Assembly (NCBI GenBank): GCA_963820525.1
Contig: CAWGAA010000001.1
Span: 1,184,001 to 1,248,000, forward strand
DNA: 64,000 bases
Reading direction: 5' to 3'
DNA from: an uncultured Spirochaetota bacterium
Lineage (GTDB): Bacteria > Spirochaetota > Spirochaetia > SZUA-6 > Fen-1364
In this document: in pieces, positions 1 to 64,000 of the stretch
How the letters are laid out: each line of letters starts with the position of its first letter
How positions within the stretch are numbered: position 1 is the first letter of the stretch
Notes under the pieces: generated by a model
Told to the model about the DNA's origin: nothing
Database searches by the model: none
Seen by the model: only the letters and a program-made list of their open reading frames with translations
Position numbers and translations under genes: made by a program

Positions 1-410
1 TTCGCCGCCGCCCAGTCTCCCAGAAGGTCTTCAAGGACCGGGTAGAGCTCTTTCTCCGGAGGATCCCATGGCTTCATGAGGTAATGATCCAGGCCGAGCT
101 TGTTGATGCTGGTGATCGCAGCCTGGGTGTCGGCATAGGCGGTGAGCAGCACTTTCTTTGCGCCTGGATAAACCGTGACGGCTTCCGCCAGGAATTCGGT
201 GCCGCTCATCTGCGGCATGCGCTGGTCCACGAGAAAAAGCGCCAGGGCGCCGCCGCGTCTTTTGAGCTCCCGAACGGCCGCGAGCGCCTCGTCCCCGGAA
301 GGCGCCTTTACGATCCGGTAGTGGGAGCCGAAACGATCGCGAAGATCGCGCTCGATGGCGTTGAGCACCTGCGGCTCATCGTCCACCGTAAGGATTACGG
401 GTCTTGCCAT
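1..410 (-). CDS. Receiver-domain protein, partial (runs off window); probably a REC-thioredoxin reductase/FAD oxidoreductase fusion
   Basis: Manual translation from ATG at 410: MARPVILTVDDEPQVLNAIERDL...LVDQRMPQMSG...LLTAYADT...YLMKPWDPP. REC motifs are present; the KPWDPP..LYP tail is typical of REC-TrxB fusions. Not in the ORF track. Confidence 0.75.
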   Translation of the reverse strand, partial: MARPVILTVDDEPQVLNAIERDLRDRFGSHYRIVKAPSGDEALAAVRELKRRGGALALFLVDQRMPQMSGTEFLAEAVTVYPGAKKVLLTAYADTQAAITSINKLGLDHYLMKPWDPPEKELYPVLEDLLGDWAAA

Positions 411-477
411 CACCCTGTCTCCAGAAGTTTTAGAGAACAATACTCGCGCCCGATTTATCTAAATACGAGTATTTTAG

Positions 478-1159
478 TCAATAATAATGGTACCCGGCGG
501 CATCGTCCATCTCGAACGCGAGCTCTCCCGCCTCGATGCGCGCCGGCAGGCTGTTTTCCCTCGGTGCCAGAGGGCAGATCCAGCGCGGGCTGTACGCGCA
601 GGAGGGATTATACGAAAAATTGAAGTCGAGCAGGATTTCGTCATGGCTCGCCCCGAGGTCCGCGCCATTGATCGTGTCGTAGAGGTATCTGCCTCCGCCA
701 AACGTGCTCTCGCCGTTTGTCAGATCCTTGAACGGCAGGAACAGCCCCCCCATAGCCGTCTATCCAATAGAGCGTGAGGGTCGCGGGATTGCCGCCTAGG
801 GCTTTCCCGGGAATCTCCACGCTTGCGAAGGGACGAAAGCTTATCCTCCCTTCCGCAAGCTCCAGCGTCCGCGGGCTCGCGGCCTTCCCTTCTTCTCTGG
901 GCTTGATTGGCAGATGAAAGCGCAGGGATGGATCATAAGGAAAATAGGGAAGCTGGCTGAAAGACAGCCTCTTCTCGGGCTCCAGCGGGGATTGGGGATG
1001 AGCTTTGAACATTTCCGAGCGTCTGTTTCGATACACGTCCCACGCTTTTGCGGCATCCGCGTCCGACGACCTTCTGACTTCGCCATACAGCTCCGAGGTC
1101 AAGGCGCGCCAATGCGCAAGATCGAGGAGCGCGAGACCGCCTGGTTCCCTGCCCGACAT
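478..1159 (-). pseudogene. DUF1684 family protein, frameshifted (possibly a sequencing error)
   Basis: MSGREPGG...LDLAHWR...HPQSPL...YFPYDP...YWIDGYGG joins GGLFLPFKDLTNGESTFGGGRYL...LDFNFSYNPSCAYS..W.CPL in another frame. The shift is at a G7 run (745-751). Confidence 0.8.
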
Positions 1160-1270
1160 CGGCAAATTCTCCCTCTCCCCAATGATACTGATGCAACACG
1201 CGGGCGGCCCCCGGGCGTCTCCTGTTACAGGCCCCCCGCGCCGATGTATGATGATGAAGGAGGTGACACG

Positions 1271-1897
1271 ATGCTTCGACGCGTTCTTTTCATGTGCGGA
1301 ATGGCTGCTGTCCTGCTCTACGTCCTGGCGGTTATCCTGGGGGGGATCCTGCGGCCGGGGTACAGCCATCTTTCGATGGCGGTGAGCGAGCTCATCGAAT
1401 CGGGCGCTCCCAACATGCTCCTCCTGGACGTCATTTTCATCGTCTATAACGTGCTGCTCATGGTCTTTGCCTGGGCGGTGGGGATGAGCACGCGCGGAGA
1501 AGGCCTGCGCCTCATCACTGCCGGAAGCATCATCCTCGGCGTTGTAGGCCTGCTTGGACTCGCCTTGATCGCATTCTTCCCTATGGATCCGCGCGGAGCG
1601 GCGCCAACCATTCAGGGCACAGGGCACCTCTTCCTTGCCGGAGCCCTTTCCATCGGCTCCATTCTCACGGTCTTCTTCCTCGGAGTCGGCTCGAAGGTCC
1701 GGGACGGCTTCTGGTTCTATTCCCTGGCTTCGGGGATCCTGGTGCTCGTCGCGGGAGGATTCGCCGCGGCGCTCGCAGCCCAGGGAAGTCCCTTTCTGGG
1801 GCTGGCGGAGAGGCTGACGATCGGGCTTTTCCTTCAGTGGATCTTTGTTTTCAGCGCGAAGCTGATGCGTGAAGACTCGGGAAGGGCCGGGACGTAG
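1271..1897 (+). CDS. DUF998 family membrane protein
   Basis: GGAGG RBS before ATG 1271; PGYSH..AVSEL..GAP, FPMDP, H and GL.ERL motifs; multiple TM helices. Confidence 0.75.
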   Translation: MLRRVLFMCGMAAVLLYVLAVILGGILRPGYSHLSMAVSELIESGAPNMLLLDVIFIVYNVLLMVFAWAVGMSTRGEGLRLITAGSIILGVVGLLGLALIAFFPMDPRGAAPTIQGTGHLFLAGALSIGSILTVFFLGVGSKVRDGFWFYSLASGILVLVAGGFAAALAAQGSPFLGLAERLTIGLFLQWIFVFSAKLMREDSGRAGT

Positions 1898-1957
1898 AAG
1901 GCGTGATGGCGCCGCTCGCTTCGCGAAACAGCGCAGGCTGCAGCGGGCTGAAAAGGT

Positions 1958-1989
1958 GGCCCGGGCCCGCCTATCGGCGGACCCGGGTC
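1958..1989 (-). terminator. Probable intrinsic terminator hairpin between convergent genes
   Basis: Arms ggcccgggcccgcc / ggcggacccgggtc with a tatc loop; short T run follows on the minus strand. Confidence 0.4.
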
Positions 1990-2018
1990 GGAAAGATTAC
2001 TTTAGCGGCGGCGCTCCC

Positions 2019-2384
2019 TTAATTTCCATAGAGAGTGATCACGTATTGCGGCGTATCGGGATCATTGCTGTTGATCCTGAAGAATCCCGTGCTCCCCGCC
2101 GATTGGGTGGGATCGAACCTGATGGTGAATGTCGTCGTTCCCGAAGCCGCGATCGAGGTCGAGACGGGGCTGGTGTAATCGAAATCGAGGCTGTCCCCAT
2201 CCAGCGTCACGCCGGAAATCGTGAGAGTTCCGAGCCCGAGGTTCTCGATCGTGAAAGTCACCCAGGGGCCTACCACGCCGCCGTCCCCATCCGCCGCTAC
2301 GGTTCCGAAATCATACGATCCTGAGCCGCTCGGAATAGTCGTGGTTCCCTGCTTGACGTTGATGTTGGGATACAGAACCCCCGT
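2019..2384 (-). pseudogene. Start-less choice-of-anchor D / Ig-like surface-protein domain (C-terminal remnant)
   Basis: YPNINVKQGTTTIPSGSGSYDFGTV...TFTIENLG.GTLTIS...TTFTIRFDP...INSNDPD.PQY.ITLYG. The frame continues directly after the EamA TGA, with no start codon or signal peptide before the domain. Confidence 0.65.
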
Positions 2385-3233
2385 TCACGTCGGTCTCGCG
2401 CGCCAAGATCCAACCACCGCCCCAGCGACAATCAATGCCATGGCCAGCGCCGAAAGCGGGGTGAGGGACTTCCCGCCAAGGAAGACCAGCGCCAGGGTGG
2501 AGATGAGCGGGGTGACGTAGGAGAGAGAGCCGATTACCCGGGGGTCTCCGCGCTTGAGGGCGGCATCCCAAAAGAAGAAGGCCGCTCCCATTGGGCCCGC
2601 TCCCAGGAGAAGAAGAAAAACCCAATCAGGCGCGCCCAACATCGCAATCCCTGCAAAACCGGCCTGCAGGAGGTGAGCCGCAAGGGAGAGCAGCCCCGAA
2701 GCGAGACAGAATCCCCCCACGGCGCCGCTGGGAAACGGCGGCAGGCGCTTGGTGAGGAGCGAATAGAGCGCCCACACCAGGGCTGCCGCGGCAGCCAGAA
2801 GATAGCCGGGAAGGCCGGCGAGATCGATTTCAAGAGATCCGCCCGTGACAATGAGCGCTGCGCCCAGGAGTCCCGCGATGGCCCCGACCAGATGGTTGGG
2901 CCGCAGGGAGAAGCCCCGAAGCACAATCGGAGAGAGAACAACGATGAGCAGGGGCCAGAGATAGTTGATCAGGTTCGCTTCGATGGTTGGGGCAAACCGA
3001 AACGCTGTGAACAGGAGGAAATGGTAGCCGAAAATTCCCCCGACTCCGATGCAGAATGTGCGCAGAGGCACCCGCCAGGAGCGCACCTGGGTCAAGCCGA
3101 GAAGCCCGCCGACGGTCAGGGCGATCCCGACCATGAGCAGGGGCGGGAGATGAGCCAGCTTGGAGGCGAGGAATGCGAGAAAACCCCATAAAAGAATCGC
3201 GCCGAACGCAAGCGCAGCGTACGAGGATTTCAT
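2385..3233 (-). CDS. DMT/EamA family transporter
   Basis: MKSSYAALAFGAILLWG..., EANLINYLWPLL, ~10 TM; ATGA overlap with the upstream EamA gene. Confidence 0.85.
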   Translation of the reverse strand: MKSSYAALAFGAILLWGFLAFLASKLAHLPPLLMVGIALTVGGLLGLTQVRSWRVPLRTFCIGVGGIFGYHFLLFTAFRFAPTIEANLINYLWPLLIVVLSPIVLRGFSLRPNHLVGAIAGLLGAALIVTGGSLEIDLAGLPGYLLAAAAALVWALYSLLTKRLPPFPSGAVGGFCLASGLLSLAAHLLQAGFAGIAMLGAPDWVFLLLLGAGPMGAAFFFWDAALKRGDPRVIGSLSYVTPLISTLALVFLGGKSLTPLSALAMALIVAGAVVGSWRARPT

Positions 3234-4069
3234 CTTGAGACCGACAGGAACGCCACACCGGCCAGGGCAAGGGCAAGCCCCGCGACGCGGGCCTCCGTCA
3301 GCCGCTCCCGAAGAACCAGCCAGGCAAGGAGGACGGTCGGACCCGGGTAGAGGGAGCAGACCACGGTAACGGTTGAGAGCATGCCGGTCCTTGCGGCCAT
3401 CAGAAAGGCGATGTTGGCTCCCATGTCGAGCACGCCGGAAAGAAGGATGATGGGAAGCCCCCCCTCGGGGCGAAGCGAGCGGCGCCGAAGAATCGCCATG
3501 AACACGACAATCAGAATCGTAGAGAGCCGGGCCGAAACCAGGGGCCACAATCCAGAGCCATCAGACGTCCGGGAGATGGCAATGAAAAAAAGCCCGAAAC
3601 CGAGGCCCGCTGCGGCGCCCAGAAGGGCCGCGCGCCGCACGAGGCCTTCCTTCCTCGCTCCTGCAGGGCCGGACGTGAGAAGCGCAATCGCGGGGATTGC
3701 AAGCGCGATGCCGATCCAGGAGAAGACGCCCGGGCGCTCGCCCAAAGCGAGGCCGAAGAGAACCGGGATCACGGCCCCCGTGACCGCGGCAACGGGGGAA
3801 GCCACGGCGACGAGCGTCGTGGCAAGGGCGGTGTACAGGGCCGCGAGCCCGACGGTGCCGCATACGCCGGCAACGGAACCCCACGCCAGATCCCATCCTC
3901 CGGGAAGGCTTTCCCGCAGGATCAGGGAGGCGCCAACCGCCATGAGCGCGCCGATGAGCTGCGAGATGACAAGGACGGAAAAGATGGAGCTCTTCCTGGT
4001 CCCCAGGCCTCCGCAGAAATCGCCGGCACCGTACATGAGAGCCGAGAGCCCTGCAAGGAAGATCGGCAC
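3230..4069 (-). CDS. DMT/EamA family transporter
   Basis: YGAGDFCGG, LYPGPTVLLA..LRERL; ~10 TM. Confidence 0.85.
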   Translation of the reverse strand: MPIFLAGLSALMYGAGDFCGGLGTRKSSIFSVLVISQLIGALMAVGASLILRESLPGGWDLAWGSVAGVCGTVGLAALYTALATTLVAVASPVAAVTGAVIPVLFGLALGERPGVFSWIGIALAIPAIALLTSGPAGARKEGLVRRAALLGAAAGLGFGLFFIAISRTSDGSGLWPLVSARLSTILIVVFMAILRRRSLRPEGGLPIILLSGVLDMGANIAFLMAARTGMLSTVTVVCSLYPGPTVLLAWLVLRERLTEARVAGLALALAGVAFLSVSR

Positions 4070-4232
4070 GCCGTACTCCCGCTAACTCTATCTAATTGTA
4101 GATAACGTACCCGCCGCCGCCCGTGGCAAAAGCCAAGAGCAGGGCCAAGGCCGGGGCGACCCGTTTTCTCATCTGATAGAGTGGTTTGTTGCGGAACTAT
4201 ACCACTTTGTTCTTCGGCTTTCGAGTCGCGCT

Positions 4233-5228
<996 letters not shown>

Positions 5229-5297
5229 GGGAGAAAGATAATCACGTAGGCCCCCGCCGAGTACTTCAGCCGAATCTGACGGAGGCGATCGTGGGGC

Positions 5298-5869
5298 AAG
5301 CCCGGCTCCATGGGAATGTCCTCTCCGGGCTACGATATCGACCTTCTGGACGAAGACGGCCATTCATGCGAGGTAGGAGAGAAAGGGCAGATCGTGGTGC
5401 GCACCGACTCCCATACTCCCGTCGGAATGTTCCTGGGCTACTTCCGGGATCCCGATCTCACCAAACGGGCCTGGCACGACGGAGTCTACGGCACGGGGGA
5501 CGTGGCCTGGAAGGACGAGGACGGCTACCTGTGGTTCGTCGGGCGCACAGACGACGTCATCAAGAGCTCCGGCTACCGCATCGGGCCCTTCGAGGTGGAA
5601 AGCGCCCTGATCGAGCACCCGGCGGTCCTGGAATGCGCCGTCACCGGCGTGCGCGACCCCCGGACCGGGGCCAGGTCGTGAAAGCCACCGTGGTGCTGGC
5701 CAAAGGATATTCCGCCAGCCCCGAGCTTTCCACCGAGCTCCAGGAGCACGTGAAGAAGACCACGGCGCCCTACAAGTACCCGCGGATCATCGAGTTCGCG
5801 ACCGAGCTTCCCAAGACCATCAGCGGGAAGATCCGCCGCGTGGAGATCCGGGAAAAGGACGTGGAGTAG
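5298..5869 (+). pseudogene. Acyl-CoA synthetase (AMP-binding) C-terminal fragment, 5'-truncated and frameshifted
   Basis: KPGSMG..PGY...[36 protein letters not shown], then after a shift near 5660 RGQVVKA...[20 protein letters not shown]. The N-terminal two-thirds is absent. Confidence 0.85.
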
Positions 5870-5929
5870 AGGCGGGAGAGGGCGGCGCCGCCGGCCTGAA
5901 AAGGTGCCGCCCCAGGCTCCAAGCGGTCT

Positions 5930-6733
5930 TTAGCCCTTCCTCCGCGCCGAAAGAAAGATCCTGAAAAAGCGCATCGTCACCTTTCCCTCGCCGTCGGCCT
6001 GCTGCCGAAACGATGAGCTGACGATCTCCTTGAACCGCTGGACGTACGATTCGCTTAAAGCGCAGCCGTAGTTTCCGGGGTCGAGGCAGCCGACCATGGC
6101 CCCGGTCGAGAATATGCCGAATGCCTCCTCGGCCGAGTGCTTCGAAATCGTCTCGCGGATTTCGGCCTGCGCCCCGACGAATCCCGCTTTCTCAAAAAGC
6201 TCCTGGTACTCCCGGGAGGTGTCCAGGAAGAACCATGGCGGCCTGAAGGTCGAGAATACCGGGCCGGTCTTGCTGTCCGACAGCACGGCTTCCATTGCGC
6301 GAAGGAACACGGGCGAGTAATTCCGGGTTGCCGGCGCCTGCATGACGGCCTTTCCGCCCCCGCGCAAGGCGCGGAGGAAAGCCCGCGCCGCTTCAAGCGG
6401 CCGGGAGAACCACTGGAACGTGGAGTTGCAGAATACCACGTCAAACTCATCCTTGAACGCGAGATCCTCGGCGCTGACAGTGAAAAACTCGATCCCGTTC
6501 TTCGCGTATGCCGACTTCGCCTTTTCGATCATCCCGTCGCTCACGTCCGTTCCCACGACCCGCCCGCCGGTCATCCCGCGGATGACGGCGGTGATGGCGC
6601 CGCTGGCGCACCCGACGTCGAGGACATCCTCCTTGCCCGTGAAGGGGATCAGCTTCAAAAGCGTTTCAGCCGCCGCCCGCTGCACGAGCGATGTCCTTTC
6701 GTACTCCGACGCCACCTTCGTAAAGCCGCTCAC
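5930..6733 (-). CDS. Class I SAM-dependent methyltransferase
   Basis: VLDVGCASG motif I; FDVVFCNSTFQW. Confidence 0.85.
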   Translation of the reverse strand: MSGFTKVASEYERTSLVQRAAAETLLKLIPFTGKEDVLDVGCASGAITAVIRGMTGGRVVGTDVSDGMIEKAKSAYAKNGIEFFTVSAEDLAFKDEFDVVFCNSTFQWFSRPLEAARAFLRALRGGGKAVMQAPATRNYSPVFLRAMEAVLSDSKTGPVFSTFRPPWFFLDTSREYQELFEKAGFVGAQAEIRETISKHSAEEAFGIFSTGAMVGCLDPGNYGCALSESYVQRFKEIVSSSFRQQADGEGKVTMRFFRIFLSARRKG

Positions 6734-6745
6734 AATGCTCCTCCT

Positions 6746-7333
6746 TTATTCGCGCTCGCTCCACCCCTTGGGCGGAGTGATGACCCAGATGGCCTTCAGC
6801 GCATTCTTTCCCGTGTTGGTCAATGTGTGGGGGATGTCCGAAGCGAAGCTCACCGAGTCCCCCGTCTCGAGGTCGTACTGCCCCGTTCCATAGCTCAGCC
6901 GTCCCCGTCCCTCCAGGATCAGTCCCAGCTCGCTTCCGGGGTGGCCATAGCCGGCCTCCCCCTTCTCTCCGCCGGGCTGGATCTCCAACAGATACGCCTC
7001 GATTCCGTGCTGCCGGGAAGCATCGCTCATGCTGGAGAGGTGATAGAAGACCGTTTTTTTCAGGACTGTCTTCCTCCTGTCCCGCGGCCGCACGATGCTC
7101 ACCGTCTTGTCACGCTTTCTGTCCTTGAACAGCCACTCCAGGTCGATGTCCAGGGCATCGGTGAGGGCCAGGAGGGTGTCCAGCGAGGGGGAAATCCGGT
7201 TCCTCTCGATCTGGGACACGAGGCTTTCCGAGAGCCCGATGCGGCCGGAAAGCTCCTTCAGGGTGATGCCCTTCTTCTCCCGGACGGCCCGGATCTTCTC
7301 TCCGAAGCCCTTTTTCGTCTCCTTTATTTTCAC
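6746..7333 (-). CDS. XRE-family HTH plus cupin transcriptional regulator
   Basis: SQIERNRISPSL HTH; HPGSE...LEG...GDS..F....PH cupin. Confidence 0.9.
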   Translation of the reverse strand: MKIKETKKGFGEKIRAVREKKGITLKELSGRIGLSESLVSQIERNRISPSLDTLLALTDALDIDLEWLFKDRKRDKTVSIVRPRDRRKTVLKKTVFYHLSSMSDASRQHGIEAYLLEIQPGGEKGEAGYGHPGSELGLILEGRGRLSYGTGQYDLETGDSVSFASDIPHTLTNTGKNALKAIWVITPPKGWSERE

Positions 7334-7344
7334 TTCATCCTCTT

Positions 7345-7397
7345 AAGTATTTATGTAGCAACGAATTTACTTTTAGTCAAGCCCCTGAAGTATTTAT
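7345..7397 (-). promoter_or_regulatory. AT-rich promoter region with AAGTATTTAT direct repeat and TTGACT -35
   Basis: AAGTATTTAT at 7345-7354 and 7388-7397 flanks a minus-strand TTGACT (7375-7380), upstream of the XRE gene. Confidence 0.35.
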
Positions 7398-7484
7398 AAA
7401 GTCCCCGGGGAGGGTGGCGCAGAGAGCGCAGCGCCGCCGCGCAGGTGAAACGGTCGTGAGAGCTGCCGGCTGACGCGGGCGGAG

Positions 7485-9053
7485 CTACGCCCCGCGGCGG
7501 AAGCTTCGCATGAACAGCAGCGCCAGCCTGAAGGCGGACGCCAGGCGGCGTAGGGGGCCCCTGCCGTACAGCGCCGTGAGCGCACATTTCAGGCCCTCGT
7601 ACACGCGCCTGTCATGGGGATACCACCACATTTGACGGGGGAGCCGGTGAAGCCTGTCGCGGATGATGACGCGCGGTTGGGTCATTTCGAGGAACCCGAT
7701 CTCGCCGTGGCTCCTTCCTATTCCGGATGACTTGAAGCCTCCCCAGGGGGTCTCGGCCATGCCGTGGCTCATGAGGTGGTCGTTGATGGTGACGGTTCCG
7801 GCCTCGAGCCTCTCGGCGACGCGGCGCGCCCTGCGGGAATTGGCGCCCCACACGGACGCAGAAAGACCGTACTCGGACGCGTTTGCCTTGCGCACCGCCT
7901 CATCGTCGTCGCGCACCTTCTCGAGGGCGAGGACCGGGCCGAAAACCTCTTCCTTCATGACGAGCATCGAGTCGTTCACGTTCTCAAGCACGAGGGCGGC
8001 AGAGAAGAGGCCCCCGTCCCCGCCGAACGCCTCCGTGCGGCAGGAGACGACGGCGCCCTTGGAAACGGCGTCCTGCACGAAGCGATCCACCTTCCGCATC
8101 TGATCCGCCTGGGTGAGGGAGCCGACGTCGACATCGAAGGCCGCGTCGGGCCCGATGCGAAGCGAGCCGATCTGCCGGCTCAGGCTCTCCGTGAATCTGT
8201 CGTAGATGCCCGCCTCCACGTATATCCTTTCCACTCCCGCGCAGGATTGGCCGGCATTGGAAAGCCCGGCCCAGAGCGCTCCGGCGGCGGCGCGATCGGG
8301 GTTGGCGTCATCCAGCACGATCATGGCGTCGTTTCCGCCAAGCTCCAGCACCACGGGCGTCAGGGTGCCGGCCGCCTTCTCCATGAGCTTCTTTCCCACC
8401 GCCGTGGAGCCGGTGAAAAAGAGCTTGTTCACGCCCGCCTCCAGCATGGCGCTTCCCGCGACCGATCCCGGCAGATGGATAAGGGAAAAGAGGCCTTCCG
8501 GCAGGCCGGAGGCCTTCACAACTTCGGCGATCTGATCTCCGACAAGCTGGGTCTGCGTGGCCACCTTGAGGATGACGGCGTTTCCGGCAAGCAGGCCCAT
8601 GACAACCTCGTAGAAGGGAATCGAAAAGGGGTAGTTCCAGGGACTGATGATCCCGATGATCCCGAAGGGAACCCTCGTGACGTACGATACCTTGTTGAAG
8701 AAGAGGATGTTTCCCACCTCGATCCTGGAAGGCCGGTGCACGCGGGGGGAGATCCGCGCGTAGTAGGATGCCGCTATAGCGGCGGGAAGAACCTCGGTGG
8801 ACAAAGCGTCGATGCGGGTCTTTCCCGTGGACCGCGAGATCACCCCGGAAATCTCGTCAGCGTGGCCGGCGATATAGTCCCTCATGGCAAACACGTAGGA
8901 TACGCGACGCCGCACATCCAGGGCAGCCCAGGGGCCTTGAGCCTTTCGGGCCGCCGCGGCGGCGTCGGCAAGCTCCTCCCTGCTGTGCTCGCGTACGCAG
9001 CCGAGGGCCTCGCCCGTGGCGGGATTCTTCAGCACTGTTGTCTGGGTTTTCAC
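7485..9053 (-). CDS. Aldehyde dehydrogenase family protein
   Basis: GTG start after GAGGAGG; ISPWNYP, FTGST, LELGGND, NAGQSC, EEVFGP, PWGGFK.SG.G. Confidence 0.9.
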   Translation of the reverse strand: MKTQTTVLKNPATGEALGCVREHSREELADAAAAARKAQGPWAALDVRRRVSYVFAMRDYIAGHADEISGVISRSTGKTRIDALSTEVLPAAIAASYYARISPRVHRPSRIEVGNILFFNKVSYVTRVPFGIIGIISPWNYPFSIPFYEVVMGLLAGNAVILKVATQTQLVGDQIAEVVKASGLPEGLFSLIHLPGSVAGSAMLEAGVNKLFFTGSTAVGKKLMEKAAGTLTPVVLELGGNDAMIVLDDANPDRAAAGALWAGLSNAGQSCAGVERIYVEAGIYDRFTESLSRQIGSLRIGPDAAFDVDVGSLTQADQMRKVDRFVQDAVSKGAVVSCRTEAFGGDGGLFSAALVLENVNDSMLVMKEEVFGPVLALEKVRDDDEAVRKANASEYGLSASVWGANSRRARRVAERLEAGTVTINDHLMSHGMAETPWGGFKSSGIGRSHGEIGFLEMTQPRVIIRDRLHRLPRQMWWYPHDRRVYEGLKCALTALYGRGPLRRLASAFRLALLFMRSFRRGA

Positions 9054-9337
9054 GGTTTCCTCCTCGCCCCGTCGCGGCCGGTCCAGGACTCCATGCTGCG
9101 GTTGATCTTCAGGAAGCGCACGATCCCATTGAATATATAATCCGGGAATATTCCGCGGAAAAGCGAGGGCCCCGCCCACGCCCAGGGTGCCGGCCGCGGG
9201 AGCGGTGTCGGCCCCCGACGGCCCTCGACTTCCAATTCTTTCGCCAGTATACCCGAAGCCTTTCCTCCGATCCAGCGAAAGCTGAAGGCCCGCCGGCTTG
9301 ACCCCGAGTCGATGAGGAGGCGATATTCGAAGCTGAG

Positions 9338-9724
9338 ATGGAAAAGCGCTTCAACCCGCTGACCCCGGAAGAGGAGAGGGTCATCGTGAGGAAGGGTACC
9401 GAGCGGCCCTTCTCGGGGGAGTTCGAAAGCTTCGACCAGCCCGGCACCTACGCATGCAAGCGCTGCGATGCCCCCCTCTACCGCTCCAGGGACAAATTCG
9501 ACGCCCGCTGCGGCTGGCCGAGCTTCGACGAAGAGCTCCCCGGGGCCGTAAAGCGATTGCCGGATGCCGACGGCATGCGCACCGAGATCCAGTGCGCCTC
9601 GTGCGGCGCCCACCTCGGCCATGTTTTCCTCGGCGAAGGGTTCACGGCGAAGAACACGCGCCACTGCGTGAACTCGATCTCGCTCAAGTTCATTCCCGCC
9701 GCAGAAGATCCGCGCTCGCCGTAG
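9338..9724 (+). CDS. msrB: Methionine-R-sulfoxide reductase
   Basis: GTERPF, C..C, CGWPSF, HLGHVF, RHCVNS. Confidence 0.95.
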
Positions 9725-9951
9725 CCCCGCCGACTCGTGATCCCGCGGAACGCCTACGCTCCAGCGGCCGCCCCGCCCGAGGCGTGAAGGGTTTTCCGGG
9801 CGCCCGGCGTCCAAACTACCGTCAAAGAGAACGGGGCTGGCCACAACAGCGGCATGGATGCCGCCCTCCTGGGTTTGACAGCCGCCTGCCCCCGTGATAG
9901 TGCTTGAAGCACGCAAGCGGCAATGGGCCGGGAAGGGACAGCCCTGAAACG

Positions 9952-10488
9952 ATGACGGATGAGGAGATCGTCGGCCATGTTCAAAGCGGCGATACCCGGT
10001 CGTTTACCGATCTGGTCGAGCGGCACCAGGATGCGGTGTTCGGCATGGCTTTGCGCTTCACCCGTTGTCGAACGGATGCCGAGGACATGGCCCAGGAGGC
10101 GTTCCTCAAGGCCTTCCGCAGCCTCCCGGGGTTCAGGGGGGAGGCGAAGTTCTCCACCTGGCTGTACCGCATCACGTACAATCTCTGCGTCGACTGGCTG
10201 CGCAGGAAGAAACGGCCCGGCGGGGCTTCCCCGGCGGAGGATCCGGGAGACGCGGCGGACCGCCGGGTGGACCTCGAGGGAGGCCTCATCCTGGCCGACG
10301 AGCGCGAGCGGGTGCGGCGCGCCGTGGAGGAGCTGGAGGAGAAATATCGCGGCGTCGTGGTTCTGCTCTACTACCAGAAGATGTCCTACGAGCAGATCGG
10401 CGCTGTGCTGGGCCTGCCCGTGAAGACGGTGGAGACGCGGCTCTACAGGGCCCGGCGGATGCTGCGGGAAAAGCTGGAGCAGACCTGA
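9952..10488 (+). CDS. ECF RNA polymerase sigma factor
   Basis: DAEDMAQEAFLKA, FSTWLYRI, SYEQI...TVETRLYRAR. Confidence 0.9.
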   Translation: MTDEEIVGHVQSGDTRSFTDLVERHQDAVFGMALRFTRCRTDAEDMAQEAFLKAFRSLPGFRGEAKFSTWLYRITYNLCVDWLRRKKRPGGASPAEDPGDAADRRVDLEGGLILADERERVRRAVEELEEKYRGVVVLLYYQKMSYEQIGAVLGLPVKTVETRLYRARRMLREKLEQT

Positions 10489-10504
10489 TGGGGAGGCGAC
10501 GGCG

Positions 10505-11068
10505 ATGAGGTGCGGCGGCGTTGGCGGCTTGATCGACAGGTACGTGGACGGGAGGCTCGACCAGAGGGCATCCAGGGCCGTGGAGAGGCACCTCGCTTCC
10601 TGCGCGCGCTGCGCCCGCCGGGCCGAAGCCGCGCGGGCGCTTTCGGCGTCCCTGGCCCAAGAGACCGCGATCCGGGCGCCCGCGAGCCTTGCTGAAAGAA
10701 TCATGAACTCCGTCTACCGGGAGGCGCTTCGCGGCCGCCCGGCGGCCGAGGTCGGGGCGGAGCGGGCGGTGTCCGCGATCTCGCCGGCGGGCGCGGCGTC
10801 CCGCGGGCGATCCCTGGTGCCCGCGGCATCCTACCGGAGGCTGGGCTTGAGCTTCCTTGCCGCGGCCGCGATCCTCGCGGCCAGCCTCTTCGTGCCTTCA
10901 ATGGCCTACTCGCGCCTGATCAGGACCGAGAAGGTCGCGGTGGATCTTGCGCCGGGCAGAGCGTCGATCGTCAAGAACGTGCTGGATGGGGCTGGCATCG
11001 CGGCGCGCGGAGCGCTCCACCCGGCATCGGGCCGGATGTCCGAGACGAATGGAGGGATGTCGAGATGA
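10505..11068 (+). CDS. Anti-sigma factor with zf-HC2 domain
   Basis: HLASCARC motif, one TM helix; follows the ECF sigma gene. Confidence 0.8.
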   Translation: MRCGGVGGLIDRYVDGRLDQRASRAVERHLASCARCARRAEAARALSASLAQETAIRAPASLAERIMNSVYREALRGRPAAEVGAERAVSAISPAGAASRGRSLVPAASYRRLGLSFLAAAAILAASLFVPSMAYSRLIRTEKVAVDLAPGRASIVKNVLDGAGIAARGALHPASGRMSETNGGMSR

Positions 11069-11721
11069 TGTGCGTAAACCATGGCTCCCGCGAATCGGTG
11101 GCTTCCTGCGAGCGGTGCGGCAGGCCGCTCTGCGCCGAATGCGCAGTATCCATCGATGCCTCGGCGTGGTGTCGGGAGTGCCTCCAGAAGGCAGTGAAGA
11201 GGGACCGCGAGCACCGCGCACGACGGCGGTGGAGGAAGCCGGTGGCGGCGCTCCTGAGCATCGTACCCGGCGCCGGGCACATGTTCCTGGGGCAGATCGG
11301 CAAGGGATTCGCCCTCATGGGCCTGCTTTTCGCCGCGGTGTTCCTCGTCATCGTCTACTCGGATTCAACGGGCATGTACTGGATGATCGCCTACCTCGTC
11401 CCGGCCCTGAGCGTCCTGTTCCTCTGCTACGCCGTTTTCGATTCGATGTCGATCGCGGACGGATCCGAGGCGGGGCCCTCGACCGCGGGTGACGATACCC
11501 TGAAAAGGATCTGGGAGCGGGTGCTCATAGGCCGCCGAACCATCGGCTGGGTGGTGCTGGTGGCCGGGGTCGTGGGCATCCTCAATATCTTCTCAAGCCC
11601 CCTTGCCCAGCTCACCCGCGTATACCTGTCCATGGAAATACCCTTCGCCGGGCTGGTGCTTCCCGTAGTTCTCCTGGTCATCGGCGTGGTCCTCGTCGCA
11701 AAGGGCAGAAAGACGGGCTGA
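11065..11721 (+). CDS. B-box-like zinc finger membrane protein
   Basis: C.NH...C..CGRPLC.EC...C..C; LS..PGAGH..LGQ..KG; several TM helices. Confidence 0.7.
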   Translation: MMCVNHGSRESVASCERCGRPLCAECAVSIDASAWCRECLQKAVKRDREHRARRRWRKPVAALLSIVPGAGHMFLGQIGKGFALMGLLFAAVFLVIVYSDSTGMYWMIAYLVPALSVLFLCYAVFDSMSIADGSEAGPSTAGDDTLKRIWERVLIGRRTIGWVVLVAGVVGILNIFSSPLAQLTRVYLSMEIPFAGLVLPVVLLVIGVVLVAKGRKTG

Positions 11722-11822
11722 AAAGGGACCGCGCCGGCTCCCTGGGCGGCACGCCGGCCCGGTCAAGTGCGCTTTGGTCAAGGCTTGACTTGCAGGCGGC
11801 GCCGCTGTACCAAGAAGATCCA

Positions 11823-13400
11823 ATGCAATACAAGGAATGGCCCTACATCGAGGCCGAGCGGATCCTCGAGCGCCAAAAGAGGCTGGGCAGGAAGAGCGTG
11901 ACGGCGGAGACGGGCTACGGCCCCTCGGGGCTTCCCCACATCGGGACGTTCGGCGAGGTGGCGCGCACCTCCTTCGTCCTTCAGGCTTTGAACCGGCTCG
12001 CGCCGGAGGTCGAGTCGAAGATCATCGCATTCTCCGACGACATGGATGGACTGCGCGAGGTCCCGCAGAACATCCCCAACAGGGAAATGGTGAAGCCGCA
12101 CCTGGGAAAGCCCCTCACCTCGGTGCCGGATCCCTTCGGAGAGGAGCCCTCCTATGCCCACTACATGAACAAGAAGCTGTGCGAGTTTCTCGACTCCTTC
12201 GGCTTTCGCTACAGCTTCGCCTCCTCCACGCAGATCTACCGCTCCGGCGCGTTCAACGACGGCCTCAAGCGCGTCATGGACAACTACCAGGCCATCAAGG
12301 ACATGTTCACCGCCACGATCGCGGAGGAAAAGCGGGAGGCGTGGAGCCCCTTCTTCCCCGTATGCGAGAGCTGCGGCAGGATCTATTCCACCCGCGTCAC
12401 TTCCTTCGACCCCACGGCGTACACGGTGAGCTACCTTTGCGACGCCCCGGCGGCCGGCAAATACGAGGCGTGCGGACATTCGGCAACCGCCAGCATCTTC
12501 GACGGCAGCGTGAAGGTGGGCTGGAAGGTGGACTGGGCGCTGCGCTGGTTCTCCCTCGCGGTGGACTACGAGATGCACGGGGAAGACCTGTTGGAGTCCT
12601 CGCGGCTGTCCAGCCGGATGGTGAAGGTTCTGGGCGGGGAGCCGCCGGAGCTTTTCAAGTACGAGCTTTTCCTGGACGAGAAGGGCAAGAAGATCTCCAA
12701 GAAGCTGGGAAACGGGGTCTCCATCGAGCAGTGGCTGCGCTACGCGCCGGTGGACTCCCTCCTGTACTTCATGTACCTCAAGCCCCAGCAGGCAAAGAAG
12801 ATGGGCCTTCCCCTCCTGCCCGAGATCATCGACCAGTACCTGGATCTGGTGGAGAAGTACGACGGGGCCGAGGACTCACCCGTGCCTTTCATCTCGCGCC
12901 TCTCGCGCGGCCCTCACGCGGACAAGATAAAAAGCGGCAAGATCGTGACCTTTACCATGATCTTCGAGCTCGTCATGGCGGTCAACGAGACGGATCCGGG
13001 GATCGTGCGCGATTACCTGATCCGCTACTCCCCCGAGGTGAAGGGGAACGTCGGCTATTACGACCAGCTCATCGATGACGCCCTGGCGTACTACCGCGAG
13101 GTCTACCTCCCGCACAGGACCGTGGAGGAGCCGGGCCACGATCAGGACGAGGCCCTCCAGGCCCTCGTTGCCGATCTGAAAAAGCGGGCCGGCTCCGGCG
13201 CCGAGGCGAACCCCGACGAGCTTCAGACCCTGGTGTTCCAGGTGTCCAAGGACAGGGGCGTCGGCGCCAAGGACTGGTTTCGCACCCTGTACCGCGTGTT
13301 CCTGGGCCAATCCTCCGGCCCGCGGATCGGAACCTTCATAGCGCTTTTGGGGATCGAAAAGACGATAGAGCGCCTTGAAGCCCATTTGAAAAAGACATAG
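11823..13400 (+). CDS. lysS: Lysine--tRNA ligase, class I
   Basis: ETGYGPSGLPHIGT, SDDMDGLR, WKVDWALRW, KKISKKLGNG, GPRIG. Confidence 0.95.
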   Translation: MQYKEWPYIEAERILERQKRLGRKSVTAETGYGPSGLPHIGTFGEVARTSFVLQALNRLAPEVESKIIAFSDDMDGLREVPQNIPNREMVKPHLGKPLTSVPDPFGEEPSYAHYMNKKLCEFLDSFGFRYSFASSTQIYRSGAFNDGLKRVMDNYQAIKDMFTATIAEEKREAWSPFFPVCESCGRIYSTRVTSFDPTAYTVSYLCDAPAAGKYEACGHSATASIFDGSVKVGWKVDWALRWFSLAVDYEMHGEDLLESSRLSSRMVKVLGGEPPELFKYELFLDEKGKKISKKLGNGVSIEQWLRYAPVDSLLYFMYLKPQQAKKMGLPLLPEIIDQYLDLVEKYDGAEDSPVPFISRLSRGPHADKIKSGKIVTFTMIFELVMAVNETDPGIVRDYLIRYSPEVKGNVGYYDQLIDDALAYYREVYLPHRTVEEPGHDQDEALQALVADLKKRAGSGAEANPDELQTLVFQVSKDRGVGAKDWFRTLYRVFLGQSSGPRIGTFIALLGIEKTIERLEAHLKKT

Positions 13401-13411
13401 GGGGCGCGAGG

Positions 13412-14038
13412 ATGTTCGAGGTCCTCTGTTTCGGTGATTCCAACACCTGGGGATGCTCGCCCCAGACGGGCGAGAGGTTTCCCCGCGACGTGCGCTGGAC
13501 CGGGGTGCTCCAGGCCGCCCTCGGGGGCGGCTACTTCGTCATCGAGGAAGGCCAGGGAGGCAGAACAACCGTCTGGGATGATCCCGTGGAAAGGTACAAG
13601 AATGGGCGGGCATACCTCATCCCGTGCCTGGAGTCGCACAAGCCCCTCGACCTGGTGATCCTGATGCTGGGCACAAATGATCTGAAGAAACGTTTTTCCC
13701 TGCCCGCCTCGGATATCGCCCTCTGCGTGGGGGGGCTCCTGGACGTCATCCTGGCAAGCGGATCGGGCCGCGGCGGAGCGGCCCCCAAGATGCTCCTCCT
13801 TGCCCCGCCTCCCCTGGCGCGGCTCACCTTCTTCGCCGAGATGTTCCAGGACGGGACTGAAAAATCCCGCCTGCTCGGCGAACGCTACGGCGAGGCTGCC
13901 CGGGAGCGTGGATGCGCGTTCCTCGACACCTCCACGGTCATCCGCTCCAGCGAGGCGGACGGGATCCATTTCGACGCGGAAGAGCACAAGAAGCTCGGCC
14001 GGGCCGTGGCGAAGATCGTACGCGAGATTTGCCCCTGA
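13412..14038 (+). CDS. SGNH/GDSL hydrolase
   Basis: FGDSNTWG, LGTND, DGIH. Confidence 0.9.
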   Translation: MFEVLCFGDSNTWGCSPQTGERFPRDVRWTGVLQAALGGGYFVIEEGQGGRTTVWDDPVERYKNGRAYLIPCLESHKPLDLVILMLGTNDLKKRFSLPASDIALCVGGLLDVILASGSGRGGAAPKMLLLAPPPLARLTFFAEMFQDGTEKSRLLGERYGEAARERGCAFLDTSTVIRSSEADGIHFDAEEHKKLGRAVAKIVREICP

Positions 14039-14090
14039 CGGGCTGCCGCCGCTACCTTTATTCTCATCCGGACGCATGGAGGAGGTTCCT

Positions 14091-14462
14091 ATGCCTCGCG
14101 TCATTCACTTCGAGATTCCCGCGGACAACCCTTCACGGGCCGTCGAGTTCTACAAGAAAGTCTTTGGCTGGGAAATAAACAAGTGGGAAGGCCCCATGGA
14201 GTACCACCCCGCCGTCACGGGCAAGAAGGAGACTCCGGGCATCGACGGGGCGATCATGGGCAAGGACGGCACGGCGAAGTCGACCGTCAATACAATCGAC
14301 GTTCCGAACTTCGACGAGTTCGTGTCCAAGGTGAAATATTACGGGGGAACACAGGTAACGGATAAAACCGAGATCCCCGGAGTCGGCACCTTCTGTTACT
14401 GCAAGGACACCGAGGGCAATCTCTTCGGAATCCTGCAGCCGAACATGAACCCCATGTCCTGA
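14091..14462 (+). CDS. VOC/glyoxalase family protein
   Basis: VIHFEIPAD...FY..VFGW...IPGVG....DTEGN.FG; GGAGG RBS. Confidence 0.9.
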   Translation: MPRVIHFEIPADNPSRAVEFYKKVFGWEINKWEGPMEYHPAVTGKKETPGIDGAIMGKDGTAKSTVNTIDVPNFDEFVSKVKYYGGTQVTDKTEIPGVGTFCYCKDTEGNLFGILQPNMNPMS

Positions 14463-14575
14463 AAGCGCGGCCGCGCGACATTCCGATCCTCCCCTTCAAA
14501 CCCCAACCGTTGGCACAGGGGGCAAGCGGGTGTAGAATGCCTCCGGCCCGGCTCGGCAGGGGAGGTGCGTCTGAA

Positions 14576-16048
14576 ATGGGGTTTTTCGCCAGGATACGGT
14601 CAACGCTCTCGCATCCCGTCTTCCCTGATGAAGAGCGCACGAGCGTGGCGCGTCTTCTCAACTTCATCGCCCTCTCGGCCCTGGCGCTCATGGTGCCGAG
14701 CGCGGTCTCCACGTGGATAGCGACACCGAGCGCCATCTTCTTCATCCCGCTGGGAGGGTTTGCCCTCGTCAATGGCGCAATCCTGCTCCTGATCCGCCGC
14801 GGCTTCACCCGACCCGCAAGCGTTCTCTTCGTCGTGGCGGGCTGTCTTTTGGCGGCCTTCTTCACCTTGTTTTTCGGGGGCTTGTCCAGCCCCGGCTACA
14901 CCTCTTTCATCGTCGAAATCCTCATAGCGGGATTGCTCCTGGGAGTGCGCGCCGGGATCGCCGTCGCCGTGGCGAGCTCGCTGTTCGGAGCTGCCATCAT
15001 CACCGCATCGGTCAACGGCATGCTTCCGTCCATCCCGGCGAGCCCCATATTCGCCATAATTACCCTGGTAAGCGACGCTCTCATTTTCATCGGGGCGCTG
15101 GTTGTGCTGCACCTGGCCGTGCGGAGCATCCAGGAGTCGCTCCAGCGCAGCCGGCTTCAGGAGAGCGCCTTGCGGGAGGCAAACAGGGAGCTCCAATCCC
15201 TGCGGGATTCGCTGGAGGAGAGGGTGCGGCAGCGCACGCGGTCCCTGGAGGAGAGCAATGCGCGCCTGGACGGCGCGTACCATCAGCTCAAGGAAAACCA
15301 GGAGAGGCTCCTCGTGTCTGAAAAGATGGCCTCGCTGGGGCGTCTCACCGCCGGAATCGCCCACGAGATAAACACGCCCCTGGCCGCCGTGCGCGCGGCG
15401 CTGTTCCAGCTGGATACGCTGGCCGAAGAATACCAGGGCTCGATCGGAAAGGCCGAGATCACCGAAAAGGAGCACAGGGAGATCGCCGTCGAGATGCGCC
15501 AGTCGATTCTCCGGGCGAATACCGCCGCGGAGCGCGCGGCAAGCTTCGTGCGCAGCATCAAGAACCGGACCCGGGTAATGGCGGACGAGGAGAATATCCG
15601 CTTCAATGCCGTTCCCGTCATCCAGGAGGCGCTCCTCCTGCTGAGCCATGCCATGCTCAGATCGGGCTGCACGGCACGATTCCACCCCGCGGCGAGCTTC
15701 ATCGAGGTGAACGGCTCGCCCGCCAGGCTTTCCCAGGCCGTCGCCAACCTCGTGACGAACTCCATCGACGCCTGCGCGTCCAAGGGAGGGGGAGAGATCA
15801 CGCTCACCATGGCCCGGCGCGACAGGGGGGTGAGGCTGGAGATCCGCGACACGGGAATCGGCATCGCGCCGGAAAACCTCTCCCGGATCTTCGATCCCCT
15901 GTTCACCACCAAGCCGTTCGGCCAGGGGACGGGCCTCGGGCTTACCATCGTGCATCAGATCGTTGTGGGCGAGTTCGGAGGGACGATCGAGCCCGCAACG
16001 CAGCCGGGCGGCGGAACGCTCTTCACCATCACCCTGCCCGGCGCGTAG
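14576..16048 (+). CDS. Membrane sensor histidine kinase
   Basis: N-terminal TM bundle; AGIAHEINTPL H-box; N, G1, F (FTTKP) and G2 (GTGLGL) boxes. Confidence 0.9.
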   Translation: MGFFARIRSTLSHPVFPDEERTSVARLLNFIALSALALMVPSAVSTWIATPSAIFFIPLGGFALVNGAILLLIRRGFTRPASVLFVVAGCLLAAFFTLFFGGLSSPGYTSFIVEILIAGLLLGVRAGIAVAVASSLFGAAIITASVNGMLPSIPASPIFAIITLVSDALIFIGALVVLHLAVRSIQESLQRSRLQESALREANRELQSLRDSLEERVRQRTRSLEESNARLDGAYHQLKENQERLLVSEKMASLGRLTAGIAHEINTPLAAVRAALFQLDTLAEEYQGSIGKAEITEKEHREIAVEMRQSILRANTAAERAASFVRSIKNRTRVMADEENIRFNAVPVIQEALLLLSHAMLRSGCTARFHPAASFIEVNGSPARLSQAVANLVTNSIDACASKGGGEITLTMARRDRGVRLEIRDTGIGIAPENLSRIFDPLFTTKPFGQGTGLGLTIVHQIVVGEFGGTIEPATQPGGGTLFTITLPGA

Positions 16049-16053
16049 AGCTT

Positions 16054-17070
16054 TTACATCCCCGACATGCTCTGGAGGTCAGACTTGCGGACCCATCCGA
16101 ACACCCGGAAGTTGCCCCAGACCATGACCTCGGCCCACCCGTTTTCCTCATCGAGCGGCCGTAGGAACGTCCCCAGGGCCAGCCGGCCGGCCACCCGTTC
16201 GTCGTCTCCGGGAGCGTAGCGCAGGGCCGCCTGGTCCCGAGCCACCATCACGGGAGAATACAGCCGGGCGACGAAAGACTGCGGCTGAAGCGCCGCGGAT
16301 TGTCCGAGGAACTGAAGGACCCCCGCGCTGATCCCGAGCGCCGCGCTCTCGGGATTGCCCGCCAGCACGCTGCGATCCGCCGCCGAGGTGATGTAGCCCA
16401 TCTCCACGATGATGGCCGGGGTCGATGGAGAGATGGCGTGATCGTAGCGGTACCAGCTGAAGGCGTAGTATCCCCTCATGAATGCGGTGACGCCGTATCG
16501 ATCCTCGGGCAGGCCGGTCAGGAGCTGATAAGACTGCGCGACATCGAAGCGGAGCATGCGGGAAGCGTCGGAGGACCTCCACGGCGCGGCGATTTTCCAC
16601 CCCCGCTCCAGGCGGCTCCCCCCGTCGGCGTGGATGGCGACGAACGCGTCAGCCTGGTAGCCGGCGGGAACGCTCGCCGGAAGCAGGTCCACGGCGACGC
16701 CGGCCCGCGTGAGATCCGCGGCGACAATCCGCGCCACGGCGAGGTTGACATCGACCTCCTTGAGGCTTCCTGCCACGGCCCCGGTGCTGTCATGGAGGTG
16801 CTCCTGCTCGGGGGGAAGCTCGTCGATCTTCCAGTGGCCGGCCTGGATCCCGACCCGCCAGGGCGAGGTGGGGGCGCGAAAGGGGATCAAAGGCGGAGGC
16901 GCAGCGAACCGCGGCCGGCCTTCGGAAAGCCCGGCGGCCGCGCGGGAAAAGGCATACACGTCGAAAAGCGAGCGCGCTATGCCGGGGCCGCCATCCGGAG
17001 AGGCGGAAAGAAGGACCGCCGCGGCCGCGGCAAGCAGGCCCAGGAGAGTCAACCGAATCCAGGTCCGCAT
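16054..17070 (-). CDS. N-acetylmuramoyl-L-alanine amidase (Amidase_3) with signal peptide and a C-terminal SH3-like region
   Basis: IQAGH, EVDVNL, AIHAD, IVEMGY. Confidence 0.8.
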   Translation of the reverse strand: MRTWIRLTLLGLLAAAAAVLLSASPDGGPGIARSLFDVYAFSRAAAGLSEGRPRFAAPPPLIPFRAPTSPWRVGIQAGHWKIDELPPEQEHLHDSTGAVAGSLKEVDVNLAVARIVAADLTRAGVAVDLLPASVPAGYQADAFVAIHADGGSRLERGWKIAAPWRSSDASRMLRFDVAQSYQLLTGLPEDRYGVTAFMRGYYAFSWYRYDHAISPSTPAIIVEMGYITSAADRSVLAGNPESAALGISAGVLQFLGQSAALQPQSFVARLYSPVMVARDQAALRYAPGDDERVAGRLALGTFLRPLDEENGWAEVMVWGNFRVFGWVRKSDLQSMSGM

Positions 17071-17098
17071 TCTTCAGATAATAACCTTTAAGACCGCT

Positions 17099-18066
17099 TC
17101 AGCGGTAGAAGTTCCTCTCCCACCTGTGCCCGCGAAGCCGCTCCACCAGCGCGGCGCTCAGGAGGCGGCCGTCTGAAACCCTGCAATTCGCCTCCACGCT
17201 GGTCACGCTGCGCATCCCCGGTATCACCGTGGATACGGCGGGATCGTGCAGGCAGAAGCGCAGGGCAAGCTCGGCCAGGCTCTTCGCCTCGCCGTCGAGA
17301 AGGGCCTTGAGCTTCTGCGTCCGCTCGAAGACCTGGCTCTTCCTGTCTCCCCGGAAGTAGCTGTTTCGAAAGTCGCCGTCGGGAAAGCTCGTCTCCGGCG
17401 TGATGGTCCCCGCGAGCGAGCCCTCATCGAGGGGAACCCGAACGATGATGCCGATTTTCTTTTCCCTGCAGAGGGGAAGAGCCTGTCCTCGGGGCTCTGA
17501 TCGAATATGTTGTAGATGACCTGGCAGCTGTCCACCAGGCCCTTGGAGCAGACCTCCAGGGCGCTGTCGGGCTGGTGGTCGTTGAGGGACAGCCCGAAGA
17601 AGCGGATCTTTCCCTGCTCCTTCAACGCGGACACCGCGTCCCGCCATTCGTTTTCTCCCGCCCACTCGTCGGACCAGACGTGGAACTGCTGCACGTCGAT
17701 GGTGTCGAGCCCGAGGTTGCGAAGGCTTCTCTCCGTGCACTCCACGATGTGCGCGAAGGGAAAGGCGTCGCGCAGGGGCGTTCCCGGCCGCGCGGGCCAG
17801 ACGCGGTTCTTGGGCGGAATCTTGGAAGCGACGATGAGGCGCTCCGTTCGCTTCTTCACCACCCCGCCCACCAGCGATTCCGAATGCCCATCGCCGTAGA
17901 CGAGTGCCGTGTCGATGAAGTTCAAGCCGAGGTCTATCGCGCGATTGAGCGCCTTGATCGACTCCTCGTCTTTGGCGCCCAGCCACATGGAACCCCCGAT
18001 ACCCCAGGCGCCGTAGCCGATCTCCGATACCTCGAAACCCGTCTTTCCGAGACTTCGATACCGCAT
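17099..18066 (-). pseudogene. Aldo/keto reductase, frameshifted near 17470 (possibly a sequencing error)
   Basis: [17 protein letters not shown]...FIDTA.VYG.G.SE...YNIFDQ continues as [17 protein letters not shown]...VIPGMR in another frame; the shift is near a short C run. Confidence 0.85.
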
Positions 18067-18259
18067 TGCATCGTCTCCTTCTCGCTTTTCTCCTTCTAAT
18101 GTACTGACAAATCGGGGGATGGGCCCCGGGAGAAACGCCTTCGCATCCTTCGCGGGGGGCTCGAGGTCCCATCATCCCTGGGGACCCGGATGGGTATACC
18201 CGTCCCGGCATTCGCGGTAGAATGCTCGCGTTTCCCTGATTGGGCGGGAGGCTCTTGTC

Positions 18260-21200
18260 ATGCCATCGTCACATCATCACCCATTGCCACAACGCACCCG
18301 GCGCAGGATAGGCCTGCTCGCCGCTCAGCTCTCCGATTACAACGGCACGGCTCTGCTCCAGGGCGTAAGCGACGCTGCCGCGGAACGCGACGTCGATGTG
18401 ATCTGCTTCATTGGCGGGGAGCTGCGCCCGCCGAACGGCAGCGAGGGCCAGAAGAACATCCTCTACGCGCTCGCCTCGGCCGAGAGCATAGACGGCCTCG
18501 TCTTCTGGGGCGGAGCCCTCACCTACTATGTCGGGATGGAAGGCCTGGAGGCTTTCTGCCGGCGCTACCACCCCCTCCCGATGGTGAGCGCCGGCCCGGC
18601 GCCGCAGGGCATCCCCTCGGTGTGCGCGGATAATTACCAGGGCATGTACGAGGCGGCCAGCCACCTGATCGAGGTCCACGGATGCCGCCGCCTGGCTTTC
18701 CTCCCCGGCCCGCAAAACCACGAAGAGGCCCAGATCCGGCTGCACGGCTACGCCGATGCCTTGAAGAATCACGGCCTCTCCCCAGATTCCAAGCTCGTGG
18801 CCCCTCCCGGGTTCTGGTCGCGGGCCTCGGGGCGGGAGGGAGTCGGGATCCTGCTCGACGACAACGGCGTCCGCTTCGACGCGCTCATGGCCGCGGGAGA
18901 CCAGATCACATTAGGCGCGATGGAAGAATTGCAGAGGCGCGGGCTGCGCGTGCCGGGCGACGTGGCGGTGGCCAGCTTCGACGATTCCACGGAAGCGAGG
19001 TACGTGAGCCCTCCCCTCACCTCGGCGTCTCTCCTCATCTACGAGCAGGGATACCGCGCGCTCGCGATCGTGATGGACATGATCGAGGGAAGGCCGGCGA
19101 CCGAGCGGGTGACTCTTCCCGCCAGGCTGTCGGTGCGCCGCTCCTGCGGCTGCGCGGACTCGACGGTTTCGCGCGCGGCCATTGGGACGAAGGCAGCCGA
19201 GCCCGAGAAGCGATTCGGCAGCCAGCCCGGCTCCGCTCTGGTGGGGCTGCGCGGCAAGGCGCTCCTGGACATGTCGCGGGCGGGGATGGAGTCGGCGGCC
19301 GCGGAGAAGCTCTACGACGCTTTCACCAAAGGGCTCACGGGAGAGCGCGGTGACGAGTTCGTGCCTGCCCTGGACGCAGCCCTCGACCGGGCGGCGGGGC
19401 GCGGCGAAAACCTTGCCGCCTGGCAGGATGCGCTCTCAGCAATGAGGCTCCGCCTGCTTCCTCACCTCGACGACAAGGAGACGGCGGTCCGCGCCGAGGA
19501 TCTCTTGCATCAGGCGCGCGTGGCCATCGAGGAAAGAAGGCTTCGCGTGCACTCGCTCCAGCAGTGGGAAACGGAGAACTACACGCGGAGGCTGCAGGAG
19601 ATCGTACAGAGCCTCATTACCACCCTCGATTCCAGCGAGCTTGCCGACGTGCTGGCCGATGAGCTTCCGCGCCTCGGAATCCCCAGCTGCTGCCTCTCCC
19701 TGTACGAGCGGCCGCAGGTATACGCCTATCCCCAGCCCGCGCCGCAAAGGGCGAGGTTGATCATGGCATACGACGGAGAGGGGCGGGCGGAGCTGGAGAA
19801 GGGCGGACGGTGGTTTCCCTCGCGGCAGCTCGCGCCGGCGGGCATGCTGGATCGAGCGCGGCGCTCCACCATGGTGGTTGAGCCGCTGTTTTTCCGGGAA
19901 AGCCAGCTCGGCTTCGTGCTCTTCGAGATCGGGCCGCGGAACGCCGCGCTCTTCGACGCGCTTGCGGACCAGATCAGCGGAGTACTGAAGCGGGAGCTGC
20001 TGTTCCAGGAGCAGGCCCGGGCTGAACAGGAGCTGGCCCGGGAGCGCAACCTGCTTCGGTCCCTCATCGACAATATCCCCGATTTCATCTACGTGAAGGA
20101 TGCGGAGGGCAGGTTCCTCATGGCAAACCTGGCCCTGGCGCGCCTCATCGGAGTTGTCTCGCCGAAGGAGCTTTTGGGAAAGACGGACTTCGACTTCTTC
20201 CCCCGCGAGCTTGCCTCCAAGTACCGCTCCGACGAGCTGGAGGTCATTGCGTCCGCAAAACCGATGCTGGAGGCCGAGGAGCGCAGCGTGGACGGAGCCG
20301 GCGTCGAAAAATGGATCACAACGACGAAGGTGCCTCTCAAGGACGCCGCGGGCGCCGTCTTCGGGCTGGTCGGAATGGGAAAGGACATCACAGAGCGGAA
20401 ACGGGCGGAGGATGCGCTGAGGCGGGAGAGGTATCTGCTCGGCATCCTGCTGGACAACATCCCCGACTACATCTACTTCAAGGACGCCGAGAGCCGGTTC
20501 CTCAGGACGAACAGGGCCCACGCCCACGCTTTCGGGCTCAAGAGCCCCGAAGAAGCGGTGGGCAAGTCGGACTTCGATTTTTTCACGGAGGAGCACGCGC
20601 GCCAGGCATTCGAGGATGAGCAGAGGATAATGCGCACCGACCTGCCCATCATCGGGGAGGTCGAGAAGGAGACGTGGCCCGACGGCCGCGAGACCTGGGC
20701 GTCGACCACCAAGATGCCCCTGCGAGACCTTGCGGGAAACATCGTCGGGACCTTCGGCGTCTCCCGCGACGTCACCGCGCAGAAGCTGGCGGAAGAGGCG
20801 CTGCGCCGGAGCGAGGAGCGCTACCATCGGCAGAACATCAGCCTTCGGATCGCTTCCGAGGTGGCCCGCGCCGTGACGTCGATCCTCGACATCGACGTGG
20901 TGCTCCCGCGCGTCGTGGAGCTGATCCGCGAGCGCTTCGGGTTCTACCACGTGGGCCTTCTCCTGACCGACGACGCCTCCTCGAGCCTGACCCTTCGCGC
21001 CGCAAGCGGTCCATTGTCGGGCTTCACGGCCGAAGGCCTGAGCCTGCCCGCAGGCGGCCAGGGCATGATCGCCTCGGTCGGCCGCAGCGGCAAGCCCCAC
21101 GTGTCCCAGGACGTTTCACAGGACCCGCTGTACCTCTTCTTTTCGCCTCTGAACGAGACCCGCGCCGAAGCGGCCATCCCCCTGCTCATCGGCGATGCAG

Positions 21201-22138
21201 TCATTGGAGTGCTCGACGTGCAGAGCGAGCACACCGGCGCGTTCCAGCCGGAAACTGTTTCGATTCTCTCCACAATGGCGGACCAGATCGCCGTGGCCGT
21301 TCAGAACGCCCGCCTTCACGCCGCGGAGAAGGCCCGGGCGCGGGAGCTGGAGCGTGCCTACAAAACGCTTGAGGAACACCAGGGCAAGCTTCTCATCTCG
21401 GAGAAGATGGCTTCGATCGGGCGCCTGACGGCCGGGATAGCCCATGAGATGAACACGCCGCTGGCCGCCGTCCGCGCTTCCCTCAAGGAGGCTGAAAAAC
21501 TGGTGTCGGAATATCAGGATGCCGTTCGCGAAGCGAACCTGTCGCCGGCTGACCACCTGGAAATCGCCCGGGAAATGCAGCGGGCCCATCAGCTGGCCGC
21601 AAGCTCCGTGGAGCGCGCCGTGCTCTTCGTACGAGGCATCAATGCCCAGACCCGCGACCTTGCGCCCCAGGACCGCCAGCGCTTCAACGCCGTGCCGGTC
21701 ATCCGCGAGACCCTGATCCTCATCGGCCATGCCCTGCGCGCGGGAAAATGCGAAGCCGCCTTCACCCCGTCATCCGAAGTCGTCGAGCTTCTCGGCTCGC
21801 CCGGCCGTCTCTCGCAGGTCGTCACGAATCTTCTCACCAATTCCATCGACGCGTGCAAATCCGCGGGTACGGGGGCGATCGAAATCCTCCTCGCCCGTCG
21901 GGCGGGGAGCGTCAGGCTCTCGGTCAGCGACACCGGAAGCGGCATTGCCGCCGAGCATCTTCCGCGGATCTTCGATCCGATGTTCACCACAAAGCCCTTC
22001 GGCCAGGGCACGGGCCTGGGATTGACCATCGTACACGGGATCGTGGTGGGCGAGTTCGGTGCGGCCATCCAGGCCGAAAGCGTTCCGGGGCGCACGACCT
22101 TCACGATCGACTTTCCCGATCCGGGCGAAAGCCCGTGA
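18260..22138 (+). CDS. Soluble multi-sensor histidine kinase: LacI-type sugar-binding domain, 2 PAS, GAF, HisKA/HATPase
   Basis: DNYQGM..A..HL..HG.RR.AF, VPGDVAVASFDD, PPLT (LacI family); two IYVKD/IYFKD PAS repeats; GVLDVQS GAF; AHEMNTP, FTTKP, GTGLGL. Confidence 0.9.
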   Translation: MPSSHHHPLPQRTRRRIGLLAAQLSDYNGTALLQGVSDAAAERDVDVICFIGGELRPPNGSEGQKNILYALASAESIDGLVFWGGALTYYVGMEGLEAFCRRYHPLPMVSAGPAPQGIPSVCADNYQGMYEAASHLIEVHGCRRLAFLPGPQNHEEAQIRLHGYADALKNHGLSPDSKLVAPPGFWSRASGREGVGILLDDNGVRFDALMAAGDQITLGAMEELQRRGLRVPGDVAVASFDDSTEARYVSPPLTSASLLIYEQGYRALAIVMDMIEGRPATERVTLPARLSVRRSCGCADSTVSRAAIGTKAAEPEKRFGSQPGSALVGLRGKALLDMSRAGMESAAAEKLYDAFTKGLTGERGDEFVPALDAALDRAAGRGENLAAWQDALSAMRLRLLPHLDDKETAVRAEDLLHQARVAIEERRLRVHSLQQWETENYTRRLQEIVQSLITTLDSSELADVLADELPRLGIPSCCLSLYERPQVYAYPQPAPQRARLIMAYDGEGRAELEKGGRWFPSRQLAPAGMLDRARRSTMVVEPLFFRESQLGFVLFEIGPRNAALFDALADQISGVLKRELLFQEQARAEQELARERNLLRSLIDNIPDFIYVKDAEGRFLMANLALARLIGVVSPKELLGKTDFDFFPRELASKYRSDELEVIASAKPMLEAEERSVDGAGVEKWITTTKVPLKDAAGAVFGLVGMGKDITERKRAEDALRRERYLLGILLDNIPDYIYFKDAESRFLRTNRAHAHAFGLKSPEEAVGKSDFDFFTEEHARQAFEDEQRIMRTDLPIIGEVEKETWPDGRETWASTTKMPLRDLAGNIVGTFGVSRDVTAQKLAEEALRRSEERYHRQNISLRIASEVARAVTSILDIDVVLPRVVELIRERFGFYHVGLLLTDDASSSLTLRAASGPLSGFTAEGLSLPAGGQGMIASVGRSGKPHVSQDVSQDPLYLFFSPLNETRAEAAIPLLIGDAVIGVLDVQSEHTGAFQPETVSILSTMADQIAVAVQNARLHAAEKARARELERAYKTLEEHQGKLLISEKMASIGRLTAGIAHEMNTPLAAVRASLKEAEKLVSEYQDAVREANLSPADHLEIAREMQRAHQLAASSVERAVLFVRGINAQTRDLAPQDRQRFNAVPVIRETLILIGHALRAGKCEAAFTPSSEVVELLGSPGRLSQVVTNLLTNSIDACKSAGTGAIEILLARRAGSVRLSVSDTGSGIAAEHLPRIFDPMFTTKPFGQGTGLGLTIVHGIVVGEFGAAIQAESVPGRTTFTIDFPDPGESP

Positions 22139-22170
22139 TTCTCACCGAAAGCGGGAGCTCGAACGCGCGC

Positions 22171-22749
22171 CTAGATCTTGGCGCAGGCGGTCACGAAGGC
22201 GAGGTGGGCCAATACCCACCGGCTGGCGCCGACGTGAAACCCCGCGCGGCCGAGCAGCCTCTGCAGATCCGCCGCGCTCTGCCTTCCGAAATGCCTGATA
22301 ACGAATGACAACGGCGGGGGGAGAATGATATCGGCGAAGCAGAAACAGCCCCCGGGAGCCAGAACACGCGCCACCTCGCGCAGCCCCGCAAGCCGGCCTT
22401 CCCAGTGGTGGAACGAAAGCGTGCTCACCGCCACATCGATAGAGGAGTCAGGGAACGGCAGGGCTTCGGCCAGGCCCGCATGAAAGGCGGCCCCCGGCGC
22501 GAGGCCGCGCGCGATCTCGACCATTTCCTCATCCGGGTCGACGCCGATCAGGCGCGCCGAAGGCCAGCGCGCCCCGGCCTTGCGGAGCAGTCTCCCCGTA
22601 CCGCATCCGATATCAAGGATTGCGGCCTTCTCGATTCCGCTTTTCGCGCCCGCAGCAAGGTCCAGGACCGCGCGGTGCACCCGGTCGAACGCTCCCTGCA
22701 GGAAGCAGCCCTCGTAACGCGCGGCCTGCCCTGCACTGCGATCCGGCAT
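22171..22749 (-). CDS. Class I SAM-dependent methyltransferase
   Basis: ILDIGCGTG, LPFPD.S.D, RVL.PGG. Confidence 0.85.
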   Translation of the reverse strand: MPDRSAGQAARYEGCFLQGAFDRVHRAVLDLAAGAKSGIEKAAILDIGCGTGRLLRKAGARWPSARLIGVDPDEEMVEIARGLAPGAAFHAGLAEALPFPDSSIDVAVSTLSFHHWEGRLAGLREVARVLAPGGCFCFADIILPPPLSFVIRHFGRQSAADLQRLLGRAGFHVGASRWVLAHLAFVTACAKI

Positions 22750-22770
22750 ATCGATGCTCCCCGCCGCGGA

Positions 22771-23013
22771 TCACAGCTCCCCGATGACGGGGACTCTCGC
22801 CAAGAGGTCCTCGCCATGGGGAGCCCGCTCCAGCTCTTCCGTGAGGTCGCTTCCGGCGTCATGGAGAACCTGATGCTTGCCGCCGCGCCAATGATAGCTT
22901 GCCGTCACGTCGTAGACTTTGCCCCTGAACGCGATATATGCAGGAGCCCCATCCCTGCCGGTAAAGCGGGAAAGCTCCTCCACGGTGAACTTCCGCAAGC
23001 CCCCCGAGCTCAC
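22771..23013 (-). CDS. Cytochrome b5-like heme/steroid-binding protein
   Basis: FT.EEL..F.G..G..AYIA..GKVYDVT...W..G.H...H.AG.DLT....APHG. Confidence 0.85.
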   Translation of the reverse strand: MSSGGLRKFTVEELSRFTGRDGAPAYIAFRGKVYDVTASYHWRGGKHQVLHDAGSDLTEELERAPHGEDLLARVPVIGEL

Positions 23014-23561
23014 CTGAGGAACTTGCCGACAAACGGAGACGTCTCACCCCTTCGCATGAAATGTCCGGACGGGCCCTCTCCGAGGAACTCGGAGAACCAT
23101 GACTCGTGCTCGATTTCCTCGTTGAGGATGGCCAGGGATAGATCGTAGGTGCGATGATCCTTTCCCGCGGTCATGTTGCAGATCTGGGTATAGCCGCGGA
23201 CGGCGCACCGCTCTGCGTCCACCAGGACTTTCAGCATCTCCTTGGTATTCGTCGGGTCTTTCGGCAGGCTCGCCGGCGGACAGGCCGAAGCATCGTGGAA
23301 ATCCTTGAGATTCCCATGAAGCTTCCCCCCGAGCTCATAGATCCTCGGCACCAGCGCCTCGAAGTGATTTCGGTCTTCTATCCTGGCCACCTCGGCGATC
23401 TCCTTGATCCCCTCCCCTTCCAGTCCGATCAGATTGACCCGAAGGATCGTGTAGTAGTAGAAAGTGGTCAATTCAGCGGACGCATTCTTGACCAGAAGCT
23501 CCACGAGCTGTTCGACGTTGACTCCGGCCTTTTCCACCATTTCCCGTGCCACCCGTGCCAT
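23010..23561 (-). CDS. DPS-like (DPSL) ferritin-superfamily protein
   Basis: AELTTFYYYTILR, EDRNHFE, SACPPA, AERCAVR, EEIEHE, GHF. Confidence 0.9.
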   Translation of the reverse strand: MARVAREMVEKAGVNVEQLVELLVKNASAELTTFYYYTILRVNLIGLEGEGIKEIAEVARIEDRNHFEALVPRIYELGGKLHGNLKDFHDASACPPASLPKDPTNTKEMLKVLVDAERCAVRGYTQICNMTAGKDHRTYDLSLAILNEEIEHESWFSEFLGEGPSGHFMRRGETSPFVGKFLR

Positions 23562-23674
23562 ACTTTTCCCTCCTCAAGGTAAAGAATTCTTTCTCCAAAG
23601 ATACGACTTGCCGACGGACACGGCCACAAATTCAGCAGGCCGGAGAACACGGCCGTGGCGTTCAGCGGCTCCCC

Positions 23675-24359
23675 TCACACAGCATTCGATTCCTCCGCCC
23701 TTTCCGCGAGCCTGCCGGGATCTAGGATCTTGATCTTCGCCCTGAGGATGGAAACCAGGCCGGCCGCTTCGAAGTCCTTCACAATGCGGCTCACCACTTC
23801 GCGGGAGGTCCCCACCTCGGAGGCGATCTGTTGGTGCGTTCTCTCCACGGCGTTCTCTCCAATCGACGCATTCTTGAGGAGAAAGGCCGCAATACGCGAG
23901 TCCATGTGACGGAAAGCCACCTCCTCCACGAGCGTGAGAACCATCTCGAGGCGTTTCGAATACAGGCCGAACACGAACCGTCGCCACTGCGGATACTCTT
24001 CGACAAAGCCGACAAAGAGCCGGGAGGGGATGAGAAGGACATCCGTGGCGACCTTCCGCCTGGGCGATGGCGGGGAATGAATTGCCGTTCAGGATGCAGG
24101 TTGTCGTGAGGATGCAGCTTTCTCCACGCGCGATGCGGTACAAGGTAAGCTCTTTCCCCGATTCGCTTATCTTGTAAACGCGAAGGGAGCCTGACATTAC
24201 GAAGGGGAGATAGGCGCAGTCATTTCCAGCTCCTACCAGAATCTGGCCATCGTCGAGGCTTTTTCTAACCGCGTGGGCTGAAAACGACTCCTGCCCCCTC
24301 CCCGGAAGGGTTGCGAGGAATGGAAAAGCGTCGGTCAGAGAATCTCTTGAAGAAAGCAT
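23675..24359 (-). pseudogene. Crp/Fnr family regulator, +1 frameshift near 24050
   Basis: SGSLRVYKISESGKE.TLY....GESC cNMP domain; THQQIA.EVGTSREVVSR HTH lies in another frame. Confidence 0.85.
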
Positions 24360-24424
24360 CGCTCGCCTCCGTTCAGACCTCCCGCAAAGCTCCGGCCTTC
24401 CGCTCGCCCGGCCGGAGCTCCCCG

Positions 24425-24856
24425 TCATCCCTTCCCGCGCGCCTGCGCCGCAAACACGCGGACCCGCTCCCTGATGGAATCGCGAAGCTCACGGACTTTC
24501 TCCATCATCTCCTCGTCGCTACCCGTGAACGTAGAGGGATCGGGAAACGGCCAGTGGAGCTTTTCCGCGGCACCGGGAAAGATGGGGCATCGCTCCGCGG
24601 CTTCCTTGGAGCAGACCGTAACCACGTAGCGGTACCGTCTGCCCGCCTTGTACAGGTCGAACACCGATTGGGTCCTGTTCGAAGAAATATCGATTCCATC
24701 CTCTTTTAGGGCACGCACGACGTAAGGATTGAGCTTCCCGGGCTCCAACCCCGCGCTCTCTATCGTGAAAGCGCCTCCACCGAACTTCTTGAGGTACGCC
24801 TCCGCCATCTGGCTGCGGGCGGAGTTGTGCACGCAGAGAAAAAGAACGCTGATCAT
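24425..24856 (-). CDS. arsC: Thioredoxin-dependent arsenate reductase (LMW-PTP fold)
   Basis: [18 protein letters not shown]...CP.FPG, HW.FPDP. Confidence 0.85.
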
Positions 24857-24929
24857 GTCTCCCCCCGCGGATAAAAGTACTCATGAATTGCTAGAATTGC
24901 GTTAGCGCGCCTCGCGACGCGGGCCGGGC

Positions 24930-26126
24930 TCAGCGGAGCAGAACGGAAATGCCTATACCCCCGAGCACCACCCACAACAGATCGACGCGAAGGAAAAGCG
25001 CGATGAAGGCGGCGCACGCAAGGCCGATTCGGGGGATATCCCAGCCAACTGAGAAACCGAGGCGCACCACGACGCTCGCGAGGAGCCCCACGAAGGAGCA
25101 GAGGATTCCGGCGACCGCTTTTCGGAAAAGGGGAAACGCGTTGAGTCTTGCGAAGAAAGGCGAAGTGACGACAACCATCACGAAAGACGGCAGGAATATG
25201 CTCACGGTGGCGACAAGGCCTCCTAACGGCCCCGAAAGGACATATCCGACGAACGTCGAGGTGATCACGATGGGCCCGGGGGTCACTTGTCCCAGCGCGA
25301 TGCCGTCCATGAAAGTCTTCACGTCCATCCACCGACGCAGGTCGACGACCTCATGGAGCATCAGGGGAACGGAAGCGAACCCGCCCCCGAACGCGAAAAG
25401 ATCGACCTTCATCATGAGAAGCGAGAGATCGAAGAGCCGCCCACCAAAGAGCAGGAGGGCGAGGAGGCATGCGCCGGCAGATCCAATAATGACGAGGATT
25501 GCAGCGAGCGCAAAAGGCTTGCGCTCCGCCCTCGCTTCTTTCGGAATGCCGTCGCCATGAGAAAGGGCCGCTCCCAGGACGGCGGAGCCAATGACCACCA
25601 GGATAGGGCTCGCCCCGAGCCAGAAGAGGGCCGCCGCGATGGGCGCGATGAGGAAGTCCTGCCATTTCTTCAGATAGGATCTGCCGAAGGTGAGGGCGGC
25701 GTGGGAGATCACGGCGACGATCAATGCGCGCAGGCCGCCTAATGTCGCCGCAACGGCCGGCAGCGCATTGAAACGGACATAGAGTGCCGACAGGGCGAGC
25801 ATCAGCGAAAAAGCCGGAAGACCGAACCCGATGAAGGCGGCAGCGGCCCCCGGGACTCCCCGAAGCCGAAGGCCCACGTACGCGCATGTTTGCATCGCCG
25901 TTGCGCCGGGGATGGTCTGGCAGAGGGCGACACCTTCCTTGAAAGTCTCCTCATCGAGCCAGTTTTTCTGCTGGACGGCCATCGTGCGCACGTGCGCCAC
26001 CATGGCCGGACCGCCGAACGCCGTGGCGCCCAATCTGAGGAAGGACAGGAATATGCCGGCCAGCGTTGGCCGCCCCTGCTCCTCCTGTGGTGAACCTGCC
26101 TCGCCGCTGCTCTCACCGTTTTGCAT
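24930..26126 (-). CDS. chrA: Chromate efflux transporter
   Basis: LG.TAFGGP, CQTIPGA, FGGGF, GQVTPGP duplicated CHR halves. Confidence 0.9.
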   Translation of the reverse strand: MQNGESSGEAGSPQEEQGRPTLAGIFLSFLRLGATAFGGPAMVAHVRTMAVQQKNWLDEETFKEGVALCQTIPGATAMQTCAYVGLRLRGVPGAAAAFIGFGLPAFSLMLALSALYVRFNALPAVAATLGGLRALIVAVISHAALTFGRSYLKKWQDFLIAPIAAALFWLGASPILVVIGSAVLGAALSHGDGIPKEARAERKPFALAAILVIIGSAGACLLALLLFGGRLFDLSLLMMKVDLFAFGGGFASVPLMLHEVVDLRRWMDVKTFMDGIALGQVTPGPIVITSTFVGYVLSGPLGGLVATVSIFLPSFVMVVVTSPFFARLNAFPLFRKAVAGILCSFVGLLASVVVRLGFSVGWDIPRIGLACAAFIALFLRVDLLWVVLGGIGISVLLR

Positions 26127-26188
26127 GGAGCTATTGTAAAGCTCGGAACACTATCCGGCGTCAAGGGGCGGCACTCGAGCGACCGCCC

Positions 26189-27451
26189 TTACGCCATCTT
26201 GTCCGGCCGGCCGCGTCGAAAGCTCGCGTACAGCAGCAGGTCGTACACGATCTTCAGTCCCCCCGCCAGAAAGAAGGGAATGCCGGACAGCAGAGGACTG
26301 GCGAGCAGCGGCCCGGTGAAAACGGGAGAAAGCGACGCCCCGGTGGTGCGTGCGATCCCCGTTACCCCCGCAGCCGCCGATCTCTCGTCCGGGCTCACCG
26401 CGGCCATTGTGTAGGACTGGCGCGTCGGCACGTCCATCTGCGAGATGCTGAAGCGAAGCAGGAGGGCGCCAATGGCCAGCGGCAGGCTGGGCATGAGGGG
26501 AACCGCGATCAGGAGCAGATTGGACGGGATATGCGTGAAGACCATCGTGTTTATCAGGCCGATCCGGGAAGCCAGGCGCGCGGCTGTAAGCGCCGATATC
26601 CCGGCCAGGATGTTCGCGCCGAAGAAGATGCCGCCCAGGACTGCCGGCGGGACGCCGAAGCGGAGGTGGAACCAGTACGCCACGATGCTCTGGATGACGA
26701 ACCCTCCCGCAAAGGCGTCGAGGGAGAACAGCGCGGAGAGCTTGAAAACAATGCGGCGGGAGCGATGCAGGCCCAGGCGCCTCACCGGCGCGCGCGTCGA
26801 GCGGGGAACCTCGACCCCGGAGGAGAGCCGAGCGAACATGACCGCCAGCGCAAGCCCGAGAAGGGCGTATCCGACGACAATGAGCCGGTAGGTCTCAAGC
26901 GGCGGAAGCCCCCGGTGCTGCAAGAGCTGCGCGAGGCCGCCGCCGCACAGCGCGCCAAGCGCGGTCGCGAAGGAGCCCACGAGGTTGTACCAGGAGAAAA
27001 CCATGGTGCGGCTGTCATCCGAAACGATGTGGGAAAGGGCCGCCTGCTCGAGGGCGAGAAAGGGGCCTACCTCGTTTCCGCTTGGGCTTATCACGCCAAC
27101 CGTGGCGGCTGCAAGCAGGAGAATGAAATCCTTCGTCAGGGCGAACAGGATCCCGGCGAACACCATCAGCGCAGCGCCCGCCAGGAGCATGCGCTTCCGC
27201 CCGATTCTGTCCGCGCTTGTCGTGATACCCAGCGAAATGAGGGTATCGCCGACAAGGGTAAGCGTGATGAGAAGGCCGATCTGCACATTGTTCAAGCCCG
27301 CCTCCGCCAGGTAAAGCACAAGCACAACGGAGAGAAAGCCGTAGGCGAACAGGCGCACGATGCGCGTCGCGAACAGGAGCCTCCCATCCCGACCAATGGA
27401 TCTCATGCCCCTCACGTGGCGGATTATAGCGAGATCGCTTCGAAGGTTCAT
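26189..27451 (-). CDS. MFS transporter
   Basis: ADRIGRKR motif A; DAFAGG; SQMDVPTRQSY; 12 TM. Start may be ATG 27406. Confidence 0.85.
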   Translation of the reverse strand: MNLRSDLAIIRHVRGMRSIGRDGRLLFATRIVRLFAYGFLSVVLVLYLAEAGLNNVQIGLLITLTLVGDTLISLGITTSADRIGRKRMLLAGAALMVFAGILFALTKDFILLLAAATVGVISPSGNEVGPFLALEQAALSHIVSDDSRTMVFSWYNLVGSFATALGALCGGGLAQLLQHRGLPPLETYRLIVVGYALLGLALAVMFARLSSGVEVPRSTRAPVRRLGLHRSRRIVFKLSALFSLDAFAGGFVIQSIVAYWFHLRFGVPPAVLGGIFFGANILAGISALTAARLASRIGLINTMVFTHIPSNLLLIAVPLMPSLPLAIGALLLRFSISQMDVPTRQSYTMAAVSPDERSAAAGVTGIARTTGASLSPVFTGPLLASPLLSGIPFFLAGGLKIVYDLLLYASFRRGRPDKMA

Positions 27452-27763
27452 CCGACGTTGGTGCGGGACGGCCCTTTCGACTCCATTGGACTCTGCGGAG
27501 GCGCAAGATGAAATGGATTACCCGCTCGCACGTTCATGTCGATCGCGTGGCCTGCCCGTGGTTGATCAGCCGCTTCGTGGACAGCGAAGCCGAGTTCCTG
27601 TTCGTTCCCGCATCTCGGATCGAGCTTTATCGACGGCGATCCTCTGGCCCGCCAGTTCGATGTCTATGATGCCTTGTACGCATGGTGCCGGATGCATGCG
27701 GCCGGCGCGCAGGGAAAGGCCGCCGTCGACACGCATGCATGATCTCGGCCGCGACGCTCCCAA

Positions 27764-29566
27764 TCACGCGTCGAGCACGTCACGGACCTTGGCAGCGAGA
27801 GCGCTGGGCATGAAAGGCTTGGAGATGAACTCGCCTCCGGCGGCGAGGATTCCATGCCGAAGGACCGCATCGTCCGTGTAGCCCGACATGTAGAGGACCT
27901 TCATGTTCGGGCGCAGGGGAGCGAGCTCTTCGGCGAGCTCCCGCCCATCCACGGCTTCCAGCACGTTGTAGCCTTTCGCGCGGAGAGTCGATTTGGCCAG
28001 AGACCGGACCATGTCATTGTCCTCGACAAGCAGGATGGTTTCCGTGCCGCCGCGGGAAGCGATGGGAGCCTGGAGAGCTGCCGGGGATTCCGCTTCCGCC
28101 TGGATCGCGGGCAGGTAGATCTTGAACGTGGTGCCGCGGCCGGGCTCGCTGTAGGCCAGAATCTCCCCGCCGCTCTGTTTCACGATTCCATAGGAGGTGG
28201 CCAACCCGAGGCCGGTCCCCTTCCCCGGCTCTTTCGTGGAGAAGAAGGGCTCGAATATATGGGCTTGGACCCGCGCGTCCATCCCCCTGCCGTTGTCCGA
28301 GAAAGTCAGAAGCACGCACGGGCCCAGGGGGACTCCGAAGTGGCTGCGGCCGTACGCCTCGTCGAGGTCCACGTTGCGGGTTTCCACCGTGAGCACCCCG
28401 CCCGTGGGCATCGCATCCCGCGCGTTGACAACGAAGTTCATGATCACCTGCTCGATCTGGCCGGGATCCGCGAAGACCGAGCGCAGCCCGCTTTCGAGGA
28501 TGGTGGACAGGGTGATGTCCTCTCCAATGATCCGCTCCAGCATCTTCTGAAGGTTGGAAACCAGGTCATTGAGGCTGACAAGCCGGGGGGCAAGGATCTG
28601 TTTTCTGCTGAAGGCAAGCAGCTGGCTCGTGAGCGCGGCCGCCTTCTGTTCCGCGGCCATCACCTGATCCAGGTCCTTGTCGAGGGGGGCGCCGGGAGGG
28701 GTCTTCTCCTTCATGATCTCGCAGTACCCTCTGATCACGGTGAGCAGATTGTTGAAGTCGTGGGCCACCCCGCCGGCCAGCCGCCCGATGCTCTCCATCT
28801 TTTGAGCCTGCCGCAGCTGCTCCTCGAGCTTCGCCCGGGTCTCCTCGGCGCGCCTGCGCTCCGTTATGTCGCGGCTCACCCCGACCGCGCCGATGGGCCT
28901 GCCGTCTTCGGCGCGAAGGAGCGAGATCGAGGACTGGACAAAAAGCACGGCATTGTCCCTGCGGATCTCCCGCAATTCGCCGCTCCAGTTTCCCTGCTCG
29001 AGGATCTGCCGGTGCCGCTCCGCTCTGCGGCCCGAGTCGTCGTCGAGCGCTCCCAGGATATCCCGCGTCGCCTTGCCGACCACCTCCTCCGCCTTCCACC
29101 CATAGATCTTTTCCGCCGCCTTGTTCCAGCTCCTGATAACGAAGCTCAGATCCGTGGCGATGATCGCGTCGGAGACGTTATCGAGGAGACTGGCCTGGTA
29201 CTGCGACGAGAACGAGCCGTCGCGATTGACCCCGACGCCGTAGGAAATACGCGCCGGAGAACCGCCCGTTTTTGCCCAATCGAGCGCCCCTTCCTTGTCC
29301 ATGCCTTCGGCAAGAACGAAAAAAGGGATATGCGGCAAGCGCTCCCGGACAAGGCCCAACGCTTCCCGCCAGTCGAACTGCGGTATCGGGTGATTGCAGA
29401 ATATGAGAGCGGGCGCGAACTCCTCCAGCGCCGCAAGGAGCCCGGCGCGCGAGCCCGTGCGAAGCACATCGGCGTTCGTGGAGAGCAGGGCGGAGATTTC
29501 CCCATCCCCGATGGAAGACCTTGTGGATGCGTCCGCGATGATCAAGACGCGAATTCGTCCAGGCAT
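27764..29566 (-). CDS. Hybrid PAS histidine kinase with a degenerate N-terminal REC and an internally deleted C-terminal REC
   Basis: WNKAAE..YG PAS; GGVAHDFNNLL; FFSTK..GKGTGLGL; TILLVED...YMSGY...KPF. Confidence 0.85.
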   Translation of the reverse strand: MPGRIRVLIIADASTRSSIGDGEISALLSTNADVLRTGSRAGLLAALEEFAPALIFCNHPIPQFDWREALGLVRERLPHIPFFVLAEGMDKEGALDWAKTGGSPARISYGVGVNRDGSFSSQYQASLLDNVSDAIIATDLSFVIRSWNKAAEKIYGWKAEEVVGKATRDILGALDDDSGRRAERHRQILEQGNWSGELREIRRDNAVLFVQSSISLLRAEDGRPIGAVGVSRDITERRRAEETRAKLEEQLRQAQKMESIGRLAGGVAHDFNNLLTVIRGYCEIMKEKTPPGAPLDKDLDQVMAAEQKAAALTSQLLAFSRKQILAPRLVSLNDLVSNLQKMLERIIGEDITLSTILESGLRSVFADPGQIEQVIMNFVVNARDAMPTGGVLTVETRNVDLDEAYGRSHFGVPLGPCVLLTFSDNGRGMDARVQAHIFEPFFSTKEPGKGTGLGLATSYGIVKQSGGEILAYSEPGRGTTFKIYLPAIQAEAESPAALQAPIASRGGTETILLVEDNDMVRSLAKSTLRAKGYNVLEAVDGRELAEELAPLRPNMKVLYMSGYTDDAVLRHGILAAGGEFISKPFMPSALAAKVRDVLDA

Positions 29567-29657
29567 CCACGCAAAGGATATCCCAAGCCCGCCGTTCTCA
29601 CAACCCGGCGGATGCGTCTCGAAAGCCGGGAGTCGGATAAACTCTAGGGAGCGAGCC

Positions 29658-30671
29658 TCACTTGATCCGTTTGCCCACCAGCGTCTGAATCGACACCGAG
29701 ACGACGATGATGAGCCCGTAGATGAGGTTCGACCAGAACCCGCTGATGTTCGAGGCAATGATCCCCGCGTTGATGGCCCCGATGATGTAGGAGGCCACGA
29801 AGGTGCCGAAGATTGTGCCCGCCCCTCCGAACACCGAGGTGCCGCCCAGGAACACCGATGCCAGAGTGGAGAGGAGGTAGCCTTCTCCCATGGTGGGCCA
29901 GAAGAACAGCAGGTCCTCGCTCACCAGAAAGCCGGCGAAGGCGGCCGCGAAACCCACGATGCAGAAGGTCAGGATCTTCGTCCTGTCCACGTTCACGCCC
30001 ATGAGGCGCGCGCTCTCCAGGTTGTCTCCCGTGAGGTAGACGTGGGCCCCGAAGCGGTGGCGGTTCAGGAAGAACCACACCACCACGGCGAAAAAAATGG
30101 TCCAGAGAAACTGCGCCGGGATGACTCCCCAGATCCGCCACACAAGCGCCTTGTACAGGAACGTGTCCTGCACCATCGTCATTCCCATCCCCTGGGCGTT
30201 GGTGAGCACCATCACGGCGCCCCGCCAGAAAAACTGCGTGCCGATGGTGGCAACCAGTGAGGGGACGCCGATCTTCACGATGATCAGCCCGTTGGCAAGG
30301 CCCGCCGCGACCCCTGCCGCCAGGCAGGCGACGAAGCCCAGCCCCACGCTGCCCGTGGCCTGGAACACCAGGTCGAAGGCCGTCATTCCGAACGCCATCA
30401 CCGAGGGGAAGGAGAGGTCGATCTCCCCAGTGATCACGATCAGGGTGATAGGGATGGCCATCAGGGCGAAGTACGGCGTGGTGGACATGTAGGCCACGTA
30501 GATATTCTTGGACAGGAAGGTGATGGGAGAGCCGATGAGGAACAAAAGCCAGATGAACACCGCCACTCCCACGATGCCTACCTGGATCGAGTAGGTCCTC
30601 AAGAATCGCCTCAGCGGGCTTCTCTTCGCCGCGGGGGATACGGGCCTGTCGGTCTCGTTGATGGTGCTCAT
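29658..30671 (-). CDS. Sugar ABC transporter permease
   Basis: GEIDLS, TGDN.ESARLMGVNV, LGGTS..GG.G. Confidence 0.9.
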   Translation of the reverse strand: MSTINETDRPVSPAAKRSPLRRFLRTYSIQVGIVGVAVFIWLLFLIGSPITFLSKNIYVAYMSTTPYFALMAIPITLIVITGEIDLSFPSVMAFGMTAFDLVFQATGSVGLGFVACLAAGVAAGLANGLIIVKIGVPSLVATIGTQFFWRGAVMVLTNAQGMGMTMVQDTFLYKALVWRIWGVIPAQFLWTIFFAVVVWFFLNRHRFGAHVYLTGDNLESARLMGVNVDRTKILTFCIVGFAAAFAGFLVSEDLLFFWPTMGEGYLLSTLASVFLGGTSVFGGAGTIFGTFVASYIIGAINAGIIASNISGFWSNLIYGLIIVVSVSIQTLVGKRIK

Positions 30672-31450
30672 TGCGCGCTCCTGTGATTGTTGGAAAGACT
30701 TCCGGTCTGGGCAACCAGATACAACCTGTCGATGAGCTGCTGGAGGGTGAGCTCGTTCTTCATGAACTGACCCGCCACCGTTCCCCGGTCCATCACCACG
30801 ATCCTGTCCGCCACCGGATACACGTGGAAGATGTTGTGGTCTATGAAGATGGCGCTCTTTCCCGCCGCCTTGATCCCCGAGACAAACTCCAGGCACTTCT
30901 TGGTCTCCGAGAGCGAAAGCCCCATGGTGGGCTCGTCCAGGATGATGAGCTCCGCCTTGAAGTACAGCGCCCGCGTGATGGCCACCCCCTGCCTCTCCCC
31001 TCCGGAGAAGGTGCGCACCACGGATTCCGGGGTCACCGCCGAGGAGGTGAAGCCCATGAGGGTGCCCATGAGCTTTCGGGTCTCCTGCCTCATGGCGGCG
31101 AGGTCCAGCATCCCCCAGCTGTTGGACACCTCGCGGCCCATGAAGATGTTCCTCCACAGCGACTGCTTGTCGGCCAGGGCGCGCTCCTGGTAGACGACCT
31201 CGATGCCGAGGTCCCTCGCCTTGGCAACGCTCAAGTGCTCCATTTTCTTGTCCTTGATGAACATTTCGCCGCCGGGGTCCGGCTGGTGATAGCCGGTGAG
31301 GATCTTCACCAGCGTGGACTTGCCCGCCCCATTGTCGCCCAGAAGCCCGACGATCTCGTTGGCGCCAACGTGGAAATTGACGCCGTGCAGAGCAGACACC
31401 TCACCGAAGGTCTTGGATACGTTGGCGAGTCTTACGAAATGCTCCATCAT
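30668..31450 (-). CDS. Sugar ABC transporter ATP-binding protein
   Basis: GDNGAGKST, FSGGERQ, ILDEPT. Confidence 0.9.
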   Translation of the reverse strand: MMEHFVRLANVSKTFGEVSALHGVNFHVGANEIVGLLGDNGAGKSTLVKILTGYHQPDPGGEMFIKDKKMEHLSVAKARDLGIEVVYQERALADKQSLWRNIFMGREVSNSWGMLDLAAMRQETRKLMGTLMGFTSSAVTPESVVRTFSGGERQGVAITRALYFKAELIILDEPTMGLSLSETKKCLEFVSGIKAAGKSAIFIDHNIFHVYPVADRIVVMDRGTVAGQFMKNELTLQQLIDRLYLVAQTGSLSNNHRSAQ

Positions 31451-31556
31451 GCCACCCCTGTTTCAAAGTCGGCGCGGGGAAGCTCTTCCCCGCGCCGGAT
31501 GCTCGCGTGAGCTGGAAGCCTTCGGCACGCTGGGCGGGCCGAAGGCGCTCGAAAAG

Positions 31557-32576
31557 CTATCTGATGTTCTTCGCCGCCAGAGGAGCCACCACATCGACGT
31601 TGCTCTTGTCGACGAACCCGGCTCCCGTGTTGATGTACAGACCCGAGAACCCGTAGACCTTGGTCAGGCAGATCTGCAGGACGGGCAGGTAGCCCTGCAG
31701 CCACTCCTGCTGATCGATGACCAGTCCCGTCCACCCGCCCTTGATGGCAGTGATCGTGGCCGGGGAAAGATCGAATCCCGCAACGTTGACCTGACCGGGG
31801 GCCTTTCCGGCCGCCTTGAGGTAGGTCTCCGCGGTGGCGGTGAGGCCGCCGTGGTCGGTCACAACCAGCTTCACGTCCGGGTGGGAGGAGACGTAGCCGG
31901 CGAAGGTGGGGGTTCCCGCCGCGGGATCCGCGTTGGTGGGCGGGTCGATCTCCAGGTAGTCCACCGTCAGCCCCGCTTCCTTGAGCGCGTCGATGACGCC
32001 CTTGGTCCTGAGGCCGCGGGCGGGCTGGGAGAGAAGACCCCACACCATGGCGCGGTTTCCCTTGACCAGCTTGAAGCGTTTCACGGCCTCCACTCCCAGG
32101 TCGTGTCCCGCTGTGTAGAGATCCGCGCCCACGTAGCCGAACCCGTTGGCCGCGTACTTGGCCTCCGCCTTGGCAAGCTGGGTGTTCTGGCTGGTGACGA
32201 TGATGCCCTGACTCTCCGCCTGATCGATCAGCGCGTCGAATGCCTCGTCTCCGGGATGGCCCATGACGGCGATGCCGTCCGGCTTGGTGGCCATGACTTC
32301 GCGGAACTGCTGGATCATCTTCTGGGGATCCCAGTCGGACCATATGTAGTTGACCTTGCATCCCAGGTCCGCCTCGGCCTGCCGGGCGCCATTGTACACG
32401 TTGACCGCGAACACGCCGCCCGAGGGCCCACCGGGGAAGAAGACGACGCTCACCTTGGAAGCCCAGCCCGTTGCCTGGCCCGCGGTCGTGGTCGCCGGTT
32501 TCCCGCATGAAACCGCGAAGATCGTCACCAGGGCCAGAAGGGCGACGAGGACGGTGAGAACTCTCGATCTCTTCAT
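31557..32576 (-). CDS. Sugar ABC transporter substrate-binding lipoprotein
   Basis: Signal peptide ending AVSC; Peripla_BP-type motifs (AGFD, IDQQ..LQGY). Confidence 0.85.
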   Translation of the reverse strand: MKRSRVLTVLVALLALVTIFAVSCGKPATTTAGQATGWASKVSVVFFPGGPSGGVFAVNVYNGARQAEADLGCKVNYIWSDWDPQKMIQQFREVMATKPDGIAVMGHPGDEAFDALIDQAESQGIIVTSQNTQLAKAEAKYAANGFGYVGADLYTAGHDLGVEAVKRFKLVKGNRAMVWGLLSQPARGLRTKGVIDALKEAGLTVDYLEIDPPTNADPAAGTPTFAGYVSSHPDVKLVVTDHGGLTATAETYLKAAGKAPGQVNVAGFDLSPATITAIKGGWTGLVIDQQEWLQGYLPVLQICLTKVYGFSGLYINTGAGFVDKSNVDVVAPLAAKNIR

Positions 32577-32634
32577 ACACAATTCCTCCTTGCTTTTATT
32601 GAATTGCCCCAACGGGGCAATAACGGATCACAAT

Positions 32635-33666
32635 TCACGGCTTCTGTCTCCCGATGTTCTGCTCCTCCAACCGAGTCGTGTAGCTGTCGATGTTCCGCCG
32701 ATCCACGAAGATCACGCCCGTGTCGATGACCTTCGGCACGAGCCGCCCGTCCACGGCGTCCAGCAGGTGCTCGACGGACAGCCACCCCATCTTGAAGGTG
32801 TTCTGCACGATGCAGAAGACCACGGAGCCGTCGCGGATCCCATCGAGGGTGTCCCGCAGGTCGTCGAACCCCGCGATGACGACACCCTTCCTGCCCTGCT
32901 GCTTCACCACAGCCGCGGCGGCAGGAGCCCCCTCGGCTGAAACTGAGAAGATCGCGTTCAGGTCGGGATGATCCACGAAAAGCGCCTCGGTCTTGTGCAC
33001 CGATTCGGCGAAATCGCCCCCCTCGTCGACCACGGAGACGATCTCGATATCCGGGGCCGCGTTCGCGAGAGCCCTGGTGAGCCCGCGGGTGCGGAGGTTC
33101 AGGTTGGTTGCGCCCAGGCCTCCCTGGAGCACGGCGAGCTTGCCGCGCCCTCCCATCGCCTGGGCCATGCGCACCCCCGCCTGGTAGCCCGCGCTCTCGT
33201 TGTCGGTTCCGATGTAGGTGAGCGCCTCGCTCGAGGGCGCGGGGGCGTCGAAGGTGATCACCTTGATCCCCGCCCGGGCCGCCTCGTGGATGACCGCCAC
33301 GAGCCCCGCATCGTCGTTGGCCGAGATCGCGATGCCGTCCACCCCGCGCGCGATGAGATCCTCGATCACCTTCACTTGCAGCACCACGTCGAATCGCGGG
33401 GGGGCGTCCACCTCGGTTTGGACCCCGTAGCGCTTCGCCGCTGCGTCGAAGGCTCGGTAGACCGGCTCATAGTAGGGATGGACCCCCTTGGGCACCATGA
33501 CAAAGATGAGCCGCCGGCTTCCGGTCGCTCGAGCTGCCTGGGCAGAGGATGAAGCCTGATCCCCGCCTCCACGCTCGCGCGTACATCCACCGAACAGCAG
33601 GGGAACGGTCAGGAGCAGGGCGGCAATGCTGAGAAAACCGATGGCTCTTTTTGCCTGAAACTTCAT
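32635..33666 (-). CDS. Sugar-binding periplasmic lipoprotein (RbsB-like)
   Basis: GGC lipobox; GVDGIAIS, YIGTDNESAG, IAGFD, IDTG. Confidence 0.85.
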   Translation of the reverse strand: MKFQAKRAIGFLSIAALLLTVPLLFGGCTRERGGGDQASSSAQAARATGSRRLIFVMVPKGVHPYYEPVYRAFDAAAKRYGVQTEVDAPPRFDVVLQVKVIEDLIARGVDGIAISANDDAGLVAVIHEAARAGIKVITFDAPAPSSEALTYIGTDNESAGYQAGVRMAQAMGGRGKLAVLQGGLGATNLNLRTRGLTRALANAAPDIEIVSVVDEGGDFAESVHKTEALFVDHPDLNAIFSVSAEGAPAAAAVVKQQGRKGVVIAGFDDLRDTLDGIRDGSVVFCIVQNTFKMGWLSVEHLLDAVDGRLVPKVIDTGVIFVDRRNIDSYTTRLEEQNIGRQKP

Positions 33667-33695
33667 CCCAGCAGTATCCGATTAAGCCTTATTAT

Positions 33696-33712
33696 TGCAC
33701 GAACCGGACCAA
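33696..33712 (-). promoter_or_regulatory. Putative sigma54 -24/-12 promoter
   Basis: Minus strand TTGGTCCGGTTCGTGCA has exact GG-N10-GC spacing, ~30 nt before the SBP start; the adjacent gene is a GAFTGA activator. Confidence 0.5.
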
Positions 33713-33857
33713 CCGGGGGCAGCGGAGAAGAAAGACCTTCATTTTGATATCTCATAAGAAATTAGAGAGGTTTTTCTGCTCCTGGCATTTCGATCCATCC
33801 CAGCCGCGGAGCGCCGCCTTTACTCGAATTGGGTAAACGTGAGTAGGAGTGGGTAGT

Positions 33858-35171
33858 CTATTGGATCGCGTAGCGCTTCATCTTGTTGTACAGCGTCTTT
33901 CTGCTCATCCCAAGCTCGCGTGAGGCCACCGAGCGGTTGAAACCGGTGCGCCGGAGCACCTCGATGATCGCCTCGCGCTCCTGCCTCCACAGCTCGGGAA
34001 GGCTTCCCTCCGCGGGCCCTTCCAGAAGGAAATCCTGGGGCATGAGCGGCCGGGTCTGCTCGGAGAGCAGCACGGCGGACTCCACCGCGTTCTTCAGCTC
34101 GCGCACGTTCCCCGGCCACTGGTAGGCGCGCAGGTAGCGGATCGCCTCCCGGGAGATCCCAACCCCCGGTTTCTTGTAGCGCTTCGTGTACCGATCCAGG
34201 AAGAGGCTGATGAGGGGCTCGATATCCTCGCGGCGATCGCGAAGCGGCGGGATCGTCACCGCGAAGCCCTTGAGCCTGTAGTAGAGATCCAGCCGGAAGC
34301 GCTTCTCGCGGATCATTTCTGCCAGGTCGCAATTCGTCGATGCCATGATCCGCGCGTACAGCGGAATGGATCGGGTGGATCCGACCGGCTCGAAGGAACG
34401 CTCTTCCAGGGCACGCAGCAGCTTGGTCTGGAGGTGCGGTCCCATGTCGCCGATCTCATCGAGGAAAATCGTCCCTTCTTCCGCCGCTTCGAACTTGCCG
34501 GCAGCGGAGGCGTGGGCTCCCGTGAATGCGCCCTTCTCGTGCCCGAAGAGCTCGCTCTCCAGGAGCTCGGGGGGGATGGCGGCGCAGTTGATGGCCACGA
34601 ACGGCCGCGCGCTCCTCGCGCTGTGCCCATGAACGAATCGCGCCAGCATCTCCTTGCCCGTGCCGCTTTCCCCCAGGAGCAGGAGCGGGATCTCGGAGTC
34701 CATCACCTTCTCCAGGGTGGAGACGATATGCCGCATCGCATGACTTTCCGCCACAAGTCCGCCGTTGACGGACGCCGCCCCCCCACCGCTCTCCTTCCCC
34801 CGCGCTCCGATGCAGAGGCGGTCTGCGAGGGTGACGATGTCCTGGTTGTCGAAGGGTTTCTGCAGATAATCCACGGCGCCCAGCTTCATGGCCCGCACCG
34901 CCGTGTCCACGGAGGCATAAGCGGTGATGATGACGACGGAAGTCTTTCCGGCGCGGAAGTCCGCGAGGAGGTCCGTGCCGCTGAGATCGGGCAGCTTCAG
35001 GTCCACGAAGGCGCAGTCGATCCGGCCGGATTGGGCGATTCTCTTCGCTTCGGCCCCCGTCGCGGCGGTCATCACACGGTAGCCTTCGAGGGCCAGGGCC
35101 TTTTCCAGCCCGAGGCGCATGCCCTCCTCGTCGTCCGCGATAAGAATCATGTAGTCGCTTCGGCTTGGCAT
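33858..35171 (-). CDS. Sigma54-dependent response regulator (NtrC family)
   Basis: REC; GESGTGKE, GAFTGA, FLDEIGD, WPGNVREL; C-terminal HTH. Confidence 0.95.
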   Translation of the reverse strand: MPSRSDYMILIADDEEGMRLGLEKALALEGYRVMTAATGAEAKRIAQSGRIDCAFVDLKLPDLSGTDLLADFRAGKTSVVIITAYASVDTAVRAMKLGAVDYLQKPFDNQDIVTLADRLCIGARGKESGGGAASVNGGLVAESHAMRHIVSTLEKVMDSEIPLLLLGESGTGKEMLARFVHGHSARSARPFVAINCAAIPPELLESELFGHEKGAFTGAHASAAGKFEAAEEGTIFLDEIGDMGPHLQTKLLRALEERSFEPVGSTRSIPLYARIMASTNCDLAEMIREKRFRLDLYYRLKGFAVTIPPLRDRREDIEPLISLFLDRYTKRYKKPGVGISREAIRYLRAYQWPGNVRELKNAVESAVLLSEQTRPLMPQDFLLEGPAEGSLPELWRQEREAIIEVLRRTGFNRSVASRELGMSRKTLYNKMKRYAIQ

Positions 35172-36943
35172 GCCTCCTCCTTGCGCGGAAACCACAGGGA
35201 AACTGTGGTTCCGACGTTCGCCTCGCTCTCCACCTCGATCGCGCCTCCATGCTGTTTCATGATCTTCTGGCTGAGGGCGAGCCCGAGCCCCGTGCCGTAT
35301 CCCTGCTTGCGGGTGAAGAAGGGCTCGAAGATGTGCCGGCGCGTCGCGTCGTCCATGCCCTCCCCGTTGTCGGTGACGCGGACCCAGAAGCCCTGGCCGT
35401 CCGCCTCCGCGGCTATCCTGACAAGCCCCCGATCGTGGTGGATCGCCTGCAGGGCGTTGTACATGAGGTTGAAGAACACCTGCTTGACCGCATCCACGTC
35501 TCCCTCGATGACGACGCCGGGGAGGAAAGGCTCGACGCGGACCTCCACCCCGTTCAACCGGAGCTTGGGGGAGAAGAGCTGCACGACCTCGTTCACGACG
35601 GGCTCAAGGGCGAAATCACTCAAGGCGAGCTCGTCATCCCTGGCGTGATGGAGGAGGTTTCCCAGGAGACGGTTGACGCGCTTGATCTCGGTCTCCACGC
35701 GGGAGAGAAACTCATTGCGCTCCGCTTCCACCAGGCGTCCCGAGCGCAGGAGCTGGACGTGGTTGAGGATTATTCCCAGGGGATTGTTGATCTCATGGGC
35801 CACGCCCGCCGAGAAGCGGCCGAGGGCCGCCATCTTCTCGCTGGTGACAAGGAGGCGCTTGCTCTCCTCCAGCCGCACGGCGTTTTCCTCGAGCTCAACC
35901 GCCATCTTGGAGAACCCCCTGTAGAGCTCGCCGAACTCGTCGCGCCGTTCCACAGGAAGCCCCACGCGGTACTCCCCGCGGGCAACCTTGACCGACGCCG
36001 CGAGGAGCGTGCGGATGGCGCGGATCACCTCGCTCCCCCAGAGTATGAAGAGAACCGTCGCCACGCCCACGCAGATCAGCGCGATGATGGACAGGCGGGA
36101 GAAGTTCCGCCACCAATCCGAAAGCGTGATGGAAGAAGGTCCCCCGACGAAAAGGAAGCCCTTTGCCGCCTGCCCCATCTCGAAGTAATACCCCACGTAC
36201 TTGTAGAGACGCCCCGCGAAGGGGTACGTGCCGGAAAAGAAGCCGCCCGTCGCGGGATGGTTTCGGGTCCACAATGCCCCGGCTGCGTCGATCCCCGGCA
36301 GGGAGGAATAGCGATAGAGCCCCTGGGCGTAGAGAGCGATCCCGATGTTGAACCTGAGGGAGAGGGTCTCGAGGTAGCTGCGGTTGAAAGCCTTCTGGAG
36401 GGCAAGGAGGCCGATCTCCGAGCCGGAGCGGAATACCGGTATGTAGAATGTCGCATAGATGCCGTCCGAGGTCTGGAGGTATTCGGGCTGGCCAGAGAGC
36501 CGGGAGGGCGTATCGTGGGTGACGGTGGAGTGGATGTACGTCGAGTTTCCCACGACTGCCACCGAGACATAGTGGTCTCCCTCGATGCGGTAGACTGCGA
36601 TCGTATCGATGGACTCGTAGAGAAGAGCGTTCTCCAAGTTATCCCTGAGCACGGAGATGTCGCCGTCGAGAGTGTCCTTGCTGAAGAAGCCCCAGTACTT
36701 GTTGTAGACGTAGAGCTTGCGCTGCAGGAAATCCGATACGGCGAGACGGCCGATGCTCAGGCGGTAGCGCTGCTCCGTGTCCGAGATGTCCTTCTGCACG
36801 AGGTCCAGGGCAGCCCGGAACCGCGCCTCCTGGGAACGCCCGCCGCTTTCAACGACGACTGCGGCGGCTACGGCTATAGCCACCAGGACGGGAACCAGAA
36901 GCGCGCAAATCGAGAAGAAGAGCAGCCTCGCGCGGAGCTTCAC
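35147..36943 (-). CDS. HAMP-domain sensor histidine kinase
   Basis: 2 TM, RRDEFGEL HAMP, AHEINNPL, FFTRK..GTGLGL. Confidence 0.9.
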   Translation of the reverse strand: MKLRARLLFFSICALLVPVLVAIAVAAAVVVESGGRSQEARFRAALDLVQKDISDTEQRYRLSIGRLAVSDFLQRKLYVYNKYWGFFSKDTLDGDISVLRDNLENALLYESIDTIAVYRIEGDHYVSVAVVGNSTYIHSTVTHDTPSRLSGQPEYLQTSDGIYATFYIPVFRSGSEIGLLALQKAFNRSYLETLSLRFNIGIALYAQGLYRYSSLPGIDAAGALWTRNHPATGGFFSGTYPFAGRLYKYVGYYFEMGQAAKGFLFVGGPSSITLSDWWRNFSRLSIIALICVGVATVLFILWGSEVIRAIRTLLAASVKVARGEYRVGLPVERRDEFGELYRGFSKMAVELEENAVRLEESKRLLVTSEKMAALGRFSAGVAHEINNPLGIILNHVQLLRSGRLVEAERNEFLSRVETEIKRVNRLLGNLLHHARDDELALSDFALEPVVNEVVQLFSPKLRLNGVEVRVEPFLPGVVIEGDVDAVKQVFFNLMYNALQAIHHDRGLVRIAAEADGQGFWVRVTDNGEGMDDATRRHIFEPFFTRKQGYGTGLGLALSQKIMKQHGGAIEVESEANVGTTVSLWFPRKEEACQAEATT

Positions 36944-37245
36944 TGAGTCGTGATCCCCCTTGACCCAGCATTATAGCAGAGGGAGAGCGCGCGAGCAAAC
37001 GGGAGAGGCACAGAACCGCAGCTCTCCCAATCCCAGGGGAACTCGGCGGGATAATCACGCTGTAGACCAGCCAGGCTTTACCGGGCCAGCTTGGCAATTT
37101 GCTCCCGCTCCCAGCCGTAAGCTTGCAGGCGGCGCTGCATGGCCTCCCGGCAATCCCAGCGCCACTATTGCTACGTCGATGGACCCGTCTCCGCGCGCCC
37201 GAGAGCCGAATATCGATAATCGACACCATTGCACGAGTTCCGAAA

Positions 37246-38652
37246 TTACCGGCTGGATGCGGCTGCGTGCTCAATTGCTTCGAAGATTTTCTGATACCCG
37301 GTGCAGCGGCACAGGTTGCCTGTGATCGCCTGCCGTATTTGCTGCCGCGTCGGAGAAGAATTCTCTTCCAACAGTTGCGCGCCGCTCATGATCACCCCTG
37401 GTGTACAGTATCCGCATTGTACTGCGCCGGCTTCGACAAAAGCGCGCTGTACGGGGTGGAGTTCATTTTCTTGTTTCAAGCCCTCGATTGTAACGATGTT
37501 CGCATACTGCGCACGAGGGGCGGGCACCAGGCAGCTCATCACCGCAATGTCATCGAGCAAAACCGTGCATGCCCCGCATTCGCCTTCCGCGCAACCTTCC
37601 TTCGTGCCTGTCAATCCTATGTCCTCACGCAGCATCCGCAGCAGCGTCTTGGCGCCTGCGCCCTTGATATCATACGGCCTGCCGTTGACGGTCGTTTTAA
37701 TGGCATCTGTGCCGTCCGATTTTGAATCTATCTTTTTGAATTTTCCGTTCGTCTTGCCCCACAGCTTCACAGGATTTGCAGGAAAATCGGCGCCCTCGGT
37801 ACCGTCGCGTAACTGGCGTAGCGCGCGGGCAGTGTGCACTCTCACCATCTCGTAGCGATACTCCGCCGTGCCACGAATATCGTCAATCGGTCGAGCGGCA
37901 CGGCTCGCCAGATCCGCCGCAACGGCAATGGTCGCCTCATCGAGTGTTTTTCCCAATAAGAACTGTTGTGCATCGCTTGCGGCGGCAATCGTCGGCGCGA
38001 CGGAGCCTAGAGTGATGCGTGCACTCTCAATGCGTGAATCGCTGAATCCTAAGACAAGCGCGACATTCACCACGGAAATCGCCTGGGCGCGCCGCAGTCC
38101 AAACTTGATAAAGGTGCCGCGTTCGTTTTCTTTGAGAGCGGGGAAAGATATCTCGGTCAGCATTTCGTCGGACGCGAGCGTCGTCTGACGCACACCGCAT
38201 ATGAACTCGGGGAGCGGGATCTGACGCTCACCGCGTGCCTTGCTTGCCAGCGTTACCCCAGCTCCCATTGCCCACAACGGTGCAATCGTGTCATTCGCCG
38301 GCGACGCGGTGATGACATTGCCCGCGATCGTGCCGCGATTGCGGATCTGCGGAGCGCCTACCTCCCAACATGCGCGCACGAGCGGATATGCGCGTTCGCG
38401 CAGCAGCGGCGAGCCGATGACGTGATTGTGCGTGACGCTTGCGCCCACATGGAACGTACCGCCATCGAATCGGATTTCGTCCAATCCCTCGATGCGGCTT
38501 ACATCGATCATCACCTTCGGCGTGCGCACCTTGCGTTCCATCTCGATCAGCAAATCGGTACCGCCGTTGATGACTCGCGCATCTTTGCCGTACTCTGCTA
38601 AAAACTCCAGCGTCTCGTCGATGGATGTCGGTTGCACGTATTTTTCCCACAT
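37246..38652 (-). CDS. Xanthine dehydrogenase-family FAD-binding subunit fused to a C-terminal [2Fe-2S] subunit
   Basis: GGTDL, QIRNRGTIAGN, SPAND, IDDIRGT; then GTKEGCAEGECGAC and QCGYCTPG...CRCTGY. Confidence 0.9.
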   Translation of the reverse strand: MWEKYVQPTSIDETLEFLAEYGKDARVINGGTDLLIEMERKVRTPKVMIDVSRIEGLDEIRFDGGTFHVGASVTHNHVIGSPLLRERAYPLVRACWEVGAPQIRNRGTIAGNVITASPANDTIAPLWAMGAGVTLASKARGERQIPLPEFICGVRQTTLASDEMLTEISFPALKENERGTFIKFGLRRAQAISVVNVALVLGFSDSRIESARITLGSVAPTIAAASDAQQFLLGKTLDEATIAVAADLASRAARPIDDIRGTAEYRYEMVRVHTARALRQLRDGTEGADFPANPVKLWGKTNGKFKKIDSKSDGTDAIKTTVNGRPYDIKGAGAKTLLRMLREDIGLTGTKEGCAEGECGACTVLLDDIAVMSCLVPAPRAQYANIVTIEGLKQENELHPVQRAFVEAGAVQCGYCTPGVIMSGAQLLEENSSPTRQQIRQAITGNLCRCTGYQKIFEAIEHAAASSR

Positions 38653-38666
38653 AGGCTCCTCGGTTG

Positions 38667-40904
38667 TCATCTTTCATGCAGCGCCTTGAATACTTTTTCG
38701 GGCGTCGCCGGCAGTTCGTTGAGCCAGACCCCCGTCGCATCGTGAATCGCGGCAAGAATCGCGGGAGCAAGCGGCAAGAAAGGCAGCTCGCCCAAGCCAC
38801 GTGCGCCCCATGGTCCGCGCGGGTCGGGAACTTCGACGATTACGGATTCGACCACCTCGGGTACGTCAAGCGCGGTTGGAATGAGGTATGTACTGAGCTG
38901 GTCGGTAATCACACGACCGTCCTTCATCTGGAAATTTTCTTGCAGCGCGTAGCCCTGCGCTTGTGCGACCGCGCCTTCGATTTGTCCCTCAATCGCCTGT
39001 GAATTGATGGCTTTACCCACATCGTCCGCCGCGACGACACGCAGCAGGTGCACAAAACCGGTCCCGGTGTCAACCTGCACTTCGACGGCCTGCGCCGAGT
39101 AGGCGTAGGCAAAGTTCGGCGTCGAATAACCCGTCTCATTGTCGAAGGGCGTCGTTTGCGGCGCGAGATATGTGTACTCTGCGATGGCAGGACGTTCCTC
39201 CGCGCGCCATTTCTCCAGCGCGCTTTGTGCCGCGCCGCGAATTGCGTTACCCGCCATGAATGTGAGGCGCGACGCGGACGTACTGCCCGAATTGCCCATG
39301 CGCGCCGTGTCCGATGCGACGAGCATTACTTTGTCAAACGGCAGGCCAAGTGCCTCTGCCGCCATTTGCATTATCACCGTGTGCGCCCCCTGCCCGACAT
39401 CCGCGCCCGCGTGATACACGACCGCGCGCTCGATGTTACCGCCGCCATACAGTTCGACGCGCGTCCAGCAATTTTCTTGATAGCCGAAACTGAAACCGAT
39501 GTTCTTGAATCCTGCCGCAAAACCTATCCCGCGACGCATGACAGACGGCAGAGAGCCGGCACCATCCTCCTTTGTCTTTCGGCTTTCCTCGTCGGGGCAA
39601 TACCAGCCAGTCGGTGTCTGACGCCATCCCGCACGCCCCGCCGCTGAGCTAATCACATGAGCGATGCTGACGGGACCTGGCGGCGCGGTGCCGACGCCGA
39701 GCGTATCACCCTTGCGCAGCACGTTTCGCATCCTCAATTCAACAGGGTCCATGCCCAGCGCTCCAGCGAGCTTGTTCATCTGCATCTCGGCAAGGAAATT
39801 TCCCTGCGGCGCGCCAAACCCGCGAAAAGCGCAGGTGGGAATGTTGTTTGTGTATACGGCGTAGGTATCCACCTTGACATGAGGGATGAAATACGGACCC
39901 GTGCAGACAATTGTGGTGTTTCCGAGCACTTTGTTGCTGGTGAAGAGATATGCGCCAGCGTCCGCGACGATTTCCATTTCCGCGGCGACGAGTCTGCCCG
40001 CGCTGCTCGCTCCCCATTTGGCGCGGAGCGTCATCGGGTGGCGCTTGCCGTGCCCAATGATGGACTCGCGGCGGCTCCAGACTGTCTTCACGGGACGCCG
40101 CAGCTTCAGCGCCGCGAGCGCGAGCACGATCTGAACCGACATGTCTTCCCGTCCGCCGAATGCCCCGCCGATTACAGGATAGACCACACGTACCCGATCT
40201 TCGGGCACGCTGAGCGCGTGCGCGATCTGTTGCCGGTCCGTGTGAGCCCACTGCCCGGCGACCTCCACCGTCACGCGTCCTTCCTCATCAATGTACGCGA
40301 TGCCCGCTTCGGGTTGCAGGTACGCGTGCTCCTGAAACGGCAACAGGTACTCGCTTTCGATAATCACCTCGGCCTGCGCGAATCCTGCCGCAACATCGCC
40401 CTTGCGAATCTTGTAGCAAGCGCAAATGTTGCTATCACCTCGTTCCGGGTGGATAAGCTGCGCGCCGGGTTGCATCGCCGCAAGCGGGTCCGTCACAATG
40501 GGCAAGTCTACAAACTCGACCCTAATCAAATCCCGTGCGGCAGTCGCGGATTGCTCCGTTTCCGCAACGACAAGAGCGATCTTGTCGCCGACAAAACGCA
40601 CGATGTCGCTGCCCGGCTTGGCAGAACCAGGACCACACAACACGGGTTGGTCGGGTTGCTGCAAGCCGCACTCGTTGACGGGCACATCCTTCGCCGTGAA
40701 CACCTCGACCACTCCGGGGTATTTTTCCGCGCGGGATGTATCGAGTCGGAGGATGCGCGCGTGCGGACGCTCGGCAAACAGAGTCTTCATGTGCAGCATC
40801 CCCGGCATCGTGAGGTCGCCGGGATAAAGCGCCCGGCCGGTCACTTTGGCCATAGCGTCAACCCGGGCCACCGACTGACCGACAATATTCAGTGCAGGCG
40901 ACAT
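38667..40904 (-). CDS. Xanthine dehydrogenase-family molybdopterin-binding large subunit
   Basis: KVTG...PHA, GGAFGGRE, AFRGFGAPQ, VGQG, SASR, GQIEG, GARGLGE. Confidence 0.9.
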   Translation of the reverse strand: MSPALNIVGQSVARVDAMAKVTGRALYPGDLTMPGMLHMKTLFAERPHARILRLDTSRAEKYPGVVEVFTAKDVPVNECGLQQPDQPVLCGPGSAKPGSDIVRFVGDKIALVVAETEQSATAARDLIRVEFVDLPIVTDPLAAMQPGAQLIHPERGDSNICACYKIRKGDVAAGFAQAEVIIESEYLLPFQEHAYLQPEAGIAYIDEEGRVTVEVAGQWAHTDRQQIAHALSVPEDRVRVVYPVIGGAFGGREDMSVQIVLALAALKLRRPVKTVWSRRESIIGHGKRHPMTLRAKWGASSAGRLVAAEMEIVADAGAYLFTSNKVLGNTTIVCTGPYFIPHVKVDTYAVYTNNIPTCAFRGFGAPQGNFLAEMQMNKLAGALGMDPVELRMRNVLRKGDTLGVGTAPPGPVSIAHVISSAAGRAGWRQTPTGWYCPDEESRKTKEDGAGSLPSVMRRGIGFAAGFKNIGFSFGYQENCWTRVELYGGGNIERAVVYHAGADVGQGAHTVIMQMAAEALGLPFDKVMLVASDTARMGNSGSTSASRLTFMAGNAIRGAAQSALEKWRAEERPAIAEYTYLAPQTTPFDNETGYSTPNFAYAYSAQAVEVQVDTGTGFVHLLRVVAADDVGKAINSQAIEGQIEGAVAQAQGYALQENFQMKDGRVITDQLSTYLIPTALDVPEVVESVIVEVPDPRGPWGARGLGELPFLPLAPAILAAIHDATGVWLNELPATPEKVFKALHER

Positions 40905-40942
40905 TCTTTCCTCCGCTTCAGTTTCAGCTCGGCGTGTATATT

Positions 40943-43336
40943 CTATCCCTGGCGCTGCTTCAGCGCGTGCCACACACGCTCGGGCGTTGCGGGAATTTCA
41001 CGTAGGCGAACCCCCGTCGCGTCGTAGATTGCATTCACGACCGCGGGCGCTACGCCGTCGGTAGGAATTTCTGCAGCGGCTTTTGCTCCGAACGGTCCCG
41101 ATGGATCGCGCCCGGGCGCGATGAATCTCTCAATGGTCGGCATCTCGTTCGCTCGAAAAATGTAGTAATCGCGTAGATTGCCGTTGAGTAACCTGCCTTG
41201 CTCGTCGAACAGCATTTCCTCACACACACCGTAGCCGAGCGACATCGCAAGCCCGCCGTCAATCTGCCCCTCGACGCCCACCGGGTTGATGGGTTGTCCG
41301 CAATCGATGCCGAACACGAGTCTGTTCACGCGCACCTCGCCCGTCTGCATGTCCACCTCAACTTGAGCGAACTGGGCGGCGAATGGCGGTGCGTACATCA
41401 GCGACATATGCGAGTCCGCGGCTTGAATTTGATGTTGGTCGCGCACGTGCAGTGATTCGAGTGCAACCTCGCGAAGCGCAACGCTCCCGCCATCGGGCGC
41501 AATGACGCAGCCATCGGCAAGCCGCAGGATCCCGGGCTCACAGTCCAGCATTCGCCCCGCCACTTCCTTGATCATCCCCGCCACTTTTTCCGCCGCCTTC
41601 TTCACCGCCCCGCCTGAGACGAACGTCGTGGATGAGGCATATGCGCCTTTGTCGAAGGGCGTGAGGTCGGTGTCCGCCGCGTAGACCTGGATGTCGTCCA
41701 CGCGGCACCCCAGCACTTCGGCGGCGATCTGCGCAAGGACCGTATCCGCGCCCGTGCCCAGGTCCGTCGCCCCGAACATCAAGTTGAAGGAGCCGTCGTC
41801 GTTCATCTTGAGATACGCGCCGCCCATGTCAATCCCGGGGATGCCGCTGCCGTGAATCAGGGCCGCCATGCCGATACCGCGGCGAACGTGCGGGCGATCC
41901 GCAAGTACGTGCCAATCCGGATCGCGCCGTCTTTCCCACCCAATGAGATGCGCGCCGCGCTCGACGCACTGCGCGAGTGCCGTCGAGCGCAGAGGATTCG
42001 GAAAACCTTTGCGTCCTTCGCCCAACGCCTCGGCGAGCGCGAACGTATCGCCCACCTGCACCCAGTTGCGCCGCCGAAACTCGATGGGGTCGAGGCCTAA
42101 TTCACAGGCGATTTCGTCCATGTGCACTTCGAGCGCGAACAGACCCTGCGGCGCGCCATAGCCGCGCATTGCGCCCGCGGGAGGAAGATTCGTGTACACC
42201 ACATCCATCTCGAAGCGCAGGTTTTTGCAGCGATACAGAGCGAGAGTCTTCGATCCCGTGTTGCCCTGCACTGTCAGCGAATGCGAGCCATACGCTCCCG
42301 TGGCCGCCAAGAGCTTTAGCGTCATCGCCGTGATCGTTCCATCACGGCTCACGCCGGTCTTTAGGCGCAGGATTTGCGGATGACGACTGCGCGCGGAGTT
42401 GAACTCCTCCTCCCGCGAGTATTCCAGGCGCACGGGCTTGCCGGTAACCATGGTCAGGTACGCGCAGATGTCTTCGACCACGATTTCCTGCTTGCCGCCA
42501 AAGCCCCCGCCCAGGCGCGGCTTGAGCACGCGAATGCGTTTCTCGGACAGGCCGAGCACCGGCGCGAGGATGCGGCGCACGTGGAATGGGACTTGCGTCG
42601 CCGAGCGAATCACCAGGCGGTCGTCCTCGTCCCAGTACGTGATGCAGACGTGGGGCTCCAGCGCCACGTGCTGCACTTGCGGCACGCGATACTCGCCTTC
42701 GAACACACGATATGCTTCCGCGTACCCCGCCGCCAGATCGCCTGCCTCAGCCTCCATGTGCGCGGCGATGTTGCGCTGAGGAATGAATACCCCTTCAATG
42801 CCGGAGCAGTCCGGCTCGTCGTGGAGAATAGGCGCGCCGGCATTCAGCGCGTCTTGGGGTTTCATCACCGCGGGCAGTACCTCGTATTCGACCTCAATGA
42901 GCGCGAGAGCGCGCTGCGCGATCTCCTCCGTGTCCGCCGCCACCGCCGCGACGCGGTCACCGACAAAGCGCACTTTCTGATCGAGGACGAGCGAATCCAA
43001 CGGCGAGGGCAGCGGATATGATTGTCCCGCCGTCGTGAATCGCACGGGCCGGATGTCGCGGTGAGTCAGCACGGCGCGCACGCCGGGCAAGGCGCTGGCC
43101 TTGGATGCGTCAATCCGCTTTATGCGCGCGTGCGCGTGCGGGCTGTGCAGGATTTTGGCTTGCTGCATTCCGGGCAGCGTGAAATCGTCCGTGAATACGG
43201 GCTTGCCGAGCGCGAGCTTCACCGCGTCCACGCGCGGCACCGATGTGCCGACCACGCGGAACTGGCCGGGCGTGAGTCCTTCCGGATGCTCGCTCATCTT
43301 CAGCATCCGGTCCGGGTCATTATACGGGCGGGACAT
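40943..43336 (-). CDS. Xanthine dehydrogenase-family molybdopterin-binding large subunit (XdhD/YgfN-like)
   Basis: SPHAHA, TQVPF, GGGFGGKQ, AMRGYGAPQ, AYASSTT, GQIDGG, GAKAAAE. Confidence 0.9.
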   Translation of the reverse strand: MSRPYNDPDRMLKMSEHPEGLTPGQFRVVGTSVPRVDAVKLALGKPVFTDDFTLPGMQQAKILHSPHAHARIKRIDASKASALPGVRAVLTHRDIRPVRFTTAGQSYPLPSPLDSLVLDQKVRFVGDRVAAVAADTEEIAQRALALIEVEYEVLPAVMKPQDALNAGAPILHDEPDCSGIEGVFIPQRNIAAHMEAEAGDLAAGYAEAYRVFEGEYRVPQVQHVALEPHVCITYWDEDDRLVIRSATQVPFHVRRILAPVLGLSEKRIRVLKPRLGGGFGGKQEIVVEDICAYLTMVTGKPVRLEYSREEEFNSARSRHPQILRLKTGVSRDGTITAMTLKLLAATGAYGSHSLTVQGNTGSKTLALYRCKNLRFEMDVVYTNLPPAGAMRGYGAPQGLFALEVHMDEIACELGLDPIEFRRRNWVQVGDTFALAEALGEGRKGFPNPLRSTALAQCVERGAHLIGWERRRDPDWHVLADRPHVRRGIGMAALIHGSGIPGIDMGGAYLKMNDDGSFNLMFGATDLGTGADTVLAQIAAEVLGCRVDDIQVYAADTDLTPFDKGAYASSTTFVSGGAVKKAAEKVAGMIKEVAGRMLDCEPGILRLADGCVIAPDGGSVALREVALESLHVRDQHQIQAADSHMSLMYAPPFAAQFAQVEVDMQTGEVRVNRLVFGIDCGQPINPVGVEGQIDGGLAMSLGYGVCEEMLFDEQGRLLNGNLRDYYIFRANEMPTIERFIAPGRDPSGPFGAKAAAEIPTDGVAPAVVNAIYDATGVRLREIPATPERVWHALKQRQG

Positions 43337-43796
43337 GGCGTGCCTCCCCGTTCACCACGCGCATCACCGCTTCAACGGGCTTAACGTACCCCGTGCAGCG
43401 GCAGAGAACGCCGCCGAGCGCGTCGCGGACTTCCTCTTCGCTCGGGTGCGCATTCTCTTCGAGCAATGCTTTCGCGGCCAGAATCCGCGCCGGCGTGCAG
43501 TATCCGCACTGGATTGCCCCTGCTTCGACGAACGCGGCCTGCAGCGGATCCAGCCGTTCGCGAGAGCCCAAGGCTTCGATAGTCGTGATGCGCTTTCCAT
43601 CGGCTTGCGCGGCGAGCATGATGCAGCTATTGACCAGCTTGCCGTCCAGAATCACCGCGCATACCCCGCACATGCCGTCTTCGCAGCCATGCTTGACACC
43701 GTAGAAACCTTCGCGTCGAAGCACGTGCAGGAGGGTTTCGACGGGCTCGACGACCCATGTCAGCGGAACCCCGTTCACGTTCACATGGACTTCCAT
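43320..43796 (-). CDS. [2Fe-2S] small subunit, CoxS/XdhC-type
   Basis: GCEDGMCGVC, QCGYCTP, CRCTGY. Confidence 0.9.
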   Translation of the reverse strand: MEVHVNVNGVPLTWVVEPVETLLHVLRREGFYGVKHGCEDGMCGVCAVILDGKLVNSCIMLAAQADGKRITTIEALGSRERLDPLQAAFVEAGAIQCGYCTPARILAAKALLEENAHPSEEEVRDALGGVLCRCTGYVKPVEAVMRVVNGEARHVPPV

Positions 43797-44650
43797 TACA
43801 CAGCTCCTTGTGCGTTTGCCCAGGCTTGCGTGAGAGCGCGCTGCGCAATGACTGCGGCCATTTCGCGCCGGTACTGGCTGGACGCGCGGATATCCCCGAG
43901 TGGAGAGAGTGCTGCGGCAAATTGCTCGATCGCACGGGCTAAACGCTTCTCATCCCAGGCGTGTCCTACAAGTGCAGATTCGATGGACACGGCACGAATA
44001 ACCCGCGTGCCCACGCCGCCTACGGCCAGCCGCACGCGTGTGCATACCAGACCATCGGGGACGACCAGCGCCGCCGCGTTCACAATCGCCGTATCATTCG
44101 GCGTGCGCGCCACACGGACCAGCGCAGCGCCGAAAGGTTTCGCGGGAACCGGGATGCTCAGATCGATGAGAATGCCCGCGCCGAGACAATCGCCCGGCGC
44201 TTTCATGAACTTATCGAGGGCGGCAGTGCGTATCACCTTTGTCCGCATCGAAACGTGCGCGTCGAGCGCTAAAAACGTCGCAAGCAGATCGCACGCTGTT
44301 CCTCCTGAAATGATAGTGCCGCCAATGGTCGCTACGTTGCGGACGTTACGCGGCGCGCACACCCGTGCCGCCTCCGCCAGTATGCCGTTAGCAAAAGCCC
44401 GCGCCATTGGGTCAGACGCCAGCGCTTGAAGGGTAGTCATCGCACCGAGGCGTATCGGCCGTTCCTGCCATTCGATACCAGCGAGATCCAGCGCACTTAA
44501 ATCTACAACTGCGCGCACCGAATCGTTGCGCGATGGAATGAGTGCGGTGCCCCCCGCGAGTGGAACGGTATGAATCATGCTTCGCGCGAGTAGACGCAGC
44601 GCTTCGTTCAGCGTACTCGGGCGAAGATATTCTTCGAGGTTGGGCAGCAT
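43796..44650 (-). CDS. FAD-binding medium subunit (CoxM/YgfM-like)
   Basis: Y.RP.TL.EA, AGGT, RNVATIGG, DIRAS.YR. Confidence 0.85.
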   Translation of the reverse strand: MLPNLEEYLRPSTLNEALRLLARSMIHTVPLAGGTALIPSRNDSVRAVVDLSALDLAGIEWQERPIRLGAMTTLQALASDPMARAFANGILAEAARVCAPRNVRNVATIGGTIISGGTACDLLATFLALDAHVSMRTKVIRTAALDKFMKAPGDCLGAGILIDLSIPVPAKPFGAALVRVARTPNDTAIVNAAALVVPDGLVCTRVRLAVGGVGTRVIRAVSIESALVGHAWDEKRLARAIEQFAAALSPLGDIRASSQYRREMAAVIAQRALTQAWANAQGAV

Positions 44651-44677
44651 TTCACTCCACCTCCCTCACGTCGATAC
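44599..44677. repeat. Direct repeat copy 1: RBS and 5' end of the FAD-subunit gene
   Basis: Matches 45951-46029 with 4 mismatches counted by eye. Confidence 0.9.
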
Positions 44678-44724
44678 CTTCGAAAATAACATACGCCCCC
44701 ACCCGTGCCAATAGAGAGCCCTCT

Positions 44725-45309
44725 TCACTTCAACATGCCACCCATAATGACATCGATCACCTTTTCTTCTTCCAAGCCCCTCGCCATCAGCGTCTCCACC
44801 TGTTTCTGGTCCACCCTTCCAATTGCCGCCTCATGTTTAGCCTTGGCCAATTCATGCGTGACGCTAACCTTCGGAACAGCGGTCGCTTCCGCCCGGCCCT
44901 GGACTATCTCCACGCAATCCACATGCCCCCGTGCCCCGCGGGCACCAGCGGCAAGCTCGCTGACAATATCGCTTCTTGCCTCTCCCTTGACCGAGACCCG
45001 GCTTTTAATGAGGCCCCGTGCGTCTTCTCCCAGGAGATTGGCCGCCTCACGGATTCTGATCCGATCGGTGCCGGAGCCGTAGACTTTGGCCGTCATCTCC
45101 ATGGATGAACCTGCCAGCGCCTCAGTGTCGTAGTCCAAATCCAGCAGCCCCACCCTGCCGTGAAGCAGGGAAAAGTTCGTGACAAGACGGCTGTTATTTC
45201 CGATTCGGATTTTCGCTTTGGGAATGACCTCAATACCGCCTTTATCGCCGTAGAAATGTACTTCATTGTACGCGTAGGATGCTCTATTGCCCACTTCGAT
45301 CTCCGCGGC
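44725..45309 (-). pseudogene. 5'-truncated, diverged second copy of sufB/D
   Basis: AAEIEVGNRASY...GHVDCVEIVQG...HEAAIG...LMARGL is collinear with 46871-47455 (offset 2146) with many substitutions; the first ~115 codons are missing. Confidence 0.9.
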
Positions 45310-45407
45310 GACTTCCGAGCCGACAGATGGCGACCAAACACTGACTGCTGAAGGTAGCTGCGGTCCATCTCCCGGGCTGGTGGATTGCATGATCGGCGAC
45401 GATGAGC

Positions 45408-45854
45408 CTAGTTGGCCTGCCAGTCGTCTTCAAGCACTCCTACGATCTCTGACCTCAGGTTCTTGCCCGCCGTCTGCCTCTTTGAGATAGCGTGCAGGAC
45501 GGCGAACGAGCCAGCGAAAAAGACCGCCGCGCCGGCGATGCCAATCCCCTCACTCGCCCCGGGTGCCCCGAGTGCCAGCCCTAGGGCTGCCCCGACACCG
45601 TAGCCGGCGAACAATGCAAGCAGTGGCACGACGAACAGCTTCAGCGACGCCTTCGCCGGGTTGATTCCCTTTGTTTCTATCAGGACTCGGTCGCCGGGCG
45701 AGACGCCTACGCGGTCGAAGACCTCCGCTTCCATGTACTTGCCGAGGTCATGGTACAGGCAGCCCTGGCAGCCCATAGCACAATCCCTTGGACGTTCAAT
45801 TTGAACCAGCGCCTTGCTGTGGCCGCTCTCGATCACGATTCCTCGTTCCTCCAT
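45408..45854 (-). CDS. RseC/MucC family membrane protein
   Basis: MEE.G.V....A.V...R..C..GC.GC; GD.V; 2 TM. Confidence 0.75.
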   Translation of the reverse strand: MEERGIVIESGHSKALVQIERPRDCAMGCQGCLYHDLGKYMEAEVFDRVGVSPGDRVLIETKGINPAKASLKLFVVPLLALFAGYGVGAALGLALGAPGASEGIGIAGAAVFFAGSFAVLHAISKRQTAGKNLRSEIVGVLEDDWQAN

Positions 45855-45950
45855 AAGAACCTCCGTGGCCTGCGCGAAGAGTATTCTGCATCGACCGACA
45901 ATGAAAACCTGAGACGTTAAAATTGCCTTTCGAGTGATACCTCAGTTTGC

Positions 45951-46029
45951 GCGCTTCGTTCAGCGTACTCGGGCGAAGGTATTCTTCGAGGTTGGGCAGC
46001 ATTTCACTCCACCTCACTCAAGTCGACAC
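45951..46029. repeat. Direct repeat copy 2: abortive start of the FAD-subunit gene (MLPNLEEYLRPSTLNEA)
   Basis: Near-identical to 44599-44677; homology ends after ~17 codons. Confidence 0.9.
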
Positions 46030-46065
46030 TCAAGACATTCACAGGCGTCCCCACCTGTGCCAACA

Positions 46066-46428
46066 TCAGCAGCACCCGGTTTTCCCGGCCAGGGAGGCGA
46101 AATCGAAGCCAAGCAAACGACTCAACTCGCCATTGACCCTCCGAAAGAAAATGCGAAGCTTTTCCTGGGCATCCAGATATGCGTTCACTTTTCCATTGAC
46201 CTTCCGCTGGATTTGCGAAATTTCCTCGAGATCGGTCACGGTGATGGCCCCTCTGACGTGCATTGCCTGGGTGGCCGTCTGGATACGCGCTTGCTTTTCC
46301 AGCAGTTGAAGCGCCTCTTCATCATCTTCAAGCCCCTCTCTTGCCTTGAGATACTCCTCAACCACTGGAGTCTGTCGCAATGCTTCCCCAAGAGCACGTG
46401 CCGATTGCTCAAGCTGAATGAGCGTCAT
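46066..46428 (-). CDS. YlbF/YmcA-like helical protein, C-terminus GKTGCC
   Basis: A..LGEAL.......Y..A...L..DEEA..L...YLDAQ..L.......N..L...LGFDF pattern. Confidence 0.7.
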   Translation of the reverse strand: MTLIQLEQSARALGEALRQTPVVEEYLKAREGLEDDEEALQLLEKQARIQTATQAMHVRGAITVTDLEEISQIQRKVNGKVNAYLDAQEKLRIFFRRVNGELSRLLGFDFASLAGKTGCC

Positions 46429-46437
46429 CTCACCACC

Positions 46438-46833
46438 TCACCCGCAACGGCTGCTCGCGCCATGCAGCGCGAAATCGATATCTAAAGCTTCGCTCAAGTG
46501 AACGTTCAAGACCTGGCACAAGGTGTGCAACTCACCCTCAGCTTCCAGATAGGAAGCGACGGCAGGCATCAGCCTGTAGGAGGCGGAGAGTTCCTGGAGC
46601 TTCTTCCGATGCACGGGAGCGGCGATGTTAAGCAGATTGCCGCCGCGTACCCGCGACTGCAGCTCTCGAATGCGCCGAGCGGTTGTCATGGCATGTTCGC
46701 CCTTCGCGATACCTGCCAGCGCCTCCTCCCATTCATGGAACTGCTGGGTTTCGAGCAGCATCTTCGCGAACGTATAGGCCGCTTCCCGCACGGCATCCGG
46801 GATGTCCCCCGATTCATTTTGGCTCATTCTCAT
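46438..46833 (-). CDS. YlbF/YmcA-like helical protein, C-terminus SSRCG
   Basis: AA..FA..L.ET..F...P.VASYLEAE..L......LN..LS..L.IDF. Confidence 0.6.
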   Translation of the reverse strand: MRMSQNESGDIPDAVREAAYTFAKMLLETQQFHEWEEALAGIAKGEHAMTTARRIRELQSRVRGGNLLNIAAPVHRKKLQELSASYRLMPAVASYLEAEGELHTLCQVLNVHLSEALDIDFALHGASSRCG

Positions 46834-46870
46834 ACTCCTTCAATGAAACGACCAACTGCGTGCGCCCCCT

Positions 46871-47806
46871 TCACTTCAGCATCCCGCCGATGACCAGGTC
46901 GATCGCCCTTTCCTCCTCCAGGCCCCTCGCCATCAGCGTTTCCACCTGTTTCTGGTCCACCCTTCCGATGGCCGCCTCGTGCGTGACCTTGGCCAGTTCA
47001 TGCGTGACACTGACCTTCGGAACGGCGGTCGCTTCCGCCCGACCCTGGACAATCTCCACGCAATCCACATGCCCCCTTGCCCCGCGGGCGCCGGCGGTGA
47101 GCTCGCTGACAATATCGCTTCTAGCCTCTCCCTTGACCGCGATCCGGCTTTTGATCAGGCCTCGGGAGCCTTCGCCTAGGAGATGGGCAGCTTCACGGAT
47201 CCTGATCCGATCCGTGCCGGAGCCGTAGACTTTGGCCGTCATCTCCATGGATGAGCCGGCCAGCACCTCCGTATCGTAGTCCAAATCGAGCAGTCCCACC
47301 CTGCCCTGGAGCAGGGAAAAGTTGGTGACCAGACGGCTGTTATTCCCGATACGGATCTTCGCCTTGGGAATGACTTCAATACCGCCGTCCTGGCCATGGA
47401 AATGAACCTCGTTGTACGTGTAGGAGGCCCTGTTGCCCACTTCGATCTCCGCGGCCATGCGGTGTACCACTTTCACGGCATTCGGAAAAACGCAGTGGGC
47501 AAGCAGCTCCACGCCGGAGCCATCCTGAATCTCGACATTCATCAGGATCTCCTGCACTCCCTCTTGAGGCATGACCCCAAAGCACAGGTGCACCGGCCGC
47601 TCGATTCGGACCCCCTTCTTGACGATCAGCCGCACCCGCACCCCCGATTCCGTTTCCACAGGCTCGAGAATCAGGCCATCCACAAGGTGACTCCCGATGA
47701 CCTTGTTTTTGTGGACGACCAGGTGGGCGATATTCGAATCCTTGAATGTCTCCGGCGTTCCTCCGGCCTGTGCGTAGGCGTCCAGCATGAGCTCATAGTC
47801 CTGCAT
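46871..47806 (-). CDS. sufB: SufB/SufD-family Fe-S scaffold (minimal SMS/SmsB-type)
   Basis: PVHLCFG, AHC.FPNA, YNEVH.HG, GHVDC.EI, VTHEAAIG, LMARGL; short archaeal/anaerobe-like form. Confidence 0.85.
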   Translation of the reverse strand: MQDYELMLDAYAQAGGTPETFKDSNIAHLVVHKNKVIGSHLVDGLILEPVETESGVRVRLIVKKGVRIERPVHLCFGVMPQEGVQEILMNVEIQDGSGVELLAHCVFPNAVKVVHRMAAEIEVGNRASYTYNEVHFHGQDGGIEVIPKAKIRIGNNSRLVTNFSLLQGRVGLLDLDYDTEVLAGSSMEMTAKVYGSGTDRIRIREAAHLLGEGSRGLIKSRIAVKGEARSDIVSELTAGARGARGHVDCVEIVQGRAEATAVPKVSVTHELAKVTHEAAIGRVDQKQVETLMARGLEEERAIDLVIGGMLK

Positions 47807-48566
47807 CAGGCCGACTCTCCTCACTCTGATGGCGCTCCTCCGCTTCGAAGACCCTTGTCGGGCAGGGGATGCATTTCTCCTTGAAATACCTCCCCACTTC
47901 GGGCGGCTTTCCCTCCTTCACGATGAGGCCGGAGCAGATGAGCGAGCTCCTGTCCGCTATCTCCGCCACTTCCTCTCGGTGGGTGATCAGGAGCACGGTG
48001 GTTCCCTGCTCCTTCAGCTCCTGGATCAAGAGGACTATATTGTCCAGGGCCAGAATATCGATCCCCGAGTCCGGCTCGTCCAAAATCGCCAGGCGCGGCT
48101 TCATGGCGAACACCGCCGCAAGCTCGATGCGCTTTCTTTCCCCGCCGCTCAGAGTTTTGTCCACCGGCCGCTGAAGGTAGTCCTTCGGCGTGAGCAGGAC
48201 TTTCTCCAACGCTTCCTCGACTCGGCCGGTACGGTCGGCGCCGATGCCGACGGAGATAAAGTCCCTCACGGTCAAACCTTCGAAACGGGCCGGCTCCTGC
48301 CACGCGAGAGTCATCCCCATCTTTGCCCGCTGGGAGATGGAAAGGCGCGTGATGTTCTTGTTCAGGAAGAAAATCGATCCACTCGTAAGGGCGTAGTCAT
48401 GGCAGCCCATGAGGGCTGCCGCGAGGCTGGATTTTCCGGCCGCGTTCGAGCCCAGGATCGAGTGCACGGTACCGGCTCTGACTGAGAGAGAAACCTCCTT
48501 CAGAATGGACCTTCCGTCTCGAACCAGAGAAATATGATCTGCGCGCAGCATCTCCGTCTTATCCAT
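47793..48566 (-). CDS. sufC: SufC-like ABC ATPase (SmsC-type)
   Basis: GSNAAGKSS, WQEPARFEG, LSGGERKRIE, LDEPDSGID, C-terminal CIPC; overlaps sufB. Confidence 0.85.
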   Translation of the reverse strand: MDKTEMLRADHISLVRDGRSILKEVSLSVRAGTVHSILGSNAAGKSSLAAALMGCHDYALTSGSIFFLNKNITRLSISQRAKMGMTLAWQEPARFEGLTVRDFISVGIGADRTGRVEEALEKVLLTPKDYLQRPVDKTLSGGERKRIELAAVFAMKPRLAILDEPDSGIDILALDNIVLLIQELKEQGTTVLLITHREEVAEIADRSSLICSGLIVKEGKPPEVGRYFKEKCIPCPTRVFEAEERHQSEESRPDAGL

Positions 48567-49197
48567 CGCGGTGTTCCACCTCTGCGCGCGGCAAATCGGG
48601 CGGAACCGTTTTCCCATCGTCGGAATCCCTGCCGGCCTCTGACCGTGCATCGAGATCTCGGGCCACGCGAATTGCCGTCTTGAGTATGACGTCAAGACGC
48701 GCGAGGCGTCCCCATCCCTCTCCGCCGCAGGCCATTTCCCCATACTCAGGCTCGACGAAATGGTAGCCGTAGGCTTTCAGCTTCCTGACATTATCCTGGA
48801 CGATGGGATTCAGCCACATGTTCTCGTTCATGGCGGGACAGATAATGACCGGCGCCTTCAGAGCCATGATGATGGTGGTGAGCATGTCGTCGGCTATGCC
48901 GCCCGCGACCTTGCCGATGAAGTTCCCCGTGGCTGGCGCCACCACGGCGAGGTCTGCAAATCGGGCGAGCACGATATGCTCGACGCGGGAATGATCCCCA
49001 TCCGCGAACATACCCACCGTGACCCGATGCCCCGAGATCGTCTCGAGAGTCAACGGTGGAATGAACTTTGTGGCCGCCTCCGTCATGATCACGCGCGTGT
49101 CGGCGAGCCGCGACCGGAACATGCCGATCAGGTCGGCAGCTTGGTAAGCGGCGATCCCTCCGGTAACACCGAGAAGGATGCGTTTCCCTGCAAGCAC
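48559..49197 (-). CDS. Stand-alone HFCD flavoprotein (phosphopantothenoylcysteine decarboxylase/CoaC-like, no CoaB domain)
   Basis: ILLGVTGGIAAY, HI.LA, APAT.N.I.K.A.GIAD, PAMNENMW, G.MACG..G.GR. Confidence 0.85.
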   Translation of the reverse strand: MLAGKRILLGVTGGIAAYQAADLIGMFRSRLADTRVIMTEAATKFIPPLTLETISGHRVTVGMFADGDHSRVEHIVLARFADLAVVAPATGNFIGKVAGGIADDMLTTIIMALKAPVIICPAMNENMWLNPIVQDNVRKLKAYGYHFVEPEYGEMACGGEGWGRLARLDVILKTAIRVARDLDARSEAGRDSDDGKTVPPDLPRAEVEHRDG

Positions 49198-49245
49198 GGG
49201 ATAATTCTCACGGGGCCGGAGCGAGTGCCCGGCCTTCCGTGGTCC

Positions 49246-49614
49246 TCAGCAGGCTGCCGCCGGAGCGGCGTTGGCGGCGAAGTCGAAGCCGAGAAGACTG
49301 CTCATGGCCTGGTTGCAGCTCCCCAGCAACTCCAGGGCTTCGTCCCGAGCAGTAACGAGCCGGACGTTCGCGGGATGGGTAGTGACCCTCTTGTACAGCG
49401 CGCGCAGCTTCGAGATATCTTCCTGGGAGTACGTTCCGTCGAACTGCTTGGTTCGAAACTCCTCGACCATCCGGGCGTGCTGGTCGAGCAAGGCCGACAA
49501 TTCCTCGTCACCCTCCATTGAAGCCTTCGCCTCCTTAAATGCAGAGACGACAGGGCTCGCCGCGAGCACACGCACGAACTCGTCGGCCGATTCTTGAAGT
49601 GTCGTATCGATCAT
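49246..49614 (-). CDS. YlbF/YmcA-like helical protein, C-terminus PAAAC
   Basis: A..F...L..SP....F..A......DEE...L...HP......A.......L..CN...S.LLGFDFA. Confidence 0.7.
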   Translation of the reverse strand: MIDTTLQESADEFVRVLAASPVVSAFKEAKASMEGDEELSALLDQHARMVEEFRTKQFDGTYSQEDISKLRALYKRVTTHPANVRLVTARDEALELLGSCNQAMSSLLGFDFAANAAPAAAC

Positions 49615-49626
49615 ATGATCCCTCCG

Positions 49627-50031
49627 TTAACAGCAGCCGCCCGCCGGCTTGGTCATGTCTGCGAAATCGAAGCCGAGCGTCCCGGTGAGATAGTCGTTCA
49701 GATCCTTGAGGGCGACGAGGAGATCCTCCTGCGCCGCCATGTAACGCCTGTAGGTCGGGTGGGCGATCAGCTTTTTCTCCAGGCCTTGAAAACGGCCTTC
49801 GAAGCTTTTATCGCTGCCGCCCCAGCTCCATTTCATCTGTGCATCCCGCCGCGCGCTCTGATACACGCGAAACAGCTTTTGCGCATCCGCATCGGCGCGG
49901 AATACCATGGAGGCTGCTTCGAACTCCTTGTAGACATCCGACTCCGCCACCTTTCGCGCCAGGGCTTGAGCCGCCTCTTGAGCGGCACGGACCGTTGCAT
50001 TGTCCGTCTGATTCTGTTCCGTCTGTCGCAT
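49627..50031 (-). CDS. YlbF/YmcA-like helical protein, C-terminus PAGGCC
   Basis: A..LA..VAES..Y..F..A......D..AQ.L...HP....Y..AQE.L...L..LN..L...LGFDFA; GAGG RBS. Confidence 0.75.
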   Translation of the reverse strand: MRQTEQNQTDNATVRAAQEAAQALARKVAESDVYKEFEAASMVFRADADAQKLFRVYQSARRDAQMKWSWGGSDKSFEGRFQGLEKKLIAHPTYRRYMAAQEDLLVALKDLNDYLTGTLGFDFADMTKPAGGCC

Positions 50032-50050
50032 GATTTCCTCCTTCTGCTTC

Positions 50051-50401
50051 CTATGCGGCGGGCGTAACCGTGAGGCCGCGGGCCTCGAGAGCCTCGCGGA
50101 TGGTCCGCTCCGAGATTTTCCCTCCGCTTTGAACGATCTCATCATCCACGGTGATGATTGGTACGTGCGCGGATCCGTCCTGCACGCGGGCCATTACCTG
50201 CGAGAACTGAAAGAACCCGGGGGAGAAGAGCTGAATGAACTCGAACGCCACCTGGCTGCCGAAGCGGCCTGCAAGGCGCTGAAAGATCACATCGGCCGCG
50301 TTTTCCCATGTCTTGCCTCCCGCACACCCTGAGATCGGTGGGGCGAACACGCGCACCACCACCGGCCGGGAAGCCGCGCGCGCCTGCTGCGTGTCCGGCA
50401 T
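50051..50401 (-). CDS. Thioredoxin-fold hypothetical protein (YuzD/DUF1462-like), single Cys
   Basis: V.VF.PP..GC....W......L..RF...V.FEFI...P.ITVDDEIV..G; TGATG coupling to the zinc-ribbon gene. Confidence 0.5.
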   Translation of the reverse strand: MPDTQQARAASRPVVVRVFAPPISGCAGGKTWENAADVIFQRLAGRFGSQVAFEFIQLFSPGFFQFSQVMARVQDGSAHVPIITVDDEIVQSGGKISERTIREALEARGLTVTPAA

Positions 50402-50628
50402 CAGCAGCATCCCGCTCCGCTGCCGGGACCGCAGGCCGGCATTCCACCCAACCCTCCGGAGGAACCCGTCCTCGCGGAGGAGAGAATTCCGATCGTCCCG
50501 AAAACCTGCGTGGCCTTCTTCGAACCGCACGAGGGACACTCAGGGTGGAGTCCCGCCTCTTTTTCGGCTACCGACGCGGTGACGTCGAACATCATACCGC
50601 ACTCCTTGCACCGATACTCATACGTCAT
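50401..50628 (-). CDS. FmdB-family zinc ribbon protein, C-terminus ACGPGSGAGCC
   Basis: YEYRCKECG..F...CPSCGS. Confidence 0.85.
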   Translation of the reverse strand: MTYEYRCKECGMMFDVTASVAEKEAGLHPECPSCGSKKATQVFGTIGILSSARTGSSGGLGGMPACGPGSGAGCC

Positions 50629-50664
50629 TTCAACGATCCTCCTGTTGCCCTGCGCCGCATTCCG

Positions 50665-52587
50665 TCAGCGTACGCTCGGCTCCGGTTCTTCCTGGAACAA
50701 CACATGCGCAGCGCGGCCCACCATTTCAAGACCGATGATCTCGGTCTCGAGGAGCGGCATGATCGCCACCGGGAGGCCGAAGCGCTTCCTGATCTCCGCG
50801 AGGTATTTCTCCTGCATGGCACGACGCTTTCTGAAGTAGTCATTCGTGCAATACTCGCGCGAGAGCACTTGATTGGTAATGACGAGCTGAGTCCCGATAC
50901 CGGCATCCCGCAGGTCGAGCATGGCGCGGTACGCTTCCACAACGGGGGTGGACTCGGGATAGACCACGAAGACGAAAACCGAACGCTCGGGATCCTTCAT
51001 CTGGGCGATGATGTGGTCGAAACGCTTCTGCATCTCGGACTTGGCTCCGGCTGAGGACGCGTTCGTGGTGACCATCAGCCCGATCTGATCGCTATAGTCA
51101 AAGGGCAGCTCGAGAAGCCGCAGCGTATGGCCGGTAGGCGCGGTGTCGAATATCACCACGTCGTACGCCTCCTGCTCCACGTACCCCATGAACTTGTCGA
51201 ATGCCGCCATCTCCTCCGTGCAGGGCGATTCAAGCTCTTCGCGCACCGCGGCAAGCATATCCTGCGAGTACTTCTTTTTCGCCTCCTCGATGATGCGCGC
51301 CTTGTATTCCAATACGGCCTTCTCCTGATCGATCATGACGGCCCACAGGTTTTCAACTCCCTCAACGGACTGGATTGTATCGTTCACGTCCTGGTTTAGC
51401 ACCTGACCGATGTGGGATGCCGGATCCGTGGTGAGAAGAAGCGTCCTGAGGCCACGCGCGGCGGTTGCGTATGCGGCGGCGCACGCCATGGTCGTCTTGC
51501 CGACTCCGCCCTTGCCGGTGAAGAACACCGCCTTCGATTTTCCGCTCACGGGCCGAAAGAGATCCATCAGCGATGCCGAATCGAGCGTCTCGAAGACCTT
51601 CGCTTCGGGGCTCACGACGCGCTCTGATGCCGCACCGATCCACGCGCCTCCCCTCTCCGACGAAAGACGGAAGCTCGGGGCATGCCCGTTTTCCGAAAAC
51701 AGATCGTTGGCGATATTGAGAAGACCCGGTATCCCTTTTATCTCACCGTCCCGCTGCAGCATCCGCCGGGTCGGGACGGGGAACTCCAGGGCGATGCGCG
51801 CGAGATACCCCTGCTGCATGTCGAATCGACTCTTGAAGAAGGGATGCTCGCATACTTCCTCCGGCAGAATTCCGTTCACGATGAGACTCACGTTCTTGAC
51901 GCCGATTGTGGCGAGTTCCGCCGAGGAACGTTTTGTCTCATAGAGCGAAGTCTCCTCGGGCTGAAGAACGAAGATGAAGTCGGTGCGCGCCGCGTCTCCC
52001 AGAAGGCGGGTCGCCTCGTCGTACTTCTTCTTGTTCTCCTGTATCGCCGCCACAGGGCCGATGCAGGTGTTGCCGCCGCCTTTGGCGCTCTCCTCGATGT
52101 GCTTGCTCCAATCGACGGGAAGCTCGAGCAGCCGTATCGTGTGCCCCGTGGGCGCGGTATCGAAGATGACCACATCGTAGGCTTTGTCACCATCGGTCGA
52201 TTCCTCGGTCATGAAGTCCACGAAGCGGTCGAATGAGGCGATCTCGGTGGTGCAGGGCGAGCGGAACTGCTCCTCCATCACTTTCATGACTTCCGCCGGC
52301 ATGACCGCCCGCATGGGCGCCAGGATGCGCTCGCGGTATTCCTCGGTGGCTTTGTCGGGGTCGATTTCCATGCCCCAAAGGTTGGGCAGGCCGAGAGGAC
52401 GAATTCGGTGGCCGATCTCCATCTCGAATACGTCTGCGAGGTTCGACGCAGGATCAGTGGTGACAATGAGCGTCCTTTTGCCCTGGCCGGCGGAGTGGAC
52501 CGCCGTGGCACAGGCCATGGTCGTCTTCCCGACTCCTCCTTTTCCCGAGAAGAACACGTAGCGGGTCTTGATGTTCCTTGATTTCAT
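50665..52587 (-). CDS. arsA: Arsenical pump-driving ATPase
   Basis: Two GKGGVGKTT P-loops, two DTAPTGH; metalloid-site Cys in SPCTTE, CIGP and SPCTEE. Confidence 0.95.
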   Translation of the reverse strand: MKSRNIKTRYVFFSGKGGVGKTTMACATAVHSAGQGKRTLIVTTDPASNLADVFEMEIGHRIRPLGLPNLWGMEIDPDKATEEYRERILAPMRAVMPAEVMKVMEEQFRSPCTTEIASFDRFVDFMTEESTDGDKAYDVVIFDTAPTGHTIRLLELPVDWSKHIEESAKGGGNTCIGPVAAIQENKKKYDEATRLLGDAARTDFIFVLQPEETSLYETKRSSAELATIGVKNVSLIVNGILPEEVCEHPFFKSRFDMQQGYLARIALEFPVPTRRMLQRDGEIKGIPGLLNIANDLFSENGHAPSFRLSSERGGAWIGAASERVVSPEAKVFETLDSASLMDLFRPVSGKSKAVFFTGKGGVGKTTMACAAAYATAARGLRTLLLTTDPASHIGQVLNQDVNDTIQSVEGVENLWAVMIDQEKAVLEYKARIIEEAKKKYSQDMLAAVREELESPCTEEMAAFDKFMGYVEQEAYDVVIFDTAPTGHTLRLLELPFDYSDQIGLMVTTNASSAGAKSEMQKRFDHIIAQMKDPERSVFVFVVYPESTPVVEAYRAMLDLRDAGIGTQLVITNQVLSREYCTNDYFRKRRAMQEKYLAEIRKRFGLPVAIMPLLETEIIGLEMVGRAAHVLFQEEPEPSVR

Positions 52588-52606
52588 GTGAGATTCCTTT
52601 CGTCTC

Positions 52607-52945
52607 CTACTCTGAAGCTACCGGTTGTTGTGCGTACTGAAGAAGCTCATCATAGGTGGGGAATTCCCTCGTTTTCACCACCCTGCCATTGACCGCGGTC
52701 ACCGGAAGCACGCCCGTGCTCTGCTCCTTCAGGAGCGCGAGAACATCCGGGTTCTGCATGAACTTCGCCCCCTGTTGCTGAAGCAGGTAGCGGTGTACCA
52801 CGATACCGTGGTTGTTCTTCATCTTCAGCACCGCCTCGTTCAGATCCAAGAGCGCCGGGTCGATGACCGGTCCGCAGAGGCCCCCGGGGCAGCACATGGG
52901 AGGATCGAAGATCTCGATAAGAACGTTCGTGTTCATGCGCGCCAT
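52607..52945 (-). CDS. arsD: Arsenic metallochaperone
   Basis: IFDPPMCCPGGLCGP, LP.T.VNG, PT..EL. Confidence 0.9.
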   Translation of the reverse strand: MARMNTNVLIEIFDPPMCCPGGLCGPVIDPALLDLNEAVLKMKNNHGIVVHRYLLQQQGAKFMQNPDVLALLKEQSTGVLPVTAVNGRVVKTREFPTYDELLQYAQQPVASE

Positions 52946-53361
52946 ACCCTCTCCTTTGTATGCATTCGTCCTCGCTCGAAACGTCTGGGGGACAACTTCC
53001 CTTCAGGAGGGAAACCCACAATGCACTTTCCATCCTCTCGGAGGCGGAGCCGCCTTTCCAACTGCTTTCGGTCCAGATCGAACGTCTCACTGGTGAGAAA
53101 AGCCTCAAGAAACTCAAACACTGTTGCGTTCGCATCGTTTTCTTTTTCCACCGAATGGTAAGCCCAGGTTCCTTCCTTTTCGACCTTCACAAGCTCCGCG
53201 TTTTTCAGAATGAGCAGATGCCGGGATACCTGGTATTGGGGAAGGCTCAGGGCATCCACCATCTCGCATACGCACAAGGGAACCTTCGCCGCGAGTAAAA
53301 TGTTCATCAAGCGGAGCCTGGTTTCATCGGCAAGGGCTTTCATCACCCGTGTTTGCTTCAT
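52933..53361 (-). CDS. arsR: ArsR/SmtB transcriptional repressor (CVC type)
   Basis: KALADETRL, LCVCEM, VSRHL..LK. Confidence 0.9.
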   Translation of the reverse strand: MKQTRVMKALADETRLRLMNILLAAKVPLCVCEMVDALSLPQYQVSRHLLILKNAELVKVEKEGTWAYHSVEKENDANATVFEFLEAFLTSETFDLDRKQLERRLRLREDGKCIVGFPPEGKLSPRRFERGRMHTKERVWRA

Positions 53362-53374
53362 ATGCCATTCCTTT

Positions 53375-53433
53375 ATATGCATGTATGCGTTTATTTACAT
53401 ATTTAAAATAGCATAATACTAGCCAACTGTCAA
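53375..53433 (-). promoter_or_regulatory. Sigma70 promoter and putative ArsR operator for the leftward operon
   Basis: TTGACA (53433-53428), 17 nt, TATTTT; imperfect palindrome ATATGCATGTAT-GCGT-TTATTTACATAT at 53375-53402. Confidence 0.65.
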
Positions 53434-53646
53434 CTCCCGCCCTAGCACCGAGAAACCAAGAGACTGACGCCCCGTTTGTGAAGAATGCCCAGTATTCAAT
53501 TCTGCCTGGATTGACCGGAGCGGCGGTTCACCGTGAAATTGCGGGGACAGAGCAACGCTTACACGCCTTTCGGCCAGTTCGAACACGCCGTTGCTGCTCA
53601 AACTCTTTCCGCCCCCGCGATTTGTTCATTTTTGTCAATTCCGTTC

Positions 53647-53680
53647 TTGACAAATATTTGCTTCATGGTAGAATTGCCAT
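53647..53680 (+). promoter_or_regulatory. Sigma70 promoter for the rightward operon with an overlapping palindrome
   Basis: TTGACA 53647-53652, 16 nt, TGg-TAGAAT 53669-53674; inverted repeat ATGGTA-GAAT-TGCCAT. Confidence 0.65.
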
Positions 53681-53686
53681 TTAGCC

Positions 53687-54004
53687 ATGGATACGAAAAC
53701 TCTCAGATTGTATCAGGGTCGCGTGAAGGTCATTAAAGCGCTCGCCCACCCAAGCCGCCTTTATATGGTCGATAAGCTCTCGGAGCGGGCACACTGCGTG
53801 AACGAGCTCACCGCGCTGGTAGGCTGCGATATGTCAACCGTGTCGAAGCACCTGAGCGTGTTGAAAAACGCGGGGGTCGTGCAGGACGAGAAACGCGGGA
53901 CCGCTATCTACTATTCACTGAGCGTGCCCTGCATCCTCAACTTCTTCAAGTGCACTGACGCGGTGCTCAAGGCTATCAAGGAGGAAGAGATGAGCCTCGT
54001 GTAA
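53687..54004 (+). CDS. ArsR/SmtB transcriptional regulator
   Basis: KALAHPSRL, CVNEL, STVSKHL..LK.AG, PC....F.C. Confidence 0.9.
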   Translation: MDTKTLRLYQGRVKVIKALAHPSRLYMVDKLSERAHCVNELTALVGCDMSTVSKHLSVLKNAGVVQDEKRGTAIYYSLSVPCILNFFKCTDAVLKAIKEEEMSLV

Positions 54005-54023
54005 GACGTATGGGTTTGACACT

Positions 54024-54212
54024 CGTCGGATCAGGGAGAGGGTGATGGAAATCAAATTTGAGCTCAAAAAGGAGTGGAAACCGCTCCTCGGCATCGTCGC
54101 GCTTTTCCTGGCCTCCTACTATCTGCCGATAGGTCTCCGGCGCTTCGACGGCGCTGTCAAGGAAGCCCCAAACGCGCGTAATAGTTCAATAGGTATTGAA
54201 CTAATCATATAG
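54024..54212 (+). pseudogene. Truncated duplicate of the permease 5' end
   Basis: 54024-54168 matches 55175-55319 (offset 1151) with substitutions; ORF 54045-54212 diverges after ...FDGAVKEA. Confidence 0.9.
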
Positions 54213-54236
54213 GAAAAGCTTGCAAGGGGGAGCGGT

Positions 54237-55109
54237 ATGTTCAGCAAAATACTGATCGCATCCGATTTGTCCGAAGCATCGAACGAGATGATACGATGCA
54301 TACAGGGGCTTCGACTTCTCGGAAGCCGCGAAGCGGTTCTTTTTCACGCGCTTCGAATTCGGCATCTCGATGACCTGAAATACGAGCTCGCGCGATACGC
54401 CGAGCCGCAGCTGCAAAAGCAAAAGGCCGCCCTCGAAGCGCTCGGCTTTACGACAAAAATCGAAATAGCCCCGAGCGAAACAGCGTACGAGTTGGAACGT
54501 GCCGCAAGGAAAGAAAATATCTCGCTCGTCGTGATCGCTACCCACGGCAAGAGCCTCCTGAAACACGCGTTTATGGGGGGCGAGGCGACCAAGATACTCC
54601 AACACCACACCAAGCCGGTTCTGGTGATTCGAATAGCCATCACTGAAAGAGAGGGAGAGACAAAATGCGAAGCGAGTTGCCTAGACCCCTCAAGGAAAAT
54701 CCTGTATGCGACAGACTTTTCCGACACGGCCCAGCGGGCATTCACCTATGTTGAAATGATGGTGGAGAGCGGCTGGAAGAAAATAACTGTCCTGCACGTG
54801 CAGGACAGTACGAGAATAGACAAACACCTCAAAGAGCGTCTGGACGAATTCAATTCGATCGACACCGAGCGCCTCGAAATGCTAAAGGATGCGCTGCTGA
54901 AGAAGGGCGCCTCGGAGGTCGACATTGCCCTTTCGTACGGGTTGCCGTTTCAGGAAATCACAAAGATGGCAAAGAGCAATTTGTATTCCATCATCGTGAT
55001 GGGGAGCCAGGGAAGGGGCTTTGCCGAGGAAATATTTCTGGGAAGCGTGAGCCACAACTTGGTGCGCCATGCTCCCATTCCGGTACTGCTTGTGCCAGCG
55101 TTACGTTAG
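54237..55109 (+). CDS. Universal stress protein (two USP domains)
   Basis: ILIASD.S, ATHG, ILYATDFS, MGSQGRG...LGSVS. Confidence 0.9.
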   Translation: MFSKILIASDLSEASNEMIRCIQGLRLLGSREAVLFHALRIRHLDDLKYELARYAEPQLQKQKAALEALGFTTKIEIAPSETAYELERAARKENISLVVIATHGKSLLKHAFMGGEATKILQHHTKPVLVIRIAITEREGETKCEASCLDPSRKILYATDFSDTAQRAFTYVEMMVESGWKKITVLHVQDSTRIDKHLKERLDEFNSIDTERLEMLKDALLKKGASEVDIALSYGLPFQEITKMAKSNLYSIIVMGSQGRGFAEEIFLGSVSHNLVRHAPIPVLLVPALR

Positions 55110-55195
55110 ATGATTGCCTTACAAGTGCTGACGTCGTCTAGGCGCTTTTTTCTTTATCGTGTGGGCGTGACCCGCGTCGGATCAGGGAGAGGGTA

Positions 55196-56506
55196 ATGGA
55201 AGTCAAATTGGAACTCAAAAAGGAGTGGAAGCCGCTCCTCGGCATCGTCGCGCTTTTCCTGGCTGCCTACTATCTGCCGATAGGTCTCCCGCGCTTCGAC
55301 GGCGCCGTCAAGGAAGCCCTTTCGCTGGTCAAATGGTACGCGCAGGAGCATGTGCTTCTCTGCCTGGTTCCCGCGTTCTTCATTGCCGGCGCCATCGGGG
55401 TATTCGTCAACCAGGCCTCGGTAATGAAGTACCTCGGACCCAAGGCGAACAAGCTTCTTTCATACTCAGTCGCCTCGGTTTCAGGAACCGTCCTCGCGGT
55501 CTGCTCCTGCACCGTTCTTCCCCTTTTCTCGGGTATATACCGAATGGGCGCCGGCATCGGTCCGGCTACCGCCTTCCTCTACTCCGGCCCCGCCATCAAT
55601 GTGCTGGCCATCGTGTTCACGGCCCGCATCCTGGGCCTGGAAATGGGTGTTGCCCGGACCGTGGGCGCCGTGGCGTTCAGTGTCATCATCGGGCTCTTCA
55701 TGCACCTGATCTTCCGAAAGGAGGAACAGGCCAAGGCGGCGGCGTGGGCGTCGATGCCGGAGCCCGAGGTCAAACGCCCCCTGTGGCAGAATGGCGTTTT
55801 TTTCGCTCTTCTTGTGGCGATCCTCGTGTTCGCCAATTGGGCAAGGCCTGAGATCCCCTTCGGCGCATGGTACGCGATCTGGACGGTCAAATGGCCGGTC
55901 ACGGCCGCAGCATCGATCGGGCTGGGGGCAGTGCTGATCGGATGGTTCAAGCTGGCGTGGTGGAAGATCGCCCTTACCGCCGCCCCGACGCTCGCCCTCG
56001 CCCTCATCTTCCCCGGCATTCCGCAGCTCGCGTTCGGATCCGCCGTGGTCGGGCTTTCAATCAGCCTGGCCACCGACAAGGCCGAGGGAGGAGGATGGTT
56101 CAACACTTCGTGGGGTTTCGCCAAGCAGATTTTCCCCCTTCTGTTCCTCGGTGTCTTTTTCTCCGGCCTCTTCCTGGGAAGGCCGGGGCACGAGGGGCTC
56201 ATCCCTTCGGGATGGATAGCTCATCTTGTAGGAGGGAACTCGCTTTGGTCCAACCTGTTCGCCTCGGTGGCCGGGGCTCTCATGTATTTTGCCACTCTCA
56301 CCGAGGTGCCCATCCTCCAGGGCTTGATGGCGAACGGCATGGGAAAGGGCCCGGCCCTCGCTCTGCTCTTGGCGGGACCCGCCCTTTCGCTTCCCAGCAT
56401 GCTGGTGCTTCGAAGCATCCTGGGAACGAGGAAGGCGCTCACGTACATCCTTCTCGTGGTAGCAATGGCGACTGTGACCGGAATAGCCTACGGCGCCTTG
56501 TTTTGA
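55196..56506 (+). CDS. ArsP/DUF318-family permease
   Basis: HVL.CLVPAFFIAG, AVCSCTVLP, FLYSGPAIN, MYFATLTEVP, GPALSLP. Confidence 0.9.
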   Translation: MEVKLELKKEWKPLLGIVALFLAAYYLPIGLPRFDGAVKEALSLVKWYAQEHVLLCLVPAFFIAGAIGVFVNQASVMKYLGPKANKLLSYSVASVSGTVLAVCSCTVLPLFSGIYRMGAGIGPATAFLYSGPAINVLAIVFTARILGLEMGVARTVGAVAFSVIIGLFMHLIFRKEEQAKAAAWASMPEPEVKRPLWQNGVFFALLVAILVFANWARPEIPFGAWYAIWTVKWPVTAAASIGLGAVLIGWFKLAWWKIALTAAPTLALALIFPGIPQLAFGSAVVGLSISLATDKAEGGGWFNTSWGFAKQIFPLLFLGVFFSGLFLGRPGHEGLIPSGWIAHLVGGNSLWSNLFASVAGALMYFATLTEVPILQGLMANGMGKGPALALLLAGPALSLPSMLVLRSILGTRKALTYILLVVAMATVTGIAYGALF

Positions 56507-56525
56507 TTTGCAGGAGGAAATGCCG

Positions 56526-56762
56526 ATGAAGATCGAAGTCCTCGGGCCGGGCTGCCCCAAGTGCCAGAGCACCGAGCAGAATGTGATGAAAGCCTTGGGA
56601 GAGCTGAACCTCCAAGCAGAGGTGGTGAAGGTGACCGACATCAATGCCATCATCGAGCGGGGCGTCATGTGGACGCCGGCTCTCGTTATCGACGGGAAAT
56701 TAGCCCTGCAGGGCAAGATTCCGACGGTGGATCAGATCAAGCAGCTCATAAAAGGGGGATGA
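56526..56762 (+). CDS. Small redox-active disulfide thioredoxin-family protein
   Basis: MKIEVLGPGCPKC, TPALVIDG; AGGAGG RBS. Confidence 0.9.
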   Translation: MKIEVLGPGCPKCQSTEQNVMKALGELNLQAEVVKVTDINAIIERGVMWTPALVIDGKLALQGKIPTVDQIKQLIKGG

Positions 56763-56766
56763 TCCG

Positions 56767-57030
56767 ATGGGAAGCTATGGAAGGTGGCGAGGCGTGCCGA
56801 GAGAGCAGGTGCCCTGGTATCCCACGGTTGATTCGGCGAAGTGCAAGGGATGCAAGGAGTGCTACGGTTTTTGTCATCAGAAAGTCTTCGCCTGGGATGC
56901 GGAGAACGACAAAACCCTTGTCGCCGAGCCGTATCGGTGCGTGGTGGGCTGCAGCACCTGCGCGAGCCTCTGCAAAGAAGGGGCGATATCCTTCCCGCCC
57001 TTGACTATCCTGAAAAACATCGGGAGGTGA
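56767..57030 (+). CDS. 4Fe-4S dicluster ferredoxin
   Basis: CKGCKECYGFC and CVVGCSTCASLC..GAISFP. Confidence 0.85.
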   Translation: MGSYGRWRGVPREQVPWYPTVDSAKCKGCKECYGFCHQKVFAWDAENDKTLVAEPYRCVVGCSTCASLCKEGAISFPPLTILKNIGR

Positions 57031-57035
57031 ACCGC

Positions 57036-57329
57036 ATGGAGACTGTAGTAAAAGATTACCTGGGCATCCCAAGGAACCTCATTCCCTGGTTTCCGTCCGT
57101 GGACGGGGCCAGATGCAAGGGCTGCTCCACCTGCGTCAAAGCCTGCAAGCACGAAGTATTCGCCTACGACAGCTCTAAGAAACAGGCTTTCGTCGCAAAC
57201 CCCTATTCCTGTGAAGTCTTCTGCCAGAGCTGCCAATTCCAGTGCAACGAGGAAGCCATCTCTTTTCCCGACAAAAGTCGGGTGAAAGAGATCATCAAGA
57301 AGCTGCGGGAACAGTACCCGCCAAGATGA
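57036..57329 (+). CDS. 4Fe-4S dicluster ferredoxin (paralog of the previous gene)
   Basis: CKGCSTCVKAC and CEVFCQSCQFQC..EAISFP; GGAGG RBS. Confidence 0.85.
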   Translation: METVVKDYLGIPRNLIPWFPSVDGARCKGCSTCVKACKHEVFAYDSSKKQAFVANPYSCEVFCQSCQFQCNEEAISFPDKSRVKEIIKKLREQYPPR

Positions 57330-57349
57330 CCGAAGAATGGAGGGACGCC

Positions 57350-57718
57350 ATGAAGGATAAACCGAGATTTCTCCTCTGCGTTTGTCGGGGCGACTGTCCA
57401 GGTTTCGCGAAACTGGACATCTGGAAGTTCATCAACTTCGTGCGCAACGAGCTCGAAGTGGAATATGCCGTCGCGCACCCACAGATGTGCGTTGACGACG
57501 GCGACCGATTCTGGAAGGATTATGCGAAGAAAGGCGCAACGTATATCGTGGCGGGTTGCGATCCGAAGATGCAGCGCAAGATGTACAAGGACGCCCTCGC
57601 GGAAGTAGGATGCGATTTCGACAAGCAGGTATTCCCGATTGACCTGAGGAATATTCCCACGGAGGAGGCGATGCAGAAGATCAAAACCTTCGTGGAAGAG
57701 GTGAACAGTAGAACGTGA
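57350..57718 (+). CDS. Stand-alone HdrA N-terminal-like Cys protein
   Basis: LCVC.G.C, HPQMC..DG, VAGCDP, DLRN resemble the HdrA N-terminal C.C...LC...AACSP...NIR pattern. Confidence 0.55.
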   Translation: MKDKPRFLLCVCRGDCPGFAKLDIWKFINFVRNELEVEYAVAHPQMCVDDGDRFWKDYAKKGATYIVAGCDPKMQRKMYKDALAEVGCDFDKQVFPIDLRNIPTEEAMQKIKTFVEEVNSRT

Positions 57719-57807
57719 TGCTCTTCCCTGGCTCGCGGACCGGCGATGGAACTCTGCCTTGCTGCGGCCAAAGATCATCATGCTGTGGATGAGAGGAGTA
57801 GCAATTC

Positions 57808-58911
57808 ATGCAGGGAAGGACGATCTCCAAACTTTCATTTCTCGACCGTTTTCTGACTCTCTGGATCTTTCTCGCCATGGCGGTGGGGGTGGGAATCGGA
57901 TACCTGGTTCCCGGGGTCGAGCCGTTCATGAACAAGTTCCAGGCAGGCACGACCAATATCCCCATTGCGATTGGGCTTATCCTGATGATGTATCCTGTTC
58001 TGGCCAAGGTGCGCTATGAGGCGTTCGCAACGGTGTTCCGCCATGGGAAAACCCTCGCACTCTCCCTGATCGCCAACTGGATCGTCGGGCCCATTGTGAT
58101 GTTCACGCTCGCCATGCTCTTCCTTCACGGACATCAGGAGTATGCCATCGGCCTGATCCTGGTCGGGCTTGCGCGCTGTATCGCCATGGTGCTCGTATGG
58201 AACGATCTTGCCAAGGCTGACAGGGACCTCGTGGCCGGGTTGGTCGCTTTCAACGCGGTCTTCCAGGTGCTGTTCTACAGCGTCTACGCGTGGATCTTCG
58301 TCACGCTTCTGCCGCCGATTTTCGGCATGAAGGGAAGCACCGTCGATGTGCGTATGGCCAAGATCGCCAAGAGCGTGTTCATCTACCTGGGCATACCTTT
58401 CCTTGGGGGGATCGTCACGAGATTCGCTCTCATGGGATTGAAAGGACGCGACTGGTACGAAAAATCCTTCATTCCGAAGATCGCTCCGGTGACACTGGTG
58501 GCCCTTCTCTTTACGATTGTTGTCATGTTCTCCCTCAAGGGAAACCTGATCATCCAGCTTCCGCTCGATGTGGTGCGCATCGCGGTGCCGCTTGCGCTGT
58601 ATTTCGCGATCATGTTTATCGTCACTTTTTTCATTTCGCGGAGGATCGGATCCCCATACAAGCCGACCGCCACCGTAGCGCTCACCGCGGCGAGCAATGA
58701 TTTCGAGCTGGCGATCGCCGTGGCTGTCGCGGTGTTCGGAATCGGCTCCGGTGTGGCTTTTGCTGCGGTCATCGGTCCGCTGGTGGAAGTTCCTGTCATG
58801 TTGGGGCTGGTCAACGTTTCCCTCTGGTTCAGGCGGAAGCTCTTCGCAGACGATGGCGAGATGCCGGAAGCTGCGCCTGCCCCCCGACAATCCACGATGC
58901 GCCGCCCCTGA
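57808..58911 (+). CDS. acr3: ACR3 arsenite efflux transporter
   Basis: [39 protein letters not shown]. Confidence 0.95.
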
Positions 58912-58935
58912 TGTCTCGGTGGATGCCTGGAGCGC

Positions 58936-59268
58936 ATGATGATAAAGACCACGATACAGGCAGGCATATGCGGCTTCACAACCACGGTGTTAGCTTGCTC
59001 GGAGGACATGCAGAACGTGACCCTCCAGATCACGAGTACCTGCGACAAGATCCGCGGGCTTGCCGCCGATCTCGGGATAGTTTACGCCTACCAGGAGATT
59101 GGCAATGGCTTCGACGGGACGGTTCACAAGGCGGTCCGGAAGCACTTGAATGGATGCTGTTCGGGCTGCGTTGTGCCGAGCGGTATCTTCAAGACCATGC
59201 AGGTCGCGGGCGGTGTCGCGCTCCCCACCCCTGTCTCATTCACGATCGAAAAGACGGAAAATGTGTGA
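58936..59268 (+). CDS. Cys-rich conserved hypothetical protein (DUF6951-like)
   Basis: GICGF.T, STC, CC.GC.VP, VA.G.ALP. Confidence 0.55.
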   Translation: MMIKTTIQAGICGFTTTVLACSEDMQNVTLQITSTCDKIRGLAADLGIVYAYQEIGNGFDGTVHKAVRKHLNGCCSGCVVPSGIFKTMQVAGGVALPTPVSFTIEKTENV

Positions 59269-59277
59269 GGCGATGAA

Positions 59278-59781
59278 ATGGAATCAAACGCACAAGAGGA
59301 GAAGCAAAAGAGACATTCACCGATACGCCTGATCGTTTCGGTGATTCTCCTCGCCTTCGTCGGGGTGAGCGTGGGCTACCTCATCTGGACCCAATTCAGG
59401 CCACGCAGCAACGTTGCGGAGGTGAAAGGCGAGATCCCTCCAATGACGAGGGTCACGGTCTACTACTTCTACACCAATATCCGCTGTGCCTCCTGCAGGC
59501 GGATCGAGGCGTGGACGCGCGATACCCTCCAAGCGGCATTTCCAACCGAGCTTGCCAATGGCAGCGTCCAGTGGAAACCCATCAACGTAGAGGAACGCGG
59601 CAACGATCACTTCATCAAGGATTTCTCCTTGAGGGCGAAAACCGTCGTTGTCTGCCGAATCGTGAACGGAAAGACCGTGGAATGGAAGGACATGATCGAT
59701 GTGTGGATGTTTCTCTCCGACAATCCCCGATTCTCGCGGCTTATCTCTGATAAAGTACGTGAGTACCTCCAGAAGAGCTAG
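59278..59781 (+). CDS. ArsF-like membrane-anchored thioredoxin-fold protein
   Basis: N-terminal TM; YYF....RCASC..IE, N.H. Confidence 0.7.
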   Translation: MESNAQEEKQKRHSPIRLIVSVILLAFVGVSVGYLIWTQFRPRSNVAEVKGEIPPMTRVTVYYFYTNIRCASCRRIEAWTRDTLQAAFPTELANGSVQWKPINVEERGNDHFIKDFSLRAKTVVVCRIVNGKTVEWKDMIDVWMFLSDNPRFSRLISDKVREYLQKS

Positions 59782-59783
59782 GC

Positions 59784-60476
59784 ATGGATGTATTTCTCTC
59801 ATCGGCAACGGCTCTCTGGCTGGGAGTTCTCACCTCGATCAGCCCCTGCCCGCTCGCCTCCAACATAGCAGCGGTCTCCTGGCTTGGCACGCGAGGCGGA
59901 CGCATTAAGGGGGCCGTAGCGGCCGGCTTGCTGTACACGGCAGGCCGCGTGGCCGCTTACGTAACACTCGGGGTCATTCTCGCCACCGGTGCGCTTGCAC
60001 TTCCTGCCGTGTCGCAATTCCTTCAGAAGTACGGCACGCGCATCCTCGGACCTCTTCTCGTGCTGATAGGAGTATTCGTATTGGAGTTGATTCGGTTTCC
60101 CCTCCCGCGGGGCGGGGATTTGGCGGCCGCGGTGGCCGAACGCGCCAGAAATCTCGGGACCGCACGCGCAATGCTTCTCGGCTTCCTCTTCGCGCTCTCC
60201 TTCTGCCCTGTTTCCGCGGCATTGTTCTTCGGAAGCCTTGTTCCACTGGCCATCCAGCAACGTTCGCCGATTCTTGCCCCGGCCATGTATGGCATCGGAA
60301 CAGGGCTGCCAGTCGTCCTTGCCTCTTTCCTTCTTTCGCTGGCGGGCAGCAGGATCAGCGAGCGGCTCGCGCGGATCACCCGCTTCGAACTCTGGGCCCG
60401 TCGGGTGACGGGCGTGATTTTCGTGGGAACGGGAATGTATCTCAGCCTGAAATACATCTTTCTCCTCATCCCTTGA
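59784..60476 (+). CDS. ArsG-like CcdA/DsbD-type membrane protein
   Basis: LG.LTSISPCPLA.N, LSFCP.SAALFFG. Confidence 0.75.
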   Translation: MDVFLSSATALWLGVLTSISPCPLASNIAAVSWLGTRGGRIKGAVAAGLLYTAGRVAAYVTLGVILATGALALPAVSQFLQKYGTRILGPLLVLIGVFVLELIRFPLPRGGDLAAAVAERARNLGTARAMLLGFLFALSFCPVSAALFFGSLVPLAIQQRSPILAPAMYGIGTGLPVVLASFLLSLAGSRISERLARITRFELWARRVTGVIFVGTGMYLSLKYIFLLIP

Positions 60477-60496
60477 GACGGAAAGGAGCTCCGCAA

Positions 60497-60982
60497 ATGG
60501 TCACTGGGATCGTATTCTACGCAATCGCGGCTGCACTTCTAGTTCTGTCCTTCGTCAAGGATCGCGCGAAAACACTTCAGGCGCTGAAAAAAGCCTGGAT
60601 GGCATTCGAGAGCATTCTTCCGCAGTTCCTGGGAATCATCGTGCTCGTTGGCATACTCCTCGCGGTGCTCGATCCCCAGAGGATTCAACGAATTCTTGGC
60701 AAATCATCGGGCATTCTGGGGGTCCTCATCGCTTCAATAATCGGGTCGATCACCCTCATACCGGGATTCATCGCTTTTCCCACGGCGGCCATGCTCCTGA
60801 AGGGTGGCGCGGGGTACATGCAGATGGGTGCTTTTATTTCGACCTTGATGATGGTGGGGATTGTCACTCTCCCAGCGGAGATCAGCTACTTCAACAGGCG
60901 AACTGCGCTCCTGCGAAACGCGCTGGCATACCTGTTCTCGCTCCTGGTCGCCTTGGTCATCGGGTTGATTATGGCATTATGA
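60497..60982 (+). CDS. Half-size permease (ArsP/DUF318-related)
   Basis: GSITLIPGFIAFP..A.LL..GA, LMMVG..T.P.E. Confidence 0.7.
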   Translation: MVTGIVFYAIAAALLVLSFVKDRAKTLQALKKAWMAFESILPQFLGIIVLVGILLAVLDPQRIQRILGKSSGILGVLIASIIGSITLIPGFIAFPTAAMLLKGGAGYMQMGAFISTLMMVGIVTLPAEISYFNRRTALLRNALAYLFSLLVALVIGLIMAL

Positions 60983-61539
60983 GGAAAGCACACATGAAAC
61001 CAGCTACGCGGAAAGGCTTGATAAAACGCTATTGGCTTCTAATCGCGGCTGTCGGTTGCGGCCTGGTACTCTGGCTTGTCAGCCGGCAGATGGGCTCGAA
61101 GATGATCAACGTCACCCTCTACAGCCTCAAGGAGATGATCATCGTCATCCCTCCAATCTTCATCATTCTCGGGCTCCTCGACGTCTGGGTCCCCCGTGAA
61201 CAGATGGTGCGTTTCCTAGGCGAAGGTTCGGGCGTGAAGGGAATCTTGCTGGCGATTTTCATCGGCTCGGCGGCCGCGGGCCCCCTGTACGGTGCGTTCC
61301 CCGTTGCCCAGGTATTTCTGAAAAAGGGGGCGAGCTTCCGCAACGTCATGATTCTCCTGGGCGCCTGGTCAACCACCAAGATCCCCCTGCTATTGTTCGA
61401 GCTTGCCAGCATGGGGCTTCGTTTCACCGTAACGCGCTTGATCGTGGACATGGCAGGGATTCTGATTATTGCCCTGCTCATGGAGTGGCTCATCAAGGAG
61501 AAAGACAGAGAAGAGATTCGGACCAAGGTGTGGCGATAG
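60979..61539 (+). CDS. Half-size permease (partner of the previous gene)
   Basis: GLLDVWVP, GS..AGPLYGAFP, GAWSTTKIP. Confidence 0.7.
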   Translation: MRKAHMKPATRKGLIKRYWLLIAAVGCGLVLWLVSRQMGSKMINVTLYSLKEMIIVIPPIFIILGLLDVWVPREQMVRFLGEGSGVKGILLAIFIGSAAAGPLYGAFPVAQVFLKKGASFRNVMILLGAWSTTKIPLLLFELASMGLRFTVTRLIVDMAGILIIALLMEWLIKEKDREEIRTKVWR

Positions 61540-61559
61540 GGATTCCTTCAAGGCACCGA

Positions 61560-61665
61560 TGCACCTGGTGAGCGTCAGCCGGGAGGGGTGGAACGTCTAC
61601 TGCCAGGCCATCAAGCCTGGGGTACTCGACATCATCGATGCGGCGGCACGAATGATCGCAGGCGG
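61560..61665 (+). pseudogene. Possible C-terminal remnant of an ArsR-type winged helix
   Basis: HLVSVSREGWNVYC...PGVLDIIDAA resembles the ArsR wing plus last helix; no HTH upstream. Confidence 0.35.
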
Positions 61666-61846
61666 AAAGAGGAAGACTGGATTGCCCGGCAATTCCCATC
61701 AGCGGGGTTGCGCCTGCCCGAAGCGCAGCTTCGAACGCTCAAGACAGGCCGTGAAAATCAATCTGCCGCGGCACGCGCTAGGAGGATCGCTCCGAGCGGC
61801 AACGTTCTGCAAAATGAAGGCGCATCGGGAGGAAAACGTGTTTGGA

Positions 61847-62172
61847 ATGAAAAAGAAGGTTCATGGCGCGGCCATCCTCATTGCGGCATGTCTGCTCCTG
61901 GTATCATGCACCGGCACCGATATAAATCAGATCGAAATCAGGATGCCTGACTTGAGCAAAATCCCGGACGGAACCTACATCGGAACTCAAACGGTTTTTC
62001 CCGTTCGCGTTAAGGTTTCCGTCACAGTGGCATCCGGCAAGATCACGCGTTTCACGATCTTGAGGCATTTTCCCAGCGATCATGGCTTCAGCTCGATGCC
62101 GTGTCTGGTGCTACTTTCTCAAGCAAAGTGATCCTCAAGGCAGGAGAAAACGCTCTCGAATCCGCCAGGTAA
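61847..62172 (+). pseudogene. FMN-binding lipoprotein with internal deletion and frameshift
   Basis: LVSC lipobox, DGTY.G...V.V.V..GKI; the LQLDAVSGATFSSKVILKA.ENAL flavinylation motif lies in another frame ending TAA 62170-62172. Confidence 0.75.
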
Positions 62173-62229
62173 AAACGATATCACGCTCCGCAGACTCTCT
62201 CGAGGGTCGCGGGGGATGCCCTTCTCTCC

Positions 62230-62469
62230 CTATTGGATGTCCTTGCGTTTCGCCTCGTATTCCTCCTTGCTGATTTCGCCCCTGGCATAACGCTTTTGTA
62301 GAATCTCCAGGGCGGAATCATCTCTCTCCGGCCGGTGACCCTGCCGGACGAGAGAGCGGACAAGAAACACAACTCCGACGATAATTGCGATCCACAGACC
62401 GCCCATCATCGCGGGCCCGATCAGCCAAAACGGGGCTCCATAGCCCCCATGCATCCATCCCCACAACAT
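62230..62469 (-). CDS. SHOCT-domain small membrane protein
   Basis: MMGG TM; ALEIL.KRYARGEISKEEY. Confidence 0.85.
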   Translation of the reverse strand: MLWGWMHGGYGAPFWLIGPAMMGGLWIAIIVGVVFLVRSLVRQGHRPERDDSALEILQKRYARGEISKEEYEAKRKDIQ

Positions 62470-62893
62470 GTCGAACTCCTCCAGGCTTTCATGCCCCATT
62501 GAAAAAGTAACGATATTCCCGACGCAAGAGCACGTTCCATTAGACTCTTTTTTGCCCACAACTGGTGCATGCGGAGCTTTTACCTGCCGCGTCCGGAGAG
62601 AAGCTTCTGTCCCTTTCACTTCTTTCTTACAGGAAATTGATGGTTCTTGCTCGCGCGGCGGCGCCAGTTCAGGATAAACAGGTGCCGTCGACCAAGCGCG
62701 AAGCGAAGGGGGACACGCGATCGACGCGCTTTTCCCTTCGCACAGTTCATCAACGGGAGCCGTACGTGAGAGTGATCACCAGAGCCGAGTGTTCTCGGGC
62801 GCCCGGTGGCGCGGACAGCTCGATCCAGAACAAGCCGCGGCAGGAGATCCTTGACAAACCCTTATGAGAGTGGTTTAAGAAAAGCAGCAGATC

Positions 62894-63082
62894 ATGAAGT
62901 CAATCGAGAATAGAAAGCTCATAAAGAAGGTCGTTTGGGCTTTTTTCATTCTCGTGCCGGCCGCGGCCGCAGCCGCGCAATCGAATGACGATGGACAAAC
63001 ACTCAGAGGGAAGACCAGGGACGCCATCCTGTTGATGACAAATCTGGATTTTGCCGCAGCAGATCGAGCAGGCTCACTGTGA
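62894..63082 (+). CDS. Short secreted hypothetical protein, possibly 3'-truncated
   Basis: Signal-peptide-like N-terminus; TTGACA at 62851 upstream. Confidence 0.35.
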   Translation: MKSIENRKLIKKVVWAFFILVPAAAAAAQSNDDGQTLRGKTRDAILLMTNLDFAAADRAGSL

Positions 63083-63113
63083 ATGCAAGCATGATCGTTG
63101 AGGTAATAGAATC

Positions 63114-64000
63114 ATGAGTGAAATCCACGTTCAGCAAATTCGGGCACACCTGACAAGTTCCTTTCAAGGACTCATCGATGTTGCAGATTGCGTCGGAGAG
63201 CAAACTGAGGCGCGGGAGACACGCTTCTTGACTCGCGCGTTGGCTGCCTTCTCTTTAGTGCACGTGGCTGATATCGAACCGCCCATAGCTGCCACATATG
63301 TCACGGACGGTGGCCGAGACAACGGCGTGGACGCCCTCTACTACGACAATGTAGAAAAGATACTCTACATCGTTCAAGCCAAATGGGATCACGATGGTCG
63401 TGGTAGTCTCCAACGCGGAGAGGTGCAGAAGTTTCTAACGGGCGTCAAGGATCTGGTCAATGCCCGGTTTGACCGCTTCAACCCAAAGGTACGGGCCAAG
63501 GAAGCCGACGTTCGCGCTGAGCTCGAATCCGCTCAAACTCGCTTCGTCTTGGTAGCCGCATATACTGATCAGGAAGCACTAGCTGCTGAGCCTCAACGGG
63601 ATTTCGATGACTTCGTGAAGGAGATGAACGATCCGACAGACGTTCTCCAGTTAAGAATTCTCCATCAGGGAACGCTTCACAGCGCGATCTCGCGTGGAGC
63701 ACGCGGGGCACCGATTCATCTAGAAGTCGTCCTCCAGAATTGGGGTCAAGTGCGTGAGCCTTATCGAGCTTACTACGGTCAGGTCGCTGTCGCAGACGTC
63801 GCGGGATGGTGGGAATCCCACCATCCACGTCTCTTTGCACCTAATCTACGGATGTTCCTTGGGATGACCGATGTGAACCAGAGCCTCCTCGAAACTCTAA
63901 GAAACGATCCAGAGAACTTCTGGTATTTTAACAACGGTATAACTGCTCTCTGCGGGAATATCCAGAAGAAGCCGGTAGGTGGCAGTTCGCGAGACACAGG
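63114..64000 (+). CDS. AIPR family (abortive-infection phage resistance) protein, partial
   Basis: Manual translation: MSEIHVQQI...TDGGRDNGVDA.Y...VQAKW...LFAPNLRMFLG..DVN..L..TL...PENFWYFNNGIT. Open to the window end; not in the ORF track. Confidence 0.85.
   Translation, partial: MSEIHVQQIRAHLTSSFQGLIDVADCVGEQTEARETRFLTRALAAFSLVHVADIEPPIAATYVTDGGRDNGVDALYYDNVEKILYIVQAKWDHDGRGSLQRGEVQKFLTGVKDLVNARFDRFNPKVRAKEADVRAELESAQTRFVLVAAYTDQEALAAEPQRDFDDFVKEMNDPTDVLQLRILHQGTLHSAISRGARGAPIHLEVVLQNWGQVREPYRAYYGQVAVADVAGWWESHHPRLFAPNLRMFLGMTDVNQSLLETLRNDPENFWYFNNGITALCGNIQKKPVGGSSRDT

Follow-up and report, generated by a model that had tools for sequence, protein, structure and literature searches.

A known relative of the gene cluster analysed here is carried by haloarchaeal plasmids, in which overlapping arsD-arsA-hcsL-hcsS genes run divergently from arsR-acr3. 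HcsL and HcsS are family names in the NCBI library for haloarchaeal arsDA-linked proteins that end in Cys-Cys-stop; both are annotated only, and a literature search found no paper on either. The initial annotation of our locus knew of no description of its gene combination, which stands as far as papers on HcsL and HcsS are concerned, although the NCBI families already name the haloarchaeal arsDA-linked proteins. The plasmid operon is a reduced form of a core cassette, consisting of arsR-arsD-arsA, a zinc ribbon, an ArsD-like thioredoxin fold, two Cys-tailed YlbF-like proteins and a CoaC-like flavoprotein, which is repeated in arsenic islands of several phyla. There is no CoaC-like gene near haloarchaeal hcsL/hcsS, whereas the cassette described here contains one.

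The window is a 64,000-nucleotide stretch of DNA from an uncultured Spirochaetota bacterium. Starting from a promoter-like site at 53433, all 19 reading frames of the cluster lie on the minus strand (as do the features below unless stated), and every gene listed by the initial annotation was recovered in the same order and on the same strand using Pfam, NCBIfam and translations. The locus is a genuine arsenic-resistance gene cluster. It opens with an ArsR-family repressor (52933..53382; Pfam HTH_5 2.6e-10; 78.4 bits against NCBIfam NF033788, cut-off 55) whose translation shows Cys-Val-Cys around the first helix, followed by an ArsD arsenite metallochaperone (52607..52945; 97.8 bits against NF033727, cut-off 90) with its Cys-Cys...Cys triad present, and a two-domain ArsA ATPase of 640 aa (50665..52587; Pfam ArsA_ATPase 3.7e-147 over two stretches). 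ArsA scores 658 bits against NF041417 ArsA_halo, below the cut-off of 800, and is 45% identical to the ArsA of the haloarchaeal hcsLS operon, with three Cys positions common to both in the alignment. Judged by sequence, ArsR, ArsD and ArsA all carry predicted metalloid-binding cysteines, the roles of which we take to be those known from the R773 literature. As annotated, no pump follows arsA: Acr3 (57808-58911, plus strand) and an ArsP_1 permease (55196-56506, plus strand) both lie on a divergent arm (53687..61539, plus strand) that encodes, in order, ArsR2, a tandem Usp, the ArsP_1 permease, an ArsE-type thioredoxin, a ferredoxin, the Acr3 pump, DUF6951, an ArsF-family protein, DsbD_2 and a split ArsP_1 permease. 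In a genome of the same family (G1309) this arm is mostly kept next to the operon (ArsR2, ArsE-type thioredoxin, ferredoxins, Acr3 and ArsP_1 permease). As(III) would free the promoter from ArsR, and the divergent Acr3 pump would be the client of ArsD and ArsA.

The promoter reported upstream of arsR was located as a TTGACA-17-TATTTT site (53405..53433; 10/12 matches), in a scan that as a whole does not exceed chance (7 sites versus 5.2 +/- 2.4 in shuffles). The palindrome assigned to it was not found there by a repeat search, the only one in the comparison being at the divergent plus-strand promoter (53628-53657). Similarly, the short gaps and overlaps said to join all the genes hold from arsR to ylbF4 (overlaps or gaps of at most 48 nt) but are followed by a 211-nt gap. 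A 74-nt gap (from coordinates) precedes the FAD-subunit gene of the molybdenum hydroxylases, and a second promoter-like site (44711-44683) lies between ylbF4 and the Mo genes. Because the 211-nt gap, a gene fragment and this site intervene, the Mo genes may form a transcript separate from the upstream operon.

Immediately after arsA comes an FmdB-type Zn_ribbon_8 protein (50401..50628; 4.7e-10), in which a Gly/Ser linker leads into a C-x7-CC-stop tail (ending GCC-stop) that is conserved in the alignment. The adjacent 120-aa protein (50051..50410) was classed as ArsD-like from its predicted model (pLDDT 77), a thioredoxin fold with ArsD 3kgk as best fit (TM 0.69, target-normalised), and from Foldseek matches to ArsD 3kgk and 3mwh and to thioredoxins. 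Its relatives align with a C...CC triad and match NF047871 VcpD weakly; the window's protein keeps one Cys and has lost two of the three, which counts against the reading favoured here. Among the four YlbF proteins of the initial annotation, YlbF1 (49627..50031; Com_YlbF 2.3e-15) and YlbF4 (46066..46428; 8e-13) both end GCC-stop, but the Cys-Cys end is missing from YlbF2 (49246..49614; 1.4e-13), which ends AAC-stop with a single Cys, and from YlbF3 (46438..46833; 2.1e-08), whose RCG ending is another point against As(III)-binding tails. YlbF1 is a relative of HcsL (32% identity; 61.2 bits against NF041416, short of its cut-off of 140). A profile of tailed YlbF proteins found 798 representative clusters at E <= 1e-10; a Cys lies within the last 12 residues in 145 of the best 149 sequences examined, with GCC (44) and CCG (30) among their endings, and two-domain fusions of ~265 aa occur in the family.

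YlbF2 is the predicted partner of YlbF1. A model of the complex scored 0.72 against 0.00 for the best control, and 116 of 157 solved complexes attain that mark, as do 2 of 215 mismatched pairs; contacts agree to at least 94% between runs, the partner pLDDT is at least 87, and the modelled interface contains both tails (YlbF1 residues 133-134 and YlbF2 residue 122). A complex of Bacillus relatives has been solved, and prior exposure to it could let the model pass. The single flexible tail of the zinc-ribbon protein could supply three Cys, and each YlbF heterodimer could combine Cys-Cys from one partner with one Cys from the other in a three-thiolate site. Such sites might hold As(III), buffer it, or pass it to ArsD/ArsA or a permease.

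The CoaC-like (HFCD) flavoprotein stands alone (48559..49197; Pfam Flavoprotein 7.8e-30), scores 199.1 bits against TIGR00521 (below 219.7) and has CoaBC 6tgv as its closest solved structure (6.6e-34), MrsD and EpiD being weaker. It is a paralogue, since the housekeeping CoaBC sits elsewhere in the genome, and its greater closeness to CoaC than to peptide decarboxylases means that it may simply serve to make coenzyme A. All 9 loci with a zinc-ribbon protein ending in Cys have the gene, as against none of the 12 loci, each with 1.8 kb or more of downstream sequence, where that protein ends in CCG, CCS or similar (Fisher 3.4e-6, uncorrected for kinship, with six of the nine positives from one clade). 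One locus (L161) keeps two terminal-Cys YlbF proteins and lacks the flavoprotein, which itself never occurs without the YlbF pair, so that zinc ribbon and YlbF are inseparable as its target. We propose that the flavoenzyme would decarboxylate the last Cys of the tails to leave a cysteamine-like or enethiol end. This step is not needed everywhere, given that no CoaC-like gene lies near the genes for haloarchaeal HcsL and HcsS, both of which end in Cys-Cys.

Conservation divides the locus. In metagenomes, ars genes accompany 22/30 zinc ribbons of the tail type versus 0/50 of the tail-less type, and an ArsD-like gene is immediately upstream in 16 of the 25 loci with room for one. One gene order (ArsD-like protein, zinc ribbon, YlbF ending CC, YlbF ending C, flavoprotein) recurs with ArsR and an ArsP_1 permease ahead of it in L004/G402, L062 and L118/G403, L122/G952 and L126/G1053, as well as in L142, L150 and L157. 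Because this sub-cassette is kept across distant lineages, the link between arsDA, Cys-tailed carriers and a Cys decarboxylase is real and recurrent. Co-conservation of the annotated set thus extends to the sub-cassette in ars contexts, but the whole set is colinear only in close relatives: a metagenome contig of ~79% nucleotide identity (L135) has everything except an insert, G1309 everything except SmsCB, and in two further relatives (L129 and L136) the cluster ends after the flavoprotein.

The genes annotated as a minimal Suf are indeed SufC- and SufB-like, but their identity is that of an SmsCB pair. SmsC (47793..48566; ABC_tran; TIGR01978 162.7 bits, below 212.8) has a C-terminal CxxC when its translation is compared with PMC12192291, and the 311-aa scaffold SmsB (46871..47824) matches MJ0034 (PDB 9h78, E 2.1e-64). 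SmsCB is a frequent passenger of ars islands, with ars genes (Acr3, ArsP_1, ArsE, ArsD/A or ArsC) in 18 of the 62 related SmsB loci. The canonical SUF operon of the genome is on another contig, and SmsCB could provide a second, sulfide-using assembly line that rebuilds Fe-S clusters under arsenic stress. The insert, a recombination scar absent from L135, contains a gene for an RseC/MucC-family small membrane protein (45408..45854; RseC_MucC 2e-18) and a 5'-truncated smsB (sufB) duplicate (44725..45390; 85% amino-acid identity to residues 113-317). YlbF3 and YlbF4 belong to it and are missing from L135 and G1309. A direct repeat at 45951..46063 is a remnant copy (87%) of 44599-44711, which covers the initial 52 nt of the FAD-subunit gene and the sequence upstream of it. 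An RseC/MucC family member is likewise found downstream of SmsCB and a zinc ribbon in L158.

The first Mo hydroxylase comprises an FAD subunit (43796-44650; FAD_binding_5, CO_deh_flav_C), a 2Fe-2S subunit (43320-43796; Fer2_2, Fer2) and a xanthine-oxidase-family molybdopterin subunit (40943..43336; MoCoBD_1/2, Ald_Xan_dh_C) that falls under every NCBIfam equivalog cut-off and has a 90% orthologue in only 1/60 relatives. The second consists of a Mo subunit (38667-40973) and a fused FAD/2Fe-2S subunit (37246-38670), identified by Pfam and NCBIfam. Such enzymes follow the cassette only in L135 and G1309, and the paralogues of one distant genome are unrelated to those of the window. The two hydroxylases are probably lineage cargo outside the conserved machinery, dependent on Fe-S and molybdenum cofactors and transcribed either together with the operon or immediately after it.

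An alternative that we consider unlikely, but the most serious, is that the Cys-tailed proteins, YlbF and zinc ribbon alike, act as Fe-S carriers or assembly helpers. Their tails would ligate a cluster, and by serving the island scaffold (SmsCB or NifS/NifU) they would allow Fe-S enzymes, the Mo hydroxylases among them, to be rebuilt under arsenite. In Bacillus RicA and RicF a cluster is ligated by tails, and the tailed YlbF proteins are Pfam Com_YlbF. SmsCB, NifS/NifU or an IscA-like protein ending CCG adjoins the cassette in the window and ten loci (L135, L004, L118, L157, L161, L145, L146, L158, L020 and L126), ylbF3 and ylbF4 directly follow smsB in the window, and the SMS paper (PMC12192291) describes SmsCB as having no known carrier. 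However, arsenic genes rather than Fe-S genes are the constant companion: SmsB is found in only 4/30 tail-type loci, and no Fe-S assembly gene is in reach in haloarchaeal arsDA-hcsLS, L136, L142 or L150. Moreover, the ArsD-like neighbour and the three-Cys arithmetic suit As(III) over a four-ligand cluster, and the RicT-like PSP1 gene of the genome is on another contig.

Two further readings differ in how much of the locus they unite. One integrated arsenic-transformation pathway, in which carriers hand a trivalent arsenical to Mo hydroxylases that either oxidise it with oxygen drawn from water, which would be the anaerobic equivalent of oxygen-dependent detoxification, or reduce a pentavalent one, strikes us as improbable. 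Three related genomes do have Mo hydroxylase genes after the cassette although the intervening genes differ; L004 reads SmsCB-CMD-Mo hydroxylase-arsenite methyltransferase, in L018 a Mo hydroxylase set adjoins ars genes and SmsCB, and L145 reads SmsCB-CMD-ThiS-aldehyde:ferredoxin oxidoreductase-methyltransferase, so that an unrelated pterin enzyme occupies the same slot. Yet the L004 enzymes are merely 36-39% identical to those of the window, which themselves score slightly under the xanthine and purine dehydrogenase cut-offs, and we know of no arsenical turnover by any member of the family. With Mo hydroxylases in 1/30 tail-type metagenome loci and 2/62 SmsB loci, neither repair of Mo enzymes nor transformation by them, the two roles first suggested, is supported as part of the system. 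At the other extreme, the arsenic unit might be arsR-arsD-arsA alone, followed by unrelated, co-directional housekeeping genes; neither the promoter scan nor the terminator scan is informative, the array contains the scar and the 211-nt gap, and SmsCB often has ordinary redox or housekeeping surroundings across many lineages. This we hold to be, if anything, more improbable still, given the tight packing from arsR to ylbF4, the preference of tail-type zinc ribbons for ars genes, the overlap of the haloarchaeal genes with arsA, and the separate location of housekeeping CoaBC and SUF.

The best reading is that the tails bind As(III) and mature by decarboxylation, with back-up Fe-S assembly. The "16 kb system" is modular and not a single unit, and we rate at about even chances the explanation in its entirety (tails, decarboxylation, SmsCB and Mo cargo together), namely an arsenite-responsive ars operon assembled from separately travelling modules. 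The Cys-tailed small proteins and the Cys-decarboxylase-like enzyme are a recurring, unstudied set.

The minus strand of the window carries 19 reading frames running head to tail from 53382 to 37246 (assigned from Pfam, NCBIfam and the translations), and the gene domains listed in the initial annotation are all present in Pfam and NCBIfam as stated. ArsR, ArsD and a two-domain ArsA are followed by an FmdB-type zinc ribbon, a family-less protein of 120 residues (50051–50410; here the ArsD-like protein), two Com_YlbF proteins (YlbF1 and YlbF2) and a Flavoprotein-family enzyme, and then by a SufC-like ATPase, a SufB/D-like protein, two more Com_YlbF proteins (YlbF3 and YlbF4), an RseC/MucC protein and a shorter second SUFBD_core frame. 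The array closes with two complete xanthine-oxidase-family enzymes, one composed of FAD, 2Fe-2S and Mo subunits and the other of an Mo subunit with a fused FAD/2Fe-2S subunit. From arsR to ylbF4 the genes either overlap or are separated by intergenic gaps of 48 nt or less.

Metalloid-binding features are evident in all three leading proteins. The ArsR translation contains a Cys-Val-Cys motif, ArsD exceeds its curated cut-off (NF033727, 97.8 bits against 90) and displays a Cys-Cys...Cys triad, and ArsA contains two Pfam ArsA_ATPase stretches with cysteines at three positions that align with those of haloarchaeal ArsA. ArsA passes TIGR00345 (490.8 bits; cut-off 135) and falls below the equivalog TIGR04291 (503 bits; cut-off 650). 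The corresponding cysteines of the R773 proteins bind As(III). The operon thus resembles the R773-type arsRDABC in its ArsR, ArsD and ArsA with metalloid-binding cysteines, but differs from it in having no ArsB, in having 16 further genes downstream of arsA, and in having its pumps, Acr3 and ArsP_1, solely on the other arm. The statement that this arm has no pump was therefore accurate, none of the 19 frames being one in Pfam. The divergent arm (plus strand, 53687–61539) encodes ArsR2, a tandem Usp, an ArsP_1 permease, an ArsE-type thioredoxin, a small ferredoxin, a 158-residue protein with no assignment, Acr3, DUF6951, an ArsF-family protein, DsbD_2 and a second ArsP_1 permease split into two half-size genes (60473–60982 and 60979–61539); from its gene content it reads like an organoarsenical set plus a pump. 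An inverted repeat at 53628–53657 overlaps the -35 box of this divergent arm, and a repeat search (seed 6, minimum length 10) found no palindrome at the minus-strand promoter. Promoter and terminator scans gave counts not above those of shuffled sequence and served only to locate the promoter site named in the initial annotation. About 11 kb away, an ArsC-type low-molecular-weight phosphatase adjoins a chromate transporter (24425–26126, minus strand).

An insert had been proposed between the second YlbF pair and the Mo enzymes. There is indeed an extra segment here, and DNA repeats and comparison with a related metagenome contig (L135, ~79% DNA identity) identify it as a recombination scar. 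The shorter SUFBD_core frame duplicates the SufB-like gene without its 5' end (85% amino-acid identity over 210 residues). At the DNA level, the window has two copies of the 3' part of sufB (46864–47163 and 44718–45017; 87%) and two of a 113-nt stretch containing the beginning of the FAD-subunit gene (44599–44711 and, directly after ylbF4, 45951–46063; 87%). L135 runs colinear with the window between arsR and the final gene of the Mo enzymes, and its single sufB 3' end aligns to both window copies, from which it follows that the window carries an additional ~1.6 kb (ylbF3, ylbF4, the remnant and rseC) as well as a 580-nt duplication. Near-identical and ~95%-identical versions of the stretch were present in metagenome contigs from the four runs examined, labelled freshwater sediment and wetland; in one of these runs 45515–46676 was without cover, from which nothing was drawn as contigs cannot show absence.

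The genes behind arsRDA encode a set of proteins with cysteine-rich C-termini. The zinc-ribbon protein, YlbF1 and YlbF4 share a Gly-Cys-Cys end; the YlbF2 tail has one terminal Cys, and YlbF3 terminates with Cys-Gly. The YlbF genes of the cassette are arranged in pairs, with a Cys-Cys end in one and a single-Cys end in the other. The zinc-ribbon tail reads Cys, seven residues, Cys-Cys, and the motif of the ArsD-like family reads Cys, five residues, Cys-Cys. The predicted structure of the ArsD-like protein is a thioredoxin-like domain (pLDDT 77) for which the best-fitting solved relative is ArsD itself (3kgk; target-normalised TM 0.69). All four YlbF proteins score above 23.9 bits on Pfam Com_YlbF, and YlbF1 and YlbF2 are predicted to form a complex with both C-termini in the interface. 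This model scored 0.72 against 0.00 for the control, a mark that 116 out of 157 solved complexes attained, as did 2 out of 215 mismatched pairs, with agreement between runs over at least 94% of contacts and a partner pLDDT of at least 87; its likeness to a solved complex of Bacillus relatives may presumably explain the pass. About 12 of the 149 best tailed-YlbF sequences are fused two-domain proteins of 260–270 residues. The window proteins share their Pfam family, and the predicted heterodimer, with RicA (YmcA) and RicF (YlbF) of the Bacillus RicA/RicF/RicT complex, but they are tailed and sit in an arsenic rather than an RNA-processing context, ordinary members from the same phylum being tail-less. 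The one PSP1 (RicT-like) gene of the genome is on contig C2, unlinked to the operon.

To assess co-conservation, searches were anchored on three genes: SmsB (the SufB/D-like protein), a tailed YlbF profile and the zinc ribbon. YlbF-family matches occur in 73 of 401 genomes of the window's phylum, nearly all without a tail; full-length tailed matches among the 401 were confined to G000 and G210, with a stop-interrupted frame in G298. In G210 (L103 18285–19598) two YlbF-like genes with longer tails of four or five cysteines lie directly before a Cys-Val-Cys ArsR. Further along this locus, behind ArsR, come a tandem Usp and a Na/Pi cotransporter that has PhoU domains. The tailed form was found in 5/301 and 2/301 genomes of two other phyla (query genomes counted). 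Every tailed-YlbF bacterial locus fetched contains ArsR, and most contain ArsP_1, Usp, ArsD or ArsA; three loci of high GC and untidy frames (L123–L125) entered the count simply as ars genes with a YlbF or zinc-ribbon match. A word-based homologue search with YlbF4 returned just two proteins, making an exhaustive profile search necessary, which yielded 3179 representative clusters at E <= 1e-3, 798 of them at <= 1e-10. In 145 of the 149 best sequences inspected, Cys lies within the last 12 residues, the ends being GCC in 44 and CCG in 30.

For the zinc ribbon, we analysed 80 of 167 confirmed metagenome hits, 30 with and 50 without a Cys-Cys tail, and found ars genes at 22/30 of the tail-type loci versus 0/50 of the tail-less ones. 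Where there was room to see it, an ArsD-like gene stands directly upstream of the tail-type zinc ribbon (16/25 loci) and YlbF genes follow it (10/22). NifS/NifU come after the cassette at L118, L157 and L161, NifU after the zinc ribbon at L146 and the start of NifS after the zinc ribbon at L159. SmsB was present at 4 of the 30 tail-type loci and a xanthine-oxidase-family Mo subunit at one (L135).

A reduced arrangement is found in haloarchaea, located through a plasmid collection, in which overlapping arsD-arsA-hcsL-hcsS genes diverge from arsR-acr3. HcsL (NF041416) ends Cys-Cys and HcsS (NF041415) ends with Cys, five residues, Cys-Cys; both carry "halo-CC-star" names in the NCBI family library, where the accompanying ArsA is ArsA_halo (NF041417). 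Halorubrum ArsA is equal in length and 45% identical to the window ArsA, and HcsL, 32% identical to YlbF1, is likewise a YlbF-like Cys-Cys-stop protein right behind arsD-arsA with arsR and acr3 divergent. These features of HcsL, the Cys-Cys-stop end and the position after arsD-arsA, are found in YlbF1 and YlbF4. The haloarchaeal form differs from the window, which has four YlbF-like genes, a zinc ribbon in place of HcsS, the ArsD-like protein, the CoaC-like enzyme, SmsCB and Mo hydroxylases. The window YlbF proteins score 61.2, 36.6, 24.2 and 44.5 bits on NF041416, all below the cut-off of 140, and the window ArsA gives its top score on the haloarchaeal ArsA model yet stays below the cut-off. 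Since these scores miss the curated thresholds, the window proteins are, by sequence comparison, relatives rather than members of these families; the zinc-ribbon protein has no match to HcsS (NF041415) at E <= 1. We found no paper on HcsL/HcsS-type Cys-tailed proteins or on their link to arsenic, the haloarchaeal form existing as names only. Three archaeal bins of ~1 Mb (L119, L120 and L121) contain single HcsL-like genes (93–99 bits on the halo model) with Gly/Cys-rich tails, one of which adjoins an ArsR-family gene, with no ArsA in the stretches fetched.

The flavoprotein had been annotated as a Cys decarboxylase. Its best solved relative is CoaBC (6.6e-34), with MrsD and EpiD weaker, but it misses the curated cut-offs for CoaC/CoaBC (TIGR00521, 199.1 against 219.7; TIGR02113, 168 against 261.4) and for RiPP CypD (NF033753, 22 bits against 215). 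The best support for the assignment comes from association: the flavoprotein is present at 9/9 loci with a zinc ribbon ending in Cys and at 0/12 with one ending CCG, CCS or similar, among loci with enough downstream sequence (Fisher's test, 3.4e-6, with six of the nine positives belonging to one clade). Four species-genome loci fit the pattern, three with a terminal Cys plus flavoprotein and G952 as the fourth. At the G952 locus (L122 9705–11630) the zinc ribbon has an extra Arg after its Cys-Cys and the flavoprotein match is in two frames (51 and 133 residues), a pair which would reflect either decay or an assembly error. The notion that this enzyme is the only CoaC of the cell is ruled out by a housekeeping CoaBC-length frame elsewhere in the genome (C1:2174188). 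The window enzyme shares the HFCD fold family with CoaC, EpiD and MrsD, all of which act on an acyl- or peptidyl-cysteine end, but it stands alone without CoaB and its proposed substrates are folded proteins of 75–135 residues rather than a metabolite or a ribosomal peptide. It is possible, if on balance doubtful, that the enzyme decarboxylates the C-terminal Cys of the folded zinc ribbon and YlbF pair to give a carboxylate-free thiol end for three-sulfur arsenite sites. To our knowledge, such terminal-Cys decarboxylation has so far been described only for the coenzyme A precursor and ribosomal peptide antibiotics.

The SufB-like protein of the operon (311 residues) matches the Methanocaldococcus jannaschii SufBD-family protein MJ0034 (9h78) at E 2.1e-64. 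MJ0034 is the SmsB of the minimal SMS Fe–S system, in which SmsCB is described as a sulfide-using Fe–S scaffold with its cluster site at C-terminal cysteines of SmsC, and a C-terminal CxxC as a feature of most archaeal SmsC; arsenic is not mentioned in that description, where the stem "arsen" occurs 0 times (PMC12192291). The window operon has the corresponding SmsB, an adjoining ABC ATPase with a C-terminal CxxC, and neither SufD, SufS, SufE nor a desulfurase gene. It differs from the M. jannaschii system in being a second system inside an arsenic island: a canonical SUF operon and two NifU-type genes lie elsewhere in the genome, so the window SmsCB is an accessory copy, and the canonical operon rules out the pair as the only Fe–S system of the cell. 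The SmsB family is very large, with 4065 of 8000 scored candidates reaching E <= 1e-5. A SufC partner is present at 58 of the 62 SmsB loci fetched from species genomes, and Acr3, an ArsP_1 permease, an ArsE-type thioredoxin, ArsD/A or an ArsC-type phosphatase lies within reach at 18/62 (20/62 if a lone DUF6951 or lone flavoprotein match is included); the five others looked at have redox or housekeeping surroundings. Because the 311-residue SmsB with SmsC (L001–L062) retains 60–72% identity across Omnitrophota, Actinomycetota, Elusimicrobia, Caldisericota and archaeal bins, and given its recurrence in arsenic islands, these comparisons suggest that SmsCB has spread laterally with such islands.

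The modules combine differently even among close kin. Within the 62 SmsB loci, the YlbF pair, flavoprotein and Mo hydroxylases accompany SmsB at L004 only, and L020 has ArsD, an IscA-like protein ending CCG, ArsA and SmsCB. A search of 60 genomes related to that of the window found a 90% Mo subunit 1 orthologue in G1309 alone, where the Mo block lies directly behind the flavoprotein without SmsCB; in the relatives L129 and L136 the array ends after the flavoprotein. These differing module sets, together with the three anchored searches, show the array to be modular: the Cys-tail cassette (zinc ribbon, ArsD-like protein, YlbF pair and flavoprotein) is widely conserved and tied to ars genes, often with an Fe–S assembly module nearby. 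The Mo-enzyme block is confined to the window's clade, with unrelated pterin enzymes in the same neighbourhood in a few others (L004, L018 and L145). The Mo hydroxylases combine a hammerhead with two MoCo-binding domains, are partnered by FAD and 2Fe-2S subunits, and reach no substrate-specific equivalog. Behind SmsCB and a small CMD/AhpD-like protein, L145 (2657–6463) encodes an aldehyde:ferredoxin oxidoreductase with a ThiS/MoaD-like protein, and L004 (10969–14457) has a xanthine-oxidase-family subunit in the same slot; both are followed by an arsenite methyltransferase. In unrelated bins, IscA/HesB-type proteins ending Cys-Cys-Gly are located between or beside arsD and arsA (L020 7433–7726; L126 580–882).

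Three thiolates form the known As(III) ligand set in ArsR, ArsD and ArsA and, because the tail cysteines also come in threes, we read the Cys-tail cassette as a set of putative As(III) holders that would either buffer the metalloid or hand it on. SmsCB would provide back-up Fe–S assembly and the Mo enzymes may be lineage cargo. The rival possibility that the cassette proteins are Fe–S carriers is kept alive by the frequency of Fe–S assembly genes among their neighbours. Several observations also count against the overall reading of the operon: the window ArsD-like protein has kept only one Cys, the haloarchaeal Cys-Cys tails have no flavoprotein nearby, L161 encodes terminal-Cys YlbF proteins with no flavoprotein, and the Mo block is set off from the genes before it by a 211-nt gap, a gene fragment and a promoter-like site. 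The gene array described in the initial annotation is confirmed, and its interpretation holds in part, the link between ars genes and Cys tails being recurrent and the Mo enzymes local. As judged from gene content and neighbourhood, the locus is an ars operon to which a recurrent, unpublished Cys-tail cassette has been added, with SmsCB as a recurrent island passenger and the Mo hydroxylases as a local addition.

Arsenic resistance is among the best-studied detoxification systems, yet no function has been published for this cassette of four to five genes, which many uncultured anaerobes carry in their ars islands and of which haloarchaea have a reduced form. The recurrence of SmsCB in arsenic islands suggests that, in anaerobes, arsenite has Fe–S cluster assembly as a main target and that a mobile back-up scaffold counters this. 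If the tails bind arsenite, they would constitute a new metallochaperone layer beside ArsD and may help to explain how ArsA acts where ArsB is absent. Trimming of the terminal Cys by the flavoprotein, if it occurs, would be a new protein modification, dedicated to metalloid handling in widespread arsenic islands of anaerobes.
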